A DNA stretch of 64,000 nt from a virus: IMG/VR virus record IMGVR_UViG_3300044641_010298, positions 1 through 64,000 of that record, one strand, 5' to 3'. A program made the position numbers and the translations under genes. Positions within the stretch are counted from its first letter, which is position 1, and the number at the start of each line of letters is the position of its first letter. Of the stretch, positions 1-64,000 are shown one piece after another. A model generated the notes under the pieces. That model was not told where the DNA came from. It searched no databases and saw nothing but the letters and a program-made list of their open reading frames with translations.

Positions 1-165
1 GGCCGCTAGCCGCGGTGCAAGAACAGCGCCGCTGTCAGCGAGGGATAGGGTCGTTGTTGTTGCAATGATCTGCTTCTTGGCACCACGGATCACACTTGAG
101 ACGTCGAAACCTGAGCCCGCTGACTGGACAAGGCCCTTGCTGGGCGTGTATGCAACCTTTGGCAT
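1..165 (-). CDS. Small putative virion protein, N-terminal 55 codons only (runs off left edge); paralog of 269..772
   Basis: Not in ORF track. Manual translation from ATG at 165 gives MPKVAYTPSKGLVQSAGSGFDVSSVIRGAKKQ..., with a perfect AGGAGG SD at 171-176; open to the window edge. Confidence 0.8.
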   Translation of the reverse strand, partial: MPKVAYTPSKGLVQSAGSGFDVSSVIRGAKKQIIATTTTLSLADSGAVLAPRLAA

Positions 166-230
166 GTGAACCTCCTGTGCTCCGAATGCTTCCAATCCCC
201 TGTCGGTGTCAGGTGTTCACTTGGGCTGGG
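166..230 (-). promoter_or_regulatory. Structured 5' leader with anti-Shine-Dalgarno pairing (candidate cis-regulatory RNA)
   Basis: On the transcript GUGAAC-A-CCUG (220-210) is complementary to CAGG-AG-GUUCAC (177-166), which contains the SD. The same CCUG can alternatively pair with CAGG (202-199). Confidence 0.4.
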
Positions 231-232
231 CT

Positions 233-247
233 TAATACTAAGTATTA
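233..247 (-). promoter_or_regulatory. Candidate late promoter (ATACTTA) inside a 15-bp palindrome TAATACT-T-AGTATTA
   Basis: Matches the recurrent ATAnTTA intergenic motif; perfect inverted repeat around a 1-nt centre. Confidence 0.5.
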
Positions 248-268
248 TCTTGGCTCAGTTCTACCTAT

Positions 269-772
269 CTACACCACCAAGTCGTGCACAATGTCTGCAT
301 AGACATGAATCTCGCCGCTCTCTGATCTCATAATTTCAAGCGTTGCAATGCTATGCTTTCCTCCCTTGCGAAACTTTAATCCAAGAGCAGAAGAAGTTAT
401 GAAACTTGAAACAGGCTTCCCGTCAACAAGAACATCCTCAAGAAAGTGCTCTGCAGAATCAGCTCCAATTGTCATTATCTTGACAGTTGCTACCTGCGAT
501 CGCTGAAGTTCAAGATTCAAAAAATCTGCTGTCCAGGAAGCAGAGAGAGGCTCGATGTGCCTAAAATATCTTGTCCCGCCAGAACACTGATATTCAAAGA
601 TCTTTGCAGGTGCTCCAAGATCCTTGCATCTAGTCACAACATCTGCAGTAACACCGCTTACGGGTCCCTCGAATTTTATGCTGCCTTTGACAGTAACAGC
701 GCTCTCTATCGTAAGCCCAGACCCTCCTGAATGTACTACTCCTCGTGCATCACTTATTGTTGTTGAAGGCAA
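269..772 (-). CDS. Hypothetical (putative virion) protein, paralog of the MPKV gene
   Basis: ORF track gives 269..841. Likely TTG start at 772 after a GGAGAG SD. The N-terminus (M)PSTTISDARGVVHSGGSGL aligns with MPKVAYTPSKGLVQSAGSGF. Confidence 0.7.
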   Translation of the reverse strand: MPSTTISDARGVVHSGGSGLTIESAVTVKGSIKFEGPVSGVTADVVTRCKDLGAPAKIFEYQCSGGTRYFRHIEPLSASWTADFLNLELQRSQVATVKIMTIGADSAEHFLEDVLVDGKPVSSFITSSALGLKFRKGGKHSIATLEIMRSESGEIHVYADIVHDLVV

Positions 773-818
773 ATTCTCTCCTAGATGAGAAATTCTAGCA
801 AGAAAAAGATAAAAGTAA

Positions 819-2564
819 TTAGTGAAAGATAAGACAATCACGTATCATAAGTCTGAGCATCGATTCTGCAAGATTTGATTTCCTATAGAGGACATTCCAA
901 ATTGAATCTTTTGAATCATCATCGAGATTCTCTGGCAGAAGAGACTTGAATTCTTCCTTGTTTCCCTTTGAAAGAAGATCTCTCATGTATGTTCCCGATA
1001 TTCTCTCGCCATCGGGCATCAAGACGTTCTTTACAAAGACAGGAGAAATTCTTCCAGCTGCATACTGAACTGGGTAGTACTTCTCAAGCGATGCAGGATC
1101 AAATCTATCTCTATCATCTTCGCCTGCATATAGCTTAAATGAGACTTCGGGATCGTTTGCGTAGGCCCTGATTGCGCCTCTTGTGTCTCCTACTGGTTCC
1201 CCGCTGTAGCTTATGTCGACATTCTCTGGCAGGATTGGCTCAAGATATCTCTTCCATATCTTTATCATATCAGATCCGGAGATCTCAACTCCTCCGCTCT
1301 CCCTTGACTTTGCTGATACGATGAGAAAGACCTTGTCATTCTCTCTGGATGCCTGTTCAATGACTGCCCAGTGACCCTTGTGCAGAGGCTTGACTGCCAT
1401 CGGAACGACTCCAATGCTAACAAATGATCCGCTCCCCTTGACTCCTGCAGATGCTCTTTTTCCCACAATGTTTCTGGCTGCTGATATAGCATCGTCCTGT
1501 ATTACGATCAGATCTTTTCTTGGATTATCAACTCCTTCGTTTTCAAAATTCTCTCTGGACATCGAATAAACTATTTCTGATATTTTTGCCAGCATTGACG
1601 AGACTGATTCATCATCAAGATCGTCCTCATCAATTTTAGCCCTAATGAATCTAGAAAGATTCTCATAGTAGGCAGCCTCTTGATCTTTTGTTCCTTCGCC
1701 AAATTCTTGCTGCTTTTTCATCTTTCTCATTTCTTGATCGTGCTGATCAGATCGAGAAGTCTTAAAAAGTCTGCCCGTGTATTTTGTTGTCTGGCCTGTT
1801 GCCGGATCTTGAAGCGGTGTGATAACAACACCCTCAGCATCTCCGCCTAGTGCTGATGTGAAATCAGAAAATACATCAATAATGAGGCTTAAAGCCTCTT
1901 TCCAGCTTCTTGTCCCGATTAAAGAGTCTAGCTTCTGACGCATGCTTTCAAATCTGCTGGAAATACTGGAATCTTTTGATCCTGCCACAAGATTATCAAC
2001 AGAATCTAGTCTTCCTTCAAAAAGAACAGGATAAGACTCTAACTCAAGCGCGTTTCGAAAGTATTCAAATTTTTCAGAATCATTTTCAAACTCAGCGAGA
2101 GATGTAATTCTTGCACCTCTTAGAGAAAAAACAGTCGGTCCAAACCCAGTCAAAAATAATCCACCTGTCTTCTCGTAACTTCTTGAGATTGTAGGTTTTC
2201 TCTGGATAAACTCGATAAAGAATTCATAGTCTGCGGGGAAATCTGCTGTATTCTTGTGGACACGCTTCAGGTGGTTGTGAACAAATGCATACTGGCTTCT
2301 ACCTGCGGACTTCTCCTTGATCTCTTCTTCTCTGCCTCTTCCGACAAGTCCTGTGAATTCTTCTGGAAAAACAACACCTTCTTTATAAGCAACAATCCAG
2401 TTTTTTAGATAGTCATCCTCGTCGAAAGGTTCACTATTTCTGATAAATGTGAGTTTTGTGCCATCGAGCTTTTCAACGATCTTTACGTATTGATTGCAAA
2501 ACTCCTGAGCAGCAACTGCAGATGTTACAACCTTGATGACCTTTGGAATAGAGATGTCAAGCAT
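819..2564 (-). CDS. Fusion: N-terminal ATP-dependent ligase-like (covalent nucleotidyltransferase) domain + C-terminal HIGH-family cytidylyl/adenylyltransferase (NMNAT/CoaD-like)
   Basis: Ligase motifs I EKLDG, III FFIEF, IV EGVVI and V LFK. HIGH motif KPLHKGH and NMNAT-like ISGTYMR near the C-terminus. Confidence 0.75.
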   Translation of the reverse strand: MLDISIPKVIKVVTSAVAAQEFCNQYVKIVEKLDGTKLTFIRNSEPFDEDDYLKNWIVAYKEGVVFPEEFTGLVGRGREEEIKEKSAGRSQYAFVHNHLKRVHKNTADFPADYEFFIEFIQRKPTISRSYEKTGGLFLTGFGPTVFSLRGARITSLAEFENDSEKFEYFRNALELESYPVLFEGRLDSVDNLVAGSKDSSISSRFESMRQKLDSLIGTRSWKEALSLIIDVFSDFTSALGGDAEGVVITPLQDPATGQTTKYTGRLFKTSRSDQHDQEMRKMKKQQEFGEGTKDQEAAYYENLSRFIRAKIDEDDLDDESVSSMLAKISEIVYSMSRENFENEGVDNPRKDLIVIQDDAISAARNIVGKRASAGVKGSGSFVSIGVVPMAVKPLHKGHWAVIEQASRENDKVFLIVSAKSRESGGVEISGSDMIKIWKRYLEPILPENVDISYSGEPVGDTRGAIRAYANDPEVSFKLYAGEDDRDRFDPASLEKYYPVQYAAGRISPVFVKNVLMPDGERISGTYMRDLLSKGNKEEFKSLLPENLDDDSKDSIWNVLYRKSNLAESMLRLMIRDCLIFH

Positions 2565-3903
2565 TTATAATAAACCTCACGAAACGACGTACGTTCTCTT
2601 CGAGCTCTACAGGAGCAAGGTCTTCTTCGTCGCTAACAAGAGATCCTCTCTTTGACATCTTATCTACAAATCTCCCATAATATTTCTCAATAATCCCTTC
2701 TAGTTCTTCCTGCGGCATTGCTTCATTTAGAAGATCATCAAAGCCCATCGTTCGTATCGTTGCAATAGCTGCAGCCTTAGGCTGCTGGTCTTTCACGATG
2801 CTATATGTGCTGATTTCTTGGCCTGTATCTCCAATCAACTTATAGATGAAAGACTTTAAAACGCTTCCACAAAATTTTCTACCCTGGTCCGAAGTCAGAA
2901 GATTCTCTCTCATTATCTCGAGCAAACCTACAAAGGATCTCATCTTCTCGAGGTCTTCGCTTTCAGGCTCGAACCCGAATGCAGCCATAAAAATCTCTGC
3001 AACATCAGTTGAATACTTCTTATTTTCAGGCTCTGTAAGCTTGTAGAGCGGCTGATCTTCGTATTCTGCTTCGACTTCTTCGCCTGTTTGAGGATCAGTA
3101 TACTTTTGTCGAGTTAGTCGAGTCTGACCAAGTGCCTTCTCAACTGAAAAAGACTTCATGTAAAGATCAGACTGGTATCCTTTTGCAACTTTGACCTTTT
3201 CTGGCGGGTAGACAGGTGACTTTGCAGTTGCAATAACTCCGGTTGACATTCTGGAAGCAACAGAAACTAGAGACTGCAAAAGATACTTGTGAAAGACTCC
3301 TTTGACAGCAGTCTGAACATCTCTCCAATTAGATGAATGACTTAACTTCACCCATCGCTTCAGTGCATCTGCAGTTTGTTCATCCTCACCTTCAACGGGA
3401 ATTGGTTGAGGCATGAAGTCAAACTGAACATATGGCTCTCCCTTTCCATCCATGTATTGAAAGATTGAGTTTGTTCCTCGAGAATCGGCTGTACTATTCT
3501 CAGAGTGCATCTTTGTGCAGATAATCTTAAACTTAGATCCGGGAATCATCTGCCCTGCACTTTTCTCGATTGTACGCATGAGCTTTGATCCGCGAGATCC
3601 AGCCTGAGGTACGTAGATGTCAATATCGCTAAATGATCCCTTGTATCGATTGAACTCTTCATCAGTGATGCTGGCGTCAAAGACATGCTCCGTAGATCCG
3701 CCAAAGATCAACAATTCATCAATATTTCCAGATAGATCAGGCCACAACAGAATTCCGTTATCCTTTTCGAAAATATCGTTGAGGCCCATTAGCATAGATT
3801 TCACATCTTCGGTAAAAACAGCCCTGGAACTAGCCCTGGAGACCTTCAGGGTACGGCCAGATATCAATTTACCATCGATCTCGCAACGAAAGTTTCCGCC
3901 CAT
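2557..3903 (-). CDS. DNA polymerase beta-superfamily nucleotidyltransferase
   Basis: FGGS...SDIDIYV (hG[GS]...DxD) and third acid in YVQFDFM; overlaps the downstream gene by 8 nt. Confidence 0.7.
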   Translation of the reverse strand: MGGNFRCEIDGKLISGRTLKVSRASSRAVFTEDVKSMLMGLNDIFEKDNGILLWPDLSGNIDELLIFGGSTEHVFDASITDEEFNRYKGSFSDIDIYVPQAGSRGSKLMRTIEKSAGQMIPGSKFKIICTKMHSENSTADSRGTNSIFQYMDGKGEPYVQFDFMPQPIPVEGEDEQTADALKRWVKLSHSSNWRDVQTAVKGVFHKYLLQSLVSVASRMSTGVIATAKSPVYPPEKVKVAKGYQSDLYMKSFSVEKALGQTRLTRQKYTDPQTGEEVEAEYEDQPLYKLTEPENKKYSTDVAEIFMAAFGFEPESEDLEKMRSFVGLLEIMRENLLTSDQGRKFCGSVLKSFIYKLIGDTGQEISTYSIVKDQQPKAAAIATIRTMGFDDLLNEAMPQEELEGIIEKYYGRFVDKMSKRGSLVSDEEDLAPVELEENVRRFVRFIINA

Positions 3904-3924
3904 TATTATCTCACTCGCTTTAGA

Positions 3925-3931
3925 TAACTAT
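3925..3931 (-). promoter_or_regulatory. Candidate late promoter ATAGTTA upstream of the nucleotidyltransferase pair
   Basis: Identical heptamer at 35191-35197 and 46007-46013 upstream of baseplate genes. Confidence 0.55.
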
Positions 3932-5340
3932 CATGAAAGTGTCAAAATCTTGGAACCGGCTCCCCAGATTCTGAACACACCTGATTTTGATGCAATTTCT
4001 CTCTCAGAAATTCCGCTAGAAGCCTTGAATTTAAACCTGTCAAATCTAGATCTCATATCTGTATACCAGTAATCGGGACCGGTCTGTCCGACTTCTTCAA
4101 ACCCGCATGAGAGGTATCCCGTGCCAAATCCAACCCGTCTATCGACATATGTCATTAGGCCAGAATGACCTAACTCAATTGCATGCTCTAGAGCTGCACG
4201 TGCCAGCCTTGATAGCCCACCCACAACAATCACGCCCGGTGTCGTTGCATACCTTGAAATCTCTAGCCTATCTCTCCACTTTTCCTGTCTCGGAACTCTG
4301 ACGGAGAGACATGACAAAATTTCACCCTCATATTCAATCGCCCATGCATTCTGAGCGGGTGCGTATCCTGCCAGATGAGAAGATTCAAAGAACTGACGCT
4401 GTGTTTTTGCATCAATCTGGACCACCTTACATTTTCTGGCGCCAATCTTTCTATCAGCAATCCCAAGACGACTTCGAATCATCTGTTTAACGATGTAATT
4501 CCTGTCTCTCCACTCATCATGAAATATTTGCAGTAGTCGAACGCCAGCATTCTCAGCAAGCGTCGCCTTTGTTGCATGCAACTTTGGATCGCATCCATCC
4601 TTTGCCTCTGAATGAAAGTAGAGGCCATGACATTCAATTCCAAAGCGTTTGTCCGGAACGAAGATGTCAATTTCTTTTGGAAAAATGGTCTTTCTGTTTC
4701 CTCTCTCGACGTTAAATCCTAGAGAAGAAACAAATTCTTCGACTTCAAGCTGCCACTGTGATGCTGTCAGCGGGTGACACTTTTCACAAAGTGTGCCTCT
4801 TTCAAAGGCTTGCAAAGTTTTTTGCTGTATGTCTCCGCACTTCTTGCATCTAAATTCAAGATATTGGCGCTGTCTGCTCACATATTCTTCGATGGGAGTG
4901 ATAAGCTCAAAATCAGAAGATCGAGACAAAACTCGAGACTCAATTGTCTCACCCATGAGCCGTTTTGATATGCTAATCTTTGTTCGAGTTAGATCATCGT
5001 GTGACCTTCCAAAGAAGGGATTTCCAGATCCTCTCATCTTGTCTGCAATCTGCTTTATGCGCAGGTCGCAGTCAGCAGTCTTGCCTTTGTTCCAGGCCTC
5101 TGCTTTTCCACCTTTCGATCCGCCCTCTCTCATTGCAATAGAGGAGCATGATTTGCAGTATTTCTTGAATTGGAATGACGTGTATCTTGTTTGAGATCCA
5201 CAAGCTTGGCAGGTCGGTCGAATTCCTCCGTGAAAGTGCTTGATGGTGTAGTTTTCTCCTGTCATTCCATGATATGACTTGATGTGATTTGAGAGGACTT
5301 TCCCGTCTTTAGTCTCGCAGGAGCATTCGAGGCAGATCAC
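3931..5340 (-). CDS. Homing-endonuclease-like protein (Zn fingers + NUMOD3 + Vsr/Hef-like PD-(D/E)xK nuclease) with C-terminal Mom-like GNAT domain
   Basis: CxxC...HxxxxH finger, GSGNPFFGRSH (NUMOD3) and EIDIFVPDKRFGIECHGLYFHS nuclease motif. C-terminal ARKC...EISRYA...VVGGLSRL...TYVDRR...GF...TGPDYWY. Confidence 0.7.
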   Translation of the reverse strand: MICLECSCETKDGKVLSNHIKSYHGMTGENYTIKHFHGGIRPTCQACGSQTRYTSFQFKKYCKSCSSIAMREGGSKGGKAEAWNKGKTADCDLRIKQIADKMRGSGNPFFGRSHDDLTRTKISISKRLMGETIESRVLSRSSDFELITPIEEYVSRQRQYLEFRCKKCGDIQQKTLQAFERGTLCEKCHPLTASQWQLEVEEFVSSLGFNVERGNRKTIFPKEIDIFVPDKRFGIECHGLYFHSEAKDGCDPKLHATKATLAENAGVRLLQIFHDEWRDRNYIVKQMIRSRLGIADRKIGARKCKVVQIDAKTQRQFFESSHLAGYAPAQNAWAIEYEGEILSCLSVRVPRQEKWRDRLEISRYATTPGVIVVGGLSRLARAALEHAIELGHSGLMTYVDRRVGFGTGYLSCGFEEVGQTGPDYWYTDMRSRFDRFKFKASSGISEREIASKSGVFRIWGAGSKILTLS

Positions 5341-6125
5341 GCAAAGCTCACAACTTCGTAGTGTGCGTCATTCTGTAGGCACCACTGCATTAGCGCACGC
5401 CACTTCTCGCGATCAACGTCTGTTGCATAGCCCTTTATCTCATAGAGCGTCCTCATGTCAAGAGAGATGAAATCTGGAATGTAGGTGCGCTCTTGCCCGT
5501 TCGGATCAACATAGGGGATGCGGATCCCGTGCTTCTTGGTGACGGGCGTCTGACTCTCTATGCACTGATCGAGGAATCGTGTCTCCCAAGAAGAGTGCAT
5601 GTATTCCTCCCGGGATGTGAATGGGTTATGCTTCCATTCAGCCTTGTAGGGCGCCTGGGGACCGATCTTGCCCTGCTCGAGGAGATTGATGGCGTGCTCA
5701 GTCTGTCTCTTTCTCTTTTCAGCCGACTCGGGTTTTTGCCAGTTCTCTGAGTTTGTCTTGGCTGAACGCTTTCGGACTTCGGGTGTAATGTGCGTTCTCA
5801 TGAGAGATGCCTGACTTACTGCCTTGTCTTTGTTTTCTCCATAAAATCGAATCAAGTTTTCACGATTCTTCTCACCAATCTTTGCCTTGGATTCTTCTGT
5901 CAGGCGACCCTCAATCCTTGCTGAGTGGCCATGAATGTAGCGAAGGAATCGCATGCCTTGAGAAAGTGAGAATGGCGCATCTTGACCACAGCCACACTCG
6001 CACTTTGGATTAACACCAGCATGTACGTAATTTAGAAGGTAGTTTTCATAAGAGATTCCATGTGCCCTAGACACGTGTGATGCAAGACGTTCGAAGTCTT
6101 TTTGACAGATTTTGCATGATTCCAT
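5337..6125 (-). CDS. Homing-endonuclease-like protein with C2H2 finger, CxCGC motif and TnsA-like PD-(D/E)xK endonuclease domain
   Basis: CKIC...HVSRAH, CECGCG, HSSWETRF...YIPDF...YEIKG. Confidence 0.7.
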   Translation of the reverse strand: MESCKICQKDFERLASHVSRAHGISYENYLLNYVHAGVNPKCECGCGQDAPFSLSQGMRFLRYIHGHSARIEGRLTEESKAKIGEKNRENLIRFYGENKDKAVSQASLMRTHITPEVRKRSAKTNSENWQKPESAEKRKRQTEHAINLLEQGKIGPQAPYKAEWKHNPFTSREEYMHSSWETRFLDQCIESQTPVTKKHGIRIPYVDPNGQERTYIPDFISLDMRTLYEIKGYATDVDREKWRALMQWCLQNDAHYEVVSFA

Positions 6126-6161
6126 GATTATATTATATTCATATCAACATGAAAGTTACAT

Positions 6162-6204
6162 AAAAAAAGAAACAAAGATGGCGCCCTTTTTAGGGGGCGC
6201 CATC
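6162..6204 (-). terminator. Rho-independent terminator after the major capsid gene
   Basis: 10-bp stem GATGGCGCCC/GGGCGCCATC (6177-6186, 6195-6204) followed on the minus strand by TTTGTTTCTTTTTTT. Confidence 0.9.
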
Positions 6205-6207
6205 CAT

Positions 6208-6250
6208 ATAGTTGAATCTAAACCGTAAGATTTAGATTACATTCAACTAT
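6208..6250. repeat. Second inverted repeat overlapping the gp23 stop codon
   Basis: ATAGTTGAAT(6208-6217)/ATTCAACTAT(6241-6250), plus inner CTAAA/TTTAG arms. Confidence 0.6.
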
Positions 6251-8154
6251 ATTATGTTCATGTCAAGACACGTGACGGTGCCGTAGAAGTCGGCGCGAAC
6301 CATCTTCTTACCGTAGCGAGTCATGACGCCCTTACGAGGAGTGAAATCCTCGGGAGCAAAGATCGTCGGGGTGACGATGAGCGGGACGTACGGAGCGTAG
6401 ACGTAGCCGGTCTCGAGGTAAGAACCGCCCTTGTAGCCGACGAGAACCTTGTTCCTTGGGAAGTAAGGATCCTTGTAGACCGTGAAGCGGTTGGACAGGG
6501 TGCCGATGGGGGAGGCGCCGATGGACATCGAGCCGCCGACCTGGCCCTGGCCATCGATCGAGTAGTTGGGCTTGTAGAGCACCGAAGCCTCGAGGACGGT
6601 GGCGACATCGGGTGAAACCACGATGAAGTTGGCCGAACCACGAAGGGTCTTGCGGTGGATCTCGTTAGCAACGTCGATGATGGTCTCGATGAGGGTCTCG
6701 TACCACTCGCGGACCGTACCGGTGAAGGCAGGGCCGGGAGAGAGTGTATCACCACGAGAGACCTCGGTTCCGTTTGTCTTGTTGACGAAACGACCGGGAG
6801 CACGTGACCAGAAGTAGTTAGCACCACGAGCCTCGGTGAGGAGGTCGTTGAGGATCTCACGGTCGATCTCGAGGGCGATCTGCTCGCTCAGGATCTGAGT
6901 CAGTTCGACCTCAGCATCCATTGAGTGGTATGCATTGAGATCCTGTGCCAACTCTGGCGACCAGCGAGCGCGCAGCTTGCGGGTCGTTGCGGTGACCGGG
7001 ATGGACTCGATCTTGATGTCGATCTCAGGGATGATTGGCGAAGGCGAAGTACCGAAGTTAGACTCGAACGAAGGAATCGTAAGAGTTGAGGCATCGGATC
7101 CATCAACGCTCAGTGTGTCGGACACTGTGTAGGATGCAGTGAGGTTGAGAGAAACAGCAGCGGCTGTTCCTGCGTATGCTCCCGAGACGACAGTCAGAAC
7201 AACAGCGTTAGCAGAGCCAGAGGCGAGAAGCGGGTTGGGTGTAAAGATACCACCAACTAGAGTTCCGTACTGGTTCAGACGACGAATGTTGAGGATGTTC
7301 TGTCCACCCTGGAAGGACTCGCCCGGAACTGCGAGAGTTCCTGCTGGAAGCGCCTCAGAGTGGAGAGCGATCTCCTTGACCTGCTGGAAGTCAGTGTTGG
7401 GCGGAAAGGTCGTGGCATCGAGGAAGACGAACTGGAACTGACCCGTGCCGTTAAGAACGTTGTCAGAAGCGTCAGACTCGATGAGAGTTGTGACCTGTGG
7501 GTCGAACTGGAGGAAGCGTCCGTCTGTGCCGGTGGCAAAGCACTTGGCGCCGGTTGTGAGTGTTGATTTAGCCTGGAATGCACCCCTTTCTGCAACGCTA
7601 AATGCTGTAGAAGCGCTGTGAACCTTGGTGAAGCCCGTTCCAACAAGATCGTACTGACCGCCGGTGGCGAGAGATCCAGAGCGAACGCCCTTGCCAACAG
7701 GGTTGTTGTAGATCGACTGTCCGCCCTTGTAGGTTGCGCCAGCGGTTGACGTGCCAGTCGTGAGCGAGGCATCGCCGCCAACGTCAGAACCGTAGGTGTA
7801 ATCCAGGTAGAACAGGAGACCGGAGGGGAGGCTCATCGGCTGGATGGAAACGAGCTCGTTGGCAACGAGACCGCCGAACACGCGACGAACGATGGGGAAG
7901 GCGATGTTGGTGAAACCACGGATGTCGCCAGAGGAGGAGGGATTGCCACCGCCGGTGCCGAGGGTGTTGACCTCGCGGAGGAGCTGTGCAGCCTGGTTCT
8001 CCATGAGGCGAGCCATGTTGTCACGCTTGACGCCATCAAGGCCACGAAGCAGGCCGGTACGGGTCCACTTCTCAATGAGGCGACGGCCCTCCTCGGTGAT
8101 GTTGCGATCACTGATTCCCTCAGTGAGCATGTTTAGCGAAAAATTCTTTGACAT
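6247..8154 (-). CDS. gp23: Major capsid protein, T4 gp23-like, with large insertion
   Basis: LVSIQPMSLPSGLLF, TRKLRARWSPELAQDLNAYHSMDAEVELT, YAPYVPL, FTPRKGVMTRYG; strong C/G-ending codon bias. Confidence 0.97.
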   Translation of the reverse strand: MSKNFSLNMLTEGISDRNITEEGRRLIEKWTRTGLLRGLDGVKRDNMARLMENQAAQLLREVNTLGTGGGNPSSSGDIRGFTNIAFPIVRRVFGGLVANELVSIQPMSLPSGLLFYLDYTYGSDVGGDASLTTGTSTAGATYKGGQSIYNNPVGKGVRSGSLATGGQYDLVGTGFTKVHSASTAFSVAERGAFQAKSTLTTGAKCFATGTDGRFLQFDPQVTTLIESDASDNVLNGTGQFQFVFLDATTFPPNTDFQQVKEIALHSEALPAGTLAVPGESFQGGQNILNIRRLNQYGTLVGGIFTPNPLLASGSANAVVLTVVSGAYAGTAAAVSLNLTASYTVSDTLSVDGSDASTLTIPSFESNFGTSPSPIIPEIDIKIESIPVTATTRKLRARWSPELAQDLNAYHSMDAEVELTQILSEQIALEIDREILNDLLTEARGANYFWSRAPGRFVNKTNGTEVSRGDTLSPGPAFTGTVREWYETLIETIIDVANEIHRKTLRGSANFIVVSPDVATVLEASVLYKPNYSIDGQGQVGGSMSIGASPIGTLSNRFTVYKDPYFPRNKVLVGYKGGSYLETGYVYAPYVPLIVTPTIFAPEDFTPRKGVMTRYGKKMVRADFYGTVTCLDMNII

Positions 8155-8181
8155 TGCTTTATTTCTCCTAAAAGCTTATGA

Positions 8182-9528
8182 TTACTTGATACCGGCTAGG
8201 ATTGCCCAGCGATCAACCTCGCCTGCACCGCTCATTCGGGCAGAAGCTGAGGTTGTGGGGCGAGATGCCAGACCGGCTGTGTGCCTGACTGACTCATTGA
8301 GAGACTCATTCTTCTTTGTGATTGAAGTGGAGAGGCTCTCATAAAGCAACTTGGCCTCGCGAAGGTTGGCTGCGCCGTCAAGTGCCTCGATGATTGCGCG
8401 ACGTTGATTAGGTGCAACGTCCTTGTTCTGGAGGATCTTGTTGACGTAAAGAAGCTTTGCGTTGAACAAGTTGAGATCGGAAAGTTGCTCACGAAGCGTT
8501 TCAACTGCGCCTCTGTAATCATTGAGCTGCTGCTTGAGTGCACGATTCTCCCGTGCCTCTTTCATAAGTTTAGACTTGACATCGCCATGCTTGTTCATGT
8601 CAACATCAAGTACATCACCTTCAAGTGTTCCGCCGCCGAAAGAATCAGCAGCGTGCTGGTGTGAAGACTTGTGATTGCCTGGGGCCTTCTTGGACTTGGC
8701 CTCGCGAAGACGAGCAAGCTCGCGACGGAGCATGTTCTCGTCTATCTCGTAGACGGCCTCAGCCATCTCGCCACCCTCTTCTCCGGCAGCAGCAGCGGCG
8801 GCATCCTCAGCAGACTCTTCGCTGCCGACCTCAACCTCTTCTTCCTCCGCTCCTGCCTCTTCCTCGAATTCGACGCCGGAGATGCCAAGCTTTTCAAAAG
8901 CCTCTCTCTCCTCTGCAGAACCGACGAGCTTTAGAACAGCTTCCTCGAGCTCATCTTCGTCATCGTACATCATCTCGTCAAGCTCGTAGAGATCTTCGTC
9001 TACTTCCTCTTCCTTGTGTCTCATGCCTTTTTCTCCAATTTTTGCGTTTTTTGGTTTCATTTCACTAATAACAGCGTCTCTGAGATCATCGAGATCAATC
9101 TCGTATGCATCGTCAGCATCGCCCATTGCGCGTTCAGCGAGCTGATTAGGATCATTTAGTAGACTGAGAAGAGCACTGCGATCAGCCTCGCTTAACGATC
9201 CAACAGCACGATCAACAGCAGTGTGATCTGCGTTATCGGTCTTTTTTCCAGAACCAGACATGAGATTCACAAGCGAGCTTAGCGCAGACTCGTCAAGAGT
9301 CACATCTTCATCATCATCATCAGCTTTCTCACCTTCATCAATTGAAAGCGCCTCGTTAAGAAAGTCCCCACTCTCATCGTCAGGATTTCCTCCAACAAGC
9401 TGCTTTTCAATAAATTCTCTGATTCTTGGTGTGACTGCCTCTATTATCGCATTCTTTGCGTTCTGCTCAGCTGCTTCTCTTAGCAGCTTCGCATCTGCGA
9501 TTGCCTCTTCGAATAGAGATTTCGACAT
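8182..9528 (-). CDS. Prohead core/scaffold protein (gp22-like position)
   Basis: Very acidic, coiled-coil, directly upstream of the capsid gene; LNLFNAKLLYVNK and C-terminal RWAILAGIK. Confidence 0.75.
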   Translation of the reverse strand: MSKSLFEEAIADAKLLREAAEQNAKNAIIEAVTPRIREFIEKQLVGGNPDDESGDFLNEALSIDEGEKADDDDEDVTLDESALSSLVNLMSGSGKKTDNADHTAVDRAVGSLSEADRSALLSLLNDPNQLAERAMGDADDAYEIDLDDLRDAVISEMKPKNAKIGEKGMRHKEEEVDEDLYELDEMMYDDEDELEEAVLKLVGSAEEREAFEKLGISGVEFEEEAGAEEEEVEVGSEESAEDAAAAAAGEEGGEMAEAVYEIDENMLRRELARLREAKSKKAPGNHKSSHQHAADSFGGGTLEGDVLDVDMNKHGDVKSKLMKEARENRALKQQLNDYRGAVETLREQLSDLNLFNAKLLYVNKILQNKDVAPNQRRAIIEALDGAANLREAKLLYESLSTSITKKNESLNESVRHTAGLASRPTTSASARMSGAGEVDRWAILAGIK

Positions 9529-9585
9529 GCGCTTAGTTTCCTTACTTGCTGAAAGTATCTATTACCCAGTCTTTGATTGTTCCGA

Positions 9586-10119
9586 CTATTTAATTCGAGA
9601 TATTTTTAGGTTTCTTTTTACTCTCTCTCTTACGCTGGGGTCGATCACATCCATGAATCTCATGGGTGCCTCTGGGCCTGGCAAAAGTGGAGAAAGCGCA
9701 CCCTTTGTCCATCCATAGGGAGATCCGTCGATTCTTCCTGGCGCAACTGTGTACGAAGGATTGGAAGATGAACCACCGATTGCAGGTCCGTCAAACTTTC
9801 TCATTGGAAAAGGAACAAGACCAGAGAGAGTTGTCCTGGGCGTATCATTTTCAGCAAGATTCAACCTGTTCTTTGCAACTGTGAACCTATCTGTTCTGCT
9901 GTACGTCTCGGGAGGTCTAGCTAGATTTCCGTAGCTAAGGCGCTTATTGACTGCTGCTCGAAGGTCTAGTTCATCATCATCTAGATCTTCATCGTCTCTA
10001 TCACCTTCTTCGCTATATGGAAACGTGTTTCCAGCTGTTGTCGGGTGACTTTGAAATCCTTTTCTACCGGTGTACCCGTATCCGGCGCCCTGTCTAGGAT
10101 CATGTACGAGACGAGGCAT
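9586..10119 (-). CDS. Hypothetical head-module protein
   Basis: 177-aa ORF in the head operon, coupled (TAATG) to the upstream gene. Confidence 0.7.
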   Translation of the reverse strand: MPRLVHDPRQGAGYGYTGRKGFQSHPTTAGNTFPYSEEGDRDDEDLDDDELDLRAAVNKRLSYGNLARPPETYSRTDRFTVAKNRLNLAENDTPRTTLSGLVPFPMRKFDGPAIGGSSSNPSYTVAPGRIDGSPYGWTKGALSPLLPGPEAPMRFMDVIDPSVRERVKRNLKISRIK

Positions 10120-10649
10120 TAGGTGCGACCATCAGAACCTAGATAAGATCTTCCCAGTATGTAAGATCCGATCGTCTGCGATGCTATCTTGGATGTTGTC
10201 TCAGAAGGAGAAACAGCACCTAGTCCAGATCCAAATTGCTCACCCTTATCTGCAACAGTGCCAAGATACTCAGGCTGATCCTGGGGGAGAACGCTTCCCG
10301 GACCAGGAGAAGCAGGGTTTGGTACGAAAGGAGATGCAGGCTTTCCTTCGCCGCCTGTCTCAACTGTTGCAAGATCAGGTGTTCCCGGGAAGTTTAGATC
10401 AAAAGTTCCAAACATGTAACCAGCGTCATTTATGACACCGCCTGCGACTCCAATGTTCGGAATTGAATCTCCTGGCCCACCATTTCCATTCAGGGCAGAG
10501 ATTGCGGCATTTTTTACAGCTTCTTCGCTGTATGTAGTACCAACGGGGGTCGCAAACATCGCAGAGATGTTTACATCATTGCGATGCCCGAGACCTCCTA
10601 GTCCTGGAACTCCTTGCGGCACCACAGTTGCAAACTTAACTGATGACAT
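10119..10649 (-). CDS. Gly/Pro-rich putative virion (head) protein
   Basis: 176-aa ORF, PASPFVPNPASPGPGS, SD AGGGGG upstream. Confidence 0.7.
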   Translation of the reverse strand: MSSVKFATVVPQGVPGLGGLGHRNDVNISAMFATPVGTTYSEEAVKNAAISALNGNGGPGDSIPNIGVAGGVINDAGYMFGTFDLNFPGTPDLATVETGGEGKPASPFVPNPASPGPGSVLPQDQPEYLGTVADKGEQFGSGLGAVSPSETTSKIASQTIGSYILGRSYLGSDGRT

Positions 10650-10676
10650 TGCGACCCCCTATTTGTTTTTGAAAAA

Positions 10677-11003
10677 TCAGATCTTGCTGATGATCTGCTT
10701 GCGAACTGCCAGGCGACGCTCCTGGAGGCGCTTGAGTCGATTGCGAAGAATCTCCTCCTGCTCTCTCAGGTCCTGGAGCTCGTGCATTTCCTTCATGGTA
10801 GCACCGGCGCCCATCGGCTTGTCACCGGGCTTGTAGCTCTTAGCAGCGGGAGGCTTTGCATTGTGCCAGCTCTCCTCATCCATCTCCATCTGGAGATCCT
10901 TGAGTGCCTTCTTGTCAAGAGGCTTCGCTTGCTTTGTCTCGATCTTCTTTTTCTCCTCAAGAACAATTCTGCGGAGACGATCTGGTGTAAGTCTAATTGC
11001 CAT
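10677..11003 (-). CDS. Small coiled-coil head-module protein
   Basis: ORF track gives 10677..11015; likely start MAIRLTPDRLRRIVLEE at 11003; strong codon bias. Confidence 0.7.
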   Translation of the reverse strand: MAIRLTPDRLRRIVLEEKKKIETKQAKPLDKKALKDLQMEMDEESWHNAKPPAAKSYKPGDKPMGAGATMKEMHELQDLREQEEILRNRLKRLQERRLAVRKQIISKI

Positions 11004-11042
11004 GTTAAACCCCATTGGTTACACTGTTACTTATTACGTTGC

Positions 11043-11531
11043 TTATGATCTTGACGGAATTTTCTCTGAAAATGCTAGCGCCGCCCACTTGGATGCACTG
11101 TCTCCAAATATATCTGACGGGTCGCTTCTAAGCATTGTCTTCGCAGCAACATCGCCTGCTGTTGCAATCATCTGTTCGTGGTTTGCACCAGAAGATGATT
11201 CGTTCATGTTTCTATGCGCACCTGTTCGGGCTGTATCAGCAAATATCTCAGCCAGGACAGGATCTGACGTTAGAGATTTTGCAAGTCCCTGTCCCTGATC
11301 TGGGAATCCTCTCTGGCTTGTTCGACCAATGTCTGCCTTGTTTGGCAAAAAGCTAATCTTGTCTGCGATGTTTGGTCGTGCAGCAGGCACTGCTCTTTGC
11401 TCTTGAACCTGTCTTGGGCTTGCCTGCCTAGATTCATTTATTGTCTTCTGTGTGCTTACCAAGCCTTCAGACAATATTTCAACCAAGCACTCTTTGACGA
11501 TCATTTTCAGATCTTGCTTAGTCATTTTCAT
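11043..11531 (-). CDS. Hypothetical head-module protein
   Basis: 162 aa, N-terminus MKMTKQDLKMIVKECLVEILSEG, directly after the prohead protease. Confidence 0.75.
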   Translation of the reverse strand: MKMTKQDLKMIVKECLVEILSEGLVSTQKTINESRQASPRQVQEQRAVPAARPNIADKISFLPNKADIGRTSQRGFPDQGQGLAKSLTSDPVLAEIFADTARTGAHRNMNESSSGANHEQMIATAGDVAAKTMLRSDPSDIFGDSASKWAALAFSEKIPSRS

Positions 11532-11534
11532 TTT

Positions 11535-12140
11535 TTACTTCCACTGATTGATATCATTGAAAATTCTATTGATTCTGTCAGACTTATTAAAGGTCGCACG
11601 CAAGTCCGTTGGAGTAATTCTTCTAGATTCTTTGATCATGAATGCTCCGGGCGTGCTAGGCTCAGATACGATGTCAAAGCAGATGAGCTGGAAATCCTCC
11701 TGGACAACCAGGTTTCCGTTTTGCTGCTTCGTGGATCCGACGCCTCGACTAGAGATGCCAAGGGTCACGCCTGATTCAATCAAGCTTTGTAGAATTTTTC
11801 CGCTCGGTGTGTCAAGAAGCTCAACAGATCCATAGACTGTATCACCTTCCATTCTTGCCTCTCGGACAATATGTGATGCATTCTTGAGCTCAACAACAGA
11901 CGTATCTGGGTGATCACACTCACCAAGGGCGCGGTTCTCTTTGATGAATTTCTGATAATTTATGATCTCTCTCTCAAGGATGGCGCGAGGATAAACTCTT
12001 CCATTTTGATTAAGAGTGTCTGAGCGCTGGATCACGCCTCGTAGCATGATCTTTCCGCCATTTTGTATGCGAGACTCCTTGACAAGTGCAGGATTAATCG
12101 ATAACGGAGTCCACTCGGTTAGAAGTGAAAGATTACTCAT
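11535..12140 (-). CDS. gp21: Prohead core protein protease, T4 gp21-like
   Basis: NQNGRVYP, ALGECDHP (catalytic His), LGISSRGVGS (catalytic Ser), FDIVSEPSTPGA. Confidence 0.95.
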   Translation of the reverse strand: MSNLSLLTEWTPLSINPALVKESRIQNGGKIMLRGVIQRSDTLNQNGRVYPRAILEREIINYQKFIKENRALGECDHPDTSVVELKNASHIVREARMEGDTVYGSVELLDTPSGKILQSLIESGVTLGISSRGVGSTKQQNGNLVVQEDFQLICFDIVSEPSTPGAFMIKESRRITPTDLRATFNKSDRINRIFNDINQWK

Positions 12141-12997
12141 TGTGCCTCCCTGGACTCTTCAATTAGCTGCGATAGAGTCATTAGCTTGCTTAGCTTATCA
12201 TCATCAAGGGATGAAAGGTCAAGAGATGAGACCCTAGACCGGATCCCTTTGATGTTTTCCTGGATTATTTGATTCTTTTCCGTCTTCTCAATTAGATCGA
12301 GTGACCTAATTGATTCTTCCTTTATTCTTTGTGCCCGGAGAACCATCTGCTCGCTAGGCCCGTCATTTGTTCTCATCACAACGTAGTCTCTAATGAGTCC
12401 ACGCTGGTCATCTGTGAGTGTGCCTGCATACTTCTTGTTGAATTTTTCGCTAAGAATCTTGACAACGAGAGGATCGACGCTTGAATCTCTAGCCTCCTCC
12501 TCGATGATCGGCTCTTCAGGCCTCTTTAGCATCTCTACAAGCTTTGTCTCAACAATTACTGTCTTAGAAAGGTCAGATCTATCGCCGAGATACCACTCGT
12601 TTAATGCTGTCTGAATCGTTGCAAGATCCCGATAATTTGTGATTCTTCTATGGAAAAAGCTCTCATCATTAAGCACGTGATTTATGTCTCTGATGAGAAG
12701 AGACTTCTCTTTGTCTAGGACTGCGTGATTAATTCTTCGAGCAGCAGACTTCGTCTCAGTTAATATGACAGCTGAAATTGCAGAATCTGTCACTCTTGTC
12801 TTTGCAAGCGCATTGAAGAGCCTAAATTCCTTGAAGAGCTCAGTGTCCTTTGAGAATTTTGCAGAGATTATGTCAAGTGCTGATTGTGCTTTGTCTTTCT
12901 TTCCCTCAATGAGGTAAGAAGAAACTGCTCTCAACAGGAGCTCGTATACGATTCCTACATTTCTTTTCTTATTATGACTAATGTTCACAGGATTCAT
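12137..12997 (-). CDS. Hypothetical helical protein between portal and protease
   Basis: 286 aa, HNKKRNVGIVYELL; ATGA overlaps with both neighbours. Confidence 0.8.
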   Translation of the reverse strand: MNPVNISHNKKRNVGIVYELLLRAVSSYLIEGKKDKAQSALDIISAKFSKDTELFKEFRLFNALAKTRVTDSAISAVILTETKSAARRINHAVLDKEKSLLIRDINHVLNDESFFHRRITNYRDLATIQTALNEWYLGDRSDLSKTVIVETKLVEMLKRPEEPIIEEEARDSSVDPLVVKILSEKFNKKYAGTLTDDQRGLIRDYVVMRTNDGPSEQMVLRAQRIKEESIRSLDLIEKTEKNQIIQENIKGIRSRVSSLDLSSLDDDKLSKLMTLSQLIEESREAQ

Positions 12998-15009
12998 TTT
13001 TCCTCCTCTGATGTATTGGACTCAGAGCTGATACTGTTTAGTGACTTTAGTAGGCTCTTGTATTCCTTGTCTCTTTTTTCTGTGTCGACAATCTTATTGT
13101 TTAAATAATCATCAACAAAGCTGTCAGACTCATCAACCTTAAATTTATGAGCATTTTTTAGAGGATTGATGAGATCTTGCTTCTCTCCAAACGGATGTGC
13201 TATCGAGTCTCGTGGATCTTTTTTGTCTGACTTAACCATGTCATTATGGTGTGTGCGAGTCCCAATAGATCCGACCATCTTTCTTCTAGACCTATTGTAG
13301 ATCTCGCGCTCTGTGTAATCGGGACCAATTTTTGTTTTTTCATCAAGTAGATGTCTATTGACATTACCCGGCCTTGCTAGGCCTGCAAAAGCACGAAGTG
13401 GAAGACCCTTTGCAGAGGCTATCTTGTTTAGATCTATCTCTGGTTCATCGTCAAGCTCAGCGACCGACGGGAGCTTGAAAGGGTTTCTAGTGTCAGAAGC
13501 TGTTAGAGGACCAGGTCCTGTCTCGCTTCCAAGATCTAGACCGCCCTTCTCTTCGGGAGGAGGTGCCCCTTCTTCGCCTTCTTTTCCTCCTCCGGATGCT
13601 GGTTCCGGTAGCTTAACAGCCTCAATCTTGAGGGAGAACTCCTTGTCCTTGATTATTCCCTTCTCTATGGCGTCGATCTCCTCGTCTGGCATCATGAATA
13701 CGTTCTTTCTAATCCAGTTTGTATCAACAAGATTTTCAACGTTCTTTGCTGCCTGTGAGATAGTAAACTTGGTGTTGTAGAGCTCAAGCTTCTGCTGCTG
13801 CGCGATAGTTGAAGGATTTGTGAGCTTGAGATCAAAATCAAGGAGGTCGTGACCATCAAAACCGTTGCAGTAAAGATGCACAATTGCAAGCTTATTTAGC
13901 TCAGAGATGATAGTTCTCTGGATTCTGCTAATTGACCTGGAGAATCTAATATCTTCTTGTGAGAGCGTCGCTTTTGCGCCAAGACCTTCGTCATACCCCA
14001 GGTATGCCTTCGGTATCTTGAGTGCTGCAAACAGCTTCTTCTGGATGTACTGGACGTCTTCGATTGCAGCAGCGTTTGTACCTCCTGTCAGATTCTCAAC
14101 CTTGGTGCCAGACTGACCGCCTCTAACAGGAATGAAGTAGTCCTCGTCGACAGACATTGGATTGTACCTGAGATCTACACGCCCTGTTGATCTGTCAATT
14201 ACCTGATTCTTCTTGAGCGTGGACTGTGCCTGCTCCATGTAGTTTGGAATCTCTTCAGGAGGCACATTTCCAACGTCAACGTAGAAGACTCTGCGATCCG
14301 GTGCACGAATAATCCTATAGACGAGCATTGCGTCTTCAACCAGGATCATCTGTCTCCAGATTCTTCTGGCAGCTTCTAGGACTGATGTTCCGTATGGCAA
14401 AAATGCATCATTGCCAAGGAGCCTGAAATGAGATACTTGCCAATTCTGGAGAGTCTGATTTCCCTGGGTTACCCACCTGTATCTGACCGCAAGCGGATCT
14501 TCTCTATCAAATCCCTCCTCTCGCTCGATCTCGTTAACAGCAATTGGAAACACGTTGACAACGCCGTGCTCTGGAGAGACATCGTTAAACAAAAAGAAGT
14601 CTCCGTACTTACACATGTTCCTGACCCATGAGGTCATATTGAAGTTAACGTTCAGGGTATCAAAGAAGAGCTCGTTTAGAAGTCTCTGTATCTCAGCATT
14701 CTCTGAGTAGATGTGGAGAACGTTTCCCTTCTCGTCTGGCGAGACTGTCTCTTCGGAGTAAATGTCGAGAGCGCTTGCGATCTCAGGTGTATATTCCATC
14801 TCTTGGAAATCTGAGTATCTTGCCATGCGATCATAAGCACCGTAGGCGCTCATTGCTGTGCTGTAGACGTTACTTTGAGTCTTCCTGAATAGCTCGTATG
14901 CAGACGTGCTTACGTCGCTCGGCTTGAATTCTCTTACTCTTCTCTTAACGACTGGTCCGCTTCTGAACAGCGTTGTCAGCCGATTGAAGATGTTCTCATT
15001 TTTTGCCAT
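12994..15009 (-). CDS. gp20: Portal protein, T4 gp20-like, with C-terminal extension
   Basis: EDAMLVYRIIRAPDRRVFYVDVGN, EDYFIPVRGG, YIQKKLFAALKIPK, EDIRFSRSISRIQ. Confidence 0.95.
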   Translation of the reverse strand: MAKNENIFNRLTTLFRSGPVVKRRVREFKPSDVSTSAYELFRKTQSNVYSTAMSAYGAYDRMARYSDFQEMEYTPEIASALDIYSEETVSPDEKGNVLHIYSENAEIQRLLNELFFDTLNVNFNMTSWVRNMCKYGDFFLFNDVSPEHGVVNVFPIAVNEIEREEGFDREDPLAVRYRWVTQGNQTLQNWQVSHFRLLGNDAFLPYGTSVLEAARRIWRQMILVEDAMLVYRIIRAPDRRVFYVDVGNVPPEEIPNYMEQAQSTLKKNQVIDRSTGRVDLRYNPMSVDEDYFIPVRGGQSGTKVENLTGGTNAAAIEDVQYIQKKLFAALKIPKAYLGYDEGLGAKATLSQEDIRFSRSISRIQRTIISELNKLAIVHLYCNGFDGHDLLDFDLKLTNPSTIAQQQKLELYNTKFTISQAAKNVENLVDTNWIRKNVFMMPDEEIDAIEKGIIKDKEFSLKIEAVKLPEPASGGGKEGEEGAPPPEEKGGLDLGSETGPGPLTASDTRNPFKLPSVAELDDEPEIDLNKIASAKGLPLRAFAGLARPGNVNRHLLDEKTKIGPDYTEREIYNRSRRKMVGSIGTRTHHNDMVKSDKKDPRDSIAHPFGEKQDLINPLKNAHKFKVDESDSFVDDYLNNKIVDTEKRDKEYKSLLKSLNSISSESNTSEEEK

Positions 15010-15012
15010 ATT

Positions 15013-16623
15013 TTAACCCCTGTAGATCCATGCAAATTCTGGTGGAATCATTCCTGGCTGGCGACTTACGCCTCCAGTTACAAGATCCCGCTTGGCTTGC
15101 ACGTTCTTTATGTGTTCGTTCCTGATAATACTATTCGCTGCGCCGTTAAAGTGATTAGTATTTACTGACATTCCTGCCAACATGGCTCTATTTAGTGCGC
15201 TAGAGTCTCGAGAATGATCAGCAGATGCGTCATAAAGCCAGGATCCAATCGCAAGAGACATCACAAGATCGTCATTTTCACCTTTCATTGCAGACACTCT
15301 ATTGTCCTGCCAGACAAATGTCTTCAACTCATCGTAGAATCTCGATGAATACGTGATAAGTTGCTTATTTCTGATAACCTCTTCGAGCTTTGTCAGGATG
15401 AGTCCGCGGGTCTTTCCGCTGGTATTGAACCCAGCTGTTTCTGTGCTTCCCGGCGGGATGTAATCTCCGATGTAGACTGCTGAATTCTTTTGGTAATACA
15501 TCTTGGGGTAGTTTAGATCCCTGAGCCTGATGATTGTTGCATACCCATAGGTGTTATTCTCTGGGCAGAGCAAAGCTTTGTTGTACATCATTGCAAACTC
15601 GTACAGCAGATCACCAAATCTATCGGGCGCCACCTTTCCTCTGTACTCTGCGACAACTTCGCCTGTGGTTAGATCTATAACGTGAAACGTTGAGTAGTCC
15701 TTGCCGTCACCCCTGGCTACGTCTGCAGATACAACATATTTGTTCTCTGATAAGGGATACTTCCAAATCCAGACATTTCTATCGTGTCCTCTTCTCTCTA
15801 TTGGGCTTCGAATATTCGAGTAAACCCACTTAAGCTCGTCTTCTCCGAGGAATGTCTCACCAGATGATGCAAAGTCGCAGAGAAGCTCTTGTGCGACCTG
15901 ACGAGGAGACATATTTCTTGTCTCTTTCTCAAACCACTCTTGGTCTCTCTCTGGATGAACATCCCAGTTGAGCTTAATTGCTTTGAATTCGTTTTGTCCC
16001 GATTCAGCATCTTTGTAGAGCTTGTAATATTGTCCACCAACTCCGTTTGGAGTTGAAAGAACAATGGCACGGCCACCTGTCGAGAGTGTAGGATACAGTC
16101 CAGTCCAGAGCGTGTCAAAGTCTCTAACGAATGCAGCCTCATCAACGATGAGAAGAGATAGAGACTCAGATCGTCCTGCATCCTCAGAGGTTGGAATTGC
16201 CTTAATAGAGGATCCATGGCTGAATTCGACGAATTGCTTGTTATCCGCAGTAACTCTTGGCAATACAAGCCAGGGTGGCAAGTTTTTGATTATTGTCTTT
16301 GACTTCTTGATGAAGTTCTGTGCAACCTGCAACTTTGTTGCAATAATCAGGATGTTTTTATCTTTCTGGAATAGAGCAAGCCATACAGCATAAGCAGCAA
16401 CTAGCGTTGAGAGTCCCAGCTGCCTTCCCTTGACAACGATTGTGAATCTGTTGTCAATGAAGTCTTTTACGCAATCATCTTGAAATGGATACGTCTTGAA
16501 AGGAAGCAGACCTCTTGTCGGGTGCTGGATCTTGACGTAGTTATTGAAGAAATAGACAGGATCCTTGCCGCACCTTATAATTTCCTGTACTTGTTTTGTC
16601 TTCTGCGGCGTAGCGACTGACAT
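15013..16623 (-). CDS. gp17: Terminase large subunit, T4 gp17-like
   Basis: DPVYF, Walker A KGRQLGLST, Walker B LLIVDEAAF, STPNG; nuclease ADVARGDGKDYS and DDLVMS. Confidence 0.96.
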   Translation of the reverse strand: MSVATPQKTKQVQEIIRCGKDPVYFFNNYVKIQHPTRGLLPFKTYPFQDDCVKDFIDNRFTIVVKGRQLGLSTLVAAYAVWLALFQKDKNILIIATKLQVAQNFIKKSKTIIKNLPPWLVLPRVTADNKQFVEFSHGSSIKAIPTSEDAGRSESLSLLIVDEAAFVRDFDTLWTGLYPTLSTGGRAIVLSTPNGVGGQYYKLYKDAESGQNEFKAIKLNWDVHPERDQEWFEKETRNMSPRQVAQELLCDFASSGETFLGEDELKWVYSNIRSPIERRGHDRNVWIWKYPLSENKYVVSADVARGDGKDYSTFHVIDLTTGEVVAEYRGKVAPDRFGDLLYEFAMMYNKALLCPENNTYGYATIIRLRDLNYPKMYYQKNSAVYIGDYIPPGSTETAGFNTSGKTRGLILTKLEEVIRNKQLITYSSRFYDELKTFVWQDNRVSAMKGENDDLVMSLAIGSWLYDASADHSRDSSALNRAMLAGMSVNTNHFNGAANSIIRNEHIKNVQAKRDLVTGGVSRQPGMIPPEFAWIYRG

Positions 16624-17006
16624 TAGCCACCAATCTTACACGAGGTCTTTCTCCTGTAGTATGCAGTGCGCTTTGGATTGTGAGGTGACATAGAGATCAT
16701 CTCAATCGAGTCATCAGACATTATCTCTTTGAGGCCAAGCTTTCTGCCTGCAACTGCCTTGAAAGAATCCTCAACAGACTTTATTTTTTCCTTGATCTTG
16801 GCAATTGACTCCTCTTCTTGCTTTCTCACCTGATCCCTGGGATTGATTCCCATGACAATATTGCATATTGTTGAGTAGGTGAAAATTATTACGTCTCCTT
16901 GCAGTGTGTATTTAATTGAGCACGTTGGTGACACCACTGTGGAGCTGGCACCGTAAGTATCATTTAAAATCTGCCCTAAGATATTGACTTCCTGCATGCT
17001 AAGCAT
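16623..17006 (-). CDS. Hypothetical protein
   Basis: 127-aa ORF translationally coupled to terminase. Confidence 0.75.
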   Translation of the reverse strand: MLSMQEVNILGQILNDTYGASSTVVSPTCSIKYTLQGDVIIFTYSTICNIVMGINPRDQVRKQEEESIAKIKEKIKSVEDSFKAVAGRKLGLKEIMSDDSIEMISMSPHNPKRTAYYRRKTSCKIGG

Positions 17007-17247
17007 TGTAACCCCTAGATCGCCTTAAAAGGCGAATTCTTTCTTCAATATACATATCTATCTGCTCTTGGGATGGTCTCCACCCTTTCTTCCAGTCCTC
17101 CTGCCTTGCTTCGACAAGCGTAGTAGCACACTCTTGACACATTTTGAACTTCTCAAAATACATCCAGTCTCTGCTTGCGTCGTGTGGAAATTCACACACT
17201 TCGCAAAAGAATGGAATACTGCTAACAGGAGACTCTTGCAAATCCAT
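16999..17247 (-). CDS. Small CxxC-CxxC zinc-finger protein
   Basis: CEVC...CQEC, WKKGWRP; ORF track start 17265 (TTG), likely ATG at 17247. Confidence 0.65.
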   Translation of the reverse strand: MDLQESPVSSIPFFCEVCEFPHDASRDWMYFEKFKMCQECATTLVEARQEDWKKGWRPSQEQIDMYIEERIRLLRRSRGYNA

Positions 17248-20200
17248 CTTCCCATCCAATGTCAATTACATTATCCACAACATCTTTGATCGCGTCAACG
17301 TGCGAGATTATTAAAATGTTTCTAAAATAAGACTTTAGATTCGTTAAGAGCCTCGCGCAAGCCTCAAGGTTGCTATCATCAAGAGCACCAAAGCCCTCAT
17401 CGATGATGAGCATGCTTGACTTTGGAAGAGAGGAAATATTCGTGAGAGCAACTCTGATGGCAATCGAGGAGATCATCTTCTCCATCCCAGAACCAAGCTC
17501 GATGAGTCGGCGGTTATCTCCGTAGTTTAGATAAATTTCCACAGAATTTGAATCATCGCATTCGATCTCAACTGTGAATCCAGCGATTCCATCTAGTATT
17601 TCAGATATCTCAGAATTTATTTTCGGTAAAGCATTTGAGATTATCTCCTGTGGCACACCTTTCTTTGAAAATGCTGACTCAAGCAGCTCAAGAACTCGAA
17701 GGTTGTCCTGTGCAATTGTGATCTCGTCGATTTGCTTGGTGAGCTGTCTAATTCTCTCTGTTTGCACACCGATCTCAGTTGCACACTTTATAGAAAGACC
17801 CTCTTCAATCTTTAGCTTCTCGTTCAGCAATTCAATTTGATCGCTTTGAGAAGTGTCAACGCTTGAAAGAGATTCTGCGATTTCCCTAATCTTCTTCTTT
17901 ATGTCAGCAAGAGATCTGGTCTTGTTTTCCTTTCTCTCGCTAAGAATTCCAATCTTAGATAGAAAATTTCCAGATTCAATCTTTAGATCTTTCTGTAGAT
18001 CTTTAATTTTATTAGCCTTCTGCAGCGCAACAATTGGGCTGTCTTTTTCAAGAGAGGCGGACCTGTTCTTCAGGATGCTGATTGATCTATCCTTGCTGCT
18101 TATCTGCGATTCCAGGCCGGGCAGACGTGTCTTGTTCTTGTGAGAATCACAAATAAACTGACACTCTGGAAAGCTTCCCTTGCACGGAACATTATCAAGA
18201 ATCTCAACTGACTTAAAAAGAAGGTCTCTTTCTTTTGTCTGAATTCTTAGATCCTTTTCTGCAGATTCAATTTTTCGAGAAATATCCTTTTGATCTTCTG
18301 CAGATTGCTCAAGCTCTGAAAAATTAACTTGTGCTAGTACTTCATTTGCTCGATCTAGCTTCTCAACTACTGACTGGTGCTTGTTTGATTCTGCGTCAAG
18401 CTCCGCGTTGATTCTTGCGATTTCTCTTTCTAGCACTGCCTGCTCAGACGTTAGTCGAGACAGATCGCGCTGGTTCTTAACAGCGTCTTGAGGAATCTTT
18501 CCATTGATATCAGAAATTTGATCCCGCAGTCTTTCTGACTCACTAATGTGCTGAGCCTTCTTTTCCTCTAGTTCAGATACCTTCTTGCTACAGGATTCAA
18601 TTTGTGACTTACAATCTGTCTCACTTCCTGCTGTCCTAATAGTAGACTTAAAAGGAGAAATATCTGACTTTACCCTATTTTGAAGCTCTTCAAAATAATC
18701 TATATCAAGAAATCGAGTAAGCATCTGCTTTCGAGCAGTGGACTTCTCGTTGATGAAGAGATTCATGTTTCCCTGGGGAGAGAGACATGTATAGAAGAAA
18801 TCGTCAGATGTTCCAATTAAAGATCGAAGAACTTTTTCAGTTTCACGACGCTGCTCGTCGTTTAGGTCTACCTTTTCCTCTCCTACAAGGTTTGTCCTAG
18901 AAAGTGAAAGTGTCGTGCTTGCCCACACGTCTCCCTTCTTGGGATAATTCTTGATTGTCTCTCTGCTGATCTCGTAGTCATCTGAGGATACTGATAGATC
19001 CACCTTTGCCTTGCAAAATTCCTTCTTTACATTTATGACATGCAAATTCTTCATGCTTCCTCTGTCCGTCGTGTTGAACAGAGAGTAGACAATTGCACCA
19101 ATTATGGATGACTTTCCAGATCGATTCTTTCCAAATATTCCTGTAATTCCTGGCATTGATCTAAAGTCTACGGAGTTTCCTTCTCCGTATGCAAATAGAT
19201 TATCAAATTCAATCTTATTGAGGTCCCACTTGACATTTCTTACAGCATCTTCTGCGCCTTCTCTAGAGGTAAGGTAGTACTCAAGCTTGGATAGTGCTGC
19301 CTGGCTAACCGCTTCTGGTAGATTCTTCCTGTTGATGAAATCAACTAGAGATTGCTTGACATTTATTGACTCAGATTCAATGCTCTTTCTCTCGTCTCGA
19401 GTAATTGAATCAGAGTGTGTTTTGTATGTGAGCTCAATAGGACATACCTTGCTTTCAAGCAGGCTGCAAAAGTTTCTGAGCCTATCTGTGTCTCTAGACT
19501 GTACGTCAAGCCTGACCCTTGAGCCTACGGGAAGCCGCCTAATTACGTCTTCTTCGCTAGTATTGTCATTCCAGACGACAGTAACGAATGGGTTTCTATT
19601 TTTAACGGGATGAAATGATACATCAAAATCATCCTTTGATCTAATGTCCCAGAACAAGAAACCCTTTTCTGCGTCTTCTGAATAATTCTGCTGGATTGTT
19701 GATCCACAGTAGGCAATTGTGCGCTGGCTGTTTAGAAACTGTCGCTTGTGTATGTCACCAAGAAGAGAAAAATCAAATCTTTCAAAGAAATCAAGATTTA
19801 TCTCTCCTTCGAGCTCATAATCTGTGTCTGATCTGGCACCCCTCACAGATCCGTGATAGAGCGCAATATTGATCTTTCCCGGACTAGGCTTAATATCTTC
19901 CCACCCTTCATTATCGAACAGAGAGAATGCATGAAAAACAATATCGGGATCAGAAGTCTTGTAGGATCTCGACTTCTTCATGAGCCTAATTCTTGGATTT
20001 TTTAGAGCTGCAATAACGGGTGAGATTGCATCCTGTCTGTGCTTGTTCATGATCAGACCATCATGGTTTCCAAGCAACACATCGACAGGGGCTATCGAGG
20101 CCAGAGAATTGAACCACCAGGTCAGCGCGTCTATAAGCTCTGGGGTGATTCCTTGTGTCTTTGAATGGACAATATCCCCGCCGATATAGATTAAATCTGG

Positions 20201-20305
20201 CTTAATCTCGCGCAGCGTTTTGAAGGCATCCTCGAATGACTCACGATATTCGGAATGACGAGCGAGGCCCCTAAAATGTACATCAGCGAAATGTGCAATC
20301 TTCAT
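17222..20305 (-). CDS. Single-chain SbcD/Mre11 nuclease - SbcC/Rad50 ATPase fusion (gp47-gp46-like)
   Basis: Phosphoesterase motifs ADVH, GGDIVH, GNHD, YHG and LGDIH. Then Walker A GKNRSGKS, coiled coil, signature GSGME, Walker B IIDEGFGALD and ISH. Confidence 0.92.
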   Translation of the reverse strand: MKIAHFADVHFRGLARHSEYRESFEDAFKTLREIKPDLIYIGGDIVHSKTQGITPELIDALTWWFNSLASIAPVDVLLGNHDGLIMNKHRQDAISPVIAALKNPRIRLMKKSRSYKTSDPDIVFHAFSLFDNEGWEDIKPSPGKINIALYHGSVRGARSDTDYELEGEINLDFFERFDFSLLGDIHKRQFLNSQRTIAYCGSTIQQNYSEDAEKGFLFWDIRSKDDFDVSFHPVKNRNPFVTVVWNDNTSEEDVIRRLPVGSRVRLDVQSRDTDRLRNFCSLLESKVCPIELTYKTHSDSITRDERKSIESESINVKQSLVDFINRKNLPEAVSQAALSKLEYYLTSREGAEDAVRNVKWDLNKIEFDNLFAYGEGNSVDFRSMPGITGIFGKNRSGKSSIIGAIVYSLFNTTDRGSMKNLHVINVKKEFCKAKVDLSVSSDDYEISRETIKNYPKKGDVWASTTLSLSRTNLVGEEKVDLNDEQRRETEKVLRSLIGTSDDFFYTCLSPQGNMNLFINEKSTARKQMLTRFLDIDYFEELQNRVKSDISPFKSTIRTAGSETDCKSQIESCSKKVSELEEKKAQHISESERLRDQISDINGKIPQDAVKNQRDLSRLTSEQAVLEREIARINAELDAESNKHQSVVEKLDRANEVLAQVNFSELEQSAEDQKDISRKIESAEKDLRIQTKERDLLFKSVEILDNVPCKGSFPECQFICDSHKNKTRLPGLESQISSKDRSISILKNRSASLEKDSPIVALQKANKIKDLQKDLKIESGNFLSKIGILSERKENKTRSLADIKKKIREIAESLSSVDTSQSDQIELLNEKLKIEEGLSIKCATEIGVQTERIRQLTKQIDEITIAQDNLRVLELLESAFSKKGVPQEIISNALPKINSEISEILDGIAGFTVEIECDDSNSVEIYLNYGDNRRLIELGSGMEKMISSIAIRVALTNISSLPKSSMLIIDEGFGALDDSNLEACARLLTNLKSYFRNILIISHVDAIKDVVDNVIDIGWEDGFARVSC

Positions 20306-20311
20306 GTTGCA

Positions 20312-20340
20312 ATTTTAACACAAGTCTATCAACTATTCAA
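20312..20340 (-). promoter_or_regulatory. Sigma70-type promoter, probably leaderless transcript of the Mre11-Rad50 gene
   Basis: TTGAAT(20340-20335)-17 nt-TAAAAT(20317-20312) with TG extension; ATG 6 nt after the -10 box, no SD. Confidence 0.65.
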
Positions 20341-20621
20341 CGAATAATTGACCTAAAATTTTCTGCAATTCTCATGATGACATCGTTCATCTCTTCATCC
20401 TCGAAGCCATCATCATCCATGGAATCGTAAACTGATATTGCATCACCAATCATAGAATAGAGAGCGTACTTGGGTGTGATAAAGTCATCATTTCCAGAAC
20501 AAGATTCACAACCGCAGTCACAATCGTGATCAGGATCGTCAACGTCTCCTGGAAGATCTTTTCTCTTGTACAGAGCATCGTCCTGGATTATGGCTCGTAT
20601 TACTTCTCTAATGTTTGTCAT
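20337..20621 (-). CDS. Small acidic hypothetical protein with CxCGCxSC motif
   Basis: 94 aa; N-terminus MTNIREVIRAII; preceded by an ATAATTA motif. Confidence 0.65.
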   Translation of the reverse strand: MTNIREVIRAIIQDDALYKRKDLPGDVDDPDHDCDCGCESCSGNDDFITPKYALYSMIGDAISVYDSMDDDGFEDEEMNDVIMRIAENFRSIIR

Positions 20622-20632
20622 GAATCTAATTA

Positions 20633-21595
20633 TTAGAACACTGAGCCGCTTCTAATCAAACTTATCTTTGACAGAAGTGATGACTTTTCACTCCACTGCC
20701 TAAGACTTTTATCGCAAAGATCGATCTGGTCTTTGGTCATTGATCCGACATCTTTTTCACTTCCAAGAGGAAAGATCTTGACATTGCATCCGTACGACAT
20801 TAGAGAATCGGCAATCTTGTTTGATTTTTGAACAGCATCACTGTCAAGAGCAAGAACTACATCACATTCGTTTGCAACCAGTCTTCTGAATAGGGCACTA
20901 TTTTCGGGGAGGGTAGATCCCAATAGACAAGCACCATTCTTTCCCAATCTAATTAGATCAAACACACCCTCCACAAGATAGACAGGTGAATCCCAGTCAA
21001 TTTCACACTCATTGAAAATAATCTTTGTCTTGTCAATTGTTGAATTAACATACCTAAGTCGAGATTTGTCATCAATACTTCTAGATACAAAGTAGTTCTC
21101 ATTTCCGTCATCATCAAGCGAGATGAAAAAGACTCGACGCGGATCTTTTCCTGATGGAGTCATTCCGACGCGATACCTGTAAAAATCAGACTCTAACAGA
21201 CCCCTAGATTTGAGATATGCAATTACAGATCTAACATTTGGATTCTTTGACTCCAGAAGACATGCAATTGGAGTAAAACCATCCGGGTATTCGAAGACCT
21301 GTTCAACAGGTTCAATCGATTCTAGATCAAACTTTTGTCCAAGGAAGTCTCTTCTGTATTGCGCAACTGTGTCTTTGCTGTAGCACTTTCTGAGAACCGG
21401 TAGAAGTGTTTTTCCCTTCTCTCCACAAACCCAGCAATGAAAACTCCAAGACGTTAGAGAGATTGAAAGCTTCTTTTTCTTTGTGTCCTTGCAGACGGGA
21501 CACGACACAGCAATGTCATTTCCGCTTCTTGAAATAATTCCTTTGCCAAAGTTCTTCTCAACGAAGGAGATTTTCTCAGTAAAAGTTGCTTGCAC
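20633..21595 (-). CDS. DNA primase (zinc-binding domain + TOPRIM)
   Basis: CPVC...FHCWVC zinc finger, YLKSRG, VEGVFD, ALDSDA, KDVG. Confidence 0.9.
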   Translation of the reverse strand: MQATFTEKISFVEKNFGKGIISRSGNDIAVSCPVCKDTKKKKLSISLTSWSFHCWVCGEKGKTLLPVLRKCYSKDTVAQYRRDFLGQKFDLESIEPVEQVFEYPDGFTPIACLLESKNPNVRSVIAYLKSRGLLESDFYRYRVGMTPSGKDPRRVFFISLDDDGNENYFVSRSIDDKSRLRYVNSTIDKTKIIFNECEIDWDSPVYLVEGVFDLIRLGKNGACLLGSTLPENSALFRRLVANECDVVLALDSDAVQKSNKIADSLMSYGCNVKIFPLGSEKDVGSMTKDQIDLCDKSLRQWSEKSSLLSKISLIRSGSVF

Positions 21596-21616
21596 AAGAA
21601 ATCATTGTGTGCAATC

Positions 21617-22150
21617 CTATTCTTTACAACCCCGAAGTCCTGCAAGCGCTATCACATATGCATCTGCCATATCGTAGGAGATCTCTTTCTTTTCTCCGGT
21701 CTTCTTCTGCGGCCAACTAACCTCGACTCTTTCATCGACCCATTTGAATACTTTTTCCTTGGTTGAGACGCTTTTGTCCTTGTGATTAATCTTCATTTGC
21801 AAGAAATTTCTGGCATTTGTAACATTCAAGGATGTTGCAGTGACTCCAAACGACTTATATGAGATAAGATCACACGCGCCGTTAAATCGGGCAAGAGTAT
21901 TGATGGTATGCGCTGAAGATAGACCTCTTCTAAACGAGCTAAGGTTTTGCTCTATAAAAACTGAATCAGCTTTATATTTTTTTGATATCTCGTCAAGAGA
22001 TTTTTCAACGAGAATGCACTTGTCAATAAACGTCTTTTGATGAGTAAGAACTATCGGCTCAATAAGAAGAATATCTTCGTTTTCGTCAAGGCAGCACACA
22101 CCTGTACAAGAAGTAGAAATATCAAGCCCAATAACACGTCTAGAAGTCAT
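21617..22150 (-). CDS. ruvC: RuvC-like Holliday junction resolvase
   Basis: VIGLDIST, FIEQ and DMADAY acidic residues of the RNase H fold. Confidence 0.85.
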   Translation of the reverse strand: MTSRRVIGLDISTSCTGVCCLDENEDILLIEPIVLTHQKTFIDKCILVEKSLDEISKKYKADSVFIEQNLSSFRRGLSSAHTINTLARFNGACDLISYKSFGVTATSLNVTNARNFLQMKINHKDKSVSTKEKVFKWVDERVEVSWPQKKTGEKKEISYDMADAYVIALAGLRGCKE

Positions 22151-24515
22151 ACCTCAGCCTAAAGACTAATTCATCTCCTTCTCGCTTTTGAACAGATTGT
22201 GCAAGGCGTGCTCGCATGATGACATTTAGGTTTTCATCATGCAAATTTATGCCAGTAATGTATGTGAAATCATCTGCTTGCTCAGATCTGTTCTGTGTGG
22301 GCGGAAAAGACTTATATGTCTGATTTGTTGATGAATTCAAAATACCAGGAGATGCAGGAATTGTAAAGCTTGCCACAGTCTTTCTTACTTCCCCTCTAAA
22401 GCTCATGCTAAATCCATTTTTGCCAAAGAAGGGAACGTGGGGAGATAGGATTGCAACAACTCCATGAGAATAAAATATTGCTCCCACTCTATTCCACTTT
22501 GCTGGGCTTGATAGCGTGTTGGAGCGATAAAGATTTCCCCTGCCGTCATCTCTTAGTGTGATTGACATTCCTCCTGATCCTGAAAGGCTTGAATCAGAAA
22601 TGACAAAGGATCCAGGTGTAATTCTGTTAAGGTAGTATGCAGCAGGAATTGTGAAGAATATTGAACGATTGGATGATAGATCTACGTTTGATGGCCTTGT
22701 AACGTCTTCATTCATGTTCTGAAGAAGCGGTAAATAGACTTTGTAAGGCAAGTCAGTGATTTTATTTGGCGTTCCATCGTAGAGCAGTTCATCGTACTCA
22801 GTCCCTCTGACATATGTTCCCAGAGGCGCAAGCCTTTCAAGAGATATGAAATTTTCATATGTCGAACCATTTATTGAATGAAATCTTGATGAATTGTCGC
22901 TGGACAGCATTTCAAAGCTTGGTTCAAAGGTGCCATTATCACAAGGAAGTATTGAAAAGTTTCTTTTTCTAGCTACTGTCTGATTCATAAGATAATCATC
23001 AAGTGACTGAGTCCTATAGTCTCTGCCAGTTGTTGATAATTCAGAAACTTCTGTTAGACCAAGTGCTCTTGGCTGATTTGATTGTGCAAAATCAATTACA
23101 AAGTTATGCAAGTTTAAATAATTTGCATTGTATCCGAGAGATAAGTGGTAAGACACAGGGCTGTCTGTCTGTAAATAATCAAGCTTTGCTGGTGCGAAGT
23201 AAGATTTCAATGCATTGACTGAGGATGTGAAGAAGACAGGCAGGAAAAAACTTGGTCCAGCTACACCCTCAGAAAGGCTGTAGAGAGAGTTTATTTCTTC
23301 TAGTTGATCATCAGATAAATACCGCTTAAATAGAGAAACGTGGTGGATCTCTGCGTTGAGAGGGTGACTGAATTTGTATCCTGCCGGATCTGATGTGGCG
23401 CCATCTGGGTCTATATCAGTTCCATTGTCAGTCGCTGCTGCAAGATTGAAAAACTTACCAACAGCATCTCCGCAATCATAGTAGTTTCCAATGAATAGTG
23501 CATCATTTGTAGTTGTGCTAGAAATGCTTGCGGAATTGACATTAAACGACTTGCCAATCTGGTCAACTCTTATTGATCCGCTTCCGTAGCTTCTTGTATT
23601 AGATCCCCACCTAATTGTTACTCTGTGCCAGGTGTCTCTCTTTAAAACTTCATCTGATGAAAATATAAGGTCGTTTGGAGATGACAGAGGTAGAAGACCA
23701 GGATTTATGGAAGAAGGTTGCCTGTTTGCACTCTGACTAAGCTGTAAAAGTATTCTAAATGTCTCGGGATTATTATCCGGACCTATCTGTGACCCGCTTA
23801 TGAGTGAAACACAGATAGAAGATGACATGTGAAAAATTGTTCCAGCTCTAAACGATCCTGTCTCTCCGATGGGCGCCTTTGGCTTGATAAAAAAGTCTAA
23901 GGTAAAAGCGCCTGCAGGAGAATATGGTTTTCTTCCCAGCGCATTTGAAAAATTAGGATATATTAGCGCAGATGCTGTCCCAAAATTACTCGATGATATA
24001 AAGTTTAAACAGTGGTAATTGGAATATCCGTAGAGAGAAAAAGGATTCTCGTTAATTTGAGATGGTATCAAAAAATTCTGAACTACTTTTCTCTGAAACG
24101 CTGTCCATTCATTGATCTCTGTTTGAATATCTCCGCCCATGTCTGGAGAATTTCTGGGAATTTGATTTGGGAAGACAAATCTAACAGGATAAGTTGTGAC
24201 GTATTGTCTTCCTTCTACGCTTGAAGCTTCGACCTTTTCTAGATATGAATCAATTGAGCTGGTAATATTGGAATCGCCTAATTTATATCTAAATGATGCT
24301 TCAAATAGATCATCATTGTCAAAGGTTATTGAAGTTGTTTCAGAGAAGACACTACTGCTCCCAGCTTCCGTAATGCTTTTTAATGCGTTTGAAGGCTTCG
24401 TTGCAAGCCTAATGCTACCTGTGAGGCCAGAAGATGAAGAAGAAAATGACTGACTCGGCTGTAACAGGAGCGTAGTTACTTCCGTGAGGTCTGGCCTTAC
24501 AGGAATTACAGACAT
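22140..24515 (-). CDS. Tail/baseplate structural protein with LamG-like region and conserved C-terminal domain
   Basis: FTLDFFIKP...WHRVTIRW...LFIGN (LamG-like). C-terminus YITGINLHDENLNVIMRARLAQSVQK...FRLRYDF is paralogous to the next gene. Confidence 0.65.
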   Translation of the reverse strand: MSVIPVRPDLTEVTTLLLQPSQSFSSSSSGLTGSIRLATKPSNALKSITEAGSSSVFSETTSITFDNDDLFEASFRYKLGDSNITSSIDSYLEKVEASSVEGRQYVTTYPVRFVFPNQIPRNSPDMGGDIQTEINEWTAFQRKVVQNFLIPSQINENPFSLYGYSNYHCLNFISSSNFGTASALIYPNFSNALGRKPYSPAGAFTLDFFIKPKAPIGETGSFRAGTIFHMSSSICVSLISGSQIGPDNNPETFRILLQLSQSANRQPSSINPGLLPLSSPNDLIFSSDEVLKRDTWHRVTIRWGSNTRSYGSGSIRVDQIGKSFNVNSASISSTTTNDALFIGNYYDCGDAVGKFFNLAAATDNGTDIDPDGATSDPAGYKFSHPLNAEIHHVSLFKRYLSDDQLEEINSLYSLSEGVAGPSFFLPVFFTSSVNALKSYFAPAKLDYLQTDSPVSYHLSLGYNANYLNLHNFVIDFAQSNQPRALGLTEVSELSTTGRDYRTQSLDDYLMNQTVARKRNFSILPCDNGTFEPSFEMLSSDNSSRFHSINGSTYENFISLERLAPLGTYVRGTEYDELLYDGTPNKITDLPYKVYLPLLQNMNEDVTRPSNVDLSSNRSIFFTIPAAYYLNRITPGSFVISDSSLSGSGGMSITLRDDGRGNLYRSNTLSSPAKWNRVGAIFYSHGVVAILSPHVPFFGKNGFSMSFRGEVRKTVASFTIPASPGILNSSTNQTYKSFPPTQNRSEQADDFTYITGINLHDENLNVIMRARLAQSVQKREGDELVFRLRYDF

Positions 24516-24521
24516 ATTACC

Positions 24522-25799
24522 TCAGTAGTCGAGTCTGACTCTAAAAGATAGCTTCTTTTGTTCGTTTTTCTCGACGGGACGTGAAAGCTTTGCGACTGCT
24601 AACAAATTGTCGGCTGCGTCATACAACCCGATGGTTGTTATGAAAGTGAACGAGGTTTGATCAATTGCCCCTTCATCTATGACAACTATTCTTCCATCGT
24701 CATCGGTGTATGTAGGATTAGATGAATAGTTGAATTCATCAGCCGCAGCTTCACAGAATACGAGTGTTGAGTTTATCGTGGTAATATTTTGGAACGTGAT
24801 AGAAGTGCTATTTGAATCTGTTGCATTTCCAAATCTGACTGAGGCGACATGATCAACAATGTCATCAATCGAAGCTGACACTACGAAGTCAGGAATGAAG
24901 CTGGCAGATACATTTCCTGCAGTCCAAGTTCTTCCCATGAAAGTAGTGCCTGCTGCAGTTGTAATTCCTCCAATAGTATCTGCTCCAGTTGCCGCGCTAA
25001 TTGTTCCGCTCATGTGCTGGTCAGAAAAGAATACCTTCTCCATGTCGAGAACAACTACGCCGTAGTCGTAGAATATGAGTCCAACATTTTGAGCTGTGTT
25101 TGATGCATTCACTAGGTTTGCTACTGTTCCACCGTACGTGTACTGGGGAACTGCGCCTGCTCCGGCATCTGTGATAATAAAGGATCCTGAAGGGTTTGCC
25201 TTTTGAATGTTGCTACCCGTATAGGTGTTGAAAAGGGTAGCTTCATAGCCGCTCACGCCTCTTGATCCATCCAGAGCTGCTGACGCGTACACTTTCATTG
25301 CAAAGGTTTCTGGCTTAATTGAATCTCTAGAAAATAGCCGCTTAAACGGTAAGAAGAGTGCTGCGTCTATGTAGTCCGATGTTGTGGCATTTGTGAAAGG
25401 TGACGTGAACTGAGAGTTAGCATTTCCAAGTAGCGCCTGTGCAAACTGGTTGTACACTTGCACCTTCTCTCTCATCATTGCCGTATTTGAAGCAAATGTC
25501 AGCTTGCCTGCTGTGTCAACTCCGTAACCGGGAGATCCCGTAACAATGCCACCTGACACGTAGAGGCCTACAGTCATGTCGAACATTTCGTTGGCTGTGG
25601 CAAGAGTGAAGTCCTGATCGAAGACCGTCTGGAATATTGATGAAGTTAGAGAGGCTGCGCCAGATCCTGTAACAAAGACCTCATAGCTCTTTCTCGTATT
25701 TGATCCGCTAACACTCTCTTGAACAATATCAACAAGCTGGTTCAAAAAAGACCTAGCTGTCTTAATATCTTTTGGTCCGATTCCCTTATAAACTGGCAT
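24522..25799 (-). CDS. Tail/baseplate structural protein
   Basis: C-terminal EFNYSSNPTY...FITTIGLYDAADNLLAVAKLSRPVEK...FRVRLDY; VGLIFYDYGVVVL shared with 22140..24515 (VGAIFYSHGVVAI). Confidence 0.7.
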   Translation of the reverse strand: MPVYKGIGPKDIKTARSFLNQLVDIVQESVSGSNTRKSYEVFVTGSGAASLTSSIFQTVFDQDFTLATANEMFDMTVGLYVSGGIVTGSPGYGVDTAGKLTFASNTAMMREKVQVYNQFAQALLGNANSQFTSPFTNATTSDYIDAALFLPFKRLFSRDSIKPETFAMKVYASAALDGSRGVSGYEATLFNTYTGSNIQKANPSGSFIITDAGAGAVPQYTYGGTVANLVNASNTAQNVGLIFYDYGVVVLDMEKVFFSDQHMSGTISAATGADTIGGITTAAGTTFMGRTWTAGNVSASFIPDFVVSASIDDIVDHVASVRFGNATDSNSTSITFQNITTINSTLVFCEAAADEFNYSSNPTYTDDDGRIVVIDEGAIDQTSFTFITTIGLYDAADNLLAVAKLSRPVEKNEQKKLSFRVRLDY

Positions 25800-25808
25800 T
25801 TTTATTCC

Positions 25809-26513
25809 TTAGACGGATGTCGTGATATTGACTTGGAAGTCTGATCTCTGACCTGAATTTCTTCCGATGACACTAACATAGGTTGAAACGTACGTAGTGC
25901 CCGGAACCTTGTAGGCAGTCTGCGTAGCTGCCGGGACTGACTGCGGAGCAAGGCTGAAGGTTAGCCGCGAAAGCGGGTTTGTAGAAGCAGTCGAGTCAGC
26001 AGGAAATGTGTAAGAAGCTATGCTTGTTGTAGAGATTGAAACCGGAGTTGTAACTGTGTTCGATGATGCACGCAAGAATCTGTTATCAACATTGACGAAG
26101 AAGTCATCGTCTATTAGTTCGGGAGGACATGAAAATCCATCCTCTATGCTAAGGTCGACGCTGATTGTCTTTGCTGTCTTGCTAGCAAAATCTAGCTGGA
26201 CAATTCCAGTTGGACTCAAAGAAAGTGCAGGTAGATATGTGATCGTGTTTGAAACAGTCGAAATGCTCAAAAGGCTGTGGCGCAAAGCGACAGATGGGTT
26301 TGTAATTGCCTCGAAAACAGGCGTATTCTTCTCAATCTTTTCTTTCCCAACGGTTCTTCCATACTGCTGGACTATGCCATAGTCTATTCCATCATCTGCA
26401 AGAGCAAACTTTGTGATCACGAATCTGCCTTGAGATGCAAGCAGCCTGCGACCAGCGTCTGTTAGAACAGCATCTAGAATTATGTTGTTCGTGGCCTGAT
26501 TTAGAAAGCCCAT
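25809..26513 (-). CDS. Baseplate/tail-collar-like structural protein
   Basis: MGFLN...ILDAVLTDAGRRLLA...ITKFALADDGIDY; ATG at 26513 after a GAGAGG SD. Confidence 0.7.
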   Translation of the reverse strand: MGFLNQATNNIILDAVLTDAGRRLLASQGRFVITKFALADDGIDYGIVQQYGRTVGKEKIEKNTPVFEAITNPSVALRHSLLSISTVSNTITYLPALSLSPTGIVQLDFASKTAKTISVDLSIEDGFSCPPELIDDDFFVNVDNRFLRASSNTVTTPVSISTTSIASYTFPADSTASTNPLSRLTFSLAPQSVPAATQTAYKVPGTTYVSTYVSVIGRNSGQRSDFQVNITTSV

Positions 26514-26531
26514 TTTCAATCCTCTCTAGTT

Positions 26532-26538
26532 TAAATAT
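26532..26538 (-). promoter_or_regulatory. Candidate late promoter ATATTTA
   Basis: ATAnTTA motif in the short intergenic gap ahead of a structural gene. Confidence 0.5.
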
Positions 26539-26564
26539 CTACAGCCTAAGTTCGCAAGTTAAAA

Positions 26565-28430
26565 TCAATCTGCTGTATAAAATCGACCAATGCTAGGCGG
26601 AATTGAAGTTGATGAAATTTCATTATCATTTATCAAGATATCAATGTTTTGACTCTGACCGATGTTCAGTTCTGTCATACAAAGCTTGTATGCAACTGAT
26701 CCTGCATTTGACTTGTTGATGAAAGATATTGAATATCCGTCCCTAGTAACATCGGCATATTCAGGATCGAAGTATATTCTCACTCTGCTATGTCCGCTGT
26801 CTTTTATCAGATCACTAAAAAAATCCTCTAGAATGTTTATATTCGGATAGGGTTTGGGAGCGCTCTCTGTAGAAACTCTTGAAACAAGTATTTTTCTTGT
26901 TATTGTGTCAAATCTTACTCTAAACTGTTCAGAATAAGCTGAAGATAGTCCGTGTGCGTCTATTGCACACAAAGCGTAGATGTAGTCGCTATTGATGCTG
27001 TTGAATTCAGCGTCTATATAGTGCTTAATTGGGCCACTTGACAAAATTAGTCTGCTCTCTGGAACATTCTCGCCTGATGTGTAGGGATAAATGCTCTGAT
27101 CAAAATTTATCTCAGCAAGCAAACTAAATGGGTCGTTAATGGTGCTTCTTCTGAAGACTTGAAATCGCTTTATGTCCTTCGTTGTGTTTATTGGAAAATT
27201 CCATCTAATATAGAGTCCGTTCAGAGTCTGCTGAAAAGAAATATTGTTTGGAGGATTTGGAGGAACGTTCTCAGTGCACTGAACTGTTGTAACGACCCCT
27301 GTTGAGGCTACAAGCACTGCAGAAACATCAAATCCCTCAACTGATCCATATTCATTTTTTCTTGCCGTGATCACGTAGGTTTTGTAGACAGTTCTAAGCT
27401 TGTACTTGTATACACCCCCATACCTCACAGCAGCGTCTGAGTAATTCCAGGTTTTTGTAGAAATTCCTTCCTTTATAATCGCTGGGTATGTAAGCGTAGA
27501 TCCATCGATTTGCTCTCCGTACTTTTCCAATATGTAACCAACCACAGTTGTCTGGTTTGTTATCCCAAGAAATGATAAAACAACAGCAGCAAATTCAGCG
27601 TCAGATCCCTCTTCTATTCCTGTCGTGTAAGTTATGTAATCATAAAGTTGACGCCCAGAGACATATTCGCTGCTTATTGGAGTAACCGACACATCGATTT
27701 CGTCTTCTGTGACAGAATATGGATCAGCTGAGACTTCTGTTCTGGTCCTATCTTGCACAGACTGCGCACTCTCAAGAACAGATGCAAATTCATCAGAATA
27801 CGCTGAGGCTTGCCACCTTGTTGCAGTCTTTGCTACGTCTGCAACAAAAAGATCATTTATCGAAACGCCAAGATTCAATGCTTTTATATCATTCTCGTAT
27901 TGTAGGACGACTTCTTCTTCTGTCTGAGATTTTGAAAATCCGTAACCAGCAGCTTGAAATCCTGCAACATATAGAAAGTTTCTCTCTATCTCTGATGTTG
28001 CAGTAGATCCTAGAGATAAACTAGTGTTGTAAAAAGTCTCATCAACTGATGTATCATTAACAATGATACTTGAAATTTTTGTGCTAAACGGCGCATCTTC
28101 AAATATTATACTGTTCGAATTATAGGCGTTGGTAATTGTTCCAGCAGATACAGTTTCAACAGAGTACGAGCCACCACCCTTTCCACTTATGTTTACCTGT
28201 CTTGGATATACAAGACGCTCATAATTCTCAACAATAAAATCATACGCGTCAGATTCGGCATCGAGATCAGACAGAGACGTGGTTTCAGAAGCTCCTTCAT
28301 CTCTTGTATAGTAATTGTATACAAAGTCCGCAGTTACAGATTCATTCTTGCTTAACGTGACAAGATAAAATGGGATGCTTACTGAGCTCGTGGCCTGAAG
28401 TACATCAACATCAACAATATAGCTCGACAT
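26565..28430 (-). CDS. Putative structural protein with fibronectin type III-like domain
   Basis: PPNPPNNI...LYIRWNFP...FQVFRR...YIYALCAIDAHGLSSAYS (FN3 pattern). Confidence 0.65.
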   Translation of the reverse strand: MSSYIVDVDVLQATSSVSIPFYLVTLSKNESVTADFVYNYYTRDEGASETTSLSDLDAESDAYDFIVENYERLVYPRQVNISGKGGGSYSVETVSAGTITNAYNSNSIIFEDAPFSTKISSIIVNDTSVDETFYNTSLSLGSTATSEIERNFLYVAGFQAAGYGFSKSQTEEEVVLQYENDIKALNLGVSINDLFVADVAKTATRWQASAYSDEFASVLESAQSVQDRTRTEVSADPYSVTEDEIDVSVTPISSEYVSGRQLYDYITYTTGIEEGSDAEFAAVVLSFLGITNQTTVVGYILEKYGEQIDGSTLTYPAIIKEGISTKTWNYSDAAVRYGGVYKYKLRTVYKTYVITARKNEYGSVEGFDVSAVLVASTGVVTTVQCTENVPPNPPNNISFQQTLNGLYIRWNFPINTTKDIKRFQVFRRSTINDPFSLLAEINFDQSIYPYTSGENVPESRLILSSGPIKHYIDAEFNSINSDYIYALCAIDAHGLSSAYSEQFRVRFDTITRKILVSRVSTESAPKPYPNINILEDFFSDLIKDSGHSRVRIYFDPEYADVTRDGYSISFINKSNAGSVAYKLCMTELNIGQSQNIDILINDNEISSTSIPPSIGRFYTAD

Positions 28431-31400
28431 CTACGCCTCCACCTTTGTATAAAACTGAGAGACAATATCATTGTACTTGTCTCCGTCTACAACTAGATAT
28501 AAAAGCTTGTCAAATACAAAGGAGCACTCCATTTCCTCGAGCATTCTAGTTGTCATAAAATCCTGATGCATCATAATCATCGCTCGGAGCCTTGAATATA
28601 TTAGCTGATTATCTGTTGTGTCAAATGTGAATCCCGCAGATTGAAGAGCAGCATCTGCAATTGACTCTTCCGGATAAGGATCAGATCTCAGCGGTGATTT
28701 AGTAGTTGCGTATCTTGGATAGAGACCGTAGATGTCTTCAACATACGCTTGAAGCGCTGCCTGGACGACAGCGGCAGGAAAATCAATCGATCCATAGTAA
28801 TTAGTTGCTTCATTTCTTGAAATTATATTGAGAGATCCTCCAGTTTCTGAGATTTCGTATATTGAAATTGAATCATCAGAAGTTGAAGAGACCTCGTTGG
28901 GCAGAGTATAATCATCGACTACGCCCGGAATCTTTGAAGAATAGGGTCCTGCATTTTCTGGCCTATTCGTTTCAGACGAGCTTATATAGCCGAATCCTGA
29001 ATAATCGATTCTATTTTCTGATTCATCTACAGGATCAGCAAAAACTCGAACATTGTAGTAAAAGCTAATATCTTCTTTTGCAAGTCTAAGAAGCTCAAGA
29101 TGTCCATATGGCAAACCAATTACACATATTGATAAATTCTCCTTTTTAAGGATCAGGTCTTTGAAAGCTGCTTTTACTATTGACCTGTAGTGTCTTGATC
29201 TAGTTGCAATTGATGAAATTAACGTCCCAGGAACAAAGTTAAGATATCTGCTTGTGCGATAAAGAGCTTCAACAGCTGACTCAAGCGTTAGATACCTTCC
29301 TACTATTTGTGCTGTCTTCTCCTCGCCATAGATCTCCTTGATTTTATTGTGAAGAGATATGACAGATGAGATATAATTGCTTTGAGCTGAAAGTACTGTC
29401 TTTTGATAGGCAATGAGAGACCTAAAATCTTGATACATCTGGAGTGCACCGGTTACAGGTTTTCTCAGCTCTTGAAGAAGAGAATCTATGTTTGCTCTTT
29501 GCTCGTTGGTTGGTTCACTTCCTGTAATTTCTACAAATTTAGAAAAAGAGACTTCATCAGCGCTAGTTGCCGTGAAAATAGACTTCAAACAATCAATCGC
29601 AAGAGCAATATCATGCTGGTGCCACTCAACGTAGCAATCGTAATCAACTCTGAAATATCCAGAAATTTTTATTTTTGAGAGAACTCTGAGAAACATGATA
29701 AAAGAAGCAAATCTTATTTGTTCAACAATTTTTTGATTTGATGATATCGTAGTATAGTTTGCTGTTAATTCATTTGTAATGTTTCTAAACGTATCAAACG
29801 ATGACCCTTCAATACAAAGGTTTTTGAAAAAGTCTGAAAATGAAGAATAGGTTGGTACAAATTCTAGTTTCTTCTTTGAAGATATCCCTTCTAAATGAAA
29901 TCCCTCTGTTGAAAATTCATACCTCCCTAAATCAGACATATTTTTAAATTCAGCATAAGCAGGTGAAAATACAGATTTACCAGATCTCACAGAGAAAGGA
30001 TAGGCATCTTCATTATGAATAATAGAATACAGCTTTGCAGCCGCAAATTCAGAGTGTGTAGCAATAGAAAATAGTGCCACTCTAGACGCAGAATAGGTCT
30101 CATACGTCGACAGTGAATCAATCTCATTGCTCATCAATACTGATTCTTCAAAAAAGCTGATGTAGTGATCAAAAAATGTTTGAAAAATTGTCATTGCGCA
30201 CTGATTTGTAAAGAAGTTTTTATTATCAGATACAAATCCATCCAGATTTGAGATAATTTGGTCTATTTGAGTCTTTAAGGCTTCTAATTCGGGTATACTC
30301 AAAGAAACAATCGAAGATACAGGATCTGACTGTTCAATCTCTGATGTCTGCAGTGTTTCATCAAAAAGAAAAATCTTCTTTCCAGATGATGTTTCTGCAA
30401 CATACCTAATTGAATCACTGGAAGTGTTAGAAATTGACACAATTTCTGCTGATCCCGGGCTTATCGATGCAGGAATTCCAGAGTTAAGAAGTGATCCTAT
30501 TTCTGATTCTGCTATTAGAGCGGAGAGAACTGGAACAACCTGCTTGTAGAATGAGTAGTTATCCACCTCAGAATCAAGACCAATAATCGGAAGATGTGAT
30601 ACCTTTCCATCTGATGAATAGAGATGTGTATTGACTTCATATTCAGCAACGGCGTCTACGTAAGAATCCTGTACTCCGTACATTCTTCCTTCAAATCTTG
30701 CCAACTGTCCTGCATAATAGACGCCGTTGGAAGAAAGTCTAGAAACAGCAGCAGCAGCAGTTGTATTAAAATCAATTGCTTGAAAGTTTTTACTTACTGC
30801 ATCACCAACTAGATCAAGAGTCACCTTGGCAAATTCTATCCCTTGACAATTTTCAATATTGTCAGCTGTCAAGCTGGTTACAGGAGCTACTTTTGCGTAC
30901 TCTATATCTTGATAGGGGCTTTGTATGACCTGGTCTAGAGAATCTGGAGTATAGAGCCTTCCTTCTAAAATCTGAGCCAGAACAGCCTTCATTAGTTGAT
31001 ACTGTCTTGCCGTTTTTGATTGTGCTGGGATGACTGTTGTGTCTCCCGTATCTCCTAAAAGCTTTTCACTCAAGCTTAGTATAATGTCTTTACCGCTATC
31101 ATATTTTGTAACATCGTCGTCAATGTATTGAACTGACCTATTGTTTGTGGTTGAAGAAGTAGTTGTTTCAGCTGTAGGCAGTGTTGCTGCAAGAACAATT
31201 TCACCACGTGAGACATTTGATTCTGATGTCGTTGTTGCAACAGCTGAGTCAACTTTTTGCTGCACATCCTGGCTTGGTGTGGTTATGCTTGTCGTAGAAA
31301 TTACAGCCTGCTTCAGGCCGGCAATCTGCGGCAGAGAAGTCGCGAGAACTGTATACTTCGATGTATTTTCGTCCCGTATTTGCCCAAGCTGAGCTTGGGC

Positions 31401-32252
31401 ATCCGGATTTTCAGAATAATATTGATCTACAACTTCTTGTGCTCTAGTAATAGTAGAATCTCTAAGAGAATTCTGTAAATCGTACAGAACTCCTAAATTT
31501 GATACTTCTCCGCTCTTTTCATAAAGATTTTTCAAAGGAACAATGCAGACAACCTCTGGAATTGCGCTTATAACTCCAATCTGCGAAATCTCAGAATCAT
31601 AAGCTGACCTATCAAATTCGTAGACTGTTGTGTCTGATTCGACAGTTGAATCTGTGCTCGATGTTCCGCCGGATGATGCTTCATCTGTCCCGCTACTTGT
31701 GTAGTCAGTCCCGTATCCTTCTCCCTCTATGATGTCTCTAAGATTTTCTAAGTCAGGTGAAGAGCCTCCGCCACCTAGCCGTCCGCCAGTCAATGGAACA
31801 GATTTGAGTCCAGGCACCAATCTGCCCTTGCCAGAATTTACCAAATCAGTAAACGATCCGGCAAAACCCCCGCTCCCGAGTCGTCCGCTAGCCGATCCTA
31901 GAGTTGTAGAACTAGGACTTCTGCTAGAATCAAGTGGGCCAATACCTCTTTGACGCGTTTCCCGGGATGGTTGTCCACGAGTAGTCCGAGCATTCAATTC
32001 GGGTGCTGGTGACCCAGTCCCGGGAGTTGAATTAAAACCTGCTGATGGTGCGGCAGCGCCTGCGATAGCAGCATTCTTGGAGGCTCTAAGCCTGACATCA
32101 TTTGAACTCTCTCTGGCACCTGTTTCGATTCCAGACCCAGAAATACCGCCTGATTTTGACACTTCTTTGGTGCCACGATTTTCTTCTTCTGCGGCTCCTG
32201 CTCCCTGTACAATTAGATCGACGGATGTATTGGTACCAACTTTGAATGGCAT
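28431..32252 (-). CDS. Large hypothetical (putative virion) protein with low-complexity Gly/Ser/Thr N-terminus
   Basis: 1273-aa uninterrupted ORF in the structural block. Confidence 0.75.
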   Translation of the reverse strand: MPFKVGTNTSVDLIVQGAGAAEEENRGTKEVSKSGGISGSGIETGARESSNDVRLRASKNAAIAGAAAPSAGFNSTPGTGSPAPELNARTTRGQPSRETRQRGIGPLDSSRSPSSTTLGSASGRLGSGGFAGSFTDLVNSGKGRLVPGLKSVPLTGGRLGGGGSSPDLENLRDIIEGEGYGTDYTSSGTDEASSGGTSSTDSTVESDTTVYEFDRSAYDSEISQIGVISAIPEVVCIVPLKNLYEKSGEVSNLGVLYDLQNSLRDSTITRAQEVVDQYYSENPDAQAQLGQIRDENTSKYTVLATSLPQIAGLKQAVISTTSITTPSQDVQQKVDSAVATTTSESNVSRGEIVLAATLPTAETTTSSTTNNRSVQYIDDDVTKYDSGKDIILSLSEKLLGDTGDTTVIPAQSKTARQYQLMKAVLAQILEGRLYTPDSLDQVIQSPYQDIEYAKVAPVTSLTADNIENCQGIEFAKVTLDLVGDAVSKNFQAIDFNTTAAAAVSRLSSNGVYYAGQLARFEGRMYGVQDSYVDAVAEYEVNTHLYSSDGKVSHLPIIGLDSEVDNYSFYKQVVPVLSALIAESEIGSLLNSGIPASISPGSAEIVSISNTSSDSIRYVAETSSGKKIFLFDETLQTSEIEQSDPVSSIVSLSIPELEALKTQIDQIISNLDGFVSDNKNFFTNQCAMTIFQTFFDHYISFFEESVLMSNEIDSLSTYETYSASRVALFSIATHSEFAAAKLYSIIHNEDAYPFSVRSGKSVFSPAYAEFKNMSDLGRYEFSTEGFHLEGISSKKKLEFVPTYSSFSDFFKNLCIEGSSFDTFRNITNELTANYTTISSNQKIVEQIRFASFIMFLRVLSKIKISGYFRVDYDCYVEWHQHDIALAIDCLKSIFTATSADEVSFSKFVEITGSEPTNEQRANIDSLLQELRKPVTGALQMYQDFRSLIAYQKTVLSAQSNYISSVISLHNKIKEIYGEEKTAQIVGRYLTLESAVEALYRTSRYLNFVPGTLISSIATRSRHYRSIVKAAFKDLILKKENLSICVIGLPYGHLELLRLAKEDISFYYNVRVFADPVDESENRIDYSGFGYISSSETNRPENAGPYSSKIPGVVDDYTLPNEVSSTSDDSISIYEISETGGSLNIISRNEATNYYGSIDFPAAVVQAALQAYVEDIYGLYPRYATTKSPLRSDPYPEESIADAALQSAGFTFDTTDNQLIYSRLRAMIMMHQDFMTTRMLEEMECSFVFDKLLYLVVDGDKYNDIVSQFYTKVEA

Positions 32253-32253
32253 T

Positions 32254-34221
32254 TTATCTTCCTAGAGTTGAGCTGCCAGATTCGACTCTTGTCTTTCCGA
32301 CATAGGGCGTAATGATTATTTTTGATGGATCTTTGTTTCCAATGAAAAAATACTGAATTCCTGCACTAATTGGGTTGCTTCTTATTTTTGTTCCATCCAT
32401 GATAATTTCAAAGTGATCGACCTGGCTAATGTTTCCTACAAAAAACCACTTTAAGTAATTTCCTCTCTGAGTTCTTAGAATTGTAATATTTTTTACAAAA
32501 CTTTCTGATATTCTTTCCCCGGGAACCAAAACATCTGAAAAAACTCCTGTTCGACCAGCATAATATCCGAGATCTGCCAAAGATGAAGCATTTCCATATT
32601 TTAGTGTTGAATTTCTAATTGCATCTCTAGTGAAAAACTTTGAGCTGAAGCTTGATCTAGAGAATTTTGATCTTGTTCCTATTTGCTTTGATGCAAGATC
32701 TACTGTGCTTTTTAGATTAAATGAATTGTCCGCTGTGACAGATTGTCCAGCTGCAAGAAGCTCCAATGCTTCAGGGGCTGATCTAACTGCGACCTCAAAT
32801 CTATAAATGCACGGATCTGTATCAGGGTTTCGCAGGGAAATTTTTCCTGTTTTGTAGACGCCCACCATTTCTTCATCTCCCGTTTTTTGAGAAATTCTAG
32901 AAACAAGCACACGTGTGATGGGCTTTAGATTGTTTGTCATTTTTTCAAGATCGTTAGAAAGAATGCTTTCTAGCCCCAAATCCTTGAGATCTGATACAAT
33001 CTCATCGTAAGACGTAGATGTGTTGTAGTTAACGTTAACATCAAATGAAATCTCTCTCCCCCGTGATATCTCGCTGATATTTGATCCTGTTGAATTTGTA
33101 GATATTGCCGCAGTAATTTTTGCCAAATTATCAAGCTTCAAAGCGGGAACTATTACTTCAGATGGGCTAGATCTGAGTATTCCAGCGTCATCAATGTAGT
33201 CAACTGTATATGTGTATTCGTATTGGGGCTTTCTTGCAGAGTCTGCTAAAGTTAGTGAATTTTGAGAATTTGACAATGATTCAACAAACTCTCTATTGAT
33301 GTCTGATATTCCCTGTCTATAAAGCATGACCCTTGAGACTGTCTGGTCGATTGATGATACAGAAAAAGAAACAGATGAATCGCTCAATGAAGCCATGTAG
33401 AAAGGAATCTTCTTTTCACTTTTGGCAAAAGCTGACTCAAATTCAGAAAAATTTCCTATTCCTTGCTGCTGTATTCTAGAGACAGGACTTGCTCTAATAA
33501 TATATTTCTGATCACTATCGGGTACATCAAATACAACAGTTGCATTTCCGCTCGCATCAACGCCAGATGAAGATTGCTGCCCAAAGGGTGTGTAATCAAA
33601 ACTAGATTGTGCATCGCTCTTAATCAAAAACTTGAATGCTCCAGTATTTGGGTCTCTCGTAGTTGCTGATGCGAAGATACTTCTTCCTCCCTGCCTTGTA
33701 ACTGTTAGATTAAAATCGTCGCTTGGCAGATCATACCTGTTTATCATCTGTGCATGATCAACTTCAATTGTATCGATTACTGTTTCTGATCTATTAGTTG
33801 CAATATTTACAGCTTCTATTGTGAAAAGGTCTCCTATTCCAGATCCAGGTATTTCAATCTGATAGGAAATCTGTGATACGGAAAGATCTGGTCTATCAAC
33901 GTATTTTTTTGCAACAATCTTTTTTTTGTCCAGGCTATTTGCTATTTGTGAAACTCTTTGTGCATCAATTGACTTCATCATATTTTGAGATGTCATGACT
34001 GATTTTTTTACAGAGACCGATCTGTCTCTCTTCTTTGCTGCAACAACTTGTAGAACAATATCTCCAGCTAGCCTTCCTATTGTTGATAGGTCAACTGATA
34101 TTTTGAATTCATAATTGAAATATGTGACGCTTCCCTGGATTCTATGCGAGACTATTTGATATCCGTTCTGTCCTACAAATGACACATATTTTGGTTCGAG
34201 TTTTCTGGCTGCGTACAACAT
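32254..34221 (-). CDS. Putative beta-rich structural protein
   Basis: 655-aa ORF, Ig/FN3-like beta-strand pattern, in the baseplate operon. Confidence 0.65.
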   Translation of the reverse strand: MLYAARKLEPKYVSFVGQNGYQIVSHRIQGSVTYFNYEFKISVDLSTIGRLAGDIVLQVVAAKKRDRSVSVKKSVMTSQNMMKSIDAQRVSQIANSLDKKKIVAKKYVDRPDLSVSQISYQIEIPGSGIGDLFTIEAVNIATNRSETVIDTIEVDHAQMINRYDLPSDDFNLTVTRQGGRSIFASATTRDPNTGAFKFLIKSDAQSSFDYTPFGQQSSSGVDASGNATVVFDVPDSDQKYIIRASPVSRIQQQGIGNFSEFESAFAKSEKKIPFYMASLSDSSVSFSVSSIDQTVSRVMLYRQGISDINREFVESLSNSQNSLTLADSARKPQYEYTYTVDYIDDAGILRSSPSEVIVPALKLDNLAKITAAISTNSTGSNISEISRGREISFDVNVNYNTSTSYDEIVSDLKDLGLESILSNDLEKMTNNLKPITRVLVSRISQKTGDEEMVGVYKTGKISLRNPDTDPCIYRFEVAVRSAPEALELLAAGQSVTADNSFNLKSTVDLASKQIGTRSKFSRSSFSSKFFTRDAIRNSTLKYGNASSLADLGYYAGRTGVFSDVLVPGERISESFVKNITILRTQRGNYLKWFFVGNISQVDHFEIIMDGTKIRSNPISAGIQYFFIGNKDPSKIIITPYVGKTRVESGSSTLGR

Positions 34222-35174
34222 TAGTCAAGCACCACAGTAAAGAGGTTTAAGAAAGTAGCAGATTCATACTGATCTGTCTGGACTTTTCCAAAAAATATTA
34301 CTCGCTTGTTCTGGCGTGCTCTATCTGTTAGATCAGTTACCTCGCCATAATCAAATGATTCAAGCTTTGTAACTCCATCAACAGTAATTTCGTACATTTG
34401 CATGACTATATCATTGCTTAGAGATGTATCTTGGAAATTTGAATCAAATCTTTGCTTTATAGGATTTTGATCAGTGCCAAATATTTCATTTTTCATATCT
34501 TCATATGTGTAAGAATTTGACTCCTTTATATTCACAAATGTCCCAAGATTAACGTCAGTATCTCCGTTTTTAACAACTGGCGGCAAAAACTTGAACTGTG
34601 GCGAATTTGAAAATCTCCTATCAAAGAATAGAGAATTAGCAGTTCCAATGCTTGAAATAATTCCTAGATTATCACTGCTATTTATTGTAAAAGATGCTGT
34701 TACAGGATTAATGACAAAGCTATCTGTATCATCAAGCGGGTCTCTTGATCCAATTATAGTATTAAGCTTATAAGCAGCCTGAAATGTATTTGTTAGATCA
34801 ATAATTGCTGATGAGAATGATGAGCTAAACGTGGGATTAATTCCGTTTATTGCGAGACTTCCTGAATATATTGTGCCGTCTGATCCTAGCGTTGAAGCAT
34901 AGCTACTAGATGCTAGAACAATTGTCGGAATGATATTTCCAGAGTCATCTGTGACAACAGCAAGCATGTCCTGCGGGAGTGATGCAGGAGATTCTAGATA
35001 TATCCTATCAACAGCAGAATCAATAGATCCTGAAATGCTGCTTGGATCGTAGTATGTCTGCCCATCTGTAAATGAAGCATAGGCAACATTGAGTCCGCCT
35101 CTGGCCAGCATGCTCCTTCCCCACGGCGTCATGACAACATCCATAACCCGGGTCTTGGAATCGAGAATCCCCAT
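34221..35174 (-). CDS. Baseplate/tail-collar-like structural protein, paralog of 25809..26513
   Basis: MGILDSKTRVMDVVMTPWGRSMLARGGLNVAYASFTDGQTYY aligns with MGFLNQ...ILDAVLTDAGRRLLASQGRFVITKFALADDGIDY. Confidence 0.7.
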   Translation of the reverse strand: MGILDSKTRVMDVVMTPWGRSMLARGGLNVAYASFTDGQTYYDPSSISGSIDSAVDRIYLESPASLPQDMLAVVTDDSGNIIPTIVLASSSYASTLGSDGTIYSGSLAINGINPTFSSSFSSAIIDLTNTFQAAYKLNTIIGSRDPLDDTDSFVINPVTASFTINSSDNLGIISSIGTANSLFFDRRFSNSPQFKFLPPVVKNGDTDVNLGTFVNIKESNSYTYEDMKNEIFGTDQNPIKQRFDSNFQDTSLSNDIVMQMYEITVDGVTKLESFDYGEVTDLTDRARQNKRVIFFGKVQTDQYESATFLNLFTVVLD

Positions 35175-35190
35175 TTATTGCCTCTAGATA

Positions 35191-35197
35191 TAACTAT
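35191..35197 (-). promoter_or_regulatory. Candidate late promoter ATAGTTA
   Basis: Identical to the motifs at 3925 and 46007. Confidence 0.55.
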
Positions 35198-37992
35198 TGC
35201 AGGCCAAAGCTTCCCGTAACTCCAAATATGAGATTGTTTGGTCCAAACTTAGGAATATAACTAGGAAGAGTACCTCTATTTTTAGTCTGACCATCATCAG
35301 AAAAAGGAACTGAAGCTGTGCACTCAATGCTTAGATTGCTGCACTGTGTGAGTTCTCCGTCTACAACATTATCAGATGATGCACTCACAAAAGTTGCAAC
35401 TACAACACCCCTTGCAACTGTGTCTCTTCCCTTGACCTGTGTGACAAATTTTCCGTCTCTTGACTGCTCAAGCATGTCTCTGACTTGGCCGTATCTATCC
35501 CTTCTGTATACAACGCTTGGGCTTTGAATTCTTGGATTCATAAGACCATATCGAATAGATGCAGCTCCTGTGTAGTTTTTTCCATCTGCTCTACCGACAT
35601 CAACAGTTGGAATATCTCCGTTGTAATAGAGTGCAAACTTTGCAGCATCTCCAGAAACCGATGATGCAAATGTTGATCCCATCGTGTCATAAAACATTCT
35701 CAAGGATATATTTTTTATCCTATTCTGATTTCCTATGTTTTCATAGGTAAAACTTCTCTTTAGAAGCGTGTTGTTGGCTCTATTGTCATCGAAAGCAAAT
35801 CCGTTAGTGGCGTCCTCAATAATAAGAAGCCTGTTTGGATCCTGCGGTGCGGATGAAAATATTGGTCCAACCTGCGTGGTATTTGCGAGTCCACCAGATA
35901 TTACAGGAACAGGTGGAACAAAGGTGTCATAATAGATCTGTTCCTGACTTACCATTCTAACGTTTCTTTGAAGTGATCCAGTAATCCACCCCTCGCCTCT
36001 TGAGGCTCTAGCCACGCGCTTTCTTTCTCCGGATAAGAAGTCTCCGTAGAAAATGTTGTCAACGTAAGAACCAGAAAGAACCAGAGGATCAAAAATGTCA
36101 AACTGGTCAATAGGTCCAATCTCATGTATGTCTTCGTGTATCGCGTCTGATCCACCAATCTGATATGAAGATATATCAAATGCACGACCCCTGGCGATCA
36201 AAGACCCATAAAAGATGACACTTGTATTTCCAGGCCTGATCTCTAGTCGAGAACCTGTGACAGCAAGTATGTCATTGTCAATTCCATCGTATGACCTGCC
36301 AGGAGATAGCATATTGGAATTTGCACCAGACTCTATTCCAAAAATGATCTCGTCTTCGGGAAATATGATTGCAATTGTCTCTGAATTTGGATCATATTCT
36401 GAGACTGTTCCCACCTCAGTTCCAGAGGTAGAAAATCCGCTTCCTGAATCGATTACTTGGCTGGTTCCTTCCCAGAATGATGTAACCAGAGACCTTGGGC
36501 TCGCCTGCACAAACTGATCCAAGAAAAGAGATGGAATGCTTCCAGACCTTACATTCAAGTTCTCAGTTGTGCTAACTCTTCCAAAAGATCCTAAGCTTCC
36601 AGAGGCTCTCTGTCCTCCAGTCCAATAGTTCTGGATGAATACTGATCCAGTTACTTTGCTTCCTCCTGAAGCTGCATCACAGGCATACTTTGATGTCGTT
36701 CCAAAAACACTATTGAAAGTGAGAGGCCTAAAATTTAGATTTATGTTAAAATCTTGCTGGACCTCAACAGGCACACCACTTGACGAGGCTATGTTGTGCG
36801 ACATAGAAAATGGTGCAGCAAAACCATAGCTATGAATTGGTGTCAATCCGCCCGATACTATATCTAACGTAGGAGAATTGTAGAAACAAAACGACTCTTT
36901 TGCAATCAGATATCTGATACTACTTGATATGTCTTGCTTAGAGTCGTTATCTGCGCTTGATCGATTCTGGACGTAGACGAAAAAGACATAGTTGTCAATG
37001 TCCCTGCCGAATCCAAGATCCATTGTTTCTCCGGATCCTGTCGGAGGCATCTGAGTTCTTCTGACCCTTACTGGAATATCGACAGATATTCTATCGACAG
37101 CAAGAGCAAAATCAGAATAATCTAACATCTTAAATGTTTCATTGGTCCTAGCGTGATATCTTGGCGAATGAGGTGCACCAAAAACAGATGTTGGCTCTCC
37201 TATGGTGTGATATCCTCTTGCGCGAAGTGCGCTTGCATCCTCAGGAACGTAATACGGTCCTTCTGAAGTTATGCTGTATGGACTGCTAGAAAACTGAGAA
37301 AGGTAACTATTGTTGTTCTGTGTCAGCTGAAACTGTCCAGCTACTGCAGGTGCTGCAGAAACTGAAAGTGATGGGTCATAATTAATTATAGAATTTCCAG
37401 TTTCGGGATCTCTTGCAGCAACATCTATCCAGTTTCTGCTCGAAGGGTTGTAATATACGAAACCAGATCGCTGGGTCAGATAGAGCGGACCAGACGGATC
37501 TCTTGCTGATTGTGCTCTATTGAGCTTTGTTAATTCAATTGCATTTTGAGTTGGCATGATAAAATTTACTGAAACCTTATCATTTGCCCGGGCAGAAAAT
37601 CCAGGATAAACTGACTCAGGAAATCCTTCAATATCTGATCCTGACTTGTAAGCTATTGGACCAGCTCCTGTTGACTCTCTATACAAGAAGAATGTAGATC
37701 TCTCTGTAACAACTGCTCTATCCTGATATGAGTTTCTATCCTTGATGCTAGCAGTAACTCTCAATGATCCCGTGAAGAACCCTGAACTTCTTGCACGAGT
37801 CGGAGTAAGCATGTAAGGAGCAGATACAACTTGATTGTCTTCAAATATTAGTGTCGTAGCGTCATCATAGGGCTTAAGAAAGCTTTCTAGATCTTTCTGG
37901 CCAGATATTCTCTGAATTGGTGGAAAGATATTCTTATTGTCAAGATCTCTGATATATGCTCTCGGTGAAACATTTAAAAATCTGCTACTCAT
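35194..37992 (-). CDS. Putative tail/baseplate structural protein, [ST][GA]S-rich
   Basis: 932 aa; C-terminal YGLMN...VYRRDRYGQVRDMLEQ...SNLSIECTASVPF. Confidence 0.7.
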   Translation of the reverse strand: MSSRFLNVSPRAYIRDLDNKNIFPPIQRISGQKDLESFLKPYDDATTLIFEDNQVVSAPYMLTPTRARSSGFFTGSLRVTASIKDRNSYQDRAVVTERSTFFLYRESTGAGPIAYKSGSDIEGFPESVYPGFSARANDKVSVNFIMPTQNAIELTKLNRAQSARDPSGPLYLTQRSGFVYYNPSSRNWIDVAARDPETGNSIINYDPSLSVSAAPAVAGQFQLTQNNNSYLSQFSSSPYSITSEGPYYVPEDASALRARGYHTIGEPTSVFGAPHSPRYHARTNETFKMLDYSDFALAVDRISVDIPVRVRRTQMPPTGSGETMDLGFGRDIDNYVFFVYVQNRSSADNDSKQDISSSIRYLIAKESFCFYNSPTLDIVSGGLTPIHSYGFAAPFSMSHNIASSSGVPVEVQQDFNINLNFRPLTFNSVFGTTSKYACDAASGGSKVTGSVFIQNYWTGGQRASGSLGSFGRVSTTENLNVRSGSIPSLFLDQFVQASPRSLVTSFWEGTSQVIDSGSGFSTSGTEVGTVSEYDPNSETIAIIFPEDEIIFGIESGANSNMLSPGRSYDGIDNDILAVTGSRLEIRPGNTSVIFYGSLIARGRAFDISSYQIGGSDAIHEDIHEIGPIDQFDIFDPLVLSGSYVDNIFYGDFLSGERKRVARASRGEGWITGSLQRNVRMVSQEQIYYDTFVPPVPVISGGLANTTQVGPIFSSAPQDPNRLLIIEDATNGFAFDDNRANNTLLKRSFTYENIGNQNRIKNISLRMFYDTMGSTFASSVSGDAAKFALYYNGDIPTVDVGRADGKNYTGAASIRYGLMNPRIQSPSVVYRRDRYGQVRDMLEQSRDGKFVTQVKGRDTVARGVVVATFVSASSDNVVDGELTQCSNLSIECTASVPFSDDGQTKNRGTLPSYIPKFGPNNLIFGVTGSFGLQ

Positions 37993-38699
37993 CTTAGAAG
38001 TCCTGCAAATGCAATTGAATCTGTTCCAAACACGGAAGAGTACAAGGTAGTGCCAAATGCACCAGTCTCATATTCAGAATCATAGTCACCTGTATCAATT
38101 GTATACCCGAGGCTGCTAGTCAAGGGCATGTCAACAAAAATATCAGTTACAGACTGTTTTGTTCCATAAAATCCTTCTCTTGATATTCCTAGCTCAGATG
38201 CGCCTCCATCAAGAAATGGGTCATAAGAAACACCAGTACTAATTCCGTCTATAGATTCCTTTGAAACTTTTGGTCCTCTTGTTTTTTGAGGAATTTCTTC
38301 GTTTACAACATAGCCTCGCGGCCTTATTTCAAAAATTGTAATCTTTCCATCTGTGCTAGTCTCTGACTCAAAATCAAGAGTCTGACCTCGAATTATTTCT
38401 CCAGAGACTAGAACCTGCTCTGCTGTCTTTCTTTCTACTTGGTCTGTAAAAGAAGTTATGTCAAGAACATCAATTAGCTGACCTAGATTAACAGGCTTAA
38501 CCTCCTGGTCAATCATTCCATCGCTTGACATTTCAGCCCACTGCCCAGAAGATATGAATAGAGAATTTTTTCTCTTGTTCATATCTCTTCCTTGCCTTAT
38601 CTCAACACCGTATCCTGTTTTGCTAGGCTGGAATGTCGGTGCTGTGGTTGTAGGTGCGGGAAGTTGCTTAAATTGTCCTACGTCATAAAAGGGTTTCAT
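37989..38699 (-). CDS. Putative structural protein
   Basis: 236 aa, C-terminal GTDSIAFAGLLR, ATGA-coupled. Confidence 0.7.
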   Translation of the reverse strand: MKPFYDVGQFKQLPAPTTTAPTFQPSKTGYGVEIRQGRDMNKRKNSLFISSGQWAEMSSDGMIDQEVKPVNLGQLIDVLDITSFTDQVERKTAEQVLVSGEIIRGQTLDFESETSTDGKITIFEIRPRGYVVNEEIPQKTRGPKVSKESIDGISTGVSYDPFLDGGASELGISREGFYGTKQSVTDIFVDMPLTSSLGYTIDTGDYDSEYETGAFGTTLYSSVFGTDSIAFAGLLR

Positions 38700-38701
38700 C
38701 T

Positions 38702-41700
38702 TTAGACAGTTCCATCAGCTGGTTCGTAAAATCCAAATGCTTCAGAGTATTTTGCGTAGTCTCCGTCCATGTTTGTTGTCATGAATGATTCTTGAGAGTA
38801 GTATTTAATCTTTCCTCTTTCGAGAACATGAGGCTCAATTATGTAATTTATTCCTAAAAATTTTGTTCTCTTAGGGAGAATTGATTCAACTAGATCGGTC
38901 AATGCAACATCGACCCAGCGAAATACATCATAAGTTCTAGCAAGATCAATCTTTCCTGTTAATCTATTGAAATAAACAGTAGAAAAGTGATCAATCTTAG
39001 AGTATGAATCATTAAACATCTCAATTGGATTTCCGAGAGAATCCTCAATGTACTGAGTTGTCCCAACAGTTGTCATAATATCTTCATTTAAAGCTTTGAC
39101 AGCACTATGCTCTATTGAAAATCTTACATCATCAACAATCTCGCTAACGTCATAAATTTCATAGACAGGTCCAGAAATTGTAAGACTTGAATCTGTTTGC
39201 GTTGGCACATCGAGCCCTCTGACTCTAACCTTGTTGGAGACCTGCTGTAGATCAAATCTTGGAGATATTCTATCAACTGAGGCTAGATATGGAACGATAA
39301 CACGTTCTCCCGATCTGAATCCAGACCCTGATAGGTGTAGGCTATTTTGGCTGAAATCGAATATTCTTATATTTCCTGCGCTATCAGAGGATGTAGTTGC
39401 CTGGTCACATGATGCATCAATTCTCATTCTCTGGAAGGCACCTGTCTGCACAAGATCAAACCCTAGACTGATCTCCGGATTGCTGGTGCCTATGCTTGCA
39501 AAATTTCTTGCATGTTCGATGAAAGAAGAATCATCTAGTCTCGAAGAGAAGAACTTAATGTGTGAAACTTTTCCAGTAAAATTTGAATACAAAAAGTCTG
39601 GCTCGCTATTCAAGAGACGTGTAGATGCGTCTATGCTCTGCGACCCCACGATAATTTGAGATCCCGATGCGTTGTATGAAGAGTCTATGCCCTGGAAGGC
39701 GCTATTGCTGTATCCAGTTGAAACTTCAGTGTAATAAGAAGAAGTTGAGAAATAATTTGCCTGATTTCCAACCTGTCTTGCACACTTTAGGGTGTATAGT
39801 GAGGCACTCAATCCAATTTCGTCGTTCCTTGCTCTCTCTAGGCCAACAGTCCACCTCTCTCCATCAAAAATATTTACACCTGTCAAGAAAAGAATCATCG
39901 AAGCAGGAGCTACTCCAGATGCTTCCATTGAAGGCTTAAGCCCGAGCCTTAGAGTCCCTGATCCCTGTGTACCCTGTACGTAGATTATATTTGCATAAAG
40001 CGAACTATTTAGAGCGCTTCCGGTACCTGCGAGCCTCATGAGGCTCTGAGACATCGGGTGATTTAAACTCTTGTCAAAAACATAGGAGGCTTCGACAAAG
40101 AACGACCCTGATGTCATCAGTCCGTCATTTGGATTGTTAGATATACCATGAGGCGGAAAAGCAGCTGTATTTACAAAAGAGCCGCCTATCTCAGGAAATC
40201 CTTTTTCTACTCTGGATGCAGACAAAAAAGTACTTACAATCCGTGGAGAATCTGTCCTAAATCCGGGATAAGAAATTGACCCGGATGGAGTAGTGAGACT
40301 TCCTGAGAAGTTGACCATTGATGTTACTTCAATTGTTTGATCTCTAAGATCTGCAAGTCTAGCTTCTCCAGACATTCCATACTCTCTAATGGTAAAGAAG
40401 TTCTCAGGAACTATTCCTGACGATAGCATAATTGACCTTACTGCTGATTTTGTTCCTTTTGCAGAATTAACGTAAGACATGTTTGAAATAATTCTACGCC
40501 AGAGATCATCTCGAAGAGATCGAAGCGTATAAGTTGTTAACTCATCATCGTTGACATTGTTTCCAAATGAAAATTGCTCTGTAGTTGACTTTGCAAAGAA
40601 GTTTGGAAGATCTATTCCAAAATAGTCGGCTGCATATTTGATCATCTGGCTGTTTATCTTCTCTTCTTCTCCTAGCTCAACAGCCAGAAGATTAGACATG
40701 CTGTCAATAAACTGCTTGATCTCATCAACCTGTATGGACATCAAAGAGAGAGTAGAAAGGAGGGGAGAAGATCTTGGCATCTCTCCAGTTCCTGGAATAG
40801 AATCTAGTTCAGGAAATTCACCAATTCCTGAATCAAATCTGGATAAGCCGCTTGCGATAGCACTTTCCTGCAAATAGTGAGCCGGCACAAAATTTGTTAC
40901 AATATTTGGATTCTCTTCATCGTAATCTGAGGCACTCGTGATCAGATTATTAATCTCTGTTTGAAAACTAGAAAAATCAGGATAGAGAACTGGACTATAA
41001 TATGGGTTCTGATTTGAAAGTGGGACTCCGATAGAGCTTGTCATACGAAGGTGCTGTGAGAAATTTAAAATTTCAGAATGAAGACATTCTCCAGAATAGT
41101 CTAGTGCTACATTATTCATGTCATACGAACCGCTTGGTTCATCAAATCTAAAATAAAGCTTTAAGCTAGAGGTAGAAAAAATCTGACAATTTTTGTATTT
41201 CTCAATATTTTCTTCAGTTCTCTGGTCTGTAAAAAATCTCAATTCATCAATTGCGCCGCTCAGGGTTTGTCTGGGAAAAAATCTGTAGTCAAATATCTCG
41301 TGTAGACTTCCGCTTCCTATAAAAAGACTTGAAGTGTCAAAACTAAGTGATCCAAAATCCTGGTAATCAGATGATGAACCTACAAGATTTTGATCAACAA
41401 ATATTTTTGCTCTTTTTCCTCCATCTTCATCAAACAGACAAGCTCTGACGTGTGAAAAATTTCCCTTTGAGAAAGTTCCAGATGCTATCACGTATGAATC
41501 AGAAGCTGAGGAGACAAGAAATAGAATTCTACAGTCAGACGTTGAAGCTGATTGTGAGATAGCAAGCGTGTATCCCGCAGAGCCTTGCAGTCTCTGAACA
41601 ATAACCTGATTATCGTTTGAAATAGGGGGAACATAAAGATGTGCCTCTATCTCAAAGGGACTTTGCCCAATAACAATTGCTGCTTCTCCGCTTGCGCCAG

Positions 41701-42157
41701 GTGCTTCCGGAAAACTATAGCCCTTGTATGGCTTTACCTCGATGTATGTACCACCTGTCCGTTCAGTTACTTGAGTTCCAGAGAAAAAAAGATATCCTAT
41801 ATTCTTTGGAACACTATCAAAAATGTACTTCTCAAATCCTGTAAGTCTAAAGAGGAATTCATCTATTTCTGCACCAGATCCTGTATATGGGTACTCATTT
41901 ATCGACTTGTACAGAGCAACATCCAGCTTTGACCGGGCAGGAGAAAAGAAAGTGTGATTGCTAAATTTAGAAAAGTCTAATGAAAGCTGCTGTGTAGACT
42001 TAAATCCTGCAAGATATGAGTCTATCACAAAGTTGTTATCAGAGACATCGTGGTCAGCTAGTGCTGAATTACTTATGCCCCTTCTAACAGCATTTGTAGT
42101 TGTCTGGCTTTTTCTTCCTCTAAAAAGAGGAGGACGCGTTCTTAAACGAGGCATCAC
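38702..42157 (-). CDS. Baseplate wedge protein (gp7/P2 gpI-like segment) with LamG domains
   Basis: LamG pattern SLFIG...SGAIDELRFF...LKLYFRFDE; WRRIISNM...SAKGTKSAVRSIM resembles the wedge KGT motif. Confidence 0.65.
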   Translation of the reverse strand: MMPRLRTRPPLFRGRKSQTTTNAVRRGISNSALADHDVSDNNFVIDSYLAGFKSTQQLSLDFSKFSNHTFFSPARSKLDVALYKSINEYPYTGSGAEIDEFLFRLTGFEKYIFDSVPKNIGYLFFSGTQVTERTGGTYIEVKPYKGYSFPEAPGASGEAAIVIGQSPFEIEAHLYVPPISNDNQVIVQRLQGSAGYTLAISQSASTSDCRILFLVSSASDSYVIASGTFSKGNFSHVRACLFDEDGGKRAKIFVDQNLVGSSSDYQDFGSLSFDTSSLFIGSGSLHEIFDYRFFPRQTLSGAIDELRFFTDQRTEENIEKYKNCQIFSTSSLKLYFRFDEPSGSYDMNNVALDYSGECLHSEILNFSQHLRMTSSIGVPLSNQNPYYSPVLYPDFSSFQTEINNLITSASDYDEENPNIVTNFVPAHYLQESAIASGLSRFDSGIGEFPELDSIPGTGEMPRSSPLLSTLSLMSIQVDEIKQFIDSMSNLLAVELGEEEKINSQMIKYAADYFGIDLPNFFAKSTTEQFSFGNNVNDDELTTYTLRSLRDDLWRRIISNMSYVNSAKGTKSAVRSIMLSSGIVPENFFTIREYGMSGEARLADLRDQTIEVTSMVNFSGSLTTPSGSISYPGFRTDSPRIVSTFLSASRVEKGFPEIGGSFVNTAAFPPHGISNNPNDGLMTSGSFFVEASYVFDKSLNHPMSQSLMRLAGTGSALNSSLYANIIYVQGTQGSGTLRLGLKPSMEASGVAPASMILFLTGVNIFDGERWTVGLERARNDEIGLSASLYTLKCARQVGNQANYFSTSSYYTEVSTGYSNSAFQGIDSSYNASGSQIIVGSQSIDASTRLLNSEPDFLYSNFTGKVSHIKFFSSRLDDSSFIEHARNFASIGTSNPEISLGFDLVQTGAFQRMRIDASCDQATTSSDSAGNIRIFDFSQNSLHLSGSGFRSGERVIVPYLASVDRISPRFDLQQVSNKVRVRGLDVPTQTDSSLTISGPVYEIYDVSEIVDDVRFSIEHSAVKALNEDIMTTVGTTQYIEDSLGNPIEMFNDSYSKIDHFSTVYFNRLTGKIDLARTYDVFRWVDVALTDLVESILPKRTKFLGINYIIEPHVLERGKIKYYSQESFMTTNMDGDYAKYSEAFGFYEPADGTV

Positions 42158-43668
42158 TCCACCCTGAATTTGGCGGCAACATCATTGATTATGATCTCTT
42201 GCCCTTTATTAACTATCTTGAAGTCAAATGTATATGTTCTACCTTTTGGCAAAGCTGACATATAAAGATCAAAATAGTGTGAAGTTGAGTCATTGGATGT
42301 TTGCGTGCCAGGAACGTGGAATGGAATAATCACATCGTCGCTTTCAAAATCTCTAACTCTATAGTAGCAGCTATCAACAATGACCCCTGTATTCTCAAGC
42401 GGAGTCTTTACCGTAATTACGTTTTTTGTGAAATTTTCGATAAATAATCTAAATCTGAATTTTTCAGTTGTCTTGTATGTCGAACGCATGTTAGTAATGT
42501 TGACGAAATATCTCTCTGGATTTTGCTGAAAATATGTTGTTTCTCTGCCGTCTATGCTTAGGGCACCTGTGGCAAATTGAACTGTTTGATCGGGCGAGAG
42601 CCACTTTACGCCAAATTCAAGTCCAGTCGCACTAGTGCCGGTGAGATATGCTCTTATATCGGAATCAAAAGAGTTTACCAAGAATGATGACTTATAAATT
42701 CCTGTAATTGGAATGTTTCCAATCTTGTATTGTGATCCTGAGAAAACTTTTGTGATACTGCCAGATTGCAACTTAACCACAACGCAATTATCTCCCACAA
42801 GCTGTGTCAAGCTTGATCCAGATACGAGATTTGATGCGACTCCTCTTGAAAAAGAGTTTAGAAATATTGATCCAGTTGTATTAAATTCAAATATCTGCGT
42901 CTTGTCAGATATAACGTCATTGTATGTGACAATTAACTTTGGTCTTTTGGCAGTATTAGTTGTGTTTCTTGATGCAAATCTCTTTACAAATCTAGACTTG
43001 GTATCAGATTCCTGGTCAGAGATAAAGGATACTCTGAATCCGGAATTTGAAATAAAACCCGCGAGAACACCTGAGACTATTTTTGTCACATTTACATTCA
43101 AGTCTTCCTGGCCTGTTGAAAAGGATTGAACTGATGAAAAGTTGACAATTCCTTTTCCGTCGTTTAGATTTCCAGATGTTATTATATCAATATCGTCGCT
43201 TCCAAGCAGCCCGCCTGCATTTGCACCCGATGCAGACCATGTCACGACTGTTCCTGAAACAGAAGCAGTAATGAAATTTGTTACATCAATGTCTTCAAAT
43301 CTTACAACATCTCTTCCTGTTCCTTCATCAAAGCTCTTTGAAAGGGGATATACGACTAGAGAAAAATTAGTCGGTGTCGTCTGTCCTCCGAAGACATCAT
43401 GCAAATACAGGCTGCATGTAAAGTCATTTGAATTTATATCAAACTCTCCTAGCGTCATTGAAGAGCTTAAATCTGAAAGATCAAAATGAAGAAGACCTCT
43501 GCTTATCTCAATTGGGCTTGTCTCACCGGAAAATGTACTTTCATCATATAGCTTAAAAATATCAATCGTTCCTGCCTGACCAGTATTGGAGTCAGTTGCC
43601 CGCAATGTATTTGATATTATCTTGTTTGTTATGTAAGCATCCTTGTCGGCCTGAATTATTCTGTACAT
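42154..43668 (-). CDS. Putative baseplate-associated structural protein
   Basis: ADKDAYIT...SRGLLHFDLS...FDEGTG...RPKLIVTY pattern, directly after gp6. Confidence 0.65.
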   Translation of the reverse strand: MYRIIQADKDAYITNKIISNTLRATDSNTGQAGTIDIFKLYDESTFSGETSPIEISRGLLHFDLSDLSSSMTLGEFDINSNDFTCSLYLHDVFGGQTTPTNFSLVVYPLSKSFDEGTGRDVVRFEDIDVTNFITASVSGTVVTWSASGANAGGLLGSDDIDIITSGNLNDGKGIVNFSSVQSFSTGQEDLNVNVTKIVSGVLAGFISNSGFRVSFISDQESDTKSRFVKRFASRNTTNTAKRPKLIVTYNDVISDKTQIFEFNTTGSIFLNSFSRGVASNLVSGSSLTQLVGDNCVVVKLQSGSITKVFSGSQYKIGNIPITGIYKSSFLVNSFDSDIRAYLTGTSATGLEFGVKWLSPDQTVQFATGALSIDGRETTYFQQNPERYFVNITNMRSTYKTTEKFRFRLFIENFTKNVITVKTPLENTGVIVDSCYYRVRDFESDDVIIPFHVPGTQTSNDSTSHYFDLYMSALPKGRTYTFDFKIVNKGQEIIINDVAAKFRVE

Positions 43669-43676
43669 AGTCTCTC

Positions 43677-45527
43677 CTAGATTGCGTTTCCAATGATGTC
43701 TGTATCTGGATATTTGACTTCAAATATTCCACCAGTAGGCGGAAAGAAAACGCCCCTATTTATTGATCTAGCTGGGCTAATCGAAAAAGATGAATAACTC
43801 CTTTCGTCAACATCTCCTGTCAGGCTAGAAAAGCTGTAGCTATCTAGTCCTATAACTCCATCTTGATTGAGTATTAGATTTATTAAATCTGAGACTCTTA
43901 TTCCTCCATCGATTTGCATGTTTTTTATGTCAAGGTAGTCTTTGAGGGCATTATTTATTTTTGTTATTATTCCTGATTTATCCTCTCTATCGTCAATTAT
44001 AACTGTGTAATTAAATCCAATATTTATGATCTTGGAATCAAGGACATCAAATGAATCAGATATCACTCTGAACTCATTTATGTAAGTTGAAATATTTCTC
44101 TTTAGAGTGTCCGGAGATTGTGTGAGATATCCATCTGCATCTCTGCTAATCACAAACAAAAGTGAAGAAAGTGGATTAACTGGGTTTGGCTGTATGCCTA
44201 CCCTAAATGCCCTACCAAAATTAGTTGGCATTAAGAATATTCTTGCTATCAAGTCTTCTTTTGAAATCACTCTATTTTGAGAATTTCTTACACTAAGAGC
44301 AATACTTCTTAGATCTTCAAGCGTAGGTGCATCTTCACCACCTTGCGCAGAAGACAGATTGTTAATCAACAGAGACGACCTAACACTAGCAACTTTTGAA
44401 GGAGTAATTCCGTCTTTGAAGTGGGTCAGCAAGTTACTAACCGACCTTATGGTGTTTGATGAAACGTTGTGAGATACACCACCTCCGTGTCTATACCTTG
44501 TTCTAATAGTGGTATTCATGGGAGTAACTCCCATGCTCTTTGATCCAAGCAATGAATTTGGATCAATTGAAACACGAGAAAATACTCTCTTGTCACCGTA
44601 AAGAGGAAGAGATACTTCGCTCGGATCCGGAAGTATATCATCATCTAGTGTGTCTGCAGCTCCCGATCCAAAGACAATAGTAACATTTCCAGAATCAGCA
44701 TCTGACCTTGTAATAAATCTATAAGGGGCCGGAACAACAGCAAGCGCATCATCGACTGCATCTGTATCTGAGTTGTTATTTTCAACTGCCTTGAATACTG
44801 TGTCCTGTGACAAAGCATCAACTTCATAATACTCATTCCCGTCAGAATCTCTAACCAGCAATATTTCGCTTACATTAGAATTTGACAGAGAGATTGTCTT
44901 GAATGGTGTAGCATCAGGACCAAACGTAAATTGCTCTTCAGTTATATCGCCAGATGACATCAGCCCTGTTCTGGTGACCGAATATGTTAGCGGATTTCCT
45001 GTTGAATCTGTGCTAGATATTGTGTAGGTTGCTTTGTAATTTCCAAAAGAATCCAATTCTGAAAAATCAATATCGTCCAGAAGTGTGAAAGAAATTCCAG
45101 TATTGGATGTTGCTCTTGTTCCCGCTTTTATAGTGGGCAATTGTCCGTTATTTGGAAGATATCCCGCTGTTGAAAGCTGTGCATCAACTGTTATAGTAAA
45201 ATCAACATCACAAAATGCTGGTGACGCACCCTTTATTTTCACACCTGCGAGTCGTATGAGTCTCTCGACGTTTCTTCTCTCTACTGCAGTATCAAGGCTA
45301 AGCTCATTAAATTGATGGTCCATATAGAAAGATGTGATATCTCCAATGTAAGCGACTAGGTCAATAAGCATTCCTCCGACAGACGCTTCTGAGAAGTCTT
45401 GAATCTTGTCAGGAAAGTATATCTTTGCGTACTGCAAGAGTTCAGCTCGAAGGCTGTTAAAATCCTTTGCAAGATAGTTTCTTTGTCTTTTTTGCTTCAG
45501 ATTTTTCTTTACGTCTGTCAGTGACAT
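43677..45527 (-). CDS. gp6: Baseplate wedge subunit, T4 gp6 / baseplate J-like
   Basis: YLAKDFNSLR...DFSEASVGGMLIDLVAYIGDITSFYMD, IVFGSG, GGEDAPTLEDLR, QNRVISKED. Confidence 0.9.
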   Translation of the reverse strand: MSLTDVKKNLKQKRQRNYLAKDFNSLRAELLQYAKIYFPDKIQDFSEASVGGMLIDLVAYIGDITSFYMDHQFNELSLDTAVERRNVERLIRLAGVKIKGASPAFCDVDFTITVDAQLSTAGYLPNNGQLPTIKAGTRATSNTGISFTLLDDIDFSELDSFGNYKATYTISSTDSTGNPLTYSVTRTGLMSSGDITEEQFTFGPDATPFKTISLSNSNVSEILLVRDSDGNEYYEVDALSQDTVFKAVENNNSDTDAVDDALAVVPAPYRFITRSDADSGNVTIVFGSGAADTLDDDILPDPSEVSLPLYGDKRVFSRVSIDPNSLLGSKSMGVTPMNTTIRTRYRHGGGVSHNVSSNTIRSVSNLLTHFKDGITPSKVASVRSSLLINNLSSAQGGEDAPTLEDLRSIALSVRNSQNRVISKEDLIARIFLMPTNFGRAFRVGIQPNPVNPLSSLLFVISRDADGYLTQSPDTLKRNISTYINEFRVISDSFDVLDSKIINIGFNYTVIIDDREDKSGIITKINNALKDYLDIKNMQIDGGIRVSDLINLILNQDGVIGLDSYSFSSLTGDVDERSYSSFSISPARSINRGVFFPPTGGIFEVKYPDTDIIGNAI

Positions 45528-45530
45528 TTT

Positions 45531-46001
45531 TTATCCGATGTTTGTGACAATAATTTCTACTGTTTTCTGGCTGGTGGATGCTCTAGGTATAGAGAATCTA
45601 ACCCGTATTCTTATCTTTGAAACACCATTTTGATCAGTTTGCAAGGCTTGTGTCTCAAAATCATCAAGGCTGATGTACGGCATGTATCTTTCTGTCGTTT
45701 GCTTGACTAGAGACATTGCTCTTTCATCGTAATCAGGTAACGCCAGCCTTTCTGTCAAGAGAGATCTTAGATTTGCACCAAAATCAAATAGAGGCACCCT
45801 CTCTCCGTGATTTGTTAGAAGCATATTTCTAAAATTATCAACCATCTGGTCGATGGCCGCGCTAGACATTTCAAAGGGACCTCCAAGCTTTCCAGAAAGA
45901 ACAATCGGCGTCAATATTCCTACGGGTCGAATCTGCGCAGGCTGTACACTCCTGGGGTTATTTGATAAGTCTCCAACACTCTTAAAGCTTATTGCTGCCA
46001 T
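45531..46001 (-). CDS. gp25: Baseplate wedge/sheath-initiator protein, gp25-like
   Basis: NMLLTNHGERVPLFDFGANLRSLL...YMPYI. Confidence 0.9.
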   Translation of the reverse strand: MAAISFKSVGDLSNNPRSVQPAQIRPVGILTPIVLSGKLGGPFEMSSAAIDQMVDNFRNMLLTNHGERVPLFDFGANLRSLLTERLALPDYDERAMSLVKQTTERYMPYISLDDFETQALQTDQNGVSKIRIRVRFSIPRASTSQKTVEIIVTNIG

Positions 46002-46006
46002 GTTGA

Positions 46007-46013
46007 TAACTAT
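46007..46013 (-). promoter_or_regulatory. Candidate late promoter ATAGTTA, 5 nt before the gp25 ATG (probably leaderless)
   Basis: Recurrent motif; no SD between motif and start codon. Confidence 0.55.
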
Positions 46014-46040
46014 TTGAGTATGATGCAGTCATCGATTGTT

Positions 46041-47174
46041 TTAAGAAACTTCAAGAATCTTTGAAACAGACGTTGCAATCAGTCCTGACCCTAGCACAAA
46101 TCCTACCAATGTAACAATGAAAGATTTGACAAAGAAAATAACAACACTGATTGTTGACGCAATCTCAAGTACAGCATTAGGATTAATATCAATAGTTGCA
46201 CTAATTCTCTCCCAGATGAGGCCAAGAAGAGCTTGAAGCATGTCTTTTACTGCTTGAACTATATCCGTAAAAATTTTCTTAATGGCGTCAACTAGCTGCA
46301 AAATAGATTCAGTTGCTTCGCTTATTGCTCCAGTTATTACTCCGGTTACAGTCTCGATAATTTCTGATGGTATTTTTAAGAATACTGTCATAAGCTTTAT
46401 GAACTTTGTAGCAATTCCATCTTGTCCATCTCTTTCAACTGTTGCAAAAAGAGGAGTAATGCTCAGAGAAGGATCCAGGAAAGAAATGTCAAGAACAGGA
46501 AGGCTAAAGTCTGGAACTAGAGATAGAGCAGCATTTTTTATATTTTCTGCAATTTCAACAATTTTCTGTGTGATTGTGTCTTTTGCTTCTTCTATTTTTG
46601 AAATTACTTCTTCGACTGCCTCTCCGGCGCGGTCTAGTGCCTCTTCAATTGCAGACTTTATTATCTCAAAAAATTCTTCAGCTTTTTCCAGGGCTGCATC
46701 TATTCCTTCAGAAAGAGAATCAACTATCTCTTTTAATTTTGAGGCAATCTCTTCTCCCTTTGACAAAAAGACACCAATTTGAGAGACTATAATATCTGTT
46801 ATTGGCGAGCTTAGAATTGAGTTTATTGGCTCAAATATTGCAGAAAGCTCTGTTAATATTATTGCAATAGGTCTAGTTGGGTCAAAAAGAAATGGAAAAG
46901 CAGCACCCGTGTCTGGCACGGTGTCCAGGCCTTTTGCAATACTAGAAAGCAATCCCTCTACGTAATATGCGTTCCAAGCAGGATATTCGCTGATTACATC
47001 TTCTGTGGTTCCTGTCTCAAATTTTCCTAAACTAATTGAGCCCGGAGGAAGGCTAGTACTCCCAAGAGTAATTCCATCTCTTAAGATTCCTACAATAGAA
47101 TCTCTATATTTTGATATCACACCGCTACTTACAGAGTCACCATCTAAAATTCCAACCGTCGACAACGTTCCCAT
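46041..47174 (-). CDS. Amphipathic helical protein with hydrophobic C-terminus (tape-measure-like / membrane-inserting)
   Basis: Long Ile/Ala/Glu amphipathic helices; C-terminal ISVVIFFVKSFIVTLVGFVLGSGLIA. Confidence 0.6.
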   Translation of the reverse strand: MGTLSTVGILDGDSVSSGVISKYRDSIVGILRDGITLGSTSLPPGSISLGKFETGTTEDVISEYPAWNAYYVEGLLSSIAKGLDTVPDTGAAFPFLFDPTRPIAIILTELSAIFEPINSILSSPITDIIVSQIGVFLSKGEEIASKLKEIVDSLSEGIDAALEKAEEFFEIIKSAIEEALDRAGEAVEEVISKIEEAKDTITQKIVEIAENIKNAALSLVPDFSLPVLDISFLDPSLSITPLFATVERDGQDGIATKFIKLMTVFLKIPSEIIETVTGVITGAISEATESILQLVDAIKKIFTDIVQAVKDMLQALLGLIWERISATIDINPNAVLEIASTISVVIFFVKSFIVTLVGFVLGSGLIATSVSKILEVS

Positions 47175-48277
47175 TAGGTAACCTTGACCAAAACCTTGGT
47201 GGAAAAAATTCCAGTTGCAGGAAGAGCGGGGGCGCCAAGTATTCCTCCTGCTGTTGAGACAAGAGATGGTGCTGCAACTTTTCCTGCAGTGACAACTGAA
47301 TCAACAGAAGCAAGAATTGCTCCTGTTGCATCTTCGCCGCCCAGCTTTATGATTCCCAGAGAGGAAGGCGTGATAATAATGTCTCCATTGCTCTTTAATA
47401 TTATGCTAGATGGATCAGAACTAGGTCCGACAAGTATTTTCATGTCCTTTCTTGCCTGTATTCTTACTGAGTCCGTTACGAGTGAGATAGTTGGAGATTC
47501 TCCTGCATCATCGCCTGGCAGAGAGTAATAAGAATCAGCATTAAAACCACTTGATACAACAATTCGAGATGAATCATCACTCTTTAAAGTTCCAAGACCA
47601 GAAGTCTGCAAGGGCTTGACAGATTCAACATACTTGTCTGCGTTTGTTATCTTTTGGCTTTCAGGAAGCTTTATTGTGTCTGATAGTCCTGCAACTATGT
47701 CTACTGTTCCAGTTCCTGGACTTCCATTGTTTGTCAAAACTATTGCAGTCCCATTTGATCCCTGCAAAGTTAGATCAACTGATTTGCTCTTTACAGAGAT
47801 AATTGGTTCGCCAATAAATTCTGATCTTGCATTTGAATTCTTTCTAACATCTGCTAAATTTACTGTAGATGAATTTGGATCATAAAAAGTGCTAGAAGTT
47901 GTCTGCGCAGCATTTTGTGACTTTAGTGAAAGGCTATTGTAGAGATCTGCACGCAAATCGTGAGTAAAATTTAAATCATCTGCAGATTCATTTTGAACTT
48001 TTCTTGATAGCCAGTATGGAACAAGATCTGCCTGCTGACTAAAAACCCAGACTCTCTCTCCTGACTTAATCGGTAGTCTTATATGAGAGAAAAATGGATA
48101 ATGGATGATTTTTTGAAGGCTAGATTTGTCATCAACAATGGCTGCTATAATTGTTCCATTTGGACAATTTTTAAAGAACTTTTTGTTAGTGACACCTGTG
48201 AGAATCTTAGTGATTTGTTCAGAAGTTAGAGAGCTATAATCTGTAATGTAGTCTATGACAACAGCCTCTCTAAACAT
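47174..48277 (-). CDS. Baseplate central spike/hub protein (gp5/gpV-like, no lysozyme domain)
   Basis: LPIKSGERVWV OB-fold motif, beta-helix-like segments (IILKSNGDIIITP, IIKLG), C-terminal FSTKVLVK; upstream of gp25. Confidence 0.6.
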   Translation of the reverse strand: MFREAVVIDYITDYSSLTSEQITKILTGVTNKKFFKNCPNGTIIAAIVDDKSSLQKIIHYPFFSHIRLPIKSGERVWVFSQQADLVPYWLSRKVQNESADDLNFTHDLRADLYNSLSLKSQNAAQTTSSTFYDPNSSTVNLADVRKNSNARSEFIGEPIISVKSKSVDLTLQGSNGTAIVLTNNGSPGTGTVDIVAGLSDTIKLPESQKITNADKYVESVKPLQTSGLGTLKSDDSSRIVVSSGFNADSYYSLPGDDAGESPTISLVTDSVRIQARKDMKILVGPSSDPSSIILKSNGDIIITPSSLGIIKLGGEDATGAILASVDSVVTAGKVAAPSLVSTAGGILGAPALPATGIFSTKVLVKVT

Positions 48278-48660
48278 TACTCACCCTCGTTGATTTGGCT
48301 GAAGATTGAGTCAGAGTCTACTGGCCTGCTCTCCTCGCTAGTGATTATCTCAGCAAGCTTTATGAGCTGATCATTTGCCCTAGACATTCTCTCAATGTAC
48401 TTGACAACAACGGGACCAAGTATGCTGTGATTTGCAGCGTTCCCCTTGAGCTGAATGAAAGTGTCAGTAAAAAGAATTGCTGCGCTCTCTCTATCAGCCA
48501 GCGCATTGTTGTAGATTTCTGACCACAGGAGTTTTTTCTTATCATCGACTCCTTCGAGAGAACTTAAAAGATCATCAAATTGAGCAACTTTCTTCTGTCG
48601 ATTATTCAGAATGTCAATCTGATCATTTATCTTTTCCATCTCTGATTTTTTACCGGCCAT
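48277..48660 (-). CDS. Hypothetical helical protein
   Basis: 127-aa ORF with GGAG SD. Confidence 0.75.
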   Translation of the reverse strand: MAGKKSEMEKINDQIDILNNRQKKVAQFDDLLSSLEGVDDKKKLLWSEIYNNALADRESAAILFTDTFIQLKGNAANHSILGPVVVKYIERMSRANDQLIKLAEIITSEESRPVDSDSIFSQINEGE

Positions 48661-48668
48661 CTGATCTC

Positions 48669-49394
48669 CTAGTCTACAATGTCAAATTCACATTCAACCA
48701 TCGCTTCTCTATAGTGCCGTTTAATTGATGACATTGCAGTTGATATCTGCTTTGTGGTTAGGTTTGTCATCTCTCTAATATACACAAAAATTGCACGCTT
48801 ATTGAAAAAATCAATATCATCAATGTTCTGGAATATCTTAACAATGGCGTCCATGCACATCTTTTCATGATCTTGAGTTATTCTATCAGATACCTCAAGA
48901 AACATCATCTCAAGCTGCTCGGACTGAATTGCTTTCTTTCCAGCAGATCCGTATATTTCAAATGTTGGCTCAACAATATCAATTATTTCAATCTCTGGAA
49001 CTATTGTCTTATCATCGATATTGATATGCTTCTTTGTGTGCTTTATCTTCTGTCTCATCTTCACAATGATCCAGTTTTTTGCAACAACGTTGAAGTATGA
49101 GAATGCTTTTGATCCTCTCGATGCGTCAAATTTCTTCAACTTTTCATACAGAAAACTTACGCAATCATTCTTGAATTCATCGACCGATACATGTACATTT
49201 GCGCCATGAATGAATATTAGATTCTCAACAAGCTTTCCAAAGGCAGGCAGGATTTCTTCTGTGTAGATTCTATCCCTCTCTGCCTGGTCCTCTTCACTCT
49301 GGAACTTAACGATTGCATCATGAGTTCCTGAATGGAAATAAAGCTTTAGGTCGTTCTTCTTTGGTCCGGCGCTACTACTTTTCTTTGCTCTCAC
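48669..49394 (-). CDS. gp55: Phage late sigma factor, T4 gp55-like
   Basis: LYEKLKKFDASRGSKAFSYFNVVAKN resembles sigma region 2 (FDPxxxxxxFxYFTxIxxN of the gp55 family); C-terminal helix-turn-helix-like segment. Confidence 0.65.
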   Translation of the reverse strand: MRAKKSSSAGPKKNDLKLYFHSGTHDAIVKFQSEEDQAERDRIYTEEILPAFGKLVENLIFIHGANVHVSVDEFKNDCVSFLYEKLKKFDASRGSKAFSYFNVVAKNWIIVKMRQKIKHTKKHINIDDKTIVPEIEIIDIVEPTFEIYGSAGKKAIQSEQLEMMFLEVSDRITQDHEKMCMDAIVKIFQNIDDIDFFNKRAIFVYIREMTNLTTKQISTAMSSIKRHYREAMVECEFDIVD

Positions 49395-49677
49395 CTGGAC
49401 CTCCCATATCCGTTATTGAGTTAGCTATTTTGAGAATCAGATCTTGACACCCTTTTATTTCAGAAATTACCTGTCTTACTTCAACTGAATCAAAAAATAC
49501 AGGTTTCTCAAGTATCTTAGAAAAGATTGCAAATTTTTCATCAAGTGCATCGAGGCATTCTTCCACAGCGTCTTGCATTTTGAGGATAATTAATCCAAAT
49601 CTTACGTTGTAGTAGATGGAAACGCAAAGAAGACAAAAATTAATTGCGGCAAATAGGTAGATGACCACATCAAGCAT
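49375..49677 (-). CDS. Small N-terminally anchored membrane protein
   Basis: Hydrophobic N-terminal helix followed by coiled coil. Confidence 0.7.
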   Translation of the reverse strand: MLDVVIYLFAAINFCLLCVSIYYNVRFGLIILKMQDAVEECLDALDEKFAIFSKILEKPVFFDSVEVRQVISEIKGCQDLILKIANSITDMGGPGESKEK

Positions 49678-50833
49678 TACTTAATATCTCTATAAATGTC
49701 CGCTCGTACATCTTGAGAATTGAATCTCTTGAGAACTTTGATCTGCACAAGGCAGAAAGCTCTCTTGCCCATTGAGTCGGAGTCTCACTTGAATCTCTAA
49801 ATTTTCTTATCTTCTTTTTGAAGATATCTTCAGAGGGATTTGCCCACTTAGATCCTGCTACGAATATTCTTCCATCAATTCTTGACTCTGGAACGTCTAT
49901 CATGTCGTGTTCAATCTTTATCCACTTTCCAGTATTCAAGAACTCTGTGTGGGCAGACCAGCCTGTTGCAATTACAGGAAGCCCAGAAGCTGCTGCCTCG
50001 AGAAGGGGTAGCCCAAAACCCTCGCCCCGTGTTAGGCTGACAAGTGCCTTAATCTTTGGATTTCGATATAGCCTAGAAATTTCCTCATTTGTCATATTTC
50101 CATGAATAAAATAGACAGGAACCTTACTAATTGATCGAATCTGAGATACCACAGATCGAATTGCCTGGGATGTCATTCCCTTGTCGATAGTTGTGCCTCT
50201 TCCGCTATTTGTCTTGAGAACAATTCCTACGCTCTTGTCATCCTTAAATGATTCACATATCCACTTAATTGTATTCACTATGTTCTTTCTATCTACAGAC
50301 GAATCAACAGAGGTCAGCTGGCTTACTATCAAGAAATTGAATTCTGTTCTTAGCGGTATATCGAGATAGGAATCTACCTTTTCAATCTCCTCAATGAACC
50401 ACTCGGGAATTACGTAGACAGGAACATTAATTTTTCCGGACTTCTCGAGGACGCTTCTTGTGAAGCTTGATGGGACAATAATTGCAGACATCTTATTGCA
50501 AGCTTCAACCCATGCAGGGTTACAAACATCCGTCTCAACAGCAGCTGTTATTCCTACGTTTATCTTTGCAAGTGTGGGAGTCCACTCATCGGGTAGCTGA
50601 ACCTGGAAAGATACATCAAATCCCGTCTGCTGGTCTGTTGATCTCTTCATTACATCGCCAACAAGCCCGCCTTCTGCCTCTTGATCAATAAACCAGGAGG
50701 TATTTCCCCACTGTACTATCTGTGTAGATACCTCGGAGGATGGTATCTTTTTTACTGCCTCAAAAACTTGTCTGCTGTGCTGCCCGTATCCTGAAATGCT
50801 CAAAAGCGGAGCACGAACTACGATGCGCATCAA
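49670..50833 (-). CDS. Glycosyltransferase family 4 (GT-B)
   Basis: SGYG N-terminus, RKN, EGFGLPLLEA (Ex7E), GWSAHTEF. Confidence 0.9.
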   Translation of the reverse strand: MMRIVVRAPLLSISGYGQHSRQVFEAVKKIPSSEVSTQIVQWGNTSWFIDQEAEGGLVGDVMKRSTDQQTGFDVSFQVQLPDEWTPTLAKINVGITAAVETDVCNPAWVEACNKMSAIIVPSSFTRSVLEKSGKINVPVYVIPEWFIEEIEKVDSYLDIPLRTEFNFLIVSQLTSVDSSVDRKNIVNTIKWICESFKDDKSVGIVLKTNSGRGTTIDKGMTSQAIRSVVSQIRSISKVPVYFIHGNMTNEEISRLYRNPKIKALVSLTRGEGFGLPLLEAAASGLPVIATGWSAHTEFLNTGKWIKIEHDMIDVPESRIDGRIFVAGSKWANPSEDIFKKKIRKFRDSSETPTQWARELSALCRSKFSRDSILKMYERTFIEILSNA

Positions 50834-52071
50834 AACTCCTGAACGCTATAGGTCTTTCTATTTTTCTTCCAGTTCTCGACGAGATTTGACGCAGTATTGT
50901 GCCAGTCATCTACAGTCTTCTGGAAGCTAAACTCTGATCTTGCATAATTGAAGACTTTTCTTGATAGATTCTGTCGTTCAACATCAGAAAGCTCATACAT
51001 TTTCATGATTCCAAGTGCAACATTTTCATTTTTAACGTAGTCTTCGTAAATGTAGGGAACGCTCTGCGAACCAACCAGAGTCTTCAGATCGATGTCAAGA
51101 CCGACGCCATTGTGAGATCCGTCTCTATGATCAATAGCTTGTCTAGTCATGCCACCTGTCTTTGCAGCAATTATGGGAGTTCCTGCATTCATGGATTCTA
51201 GAGTTGCAAGACCGAATCCCTCAGCAAAGCTTATGTTAATGCAAACGTCTGAGATGTTGTAGAGAATATTCATCTTGCTGAACTCTAGTCTCTCTTTTGA
51301 GAAGACTATATTATCCTGCACTCCTAGCTGCTCAGATACTGCGTAGAGATTTGGTCCCTCTTGGTCAAGCGGGTCTGTATGCATAATGAGAGTAGCTTTT
51401 CTGTGACCGTGCTTCTTTTGTAGATCATCAAGGAAAATCTTCCATGACTCAATGACGTCGCTTGGTCGCTTCCTTCTTGCGTTTCTATTCACCCATATCG
51501 CCACAAAATGATCTGCGCGATTGCTACCAAGAAGCTGATGTCTGTACATTCTCTTCTCATGCTGCGAGATAGGATAGAATAGGTCAGGCGGCAGCGCATG
51601 AGGAATGAAGTTTGTCTTATCCGGGAATCGATCTTTTATCATGTCATATGTTGCATAAGAATGACAATTTATTAGATCTGTCGCTTCATATAGCGAAGAA
51701 TTGAAGGAAGGATAGGGAAGATTATCCCAGACATGCCACCATGCAATAGGGCATACCTGGTGAACTTCATCCTCCATTTCAAAGAGCCAAATAAAGAATC
51801 TTGGATCTGTGAATATGAGAAGCAAATCGGGCTTCTCAGTGGCGAGTGTAACCCTGATTAGGTCTCTATTTCCAAATCCGTCGATTGGCTTGATGATGAA
51901 GTCTTCATTAACAACGACTGTCCTGTAATCTGTGTGCTTGACAGCAGCACCAAATTGCCTAAATGTCCAGCCGCCCTTATCAAGCATGCCGTTCACGAGA
52001 TGTCTTGTCTGGGTTCCTACACCCGAAGTGGATAGAGCGTGATCCGATAGAATTAGAACTTTCTTTTTCAT
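50830..52071 (-). CDS. Glycosyltransferase family 4 (GT-B)
   Basis: NRNARRK, EGFGLATLES, GTPII. Confidence 0.9.
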   Translation of the reverse strand: MKKKVLILSDHALSTSGVGTQTRHLVNGMLDKGGWTFRQFGAAVKHTDYRTVVVNEDFIIKPIDGFGNRDLIRVTLATEKPDLLLIFTDPRFFIWLFEMEDEVHQVCPIAWWHVWDNLPYPSFNSSLYEATDLINCHSYATYDMIKDRFPDKTNFIPHALPPDLFYPISQHEKRMYRHQLLGSNRADHFVAIWVNRNARRKRPSDVIESWKIFLDDLQKKHGHRKATLIMHTDPLDQEGPNLYAVSEQLGVQDNIVFSKERLEFSKMNILYNISDVCINISFAEGFGLATLESMNAGTPIIAAKTGGMTRQAIDHRDGSHNGVGLDIDLKTLVGSQSVPYIYEDYVKNENVALGIMKMYELSDVERQNLSRKVFNYARSEFSFQKTVDDWHNTASNLVENWKKNRKTYSVQEF

Positions 52072-52093
52072 GATTCTCTAAGAACAATAGGCA

Positions 52094-52906
52094 TTATCTA
52101 GCACTCGTAAATGCTGGAAATTCAGCAGATCCTGGACAATGATCGGTTCCTTTGAACTCGCAATATGTGCATGACATTCTATTCTTTAGATACTTCCCAG
52201 AAGAAACTCCATTAATCATTGACTTTACTAGCTTATTTGAATCATCAAGCATCTTAGGCCCAACAGATATTTCAACTAGTTCGCAAGACTTTCCCTTCTT
52301 TGATCCACGCTTTAGGAGAACAAATCCGCACTTTATCTCTTTGGGATCAACTTCAAACTTTTGGCTTGTATAGAACTTGTAGAGGGCAAGCTGTGCCTGA
52401 ACAAGAAAATCTCTTTTCTTGTCTGACGACCATCCTCGAGCGCTGGTAGTCTTCCAGTCTATAATCCAGAGCTTATCCTGCCCCCTTTTGTTCTTTGCCT
52501 TTATCATTCCATCGACAAATCCCTTAAATTTAACATTAGAATCTTGAACAGATTCATATAGTGCATGCTCTGATGCAATAAATTCCCAATCTGGGAATGT
52601 CTCTGACATAAAATCAGGAATATCTTCGATGATCTGCTTGGCTTCCTTTACCCAGGTATCAGGATTATTGAAACTTTTTTCTTTCCATCCATTCCGTATG
52701 CTTGATTCCAGCCGATCTAGATTAAACTCTCGGGATTTGAGATAGTCTTCACACTCAGCGTGGACGTGTGTTCCAAAATCGATATTAGGGCTTGGAACAA
52801 ACTTATCAATCTTGTCAATATAGACTAGCTTGTGACGCCAGGAGCATTCCTTCCAAGCCTTTACCTCAGAATAAGAAACATGCGGTTTTCCAGTTGGAAA
52901 AATCAT
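52094..52906 (-). CDS. Cas4/AddB-like PD-(D/E)xK exonuclease with 4-Cys Fe-S motif
   Basis: SYSE..C, GTHVH, GFVDG, IIDWKT, QLALY, C-terminal CTYC...C. Confidence 0.85.
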   Translation of the reverse strand: MIFPTGKPHVSYSEVKAWKECSWRHKLVYIDKIDKFVPSPNIDFGTHVHAECEDYLKSREFNLDRLESSIRNGWKEKSFNNPDTWVKEAKQIIEDIPDFMSETFPDWEFIASEHALYESVQDSNVKFKGFVDGMIKAKNKRGQDKLWIIDWKTTSARGWSSDKKRDFLVQAQLALYKFYTSQKFEVDPKEIKCGFVLLKRGSKKGKSCELVEISVGPKMLDDSNKLVKSMINGVSSGKYLKNRMSCTYCEFKGTDHCPGSAEFPAFTSAR

Positions 52907-52920
52907 TTAGTCCTCATGTT

Positions 52921-52949
52921 ATCTTACTTCGCTTAGGAGTCGTATTCAA
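52921..52949 (-). promoter_or_regulatory. Sigma70-type promoter upstream of the Cas4-like nuclease
   Basis: TTGAAT(52949-52944)-17 nt-TAAGAT(52926-52921), GAGG SD downstream; same -35 as the promoter at 20340. Confidence 0.6.
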
Positions 52950-53887
52950 CTCTTTTTGCTGACTGCTCGACCAATCTGGTGTTCCCAGTCTCTATCTTTT
53001 TCTCCGCGGACCTCTAGATTCTTTTCCCACGCAGATACCAAAACCTTTGGATCAATTCCGTTCTTTCTAGCAACTGATATTAGTGCGTTGATGTCCTTTG
53101 GGAAACAATGTCCGCCAAATCCTCTTACATGGTTTCCCTCGTGAGTTGGAACCGGGCCAGGAACAGACCAGTGGGTACTTCCTAGTCTAGTATCGAATTT
53201 TGCGTACTCTACAACCTTGTCATAGTCAACATTGAGACCGCTAGCATCAAGAGATTCACAAATCTGTGAAATCTCGTTAGCAAAAGAGACTTTCACTGCA
53301 AGAAAGCAGTTCGTAACGTACTTAACCATTTCAGCTGTGGTCGAGTCTGTCTTAACAATTGGTACACTGGGAAATGCTCTCTGGAAAACATTCTTTACAG
53401 TGTTTATCTGCGGTCGTGGTCCTCCCAGAATAATTCTATTTTGGCTTCTCATATCATTCAGAGCATTTGCTTCTGTTAAAAATTCGGGATTAAAAACTAC
53501 GTAGAGTCCATTTGAATTATATTTTTCATTCCACGACTCTGTTGATCCCGGAGGAACTGTAGATTTAATAACTGCAATTCTCTCACCCGGGATAGCAGCA
53601 AGCTCTTCCAGAACGCTCTCAACAATCGAAAGATCAGCTGATCCATCTTCTTGCATCGGAGTTGGAACACAGACAAAATATACCCCTGAAAATTGTGTCC
53701 CTTTTTCTGGTCCCACTCTTTCTGCGTAGTCTATCATTCCCTTTAGAGACCAAAGATCAGACATCTCAAATACACCAGGGACTACTTTTCCAGCTTTATC
53801 AAAAGCATAGACAGTAAATCCTCGTTCAGAAAATACAGTCGCAAGTGAACCGCCAACAAATCCTTGTCCAATAACAGCTATGCTCAT
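52946..53887 (-). CDS. ugd: UDP-glucose/GDP-mannose 6-dehydrogenase family (short form lacking the C-terminal domain)
   Basis: [40 protein letters not shown]. Confidence 0.88.
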
Positions 53888-54858
53888 TTTATTTTCTCTC
53901 TCTCTGCAGCAAGATCAGATTCATACATTAGCTTTGCGAGACTCTTGAACGTAGTCTTTGGTGTCCATCCGAGCTTTTCCTTGGCCTTGGTGCAATCTCC
54001 CTCCAGCCAGGGCACCTCGTGTGGTCTCCTGAGCCGATCATCTATGATGAGATGCTTGTCAACATCAAGGCCGGCAATCTGGAAGACCTCATCAAGGAAC
54101 TCTCTAACTGTATGAGTCTCTCCGGTGGAAATCACGTAGTCATCGGGCCTGTCTTGCTGCAGCATGAGCCACATTGCCTCAACATAGTCCTTTGCGTATC
54201 CCCAGTCTCGGAGCGCATCGAGATTTCCAAGAGAGATATTGTCCTGGAGACCGAGCTTGATCCTTGCCGCTGCAAGGGTGATCTTGCGGGTCACAAATGT
54301 CTCGCCACGACGAGGGCTCTCATGGTTGAAGAGAATACCGGAAGAAGCGTGGATGCCGTATCCCTCGCGGTAGTTACGTGTTAGACCATGAGCAAAGACC
54401 TTCGCGCATGCGTATGGCGAGGCCGGCATCAGACGTGTCAGTTCATTCTGGGGGTGTTCCGGGTTGTCACCGTACATCTCAGAAGAAGACGCTTGATAGA
54501 ATCGACAATTTGGTTGCATTGTGCGAATGCACTCTAGAAGTCGAAGCGGTCCCATGGCAACTGCGTCCACTGTCTCTTCCGGAACGTCAAATGACACCCT
54601 GACGTGTGACTGTGCAGCGAGATTGTAGACCTCATCGAACTTCTGGTTCGAGAAGAGCCGGTAGAATGCTCCGACATCGTTCATTGAGCCGTAAACGAGC
54701 TGGAAGTTTGGATTTGCGAGGAGATGGTCAATTCTGTCAGTCGCCAATAGTGAGGTTCTCCTCTTCACTCCGACGACCTTGTATCCCTTCTCCAGAAGGA
54801 GCTCTGCCAGGTATGAACCGTCCTGTCCTGTGACTCCAGTGACCAGTGCTGTCTTCAT
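53884..54858 (-). CDS. gmd: GDP-mannose 4,6-dehydratase
   Basis: [71 protein letters not shown]. Confidence 0.97.
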
Positions 54859-54860
54859 GT

Positions 54861-55787
54861 TCAAACTATAACACCACGAACGTTCGGGTATCTTACTTGA
54901 AAGTACTTAATAGTCTCTCTTAGACCCTCGCGAAGAGGTGTATATTCACCCTTCCAGCCAAGAGACCTAAGCCTCTCGTTGGACGAAGGCTTTTCGTACT
55001 GTCCGTCAGGCTTACTCTTATCAAAGTTACAACCTCCCTCGTATCCAATCTCCTCAGCAATCATACGAGCAAGACTTTCAATCGAGACCTGCTCTGGATT
55101 TCCAATGTTGACAGGCTCTGCTTTGTCATAGTTCTCTGCAAGCCAGAGAATAATTCTTGCTGCATCACGTGCAAAAGTGAACTCACGTAACGGCTTGCCA
55201 CTTCCCCAGACATCTACATGGTCGTGTCCGTAGACCTTTGCCTCGTGAAATTTTCTGATGAGAGACGGTATGACATGACCGCTGTTTAGATCGTAGTTGT
55301 CGTTAAGACCGTAGAGATTGTTAGGAATGACTGAGATAAAGTTACATCCGAACTGTTGACGGTATGCCCTGCTCTGTACCTCTAGCATCCTCTTTGCGTA
55401 TGCGTAACCAAAGTTTGAAGGGTGTGGTGGACCGAGATGAAGCTGGTCCTCTGTGAGCGGGTATTTCACGTATGCAGCATCTGGATAGATGCAAGTTGAG
55501 AGGATAGAGACAAGCTTTAGTCCGTCATGCTTGCAGGCTTCAAGAATGTTCATGCTCATACGAACGTTATCATCAAAGAAATCTGCGACATAGTCAGTGT
55601 TTGCTTTCACACCTCCTACTCTTGCAGCGCAATGAATAACTGTGTCAAACTTACCATTTGGACAAAGTCTGAGTTTAAAATTGCCCGTGAGATCACAATT
55701 TTTCGAATTAAAACCAATTGATCCTGGTGAAAGAGATAGAACCTCACTTCCAAGTAGACCAGTTGAACCTGTAATCAGTCTCATCAT
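54861..55787 (-). CDS. fcl: GDP-L-fucose synthase
   Basis: [44 protein letters not shown]. Confidence 0.93.
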
Positions 55788-56422
55788 GATTCTCTATTGA
55801 CTTCCCAGACAGTCAAAGATTCTCTCCACCAGTAGGAAAAGTTGGAATATTTTACAGAGGCCTGGCCTAATGCATTGCTAGCAGGAACATTTAGAGTAAA
55901 TCCTTTCCCTACCATAAGATCAACAAAAGAATCAAAAGGCAAGGGATTTAAATGCTGGTGGTGTGGATCGCTTTCTGGATTTTCAGATCCACCATATCGA
56001 CTCCACGTCATTATTAGATACTTACCCGTTAGAGATCTTAGATTTTTTAGTAGAGTCTCTGTGTATTCGGGTTCGATATGTTCGCCAACTTCAGTGCATA
56101 TCACAATATCGAACTTCTTTTCTTCTAAGCCTTCCGGCAAAGGATCTCTTATATCAATAAAGTGAATATTATCAACAATTGATTTGCTAGCGTACTTTTT
56201 ATGATACTCAAAATATTCTATTCCTTCAACACTAACATTTTTGAATCCTGATTTAATGAAATCAATAAGATGACCATCTGCACAACCTACATCAATAGCA
56301 CTTGAGACACTACTAAAATTAAATACTTCTTTTAAGACTTGAAAAAATGATTCATATGGTGCAGGAGAGCGACCTGTCTCCTCGCCCTCTGGATATCTTT
56401 TCTCAATGTTAATTTTTTCCAT
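55784..56422 (-). CDS. Class I SAM-dependent methyltransferase
   Basis: IDVGCADG, FDIVICTEVGEHI; ATG at 56422 overlaps the upstream TAA. Confidence 0.85.
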   Translation of the reverse strand: MEKINIEKRYPEGEETGRSPAPYESFFQVLKEVFNFSSVSSAIDVGCADGHLIDFIKSGFKNVSVEGIEYFEYHKKYASKSIVDNIHFIDIRDPLPEGLEEKKFDIVICTEVGEHIEPEYTETLLKNLRSLTGKYLIMTWSRYGGSENPESDPHHQHLNPLPFDSFVDLMVGKGFTLNVPASNALGQASVKYSNFSYWWRESLTVWEVNRES

Positions 56423-57297
56423 TAAATCCACCTTTCTTTGGACACGACTGGGACATACTGCAAAAAATCAATCTGGCTATAGTCAAAAGACTTTAGTCTA
56501 AAATTGGTCCATGATCCCATATACGGTCTTTCAAAATCAACTATTCCAGCAAGAGCATCAATACCAGATCCTACATCATAGAATATAGCATTTTTGTATT
56601 TTTTAAGTCTGTGAAGAAGTCCAGATTTAACATGCCCAATTCCGACTAAAAATATGCGAGTCTCTTCTGATGAGTTCTCAAGCTGAGTTGCAACGCTTCG
56701 TTCAAGAGATTCAAGATCATCACACGCAAATTTCTGCGGGATCTTAATATAGTCATTAAAAGTCTCAAGACCAAGAAACTCTTGATATTCTACATTTTCC
56801 ATTAAACCCTGGATTAAGTCAATCTTTTTATCAGCTCCAATTATACCAATCTTTCCAGAAAAATTCTTTGTTAGCCATCTGCTAGAAACAAGACCGTATC
56901 CAAATTCAGCAGGAATATTGATTGGACGGTCAGGGTACAGATCTCTAAAAAGGTGAGTGTTATAAAGCTCAACAGCAATCAGATCGTTTTGCACAACACC
57001 ATTAATAAAATCATCGTGATTAAGCATCTGACTGTAATCTTTTCCAATAGATCTCTTTCCAGGAGTTGCACTTCCATATGGAATCTTTTTAAGAAAGTAA
57101 TAGTCGCCATCTCCAAACTTATAAATTGTGCAGCTATTTCCCGCAGAAGTCGCTTCAATTAACCACTTCTTGAATCCTTCTAATCCCTCCTGGAAGTTTG
57201 GACAAGCATCCGGATTTTGAAAAACTGGGTGTTGATCTAGATTTAGCGATCCTTCTATTTCATATTGTGGCAAAAAACCCGGATGCTTATCAAGCAA
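56422..57297 (-). CDS. GT-D fold (DUF1792-like) putative glycosyltransferase
   Basis: KFGDGD, LVGIG and DVGSGIDALAG resemble the RFGDGE and IDIGS motifs of GT-D proteins; TTG start after AGGAG. Confidence 0.55.
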   Translation of the reverse strand: MLDKHPGFLPQYEIEGSLNLDQHPVFQNPDACPNFQEGLEGFKKWLIEATSAGNSCTIYKFGDGDYYFLKKIPYGSATPGKRSIGKDYSQMLNHDDFINGVVQNDLIAVELYNTHLFRDLYPDRPINIPAEFGYGLVSSRWLTKNFSGKIGIIGADKKIDLIQGLMENVEYQEFLGLETFNDYIKIPQKFACDDLESLERSVATQLENSSEETRIFLVGIGHVKSGLLHRLKKYKNAIFYDVGSGIDALAGIVDFERPYMGSWTNFRLKSFDYSQIDFLQYVPVVSKERWI

Positions 57298-57345
57298 GAT
57301 TATCTCCTAGTTAGAAAACAATAATTTGTCTTTTCTAGATTTATA

Positions 57346-58440
57346 CTAGGGCCTGTATTGATTTACGACATCAGAAATATACCTTAGCTGATTCTCTTCT
57401 AGCCACCATCCAACTGGAATGTTGATCATTCTGCTGCAGAAATAGTCGCAGCCTGGCAGACTATCTGAAACATAGTCCGAAAAGACAGAATATCTGTCAT
57501 TTCTCACGTGAACAACATCTGATGCGATTCCCTTTTCAAGGAGATACTTTGAAAAATGAGAAGGAGAATCAACAACAAGCGTATAGATCCAGTATGCAGA
57601 TTCAGCATCCGGAGTCTGTCTTAGCTTTTTAACATAGACATTTTCTATTTCACGATCGTAGAACTTTCCATTTTTTATGTGCTTCTCAACAATTCCGTCA
57701 ATTTTTTCCATCTGAAGTAATCCAATTGAAGCATTGACATTATTCATGTGGAATTTGTATCCAGATCTCGTAATGTCCTGGGACCACTTCTGGCCTGTGA
57801 ACTTTCTATCAAGACCAAACCACTTTATCTTTCTGAGTGTTTCAATTTCTTCTTTTCCAAGATTTGTAGAAATTGCGCCCCCATCGACTGTGGTCAGGTG
57901 CTTGATTGCTTGAAAAGAGAAGCAAACATAATCAGAGTGACTTCCGATCTTTTGACCCTTGTATGAGGCACCTAGTGCATGTGCTGCATCTTCAATAACC
58001 CTGATTCCGTGATTCTTGGCAATTCTATTAATTTCATCAATTTCAAATGGTAATCCGCTCCAGTGAACACCTACGATTGCCTTTGTTTTCTTGGTGATCT
58101 TCTTTTCAACAGAAGCTGGATCAATATTTCCTGTTGTGGGATCAATATCTGCCCAGACAATTTTCGCCCTAGCATTGTGAATTGGTTCATTTGTTGCCAT
58201 GCATGTCATAGGTGTCGTAATAACTTCGTCTCCCGGACCGACTCCCGACATATCATAGGCAAGTGTGAGTGCGCTGGTGCAGCTATTGACAATGGCAACA
58301 TCTCTATTCTGGATGTATTCACCAAAACTTCTCTCAAATTGATCTGACTTTTCACCCTCGGTAATAAATCCTGAGTCGAAGACTTCTTGGATTGCTTGAC
58401 CAATGCCTACCGGTGTGTGTATCTTGAAGAGGGGAATCAC
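57346..58440 (-). CDS. DegT/DnrJ/EryC1/StrS PLP-dependent sugar aminotransferase
   Basis: NSCTSAL, GDEVIT, EDAAHALG, SFQAIKHLTTVDGG (PLP Lys). Confidence 0.93.
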   Translation of the reverse strand: MIPLFKIHTPVGIGQAIQEVFDSGFITEGEKSDQFERSFGEYIQNRDVAIVNSCTSALTLAYDMSGVGPGDEVITTPMTCMATNEPIHNARAKIVWADIDPTTGNIDPASVEKKITKKTKAIVGVHWSGLPFEIDEINRIAKNHGIRVIEDAAHALGASYKGQKIGSHSDYVCFSFQAIKHLTTVDGGAISTNLGKEEIETLRKIKWFGLDRKFTGQKWSQDITRSGYKFHMNNVNASIGLLQMEKIDGIVEKHIKNGKFYDREIENVYVKKLRQTPDAESAYWIYTLVVDSPSHFSKYLLEKGIASDVVHVRNDRYSVFSDYVSDSLPGCDYFCSRMINIPVGWWLEENQLRYISDVVNQYRP

Positions 58441-59390
58441 TTGGTTTTTCTCCTGTATTCGCTGATTATATTCTCAATTTCTTTGTCAAGGAATCTTGTT
58501 TGCTTCCATCCTAGATTCAAAACCTTGCTATTGTCGAGAGCGTATCTGACATCAGCACCCGATCTATCCATTACGTTTTTTGTAACATCTTTGTAGTCAA
58601 CTTTCATATTTTTACAAATTATCCTTACGACTTCTTCTACAGAATATTCTTCGTCAGAAGAAATGTGATAAGACTCATTTCTATTTCCTTCTTCGATTAT
58701 TCTAAAAATTGCGTCAACATTATCATCAACGTGAATCCAGTTTCTAATATGGGTGCCGCTTCCGTGAATTGGTATCTTGTTTCCATCAAGGATGCTCGTT
58801 ATAGATCTAGGAATTAATTTTTCTGAGTTTTGTCTTGGGCCGTAGTTGTTAGTAGTTCTTGTGATAATGTATGGAATTTTATAGGTTCTTCCCCACGCAG
58901 AAACAAGCTGTTCAGCGGCTGACTTTGTTGCAGAGTAGGGATTACTTGGTGTGTGCTTGTCAGACTCCCCAAAGAAACCATCTTCAATGTCTCCAAATAC
59001 CTCGTCTGTGCTGATTTGTACGAAAAGCGGGCACTCATATTCCCAGGCGGACATTACGCTTTTTATGTTCTTGTTCTTTATAATTTCAAGCAAATTATAG
59101 ACACCTAGCACGTTGGTTCTAACAAAATTGAAGCTGTCTTCTATTGAGTTATCAACATGTGATTCAGCAGCAAAATTTATTATTGCGTGACAGTGGGGAA
59201 GATCTTTGATTTGTGAAATATCCTCTTTTATGTGAACATAATTTCCCTTAAAATTCAGATCCTTATTAGCTGCATAAGTCTCGCAATCAATGTTGATGAT
59301 TGAATATCCCTTTTCAAGGGCTTTCTCGACAAAATGAGAGCCTATGAATCCTAAGCCTCCAGTAACTACAAAAGTCTTACTTCTGGACAT
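58437..59390 (-). CDS. rfbB: dTDP-glucose 4,6-dehydratase
   Basis: GGLGFIG, FAAESHVDNS, STDEVFG, PYSATKS, NNYGPRQ, RNWIHVDD; likely start MSRSKT at 59390. Confidence 0.92.
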   Translation of the reverse strand: MSRSKTFVVTGGLGFIGSHFVEKALEKGYSIINIDCETYAANKDLNFKGNYVHIKEDISQIKDLPHCHAIINFAAESHVDNSIEDSFNFVRTNVLGVYNLLEIIKNKNIKSVMSAWEYECPLFVQISTDEVFGDIEDGFFGESDKHTPSNPYSATKSAAEQLVSAWGRTYKIPYIITRTTNNYGPRQNSEKLIPRSITSILDGNKIPIHGSGTHIRNWIHVDDNVDAIFRIIEEGNRNESYHISSDEEYSVEEVVRIICKNMKVDYKDVTKNVMDRSGADVRYALDNSKVLNLGWKQTRFLDKEIENIISEYRRKTK

Positions 59391-59808
59391 TTTCAAAAAA
59401 GATCTCCCAATTTTCAAATTTCTCTGTGTCCTGATTTTCAGGATGCCATGCAATATTAGGCAGGTTTATTACAGTTGATATCTCTGATTCACTATTATTC
59501 ACAATTCTTATAGGCATTCCTGGCGGAATAAAGACTACTCGAATTTGATTTTCATCAACTCTTAGATTGACCTTTTTTACTTGACCATCCTCAAAATACT
59601 CAACAAAACTTTCTCCACCAATTGCAGTCAGATACCCAGATCTTTTCCTGTGAAGAATTGGCCCCTTTTTCATAAGGGGACCAATCGTTGTTGCGTAGAC
59701 CATTGCAGGTTGATATCCTGGAACAAGAGAATCCCAATCCCTGTATATTGGAATCATGAGACCCTCAGCCGTCTTGTTGATGAATATTTCCCTATAAGAG
59801 AGAGTCAT
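59377..59808 (-). CDS. RmlC/FdtA-like cupin (sugar epimerase/isomerase-like)
   Basis: KKGPILH...VFIPPG...VIN cupin pattern next to rfbB. Confidence 0.6.
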   Translation of the reverse strand: MTLSYREIFINKTAEGLMIPIYRDWDSLVPGYQPAMVYATTIGPLMKKGPILHRKRSGYLTAIGGESFVEYFEDGQVKKVNLRVDENQIRVVFIPPGMPIRIVNNSESEISTVINLPNIAWHPENQDTEKFENWEIFFENVQK

Positions 59809-60434
59809 TTATTTTCCTTTTTAATCTTATCAATAAAATCCGAGCTTATACAATCAGAAAAAATTGAAATTCCAGGAAATTTTTCATTTATTACAGTGTA
59901 ATTAAGCTTATCCCTAGTTGAGCAAATTGAAGCTCTTTTGTATTTTGTCATCCACTCAACATTGTCTCTCTCAGGAGTTCCGCCTTCAAAAATTACTGGG
60001 ATCCCACTTTTTATTTTTTCCTTGAATATTTCATGAATTTGATAAATCTTTTCTCCATCATTTGAAACATCAATGTGACAAAAATCAAAATTTAGATTGG
60101 ACCAATCTCCCTCAAATATGTTTCCCTTCTCAAGAGTCACAAAATCTGAAACGCCAAGATCATCTATCCTTTGCTGAACATCTGATCTTTTGCTGCTCTT
60201 ATAAGAGTAATCTTCCCACAAGTCAAAGCATGTAAGTGATCCATTTCCGAGTGTCTTCAAAGCAAGGCCCATGCAAATTGCAGAATATCCAAAAAGAGTC
60301 CCAAACTCAACAATTTTTAAGGGAGAAATTTCTAAAACTGTCTCATACAAAAAAATACCAAGACCATTCTTGGAATAAGAAGACTCAATTTCTAGCCTAT
60401 TTATAATTTCTCTTGCCTCATTCTCTCTTATCAT
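59805..60434 (-). CDS. Class I SAM-dependent O-methyltransferase
   Basis: IVEFGTLFGYS, FDLW, FDFCHID. Confidence 0.8.
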   Translation of the reverse strand: MIRENEAREIINRLEIESSYSKNGLGIFLYETVLEISPLKIVEFGTLFGYSAICMGLALKTLGNGSLTCFDLWEDYSYKSSKRSDVQQRIDDLGVSDFVTLEKGNIFEGDWSNLNFDFCHIDVSNDGEKIYQIHEIFKEKIKSGIPVIFEGGTPERDNVEWMTKYKRASICSTRDKLNYTVINEKFPGISIFSDCISSDFIDKIKKENK

Positions 60435-60455
60435 TAATTCCTCACGTTCTGGAAT

Positions 60456-61112
60456 CTAGTAATCTCTTGGATTTTCACCATGCGGATACCAAGTCAATCC
60501 CATCTCATCTCTAGTGTCAAATTGAATCTTCTCTTTTTGAAAAAAATTAAAAATTTGATCTTCAATTGAGATTGAATTCTTGACCATTTCAATTAAATTA
60601 ATTGATCTACAGTAGCTTAAAAGATCCTTAGAGCTTATACAAAAAAGACCTGTATTAAAATGTCGACCGTGCTCTCTGTTAATTGTGAATAGATTTCTTG
60701 GATTTGACAAAAAAGAATCAATAAAATTAAAGTTTCTTGTCTTCTGCCTCGGTTCGTGATGAATTATCCAGTCATATTCTTTTATTTCATTTTCAAGACA
60801 AAGCCACGTAAAAATCAGTCCAGCACCGTTATTTAATCCCCCAAATTGATTGTTTTTAGTTAAAAAAACTCTAGAATTTGAGGGAAATCTATCAACAATT
60901 CTTTGATCAATCTCGGAAAAACTAGAAGATGTATTATCAGATATGATGATGTCCACATTCTTGAATCTATCATGTCCGCTCAAGAATGTATCTAGCCCCG
61001 CCATATACTGGTTTACTCTATCCTCTCCTGTAAATCTTCCAGAACCATATCCGGTGCGAGGAGGCGGATTAAATGCACAGCTCAGGATGATTAAGCACCT
61101 GCTTTTTTCCAT
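60456..61112 (-). CDS. Hypothetical protein, possible GT-A-like glycan enzyme
   Basis: DRVNQY, IIISDNT, NNGAG; located inside the glycan island. Confidence 0.5.
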   Translation of the reverse strand: MEKSRCLIILSCAFNPPPRTGYGSGRFTGEDRVNQYMAGLDTFLSGHDRFKNVDIIISDNTSSSFSEIDQRIVDRFPSNSRVFLTKNNQFGGLNNGAGLIFTWLCLENEIKEYDWIIHHEPRQKTRNFNFIDSFLSNPRNLFTINREHGRHFNTGLFCISSKDLLSYCRSINLIEMVKNSISIEDQIFNFFQKEKIQFDTRDEMGLTWYPHGENPRDY

Positions 61113-61167
61113 GTGAAATCTCCAGTATTTGTCTCGTTTTATGTTTTCTGAAGTTTGCTAACTCGTC

Positions 61168-61869
61168 TTAGTTTCTCTGGTCTTCCACAAGGTTCTTTCT
61201 CATGAAGTAGATGTTTGTGTGCTCATAATCATCATCTTTGTTTTCTACTTTCAAAAAGTACAAAGAATTTTCTCGAATGAGTGCACGATAAGCAATAAAT
61301 CCTGATGTTTCAAGAAGCTGAAGCATATCAGAAATCTTTATTCCTCGCTCTTTCCAGCATCCTCCGTACTCGAATTGTCCGGCTAGTATTTTTTCGTGAT
61401 TAGCATATCTTCCAATGCTAGAAAAAGTCTCTAGCTCAAATCCCTCTGTATCAATCTTGAGATACCATGAGCTAGAAGGGGATTGATCAAATTCTGATTC
61501 ATCCAGTATGCTCTCAAGCCTTCTGAGGCTGACTTCGATCTTCTCTCTTTGATTCAGTATCTCTATCTCGTTAAATGCCTGTCTGTCATAGAGAGCTGAA
61601 CACTTGGGAAAATTAGGCGTCACAAACATATCAGACTTTTTTTCTTCTGTGGAGATTGCGCATTGAAATACTTTTGCGCTTGGGAATCTATTTCTAATGA
61701 TCTCAGCCTTTTCTGGTATCGGCTCGATCATGATTGCATTTTTTCTAGATCCCATCCCTAGAACAAAACTAACAAAGTCACCCTCGTGACTTCCTACGTC
61801 AATTATTCCAAAATCTTTTGGAAAAACTCGATCAATTATCGATTTTGCAATGATAAAATCTTCTTCCAC
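61168..61869 (-). CDS. FkbM-family methyltransferase
   Basis: IIDVGSHEG, IEP, LKIDTEGFE, QFEYG. Confidence 0.88.
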   Translation of the reverse strand: MEEDFIIAKSIIDRVFPKDFGIIDVGSHEGDFVSFVLGMGSRKNAIMIEPIPEKAEIIRNRFPSAKVFQCAISTEEKKSDMFVTPNFPKCSALYDRQAFNEIEILNQREKIEVSLRRLESILDESEFDQSPSSSWYLKIDTEGFELETFSSIGRYANHEKILAGQFEYGGCWKERGIKISDMLQLLETSGFIAYRALIRENSLYFLKVENKDDDYEHTNIYFMRKNLVEDQRN

Positions 61870-61882
61870 AGCAGCTCCCGTC

Positions 61883-62725
61883 TCAAATATACCCGAGAAT
61901 AATGTTCTCGTATTTCTTTGCAGCCTGCTCGAGAGTAAAACTCTCCTCTATGAATTCTCTTGGTAAGAAACTTGAAATTTTTTGAGAAAATTCATCAAAT
62001 CTATCAATATTAAAGGTGTCAAAGATCTCACCGCAGCGCTGGTCAAAATATGGAACGCTAGTTGAATCAGCAGGGTTATCCTTGTAGTGAAAATAGTCAA
62101 ACTTTGATTTATTCACAACATAGCAGGGCACACCCATTGAGAGTATCTGCATGTAAGCAATTCCTTGTGACTCAGTACCCGTCAAAAGAATGCAAGATCT
62201 AGCGCTTTCACAGGCAAGATATAGATCTTTCTCTTCGTATTTTCCATACTCTATGATCCTGTGAGGGACGGACCTGCTTCTGAGGTGATTGATGACAAAA
62301 TCAAGCTCTTCTCTCTGCCGACTCTTGAAATAGACTAAGACCTCTTTCTTTTGTTGATTTTTTGGGGACCAAAGATCAGTATCAATGCCTGCGGGCCACA
62401 CATCAATTGTGGATGATGACATCTCTGCGTATTTTTGGTACTTTTTCTTAACCCATTCGCTTGGGACAACATAGTGATCAAATTTTTTACAAATTTCTCC
62501 CCACTCACTTGGAAAGATGAATAAATTTGGTCCCATTATAGCATTTCTAGGAAGAGATCCCAGAGCTTGAGTGGGCTGTAAACATCCCTGGATAACATCG
62601 GATTGTATCCTGCTATTTCCATAGACAGACCATCCAATTCCAGCTAGGCCTCTTGCAAGACTTTCAACAACTCTTCCAGGTCCTCTTTGAGTCGAAGAAA
62701 AATGCAAGTTTATTTCTTTTTTCAA
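61883..62725 (-). CDS. GT-B-like glycosyltransferase
   Basis: GPN, VVPSEWV, WPAGIDT, TESQGIAYMQILSMGVP. Confidence 0.7.
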   Translation of the reverse strand: MKKEINLHFSSTQRGPGRVVESLARGLAGIGWSVYGNSRIQSDVIQGCLQPTQALGSLPRNAIMGPNLFIFPSEWGEICKKFDHYVVPSEWVKKKYQKYAEMSSSTIDVWPAGIDTDLWSPKNQQKKEVLVYFKSRQREELDFVINHLRSRSVPHRIIEYGKYEEKDLYLACESARSCILLTGTESQGIAYMQILSMGVPCYVVNKSKFDYFHYKDNPADSTSVPYFDQRCGEIFDTFNIDRFDEFSQKISSFLPREFIEESFTLEQAAKKYENIILGYI

Positions 62726-63525
62726 CTTCTTTCCAGAAGGCTTATAGAAGAAGGATAATGAGCAGAAGTATTGTTTATCTCAGAAAGCGACAAGAAGTCA
62801 ATCTTCTTTCCCTGATCCCAGATCTTTTTCAAATTTTCTGGTAATTCCTCGCCCGACTTGTTCTTGTACTCATCTTGGACACGATTGATGGGCAAGTTCA
62901 CTATGCAGGAAGATGCCATACAGACACATCCAAAGTTTTGAGACATCTGCTTGGCAATTTGCAACCTGTCCTCGAACTGATTTGGATTATTGAATTCAAT
63001 CATCTGAATCCATGATAGCATCTGATCTTTTCTAAAGACGTGTCCATCAACAGATATTGGGTAACTCCAGTCTCCAGATCCAGCGCGCCAGTCCCAAGCA
63101 AAAAATCCTCCCTGGATCATTCCGTCTGGGATTGGCTGCTTCTCTCCTGTTGGATAGCAATAGTTTAGATGCATACCCATTCTCATTGAGAATGTTAGAA
63201 TGCTGGGATTTGCATCCAAGATGCCGCACATTGTCAATATTGAGCATCTCTTCTTGAAGATGATATCATCAACAAAGAATGTGCAAAATCTGCTTGCCTC
63301 AGAAAAGCAAGACATGATATCTTGCTTAAAATTTCCCTGATTTACGAACCTAACATGTGGAAATTTTTTTCTTATCTCTTCGAGACCATCAACATAGAGA
63401 TCATCGTATTTGAAAATAACAGATATTGAGGAGTGATCCTTGATGTCAGAATAAAAATGAAGAGATTCTAACAATGCATAGAGCTGGAGGGGTCTATTCC
63501 TAGAAAATATTACAGTATCGATCAT
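62722..63525 (-). CDS. GT-A-like glycosyltransferase
   Basis: VIFSRNRPLQL, FFVDD (DxD-like), YPISVDGH. Confidence 0.65.
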   Translation of the reverse strand: MIDTVIFSRNRPLQLYALLESLHFYSDIKDHSSISVIFKYDDLYVDGLEEIRKKFPHVRFVNQGNFKQDIMSCFSEASRFCTFFVDDIIFKKRCSILTMCGILDANPSILTFSMRMGMHLNYCYPTGEKQPIPDGMIQGGFFAWDWRAGSGDWSYPISVDGHVFRKDQMLSWIQMIEFNNPNQFEDRLQIAKQMSQNFGCVCMASSCIVNLPINRVQDEYKNKSGEELPENLKKIWDQGKKIDFLSLSEINNTSAHYPSSISLLERS

Positions 63526-64000
63526 TTTACCACGCCCGTATAAAGATACAGGGATCTATAGAAGCTTGACAATGATAATGCAATTTTTGGATCATAGGCT
63601 GGACTGTGTTCGAACCTATAGGTTACAAGTCGCTCAGGAAGTATTTCAATTTTTGCAAACTTGATCGCTCTTAGCCAGAAATGATAATCCTCGCAGAAAG
63701 GAAAGCAATCTTCGTAGACCCCAATGTGATCAATCAGGGACCGCTTAAAGATCATGCTGGAATTTGCAAGGCAATTTCTTCCAGAAAGCATGCTGCTGAT
63801 TATTTCATTGTGTGTCAGAGGATGGAATATCTGATTTTCGTAGAGCGTTCCATCTTTATGTGTTGTCAATATCTGTGTACCAACAACATCTGCTCCATTT
63901 TCATCGATGCACTTGATCTGCTTTTCAATCTTTCCATCGTGCCAGATATCATCAGCATCCAAGAGGGCAACTAGATCACCCTTTGCAATAAAAAGACCCT
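63522..64000 (-). CDS. Glycosyltransferase family 2, 5'-partial
   Basis: Frame is open to the window edge: AKGDLVALLDADDIW...K, CEDYHFWLR. Confidence 0.88.
   Translation of the reverse strand, partial: GLFIAKGDLVALLDADDIWHDGKIEKQIKCIDENGADVVGTQILTTHKDGTLYENQIFHPLTHNEIISSMLSGRNCLANSSMIFKRSLIDHIGVYEDCFPFCEDYHFWLRAIKFAKIEILPERLVTYRFEHSPAYDPKIALSLSSFYRSLYLYTGVVK

Follow-up and report, generated by a model that had tools for sequence, protein, structure and literature searches.

The window analysed here, a 64,000-nucleotide stretch of viral DNA, encodes a gp23-like major capsid protein, a block of baseplate and tail proteins, a pair of GT4-type glycosyltransferases (GT413 and GT387) and an accessory sugar island (Table 1). 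The contig belongs to an uncultured aquatic T4-like jumbo phage, represents 32% of a genome by CheckV and has its best major capsid protein match in LR756508. Judged from its sequence, it is probably of the same lineage as, or sister to, the Moraphages or ERM-type aquatic jumbo phages, which have genomes of 200-307 kb, a T4-like structural core, kinship with Rhodothermus phage and predicted Bacteroidota hosts; four glycosyltransferase orthogroups lie in their core genome with function left open, and the paper describing them reports no motif or sequon (PMC12619734). The contig likewise has a T4-like core, kinship with Rhodothermus phage RM378 and conserved glycosyltransferases.

Table 1. Features of the locus and their coordinates in the window.
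Feature	Coordinates	Strand	Remarks
gp23-like major capsid protein	6247..8154	-	PF07068; ~220-aa insertion
Distal tail protein, 791 aa	22140..24515	-	7 motif sites
Distal tail/baseplate protein, 425 aa	24522..25799	-	7 motif sites
317-aa protein	34221..35174	-	3 motif sites; ATAGTTA late-like element in front
Beta-rich baseplate/tail protein, 932 aa	35194..37992	-	14 motif sites
Baseplate/tail protein with LamG_3 (ConA-like) domain, 1151 aa	38702..42157	-	14 motif sites
Chain of Ig/FN3/macroglobulin-like beta-sandwich domains, 504 aa, directly after gp6	42154..43668	-	6 motif sites
gp6-like baseplate wedge protein (inner baseplate, anchors module)	43677..45527	-	phrog_6/219
GT387, second GT4, always paired with GT413	49670..50833	-	PF00534
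GT413, virus-specific GT4, clade core gene	50830..52071	-	PF00534
PD-(D/E)XK nuclease, syntenic partner upstream of GT4 pair	52094..52906	-	PF12705
Accessory soluble sugar island	52946..64000	-	profile matches; GT2 at end runs to 64223

Six of the baseplate and tail proteins carry [ST][GA]S tripeptides, and our recount reproduced exactly the by-eye counts of an earlier note on this DNA (14, 14, 7, 7, 6 and 3). Enrichment was assessed by composition-preserving shuffles of each protein, in which [ST][GA]S was counted and z computed, and the excess held. The 932-aa protein has 14 sites against 3.2 expected (z 6.2), the 1151-aa protein 14 against 3.9 (z 5.4), the 425-aa protein 7 against 1.5 (z 4.7), the 504-aa protein 6 against 1.5 (z 3.8) and the 791-aa protein 7 against 2.6 (z 2.9), so that five of the six proteins named as motif-rich exceed their shuffles, whereas the 317-aa protein (3 against 1.0, z 2.1) is not significant alone. 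The same test finds no enrichment in the other 50 ORFs of the window, among them the gp6-like protein (0 sites against 1.5 expected) and three structural neighbours that are rich in Ser, 26565..28430 (0 sites), 32254..34221 (2 sites) and 28431..32252 (5 against 4.7 expected), which agrees with the note's statement that the pattern is not simply compositional.

Among all 8,000 exact tripeptides, SGS ranks first (22 against 4.9 expected, p 1e-8) and TGS second (14 against 2.8, p 1.5e-6) in the six proteins; the excess of SAS is weaker (10 against 3.8), that of TAS is not significant, and AGS, NGS, DGS and TGT show no enrichment. The 51 sites are encoded by 41 distinct 9-mers with Ser codons from both families, a diversity that argues against a DNA word and for selection at the protein level. 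An artefact of Ser/Gly-rich composition, low complexity, post-hoc motif choice or an in-frame DNA word might be suspected in proteins of 10-14% Ser whose motif was picked by eye, but is highly improbable: it is refuted by the shuffles, the tripeptide ranking, the codon diversity, the unenriched neighbours of equal Ser content and the replication of both motif excess and conservation in ~80 homologues.

The true motif is longer than the tripeptide and takes the form of a pentapeptide, hydrophobic-[ST]-[GA]-S-hydrophobic. Over 444 sites, hydrophobic residues occupy 56% of positions at -1, 47% at -2, 43% at -3 and 52% at +1 against a background of 33%, with V, I, F and L at -1 and F, L and I at +1 reaching 8-12 times expectation and charged residues making up only 9% at -1. 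Hydroxyl residues alone are enriched within the motif (S 4.8x and T 4.5x, against 0.7x for N and 1.3x for D); positions 1 and 3 require one, and S and T swap freely among homologues. Site-to-site spacing is partly periodic, with peaks at 6 (z 6.2), 15, 18 (z 5.1) and 21 residues, and in fibre proteins the motif is embedded in plain tandem repeats.

Many sites are conserved as strongly as core residues. All 31 homologues of the 932-aa protein are enriched (z 2.7-6.7), and its site 579 is kept in 32/32 sequences, 516 in 30/32, 671 in 29/32 and 448 and 926 in 28/32. In the 504-aa family (925 matches), sites 134, 265 and 302 are kept in 41-46 of 52 sequences with turnover at seven other columns, and in homologue alignments sites are gained and lost at some columns while motif density stays. 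Homologues of the 1151-aa protein, whose PF13385 match spans residues 170-318, are also enriched in five relatives of the contig (G001-G005) and in Mel-JY01, and homologues of the 425-aa protein in immuto, RM378 and Mel-JY01 are partial. BLASTP detected no paralogy among the six proteins except a 42-aa C-terminus common to the 791-aa and 425-aa proteins. Across the clade the motif is carried by fibres and spikes, by baseplate proteins at the periphery and, within the sheath, by the first ~275 residues. In the capsid protein all four sites (159, 180, 312 and 339), not significant alone, fall inside the insertion, and tblastn matches to this protein are split in two pieces covering 57%.

AlphaFold models, read by DSSP assignment and pLDDT, place the motif largely at the junctions of beta-strands. 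In the confident AF2 model of the 504-aa protein (pLDDT 82.7), whose fold matches are beta-sandwich arrays, S302 closes a strand, G303-S304 form a hairpin turn and I305 opens the next strand, while TGS265 lies at a strand start and SGS283 at a strand end. SGS310 is modelled mid-strand, and in the 932-aa model (pLDDT 61, no PDB fold match) TGS448 lies within a strand and TGS579 just ahead of one. Profile comparison with hhalign aligned a segment of ~45 residues, including three matching motif sites, between the BLAST-unrelated 504-aa and 932-aa families (reciprocal HMM matches, E 0.0017-0.11). The motif itself has natural counterparts: the antibody V-kappa framework strand RFSGSGSG places a hydrophobic residue before SGS in a beta-sandwich, and type II' two-residue beta-hairpin turns favour Gly at L1 and Ser, Thr or Asn at L2, much like the tight G-S turn modelled at SGS302. 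Generic turn statistics differ from the motif in allowing Asn or Asp and in needing no Ser or Thr before Gly, and they leave its clade specificity unexplained.

That the motif is built into the beta-sheet modules of these proteins is certain; the safest reading, to which we give slightly less than even confidence, is that it is a purely structural idiom of beta-modules. In the outward-facing virion proteins of one large far-T4 clade, which are made of beta-sandwich and fibrous modules, it would mark the places where strand passes into turn and turn into strand, such as two-residue hairpin turns, bulges and the points at which strands begin or end. It would have spread through descent and duplication of these modules, and would be maintained by selection on folding and assembly rather than by an enzyme that reads it. 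The soluble GT4 pair and the sugar island would then be a clade trait in their own right, independent of the motif. We infer structure alone as the selective reason from the hydrophobic flanks, the turn and strand positions, the periodic spacing and the fibre repeats, for which a purely structural role is at least as good a fit as glycosylation; the shared segment and the core-like conservation of many sites point the same way. Against this, the physics of folding is universal, yet T4, S-SSM4, XacN1, RsoM2USA and LR756511 lack clustering of the motif; at positions 1 and 3 a generic beta-turn would also accept Asn or Asp; the secondary-structure contexts of the motif are mixed, and proteins without detectable homology share it; sites turn over at constant density; and in two proteins the shared module covers no more than about three sites apiece. 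The clade limit, the hydroxyl demand, the mixed contexts and the turnover would be accounted for more simply by an enzyme, specific to the clade, that reads the motif.

The clade limit emerged from a comparison of 14 genomes. [ST]GS occurs at 2.0-2.6 times expectation in nine far-T4 genomes (the contig, its five relatives, immuto, RM378 and Mel-JY01) and at 0.7-1.6 times expectation in the five controls. The GT4 pair is present in 9/9 of the enriched genomes and 0/5 of the controls, so that the phages lacking the pair have the lower motif density; all nine positives nevertheless form one clade, hence a single evolutionary event in which the link between motif and glycosyltransferases is confounded, and a search for an independent lineage with both outside the clade found none.

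This co-occurrence raises the alternative that GT413 and GT387 operate an O-glycosylation system for virion proteins in the cytoplasm, with the pentapeptide as its sequon, a possibility we regard as serious but doubtful. The pair would place the first sugar on motif Ser/Thr residues in turns at the surface of fibre, baseplate and tail proteins, and the variable island (GDP-fucose, amino-dideoxy sugar, methyltransferases and GT2s) would extend and vary the glycan. The hydroxyl demand at positions 1 and 3, the free S/T interchange and the turnover at kept density would suit such a system, while the hydrophobic flanks and periodic spacing suit structure. The same clade specificity, hydroxyl specificity and turnover could reflect another phage-encoded factor, be it a modifying enzyme such as a Ser/Thr kinase or a chaperone of assembly that would grip hydrophobic-small-hydrophobic segments of tail proteins; immuto encodes GroEL/ES, but beyond these motif statistics no candidate enzyme is seen to track the motif, and we consider such a factor quite improbable.

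The two GT4 proteins score 48.8 and 35.8 bits against PF00534 (Glycos_transf_1; gathering cut-off 26.4). Among 50,697 phage records GT413 has just 7 matches, every one far-T4; it is 70-82% identical in G001-G005, has intein-carrying homologues and has nearest Atlas clusters that are 87-100% viral; this virus-specific, conserved and intein-invaded character points to a core function. GT387 has orthologues in immuto and Mel-JY01, where it again lies beside GT413, and the two occur together in 80/80 related loci. The order of nuclease and GT4 pair is the same in immuto and Mel-JY01, and the nuclease is present in 66/80 loci. The claim that the glycosyltransferase genes lie next to the baseplate block holds for the contig's subgroup, in which pair and island sit between fibre and baseplate genes (gp6 within 10 kb in 76/80 loci), but fails in immuto, Mel-JY01 and RM378, whose conserved glycosyltransferase genes lie among replication genes. 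The latter arrangement counts against the sequon, as does the lack of an ATAGTTA late-promoter-like element upstream of the glycosyltransferases; in Mel-JY01, a GT4-like::FkbM fusion adjoining a motif-rich structural protein counts in its favour. Similarity to solved protein O-glycosyltransferases is at noise level for GT387 (GtfA chains 4pqg and 5e9t, E 0.16-0.23), and GT413 has no GtfA match.

The island encodes a truncated NDP-sugar dehydrogenase, a GMD above its equivalog cut-off, a GDP-fucose-synthase-like reductase, three methyltransferases, a PseC/ArnB-type aminotransferase, an RmlB-like dehydratase, a weak GT4 N-domain and a GT2. The three methyltransferases of the earlier note were confirmed, and its sugar pathways were mostly right; its count of at least six glycosyltransferases came down to four firm ones, the GT4 pair and two GT2-domain proteins above Pfam cut-offs (one crossing the window end, one beyond it), plus the sub-threshold GT4 N-domain. 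A Polysacc_synt_C match in the region was spurious. The genes for sugar nucleotides belong to the accessory set (GMD occurs in only 42/80 related loci), so that a methylated deoxysugar coat on the baseplate can be offered only as conjecture.

These O-antigen-type, variable genes, together with the moron/AMG category of the glycosyltransferases in PHROGs, could instead indicate a module for remodelling host LPS, O-antigen or capsule, with the motif then structural. We judge this unlikely: ORFs 49670-66106 contain no transmembrane segment and no Pfam family of priming phosphoglycosyl transferases, flippases, polymerases or ligases, so that a lipid-linked LPS route appears weakened, and the virus-specific GT4 pair is conserved in a clade whose hosts belong to three phyla, a spread that speaks for an acceptor intrinsic to the phage. 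T4-type glycosylation of DNA is weakened as well, since the ThyA-family hydroxymethylase PF00303 is present in immuto only: neither the contig nor the complete genomes of RM378 and Mel-JY01 have it, and no hydroxymethyl-pyrimidine route is found in those two phages. The glycosylation idea of the earlier note therefore survives the computational refutation tests that it named, including those for LPS and DNA acceptors, although structure fits at least as well and the positives come from a single clade.

Known systems offer partial parallels. The GtfA/GtfB O-GlcNAc transferase pair modifies S-[AVT]-S-type repeats of Gram-positive serine-rich-repeat adhesins, and GT413/GT387 resemble it as two adjacent cytoplasmic GT-B/GT4-type genes that always occur together, but the candidate acceptors here have no long tandem serine-rich repeats. 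Chlorovirus PBCV-1 uses virus-encoded soluble glycosyltransferases and atypical sequons to place N-linked glycans on its major capsid protein; the putative machinery here would be similarly virus-encoded, cytoplasmic and host-independent, yet PBCV-1 is a eukaryotic virus, and the weak PDB match of GT413 to its GT4 protein B736L (E 7.6e-5) extends no further than the generic GT4 C-domain. Cyanomyovirus LPS gene clusters, proposed as host-surface remodelling modules, share variable NDP-sugar enzymes, glycosyltransferases and methyltransferases in T4-like aquatic phages but not a virus-specific GT4 pair as conserved core between fibre and baseplate genes, and S-SSM4 lacks both the pair and the motif excess. 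In mycobacteriophages, as excerpted in a later paper, virion glycans have been chemically shown on C-terminal extensions of siphovirus capsid and tail-tube proteins (Freeman et al. 2023; PMC12619734). The contig resembles the system in that excerpt in its phage-encoded glycosyltransferases near structural genes in its subgroup and differs in its dispersed internal pentapeptides, known here from sequence, in sheath, fibre and baseplate proteins of a T4-like myovirus.

While we favour the structural idiom, the sequon, if true, would give tailed phages their first defined protein-glycosylation sequon. In a far-T4/jumbo clade that is very abundant in aquatic habitats, sheath, fibres and baseplate would then carry a glycan coat, which the variable sugar island would diversify.

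The earlier note had counted [ST][GA]S tripeptides by eye in six baseplate and tail proteins and held that their density was not simply composition. These counts were reproduced exactly, and five of the six proteins stood above composition-preserving shuffles (z 2.9-6.2); the same test on the other 50 window ORFs, equally Ser-rich neighbours included, found none enriched. When all 8,000 tripeptides were ranked in the six proteins, SGS came first and TGS second, with SAS weaker, TAS not significant and AGS, NGS, DGS and TGT showing no enrichment. The codons that spell the motif are diverse, which rules out a DNA word read in frame as its source and therefore points to selection at the protein level. 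Paralogy of the six proteins was also rejected, as BLASTP finds only a 42-aa C-terminus that two of them have in common, a segment that may be an attachment or chaperone-binding module. Profile and HMM searches revealed one marginal 45-residue module, with three sites in register, common to the families of the 504-aa and 932-aa proteins and not found in the other motif proteins. Beyond the window the contig carries two more [ST]GS-enriched ORFs, both fibre-like.

Features discussed in the text; every large ORF of the window is on the minus strand
Feature	Coordinates	Observation
Gene with upstream ATAGTTA	2557-3903	ATAGTTA 12-28 nt before start codon
Major capsid gene	6247-8154	GC 0.55-0.62 over whole gene vs ~0.40 for contig, GC skew opposite; ~220-aa insertion vs gp23 (tblastn matches in two pieces) holds all four [ST][GA]S sites of the protein
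Mre11/Rad50-like ORF	17222-20305	one 1027-aa ORF, Mre11-like metallophosphoesterase plus SbcC/Rad50-like ATPase (gp47 and gp46 fused); 959-aa counterpart in contig L261 stands ahead of the glycosyltransferase
Motif protein	22140..24515	motif-rich tail protein; only last 42 residues common with adjacent 24522..25799 (43% identity)
Motif protein	24522..25799	motif-rich tail protein
Motif protein	34221..35174	ATAGTTA 12-28 nt before start codon
Motif protein, 932 aa	35194..37992	
Motif protein	38702..42157	ATAGTTA within the gene upstream
Motif protein, 504 aa	42154..43668	
gp6-like wedge	43677..45527	
Gene with upstream ATAGTTA	45531-46001	ATAGTTA 12-28 nt before start codon
377-aa protein	46041-47174	tape-measure-like PHROG matches; three predicted transmembrane segments; immediately upstream of gp25-like gene
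GT387	49670..50833	GT4 enzyme
GT413	50830..52071	GT4 enzyme
Nucleotide-sugar dehydrogenase	52946-53887	313 aa, without C-terminal UDP-binding domain (model positions 1-295 of 413); may be inactive or partner-dependent
Fibre-like ORFs, beyond window	66137..68515, 68576..70033	L115 2137-6033; 15 and 8 [ST]GS, among the contig's motif-richest; border the sugar island on the side away from the baseplate
Repeat ORF, Mel-JY01 (L180)	635-3052, 4750-8430	long ORF on the plus strand, collagen-like (G-T/S-S)n repeats without proline; overlaps opposite-strand annotated CDS; close to a motif-rich structural protein and to the GT4-like::FkbM methyltransferase fusion of 1227 aa

The window makes up the opening 64 kb of an IMG/VR contig 104 kb long. 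CheckV puts this contig at 32% complete, suggesting that the source phage probably has a jumbo-sized genome. Gene products of the window include a capsid protein of gp23 type, a portal of gp20 type, a terminase of gp17 type and a prohead protease, along with a gp6-like wedge and a weak gp25-like protein. The closest capsid relatives are those of uncultured LR756508, Flavobacterium phage immuto, Microcystis phage Mel-JY01 and Rhodothermus phage RM378, which places the contig in a 'far-T4' lineage. Overlap of this lineage with the moraphages, a recently described group, is probable; their core genome includes four glycosyltransferase orthogroups of function left open, and their genomes are reported to have no identifiable tape measure protein (PMC12619734).

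Positioned after gp6, the motif proteins are best read as peripheral baseplate and tail proteins. Pfam and PHROG searches assigned no family to the proteins named in the earlier note other than a single LamG_3 domain, and a PHROGs search with ten tail proteins returned none. Against the phage collection, neither the 932-aa protein by tblastn nor 35194-42157 by blastn found a match; the 932-aa protein had no PDB match for a fold assignment, and no solved homologues of motif-rich fibres were found. The C-terminus of a 485-aa fibre-like protein beyond the window matches cyanophage virion structural proteins. The model of the 504-aa protein (pLDDT 82.7) is a chain of beta-sandwich domains in which the strand ending at S302 is followed by a two-residue turn, G303-S304, and a new strand beginning at I305; TGS265 lies at a strand start, SGS283 at a strand end and SGS310 mid-strand. 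The model of the 932-aa protein is weaker (pLDDT 61). Motif spacing peaks at 6, 15, 18 and 21 residues, and in the fibres the motif forms part of simple tandem repeats. A tblastn search with the SGSF/GDGS fibre repeat of immuto matched only the repeat itself, probably an effect of masking of low-complexity sequence.

Across the nine clade genomes, 444 unique sites in enriched ORFs served to define the shape of the motif. Hydrophobic residues prevail at positions -1 (56%), -2, -3 and +1 (52%) against a background of 33%, and charged residues are rarer than expected at -1; such hydrophobic flanks are absent around [ST]GS sites of control genomes. At position 1, S is enriched 4.8-fold and T 4.5-fold, with all other residues at 1.4-fold or less; position 2 takes G (4.7-fold) and A (2.5-fold), position 3 takes S (4.7-fold) and T (2.0-fold), and the flanks favour V, I, F and L at -1 (8- to 12-fold) and F, L and I at +1 (9- to 11-fold). 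In the 32-sequence family of the 932-aa protein, whose alignment columns average 53% identity, site 579 is invariant, sites 516, 671, 448 and 926 are present in 28-30 of the 32, substitutions at the motif stay in class, and all homologues are enriched. In the 52-sequence family of the 504-aa protein, sites 134, 265 and 302 persist in 41-46 members, and conservation of the third-position Ser is 0.73 vs 0.46 for Ser overall. Seven more alignment columns of this family carry the motif in 14-32 homologues and not in the query, indicating turnover of sites with density kept (mean z 5.4). Within these beta-sandwich and fibre modules the motif certainly has a structural role. That structure alone maintains it is the likeliest single reading, though short of an even chance; the hydrophobic flanks, the sites at strand edges, the periodic spacing, the occurrence within repeats and the high conservation by position all speak for it.

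Over whole genomes, the contig and five related contigs, like immuto, RM378 and Mel-JY01, have observed/expected ratios for [ST]GS of 2.0-2.6 and 4-12 significantly enriched ORFs each, compared with ratios of 0.67 in T4, 1.32 in S-SSM4, 1.08 in XacN1, 1.53 in RsoM2USA and 1.62 in LR756511, which have 0-1 each. With a hydrophobic residue (phi) required on both sides, the phi-[ST]GS-phi ratio is 3.5-9.3 in the clade vs 0.8-2.5 in the controls, where the sites are scattered singletons; LR756511 was ruled out as a true intermediate on this ground. In immuto the enrichment falls on baseplate proteins that follow the wedge, on two tail spikes and on the sheath (first ~275 residues).

The same clade carries the glycosyltransferase pair GT413 and GT387, which a PD-(D/E)XK nuclease precedes. 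Only 7 of the 50,697 phage records searched match GT413. All 7 belong to these same far-T4 phages, and T4 and S-SSM4 lack the enzyme; the pair is present in all five long relatives, ~12 kb from the homologue of the 932-aa protein. In 80 surveyed IMG/VR loci, out of at least 560 carrying the glycosyltransferase, both enzymes are present in every locus, gp6 lies within 10 kb in 76, the nuclease is found in 66 and the sugar-island gene GMD in only 42. GT413 retains 70-82% identity in comparisons that give 30-60% for the tail proteins, and the large clusters closest to it are 87-100% viral. About 16 of the best 150 GT413-family representatives (e.g. P0172, P0176, P0189) reach 800-911 aa because of an intein (Intein_splicing/Hint with a LAGLIDADG homing endonuclease) near residue 288, and many GT413 homologues have such an element immediately before the catalytic EGFG..E motif; GT413::GT387 fusions were thereby ruled out as the source of the extra length. 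An intein is unusual in a phage glycosyltransferase and suggests that the site is highly conserved and indispensable. In immuto, Mel-JY01 and RM378 the conserved glycosyltransferase genes have replication genes as neighbours, and in Mel-JY01 a GT4-like::FkbM fusion adjoins a motif-rich structural protein. A late-promoter argument for the glycosyltransferases was dropped, since ATAGTTA, a candidate late promoter core, is absent before their genes and that of the nuclease.

Two other targets for these enzymes are weakened. Glycosylation of DNA sits poorly with the complete genomes of RM378 and Mel-JY01, which lack any member of the ThyA/hydroxymethylase family, and assembly of a lipid-linked surface glycan by the island sits poorly with its ORFs from 49670 to 66106, which include no priming transferase, flippase, polymerase, ligase or transmembrane segment. 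A Polysacc_synt_C 'flippase' match there proved spurious. Recognition of the motif by a trans-acting reader is favoured by its clade-specific excess, by a strict hydroxyl requirement that admits no Asn or Asp, by mixed structural contexts, by turnover of sites with density kept, and by coincidence with a virus-specific, conserved and soluble glycosyltransferase pair across hosts in three phyla. Against it, the co-occurrence of motif excess and pair is a single phylogenetic event; searches for the pair in an independent lineage with three distant glycosyltransferase representatives yielded either no match or a single contig from the same broad clade. An O-glycosylation sequon, as the earlier note proposed, is a tentative reading, somewhat less likely than structure alone, and some other reader is very unlikely.

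Three members of the clade, immuto, RM378 and Mel-JY01, are in culture, which makes the motif question directly testable. If the sequon is real, the host-recognition apparatus of an abundant aquatic phage group (the glycosyltransferase occurs in at least 560 IMG/VR loci) would stand under self-made glycans at predictable sites, with bearing on host range, protease resistance, grazing or antibody-like recognition and tail-protein annotation, and the pair would offer soluble sequon-directed O-glycosyltransferases for glyco-engineering. If it is structural only, the motif would still serve as a sharp diagnostic mark of this clade's family of beta-sandwich and fibre modules.
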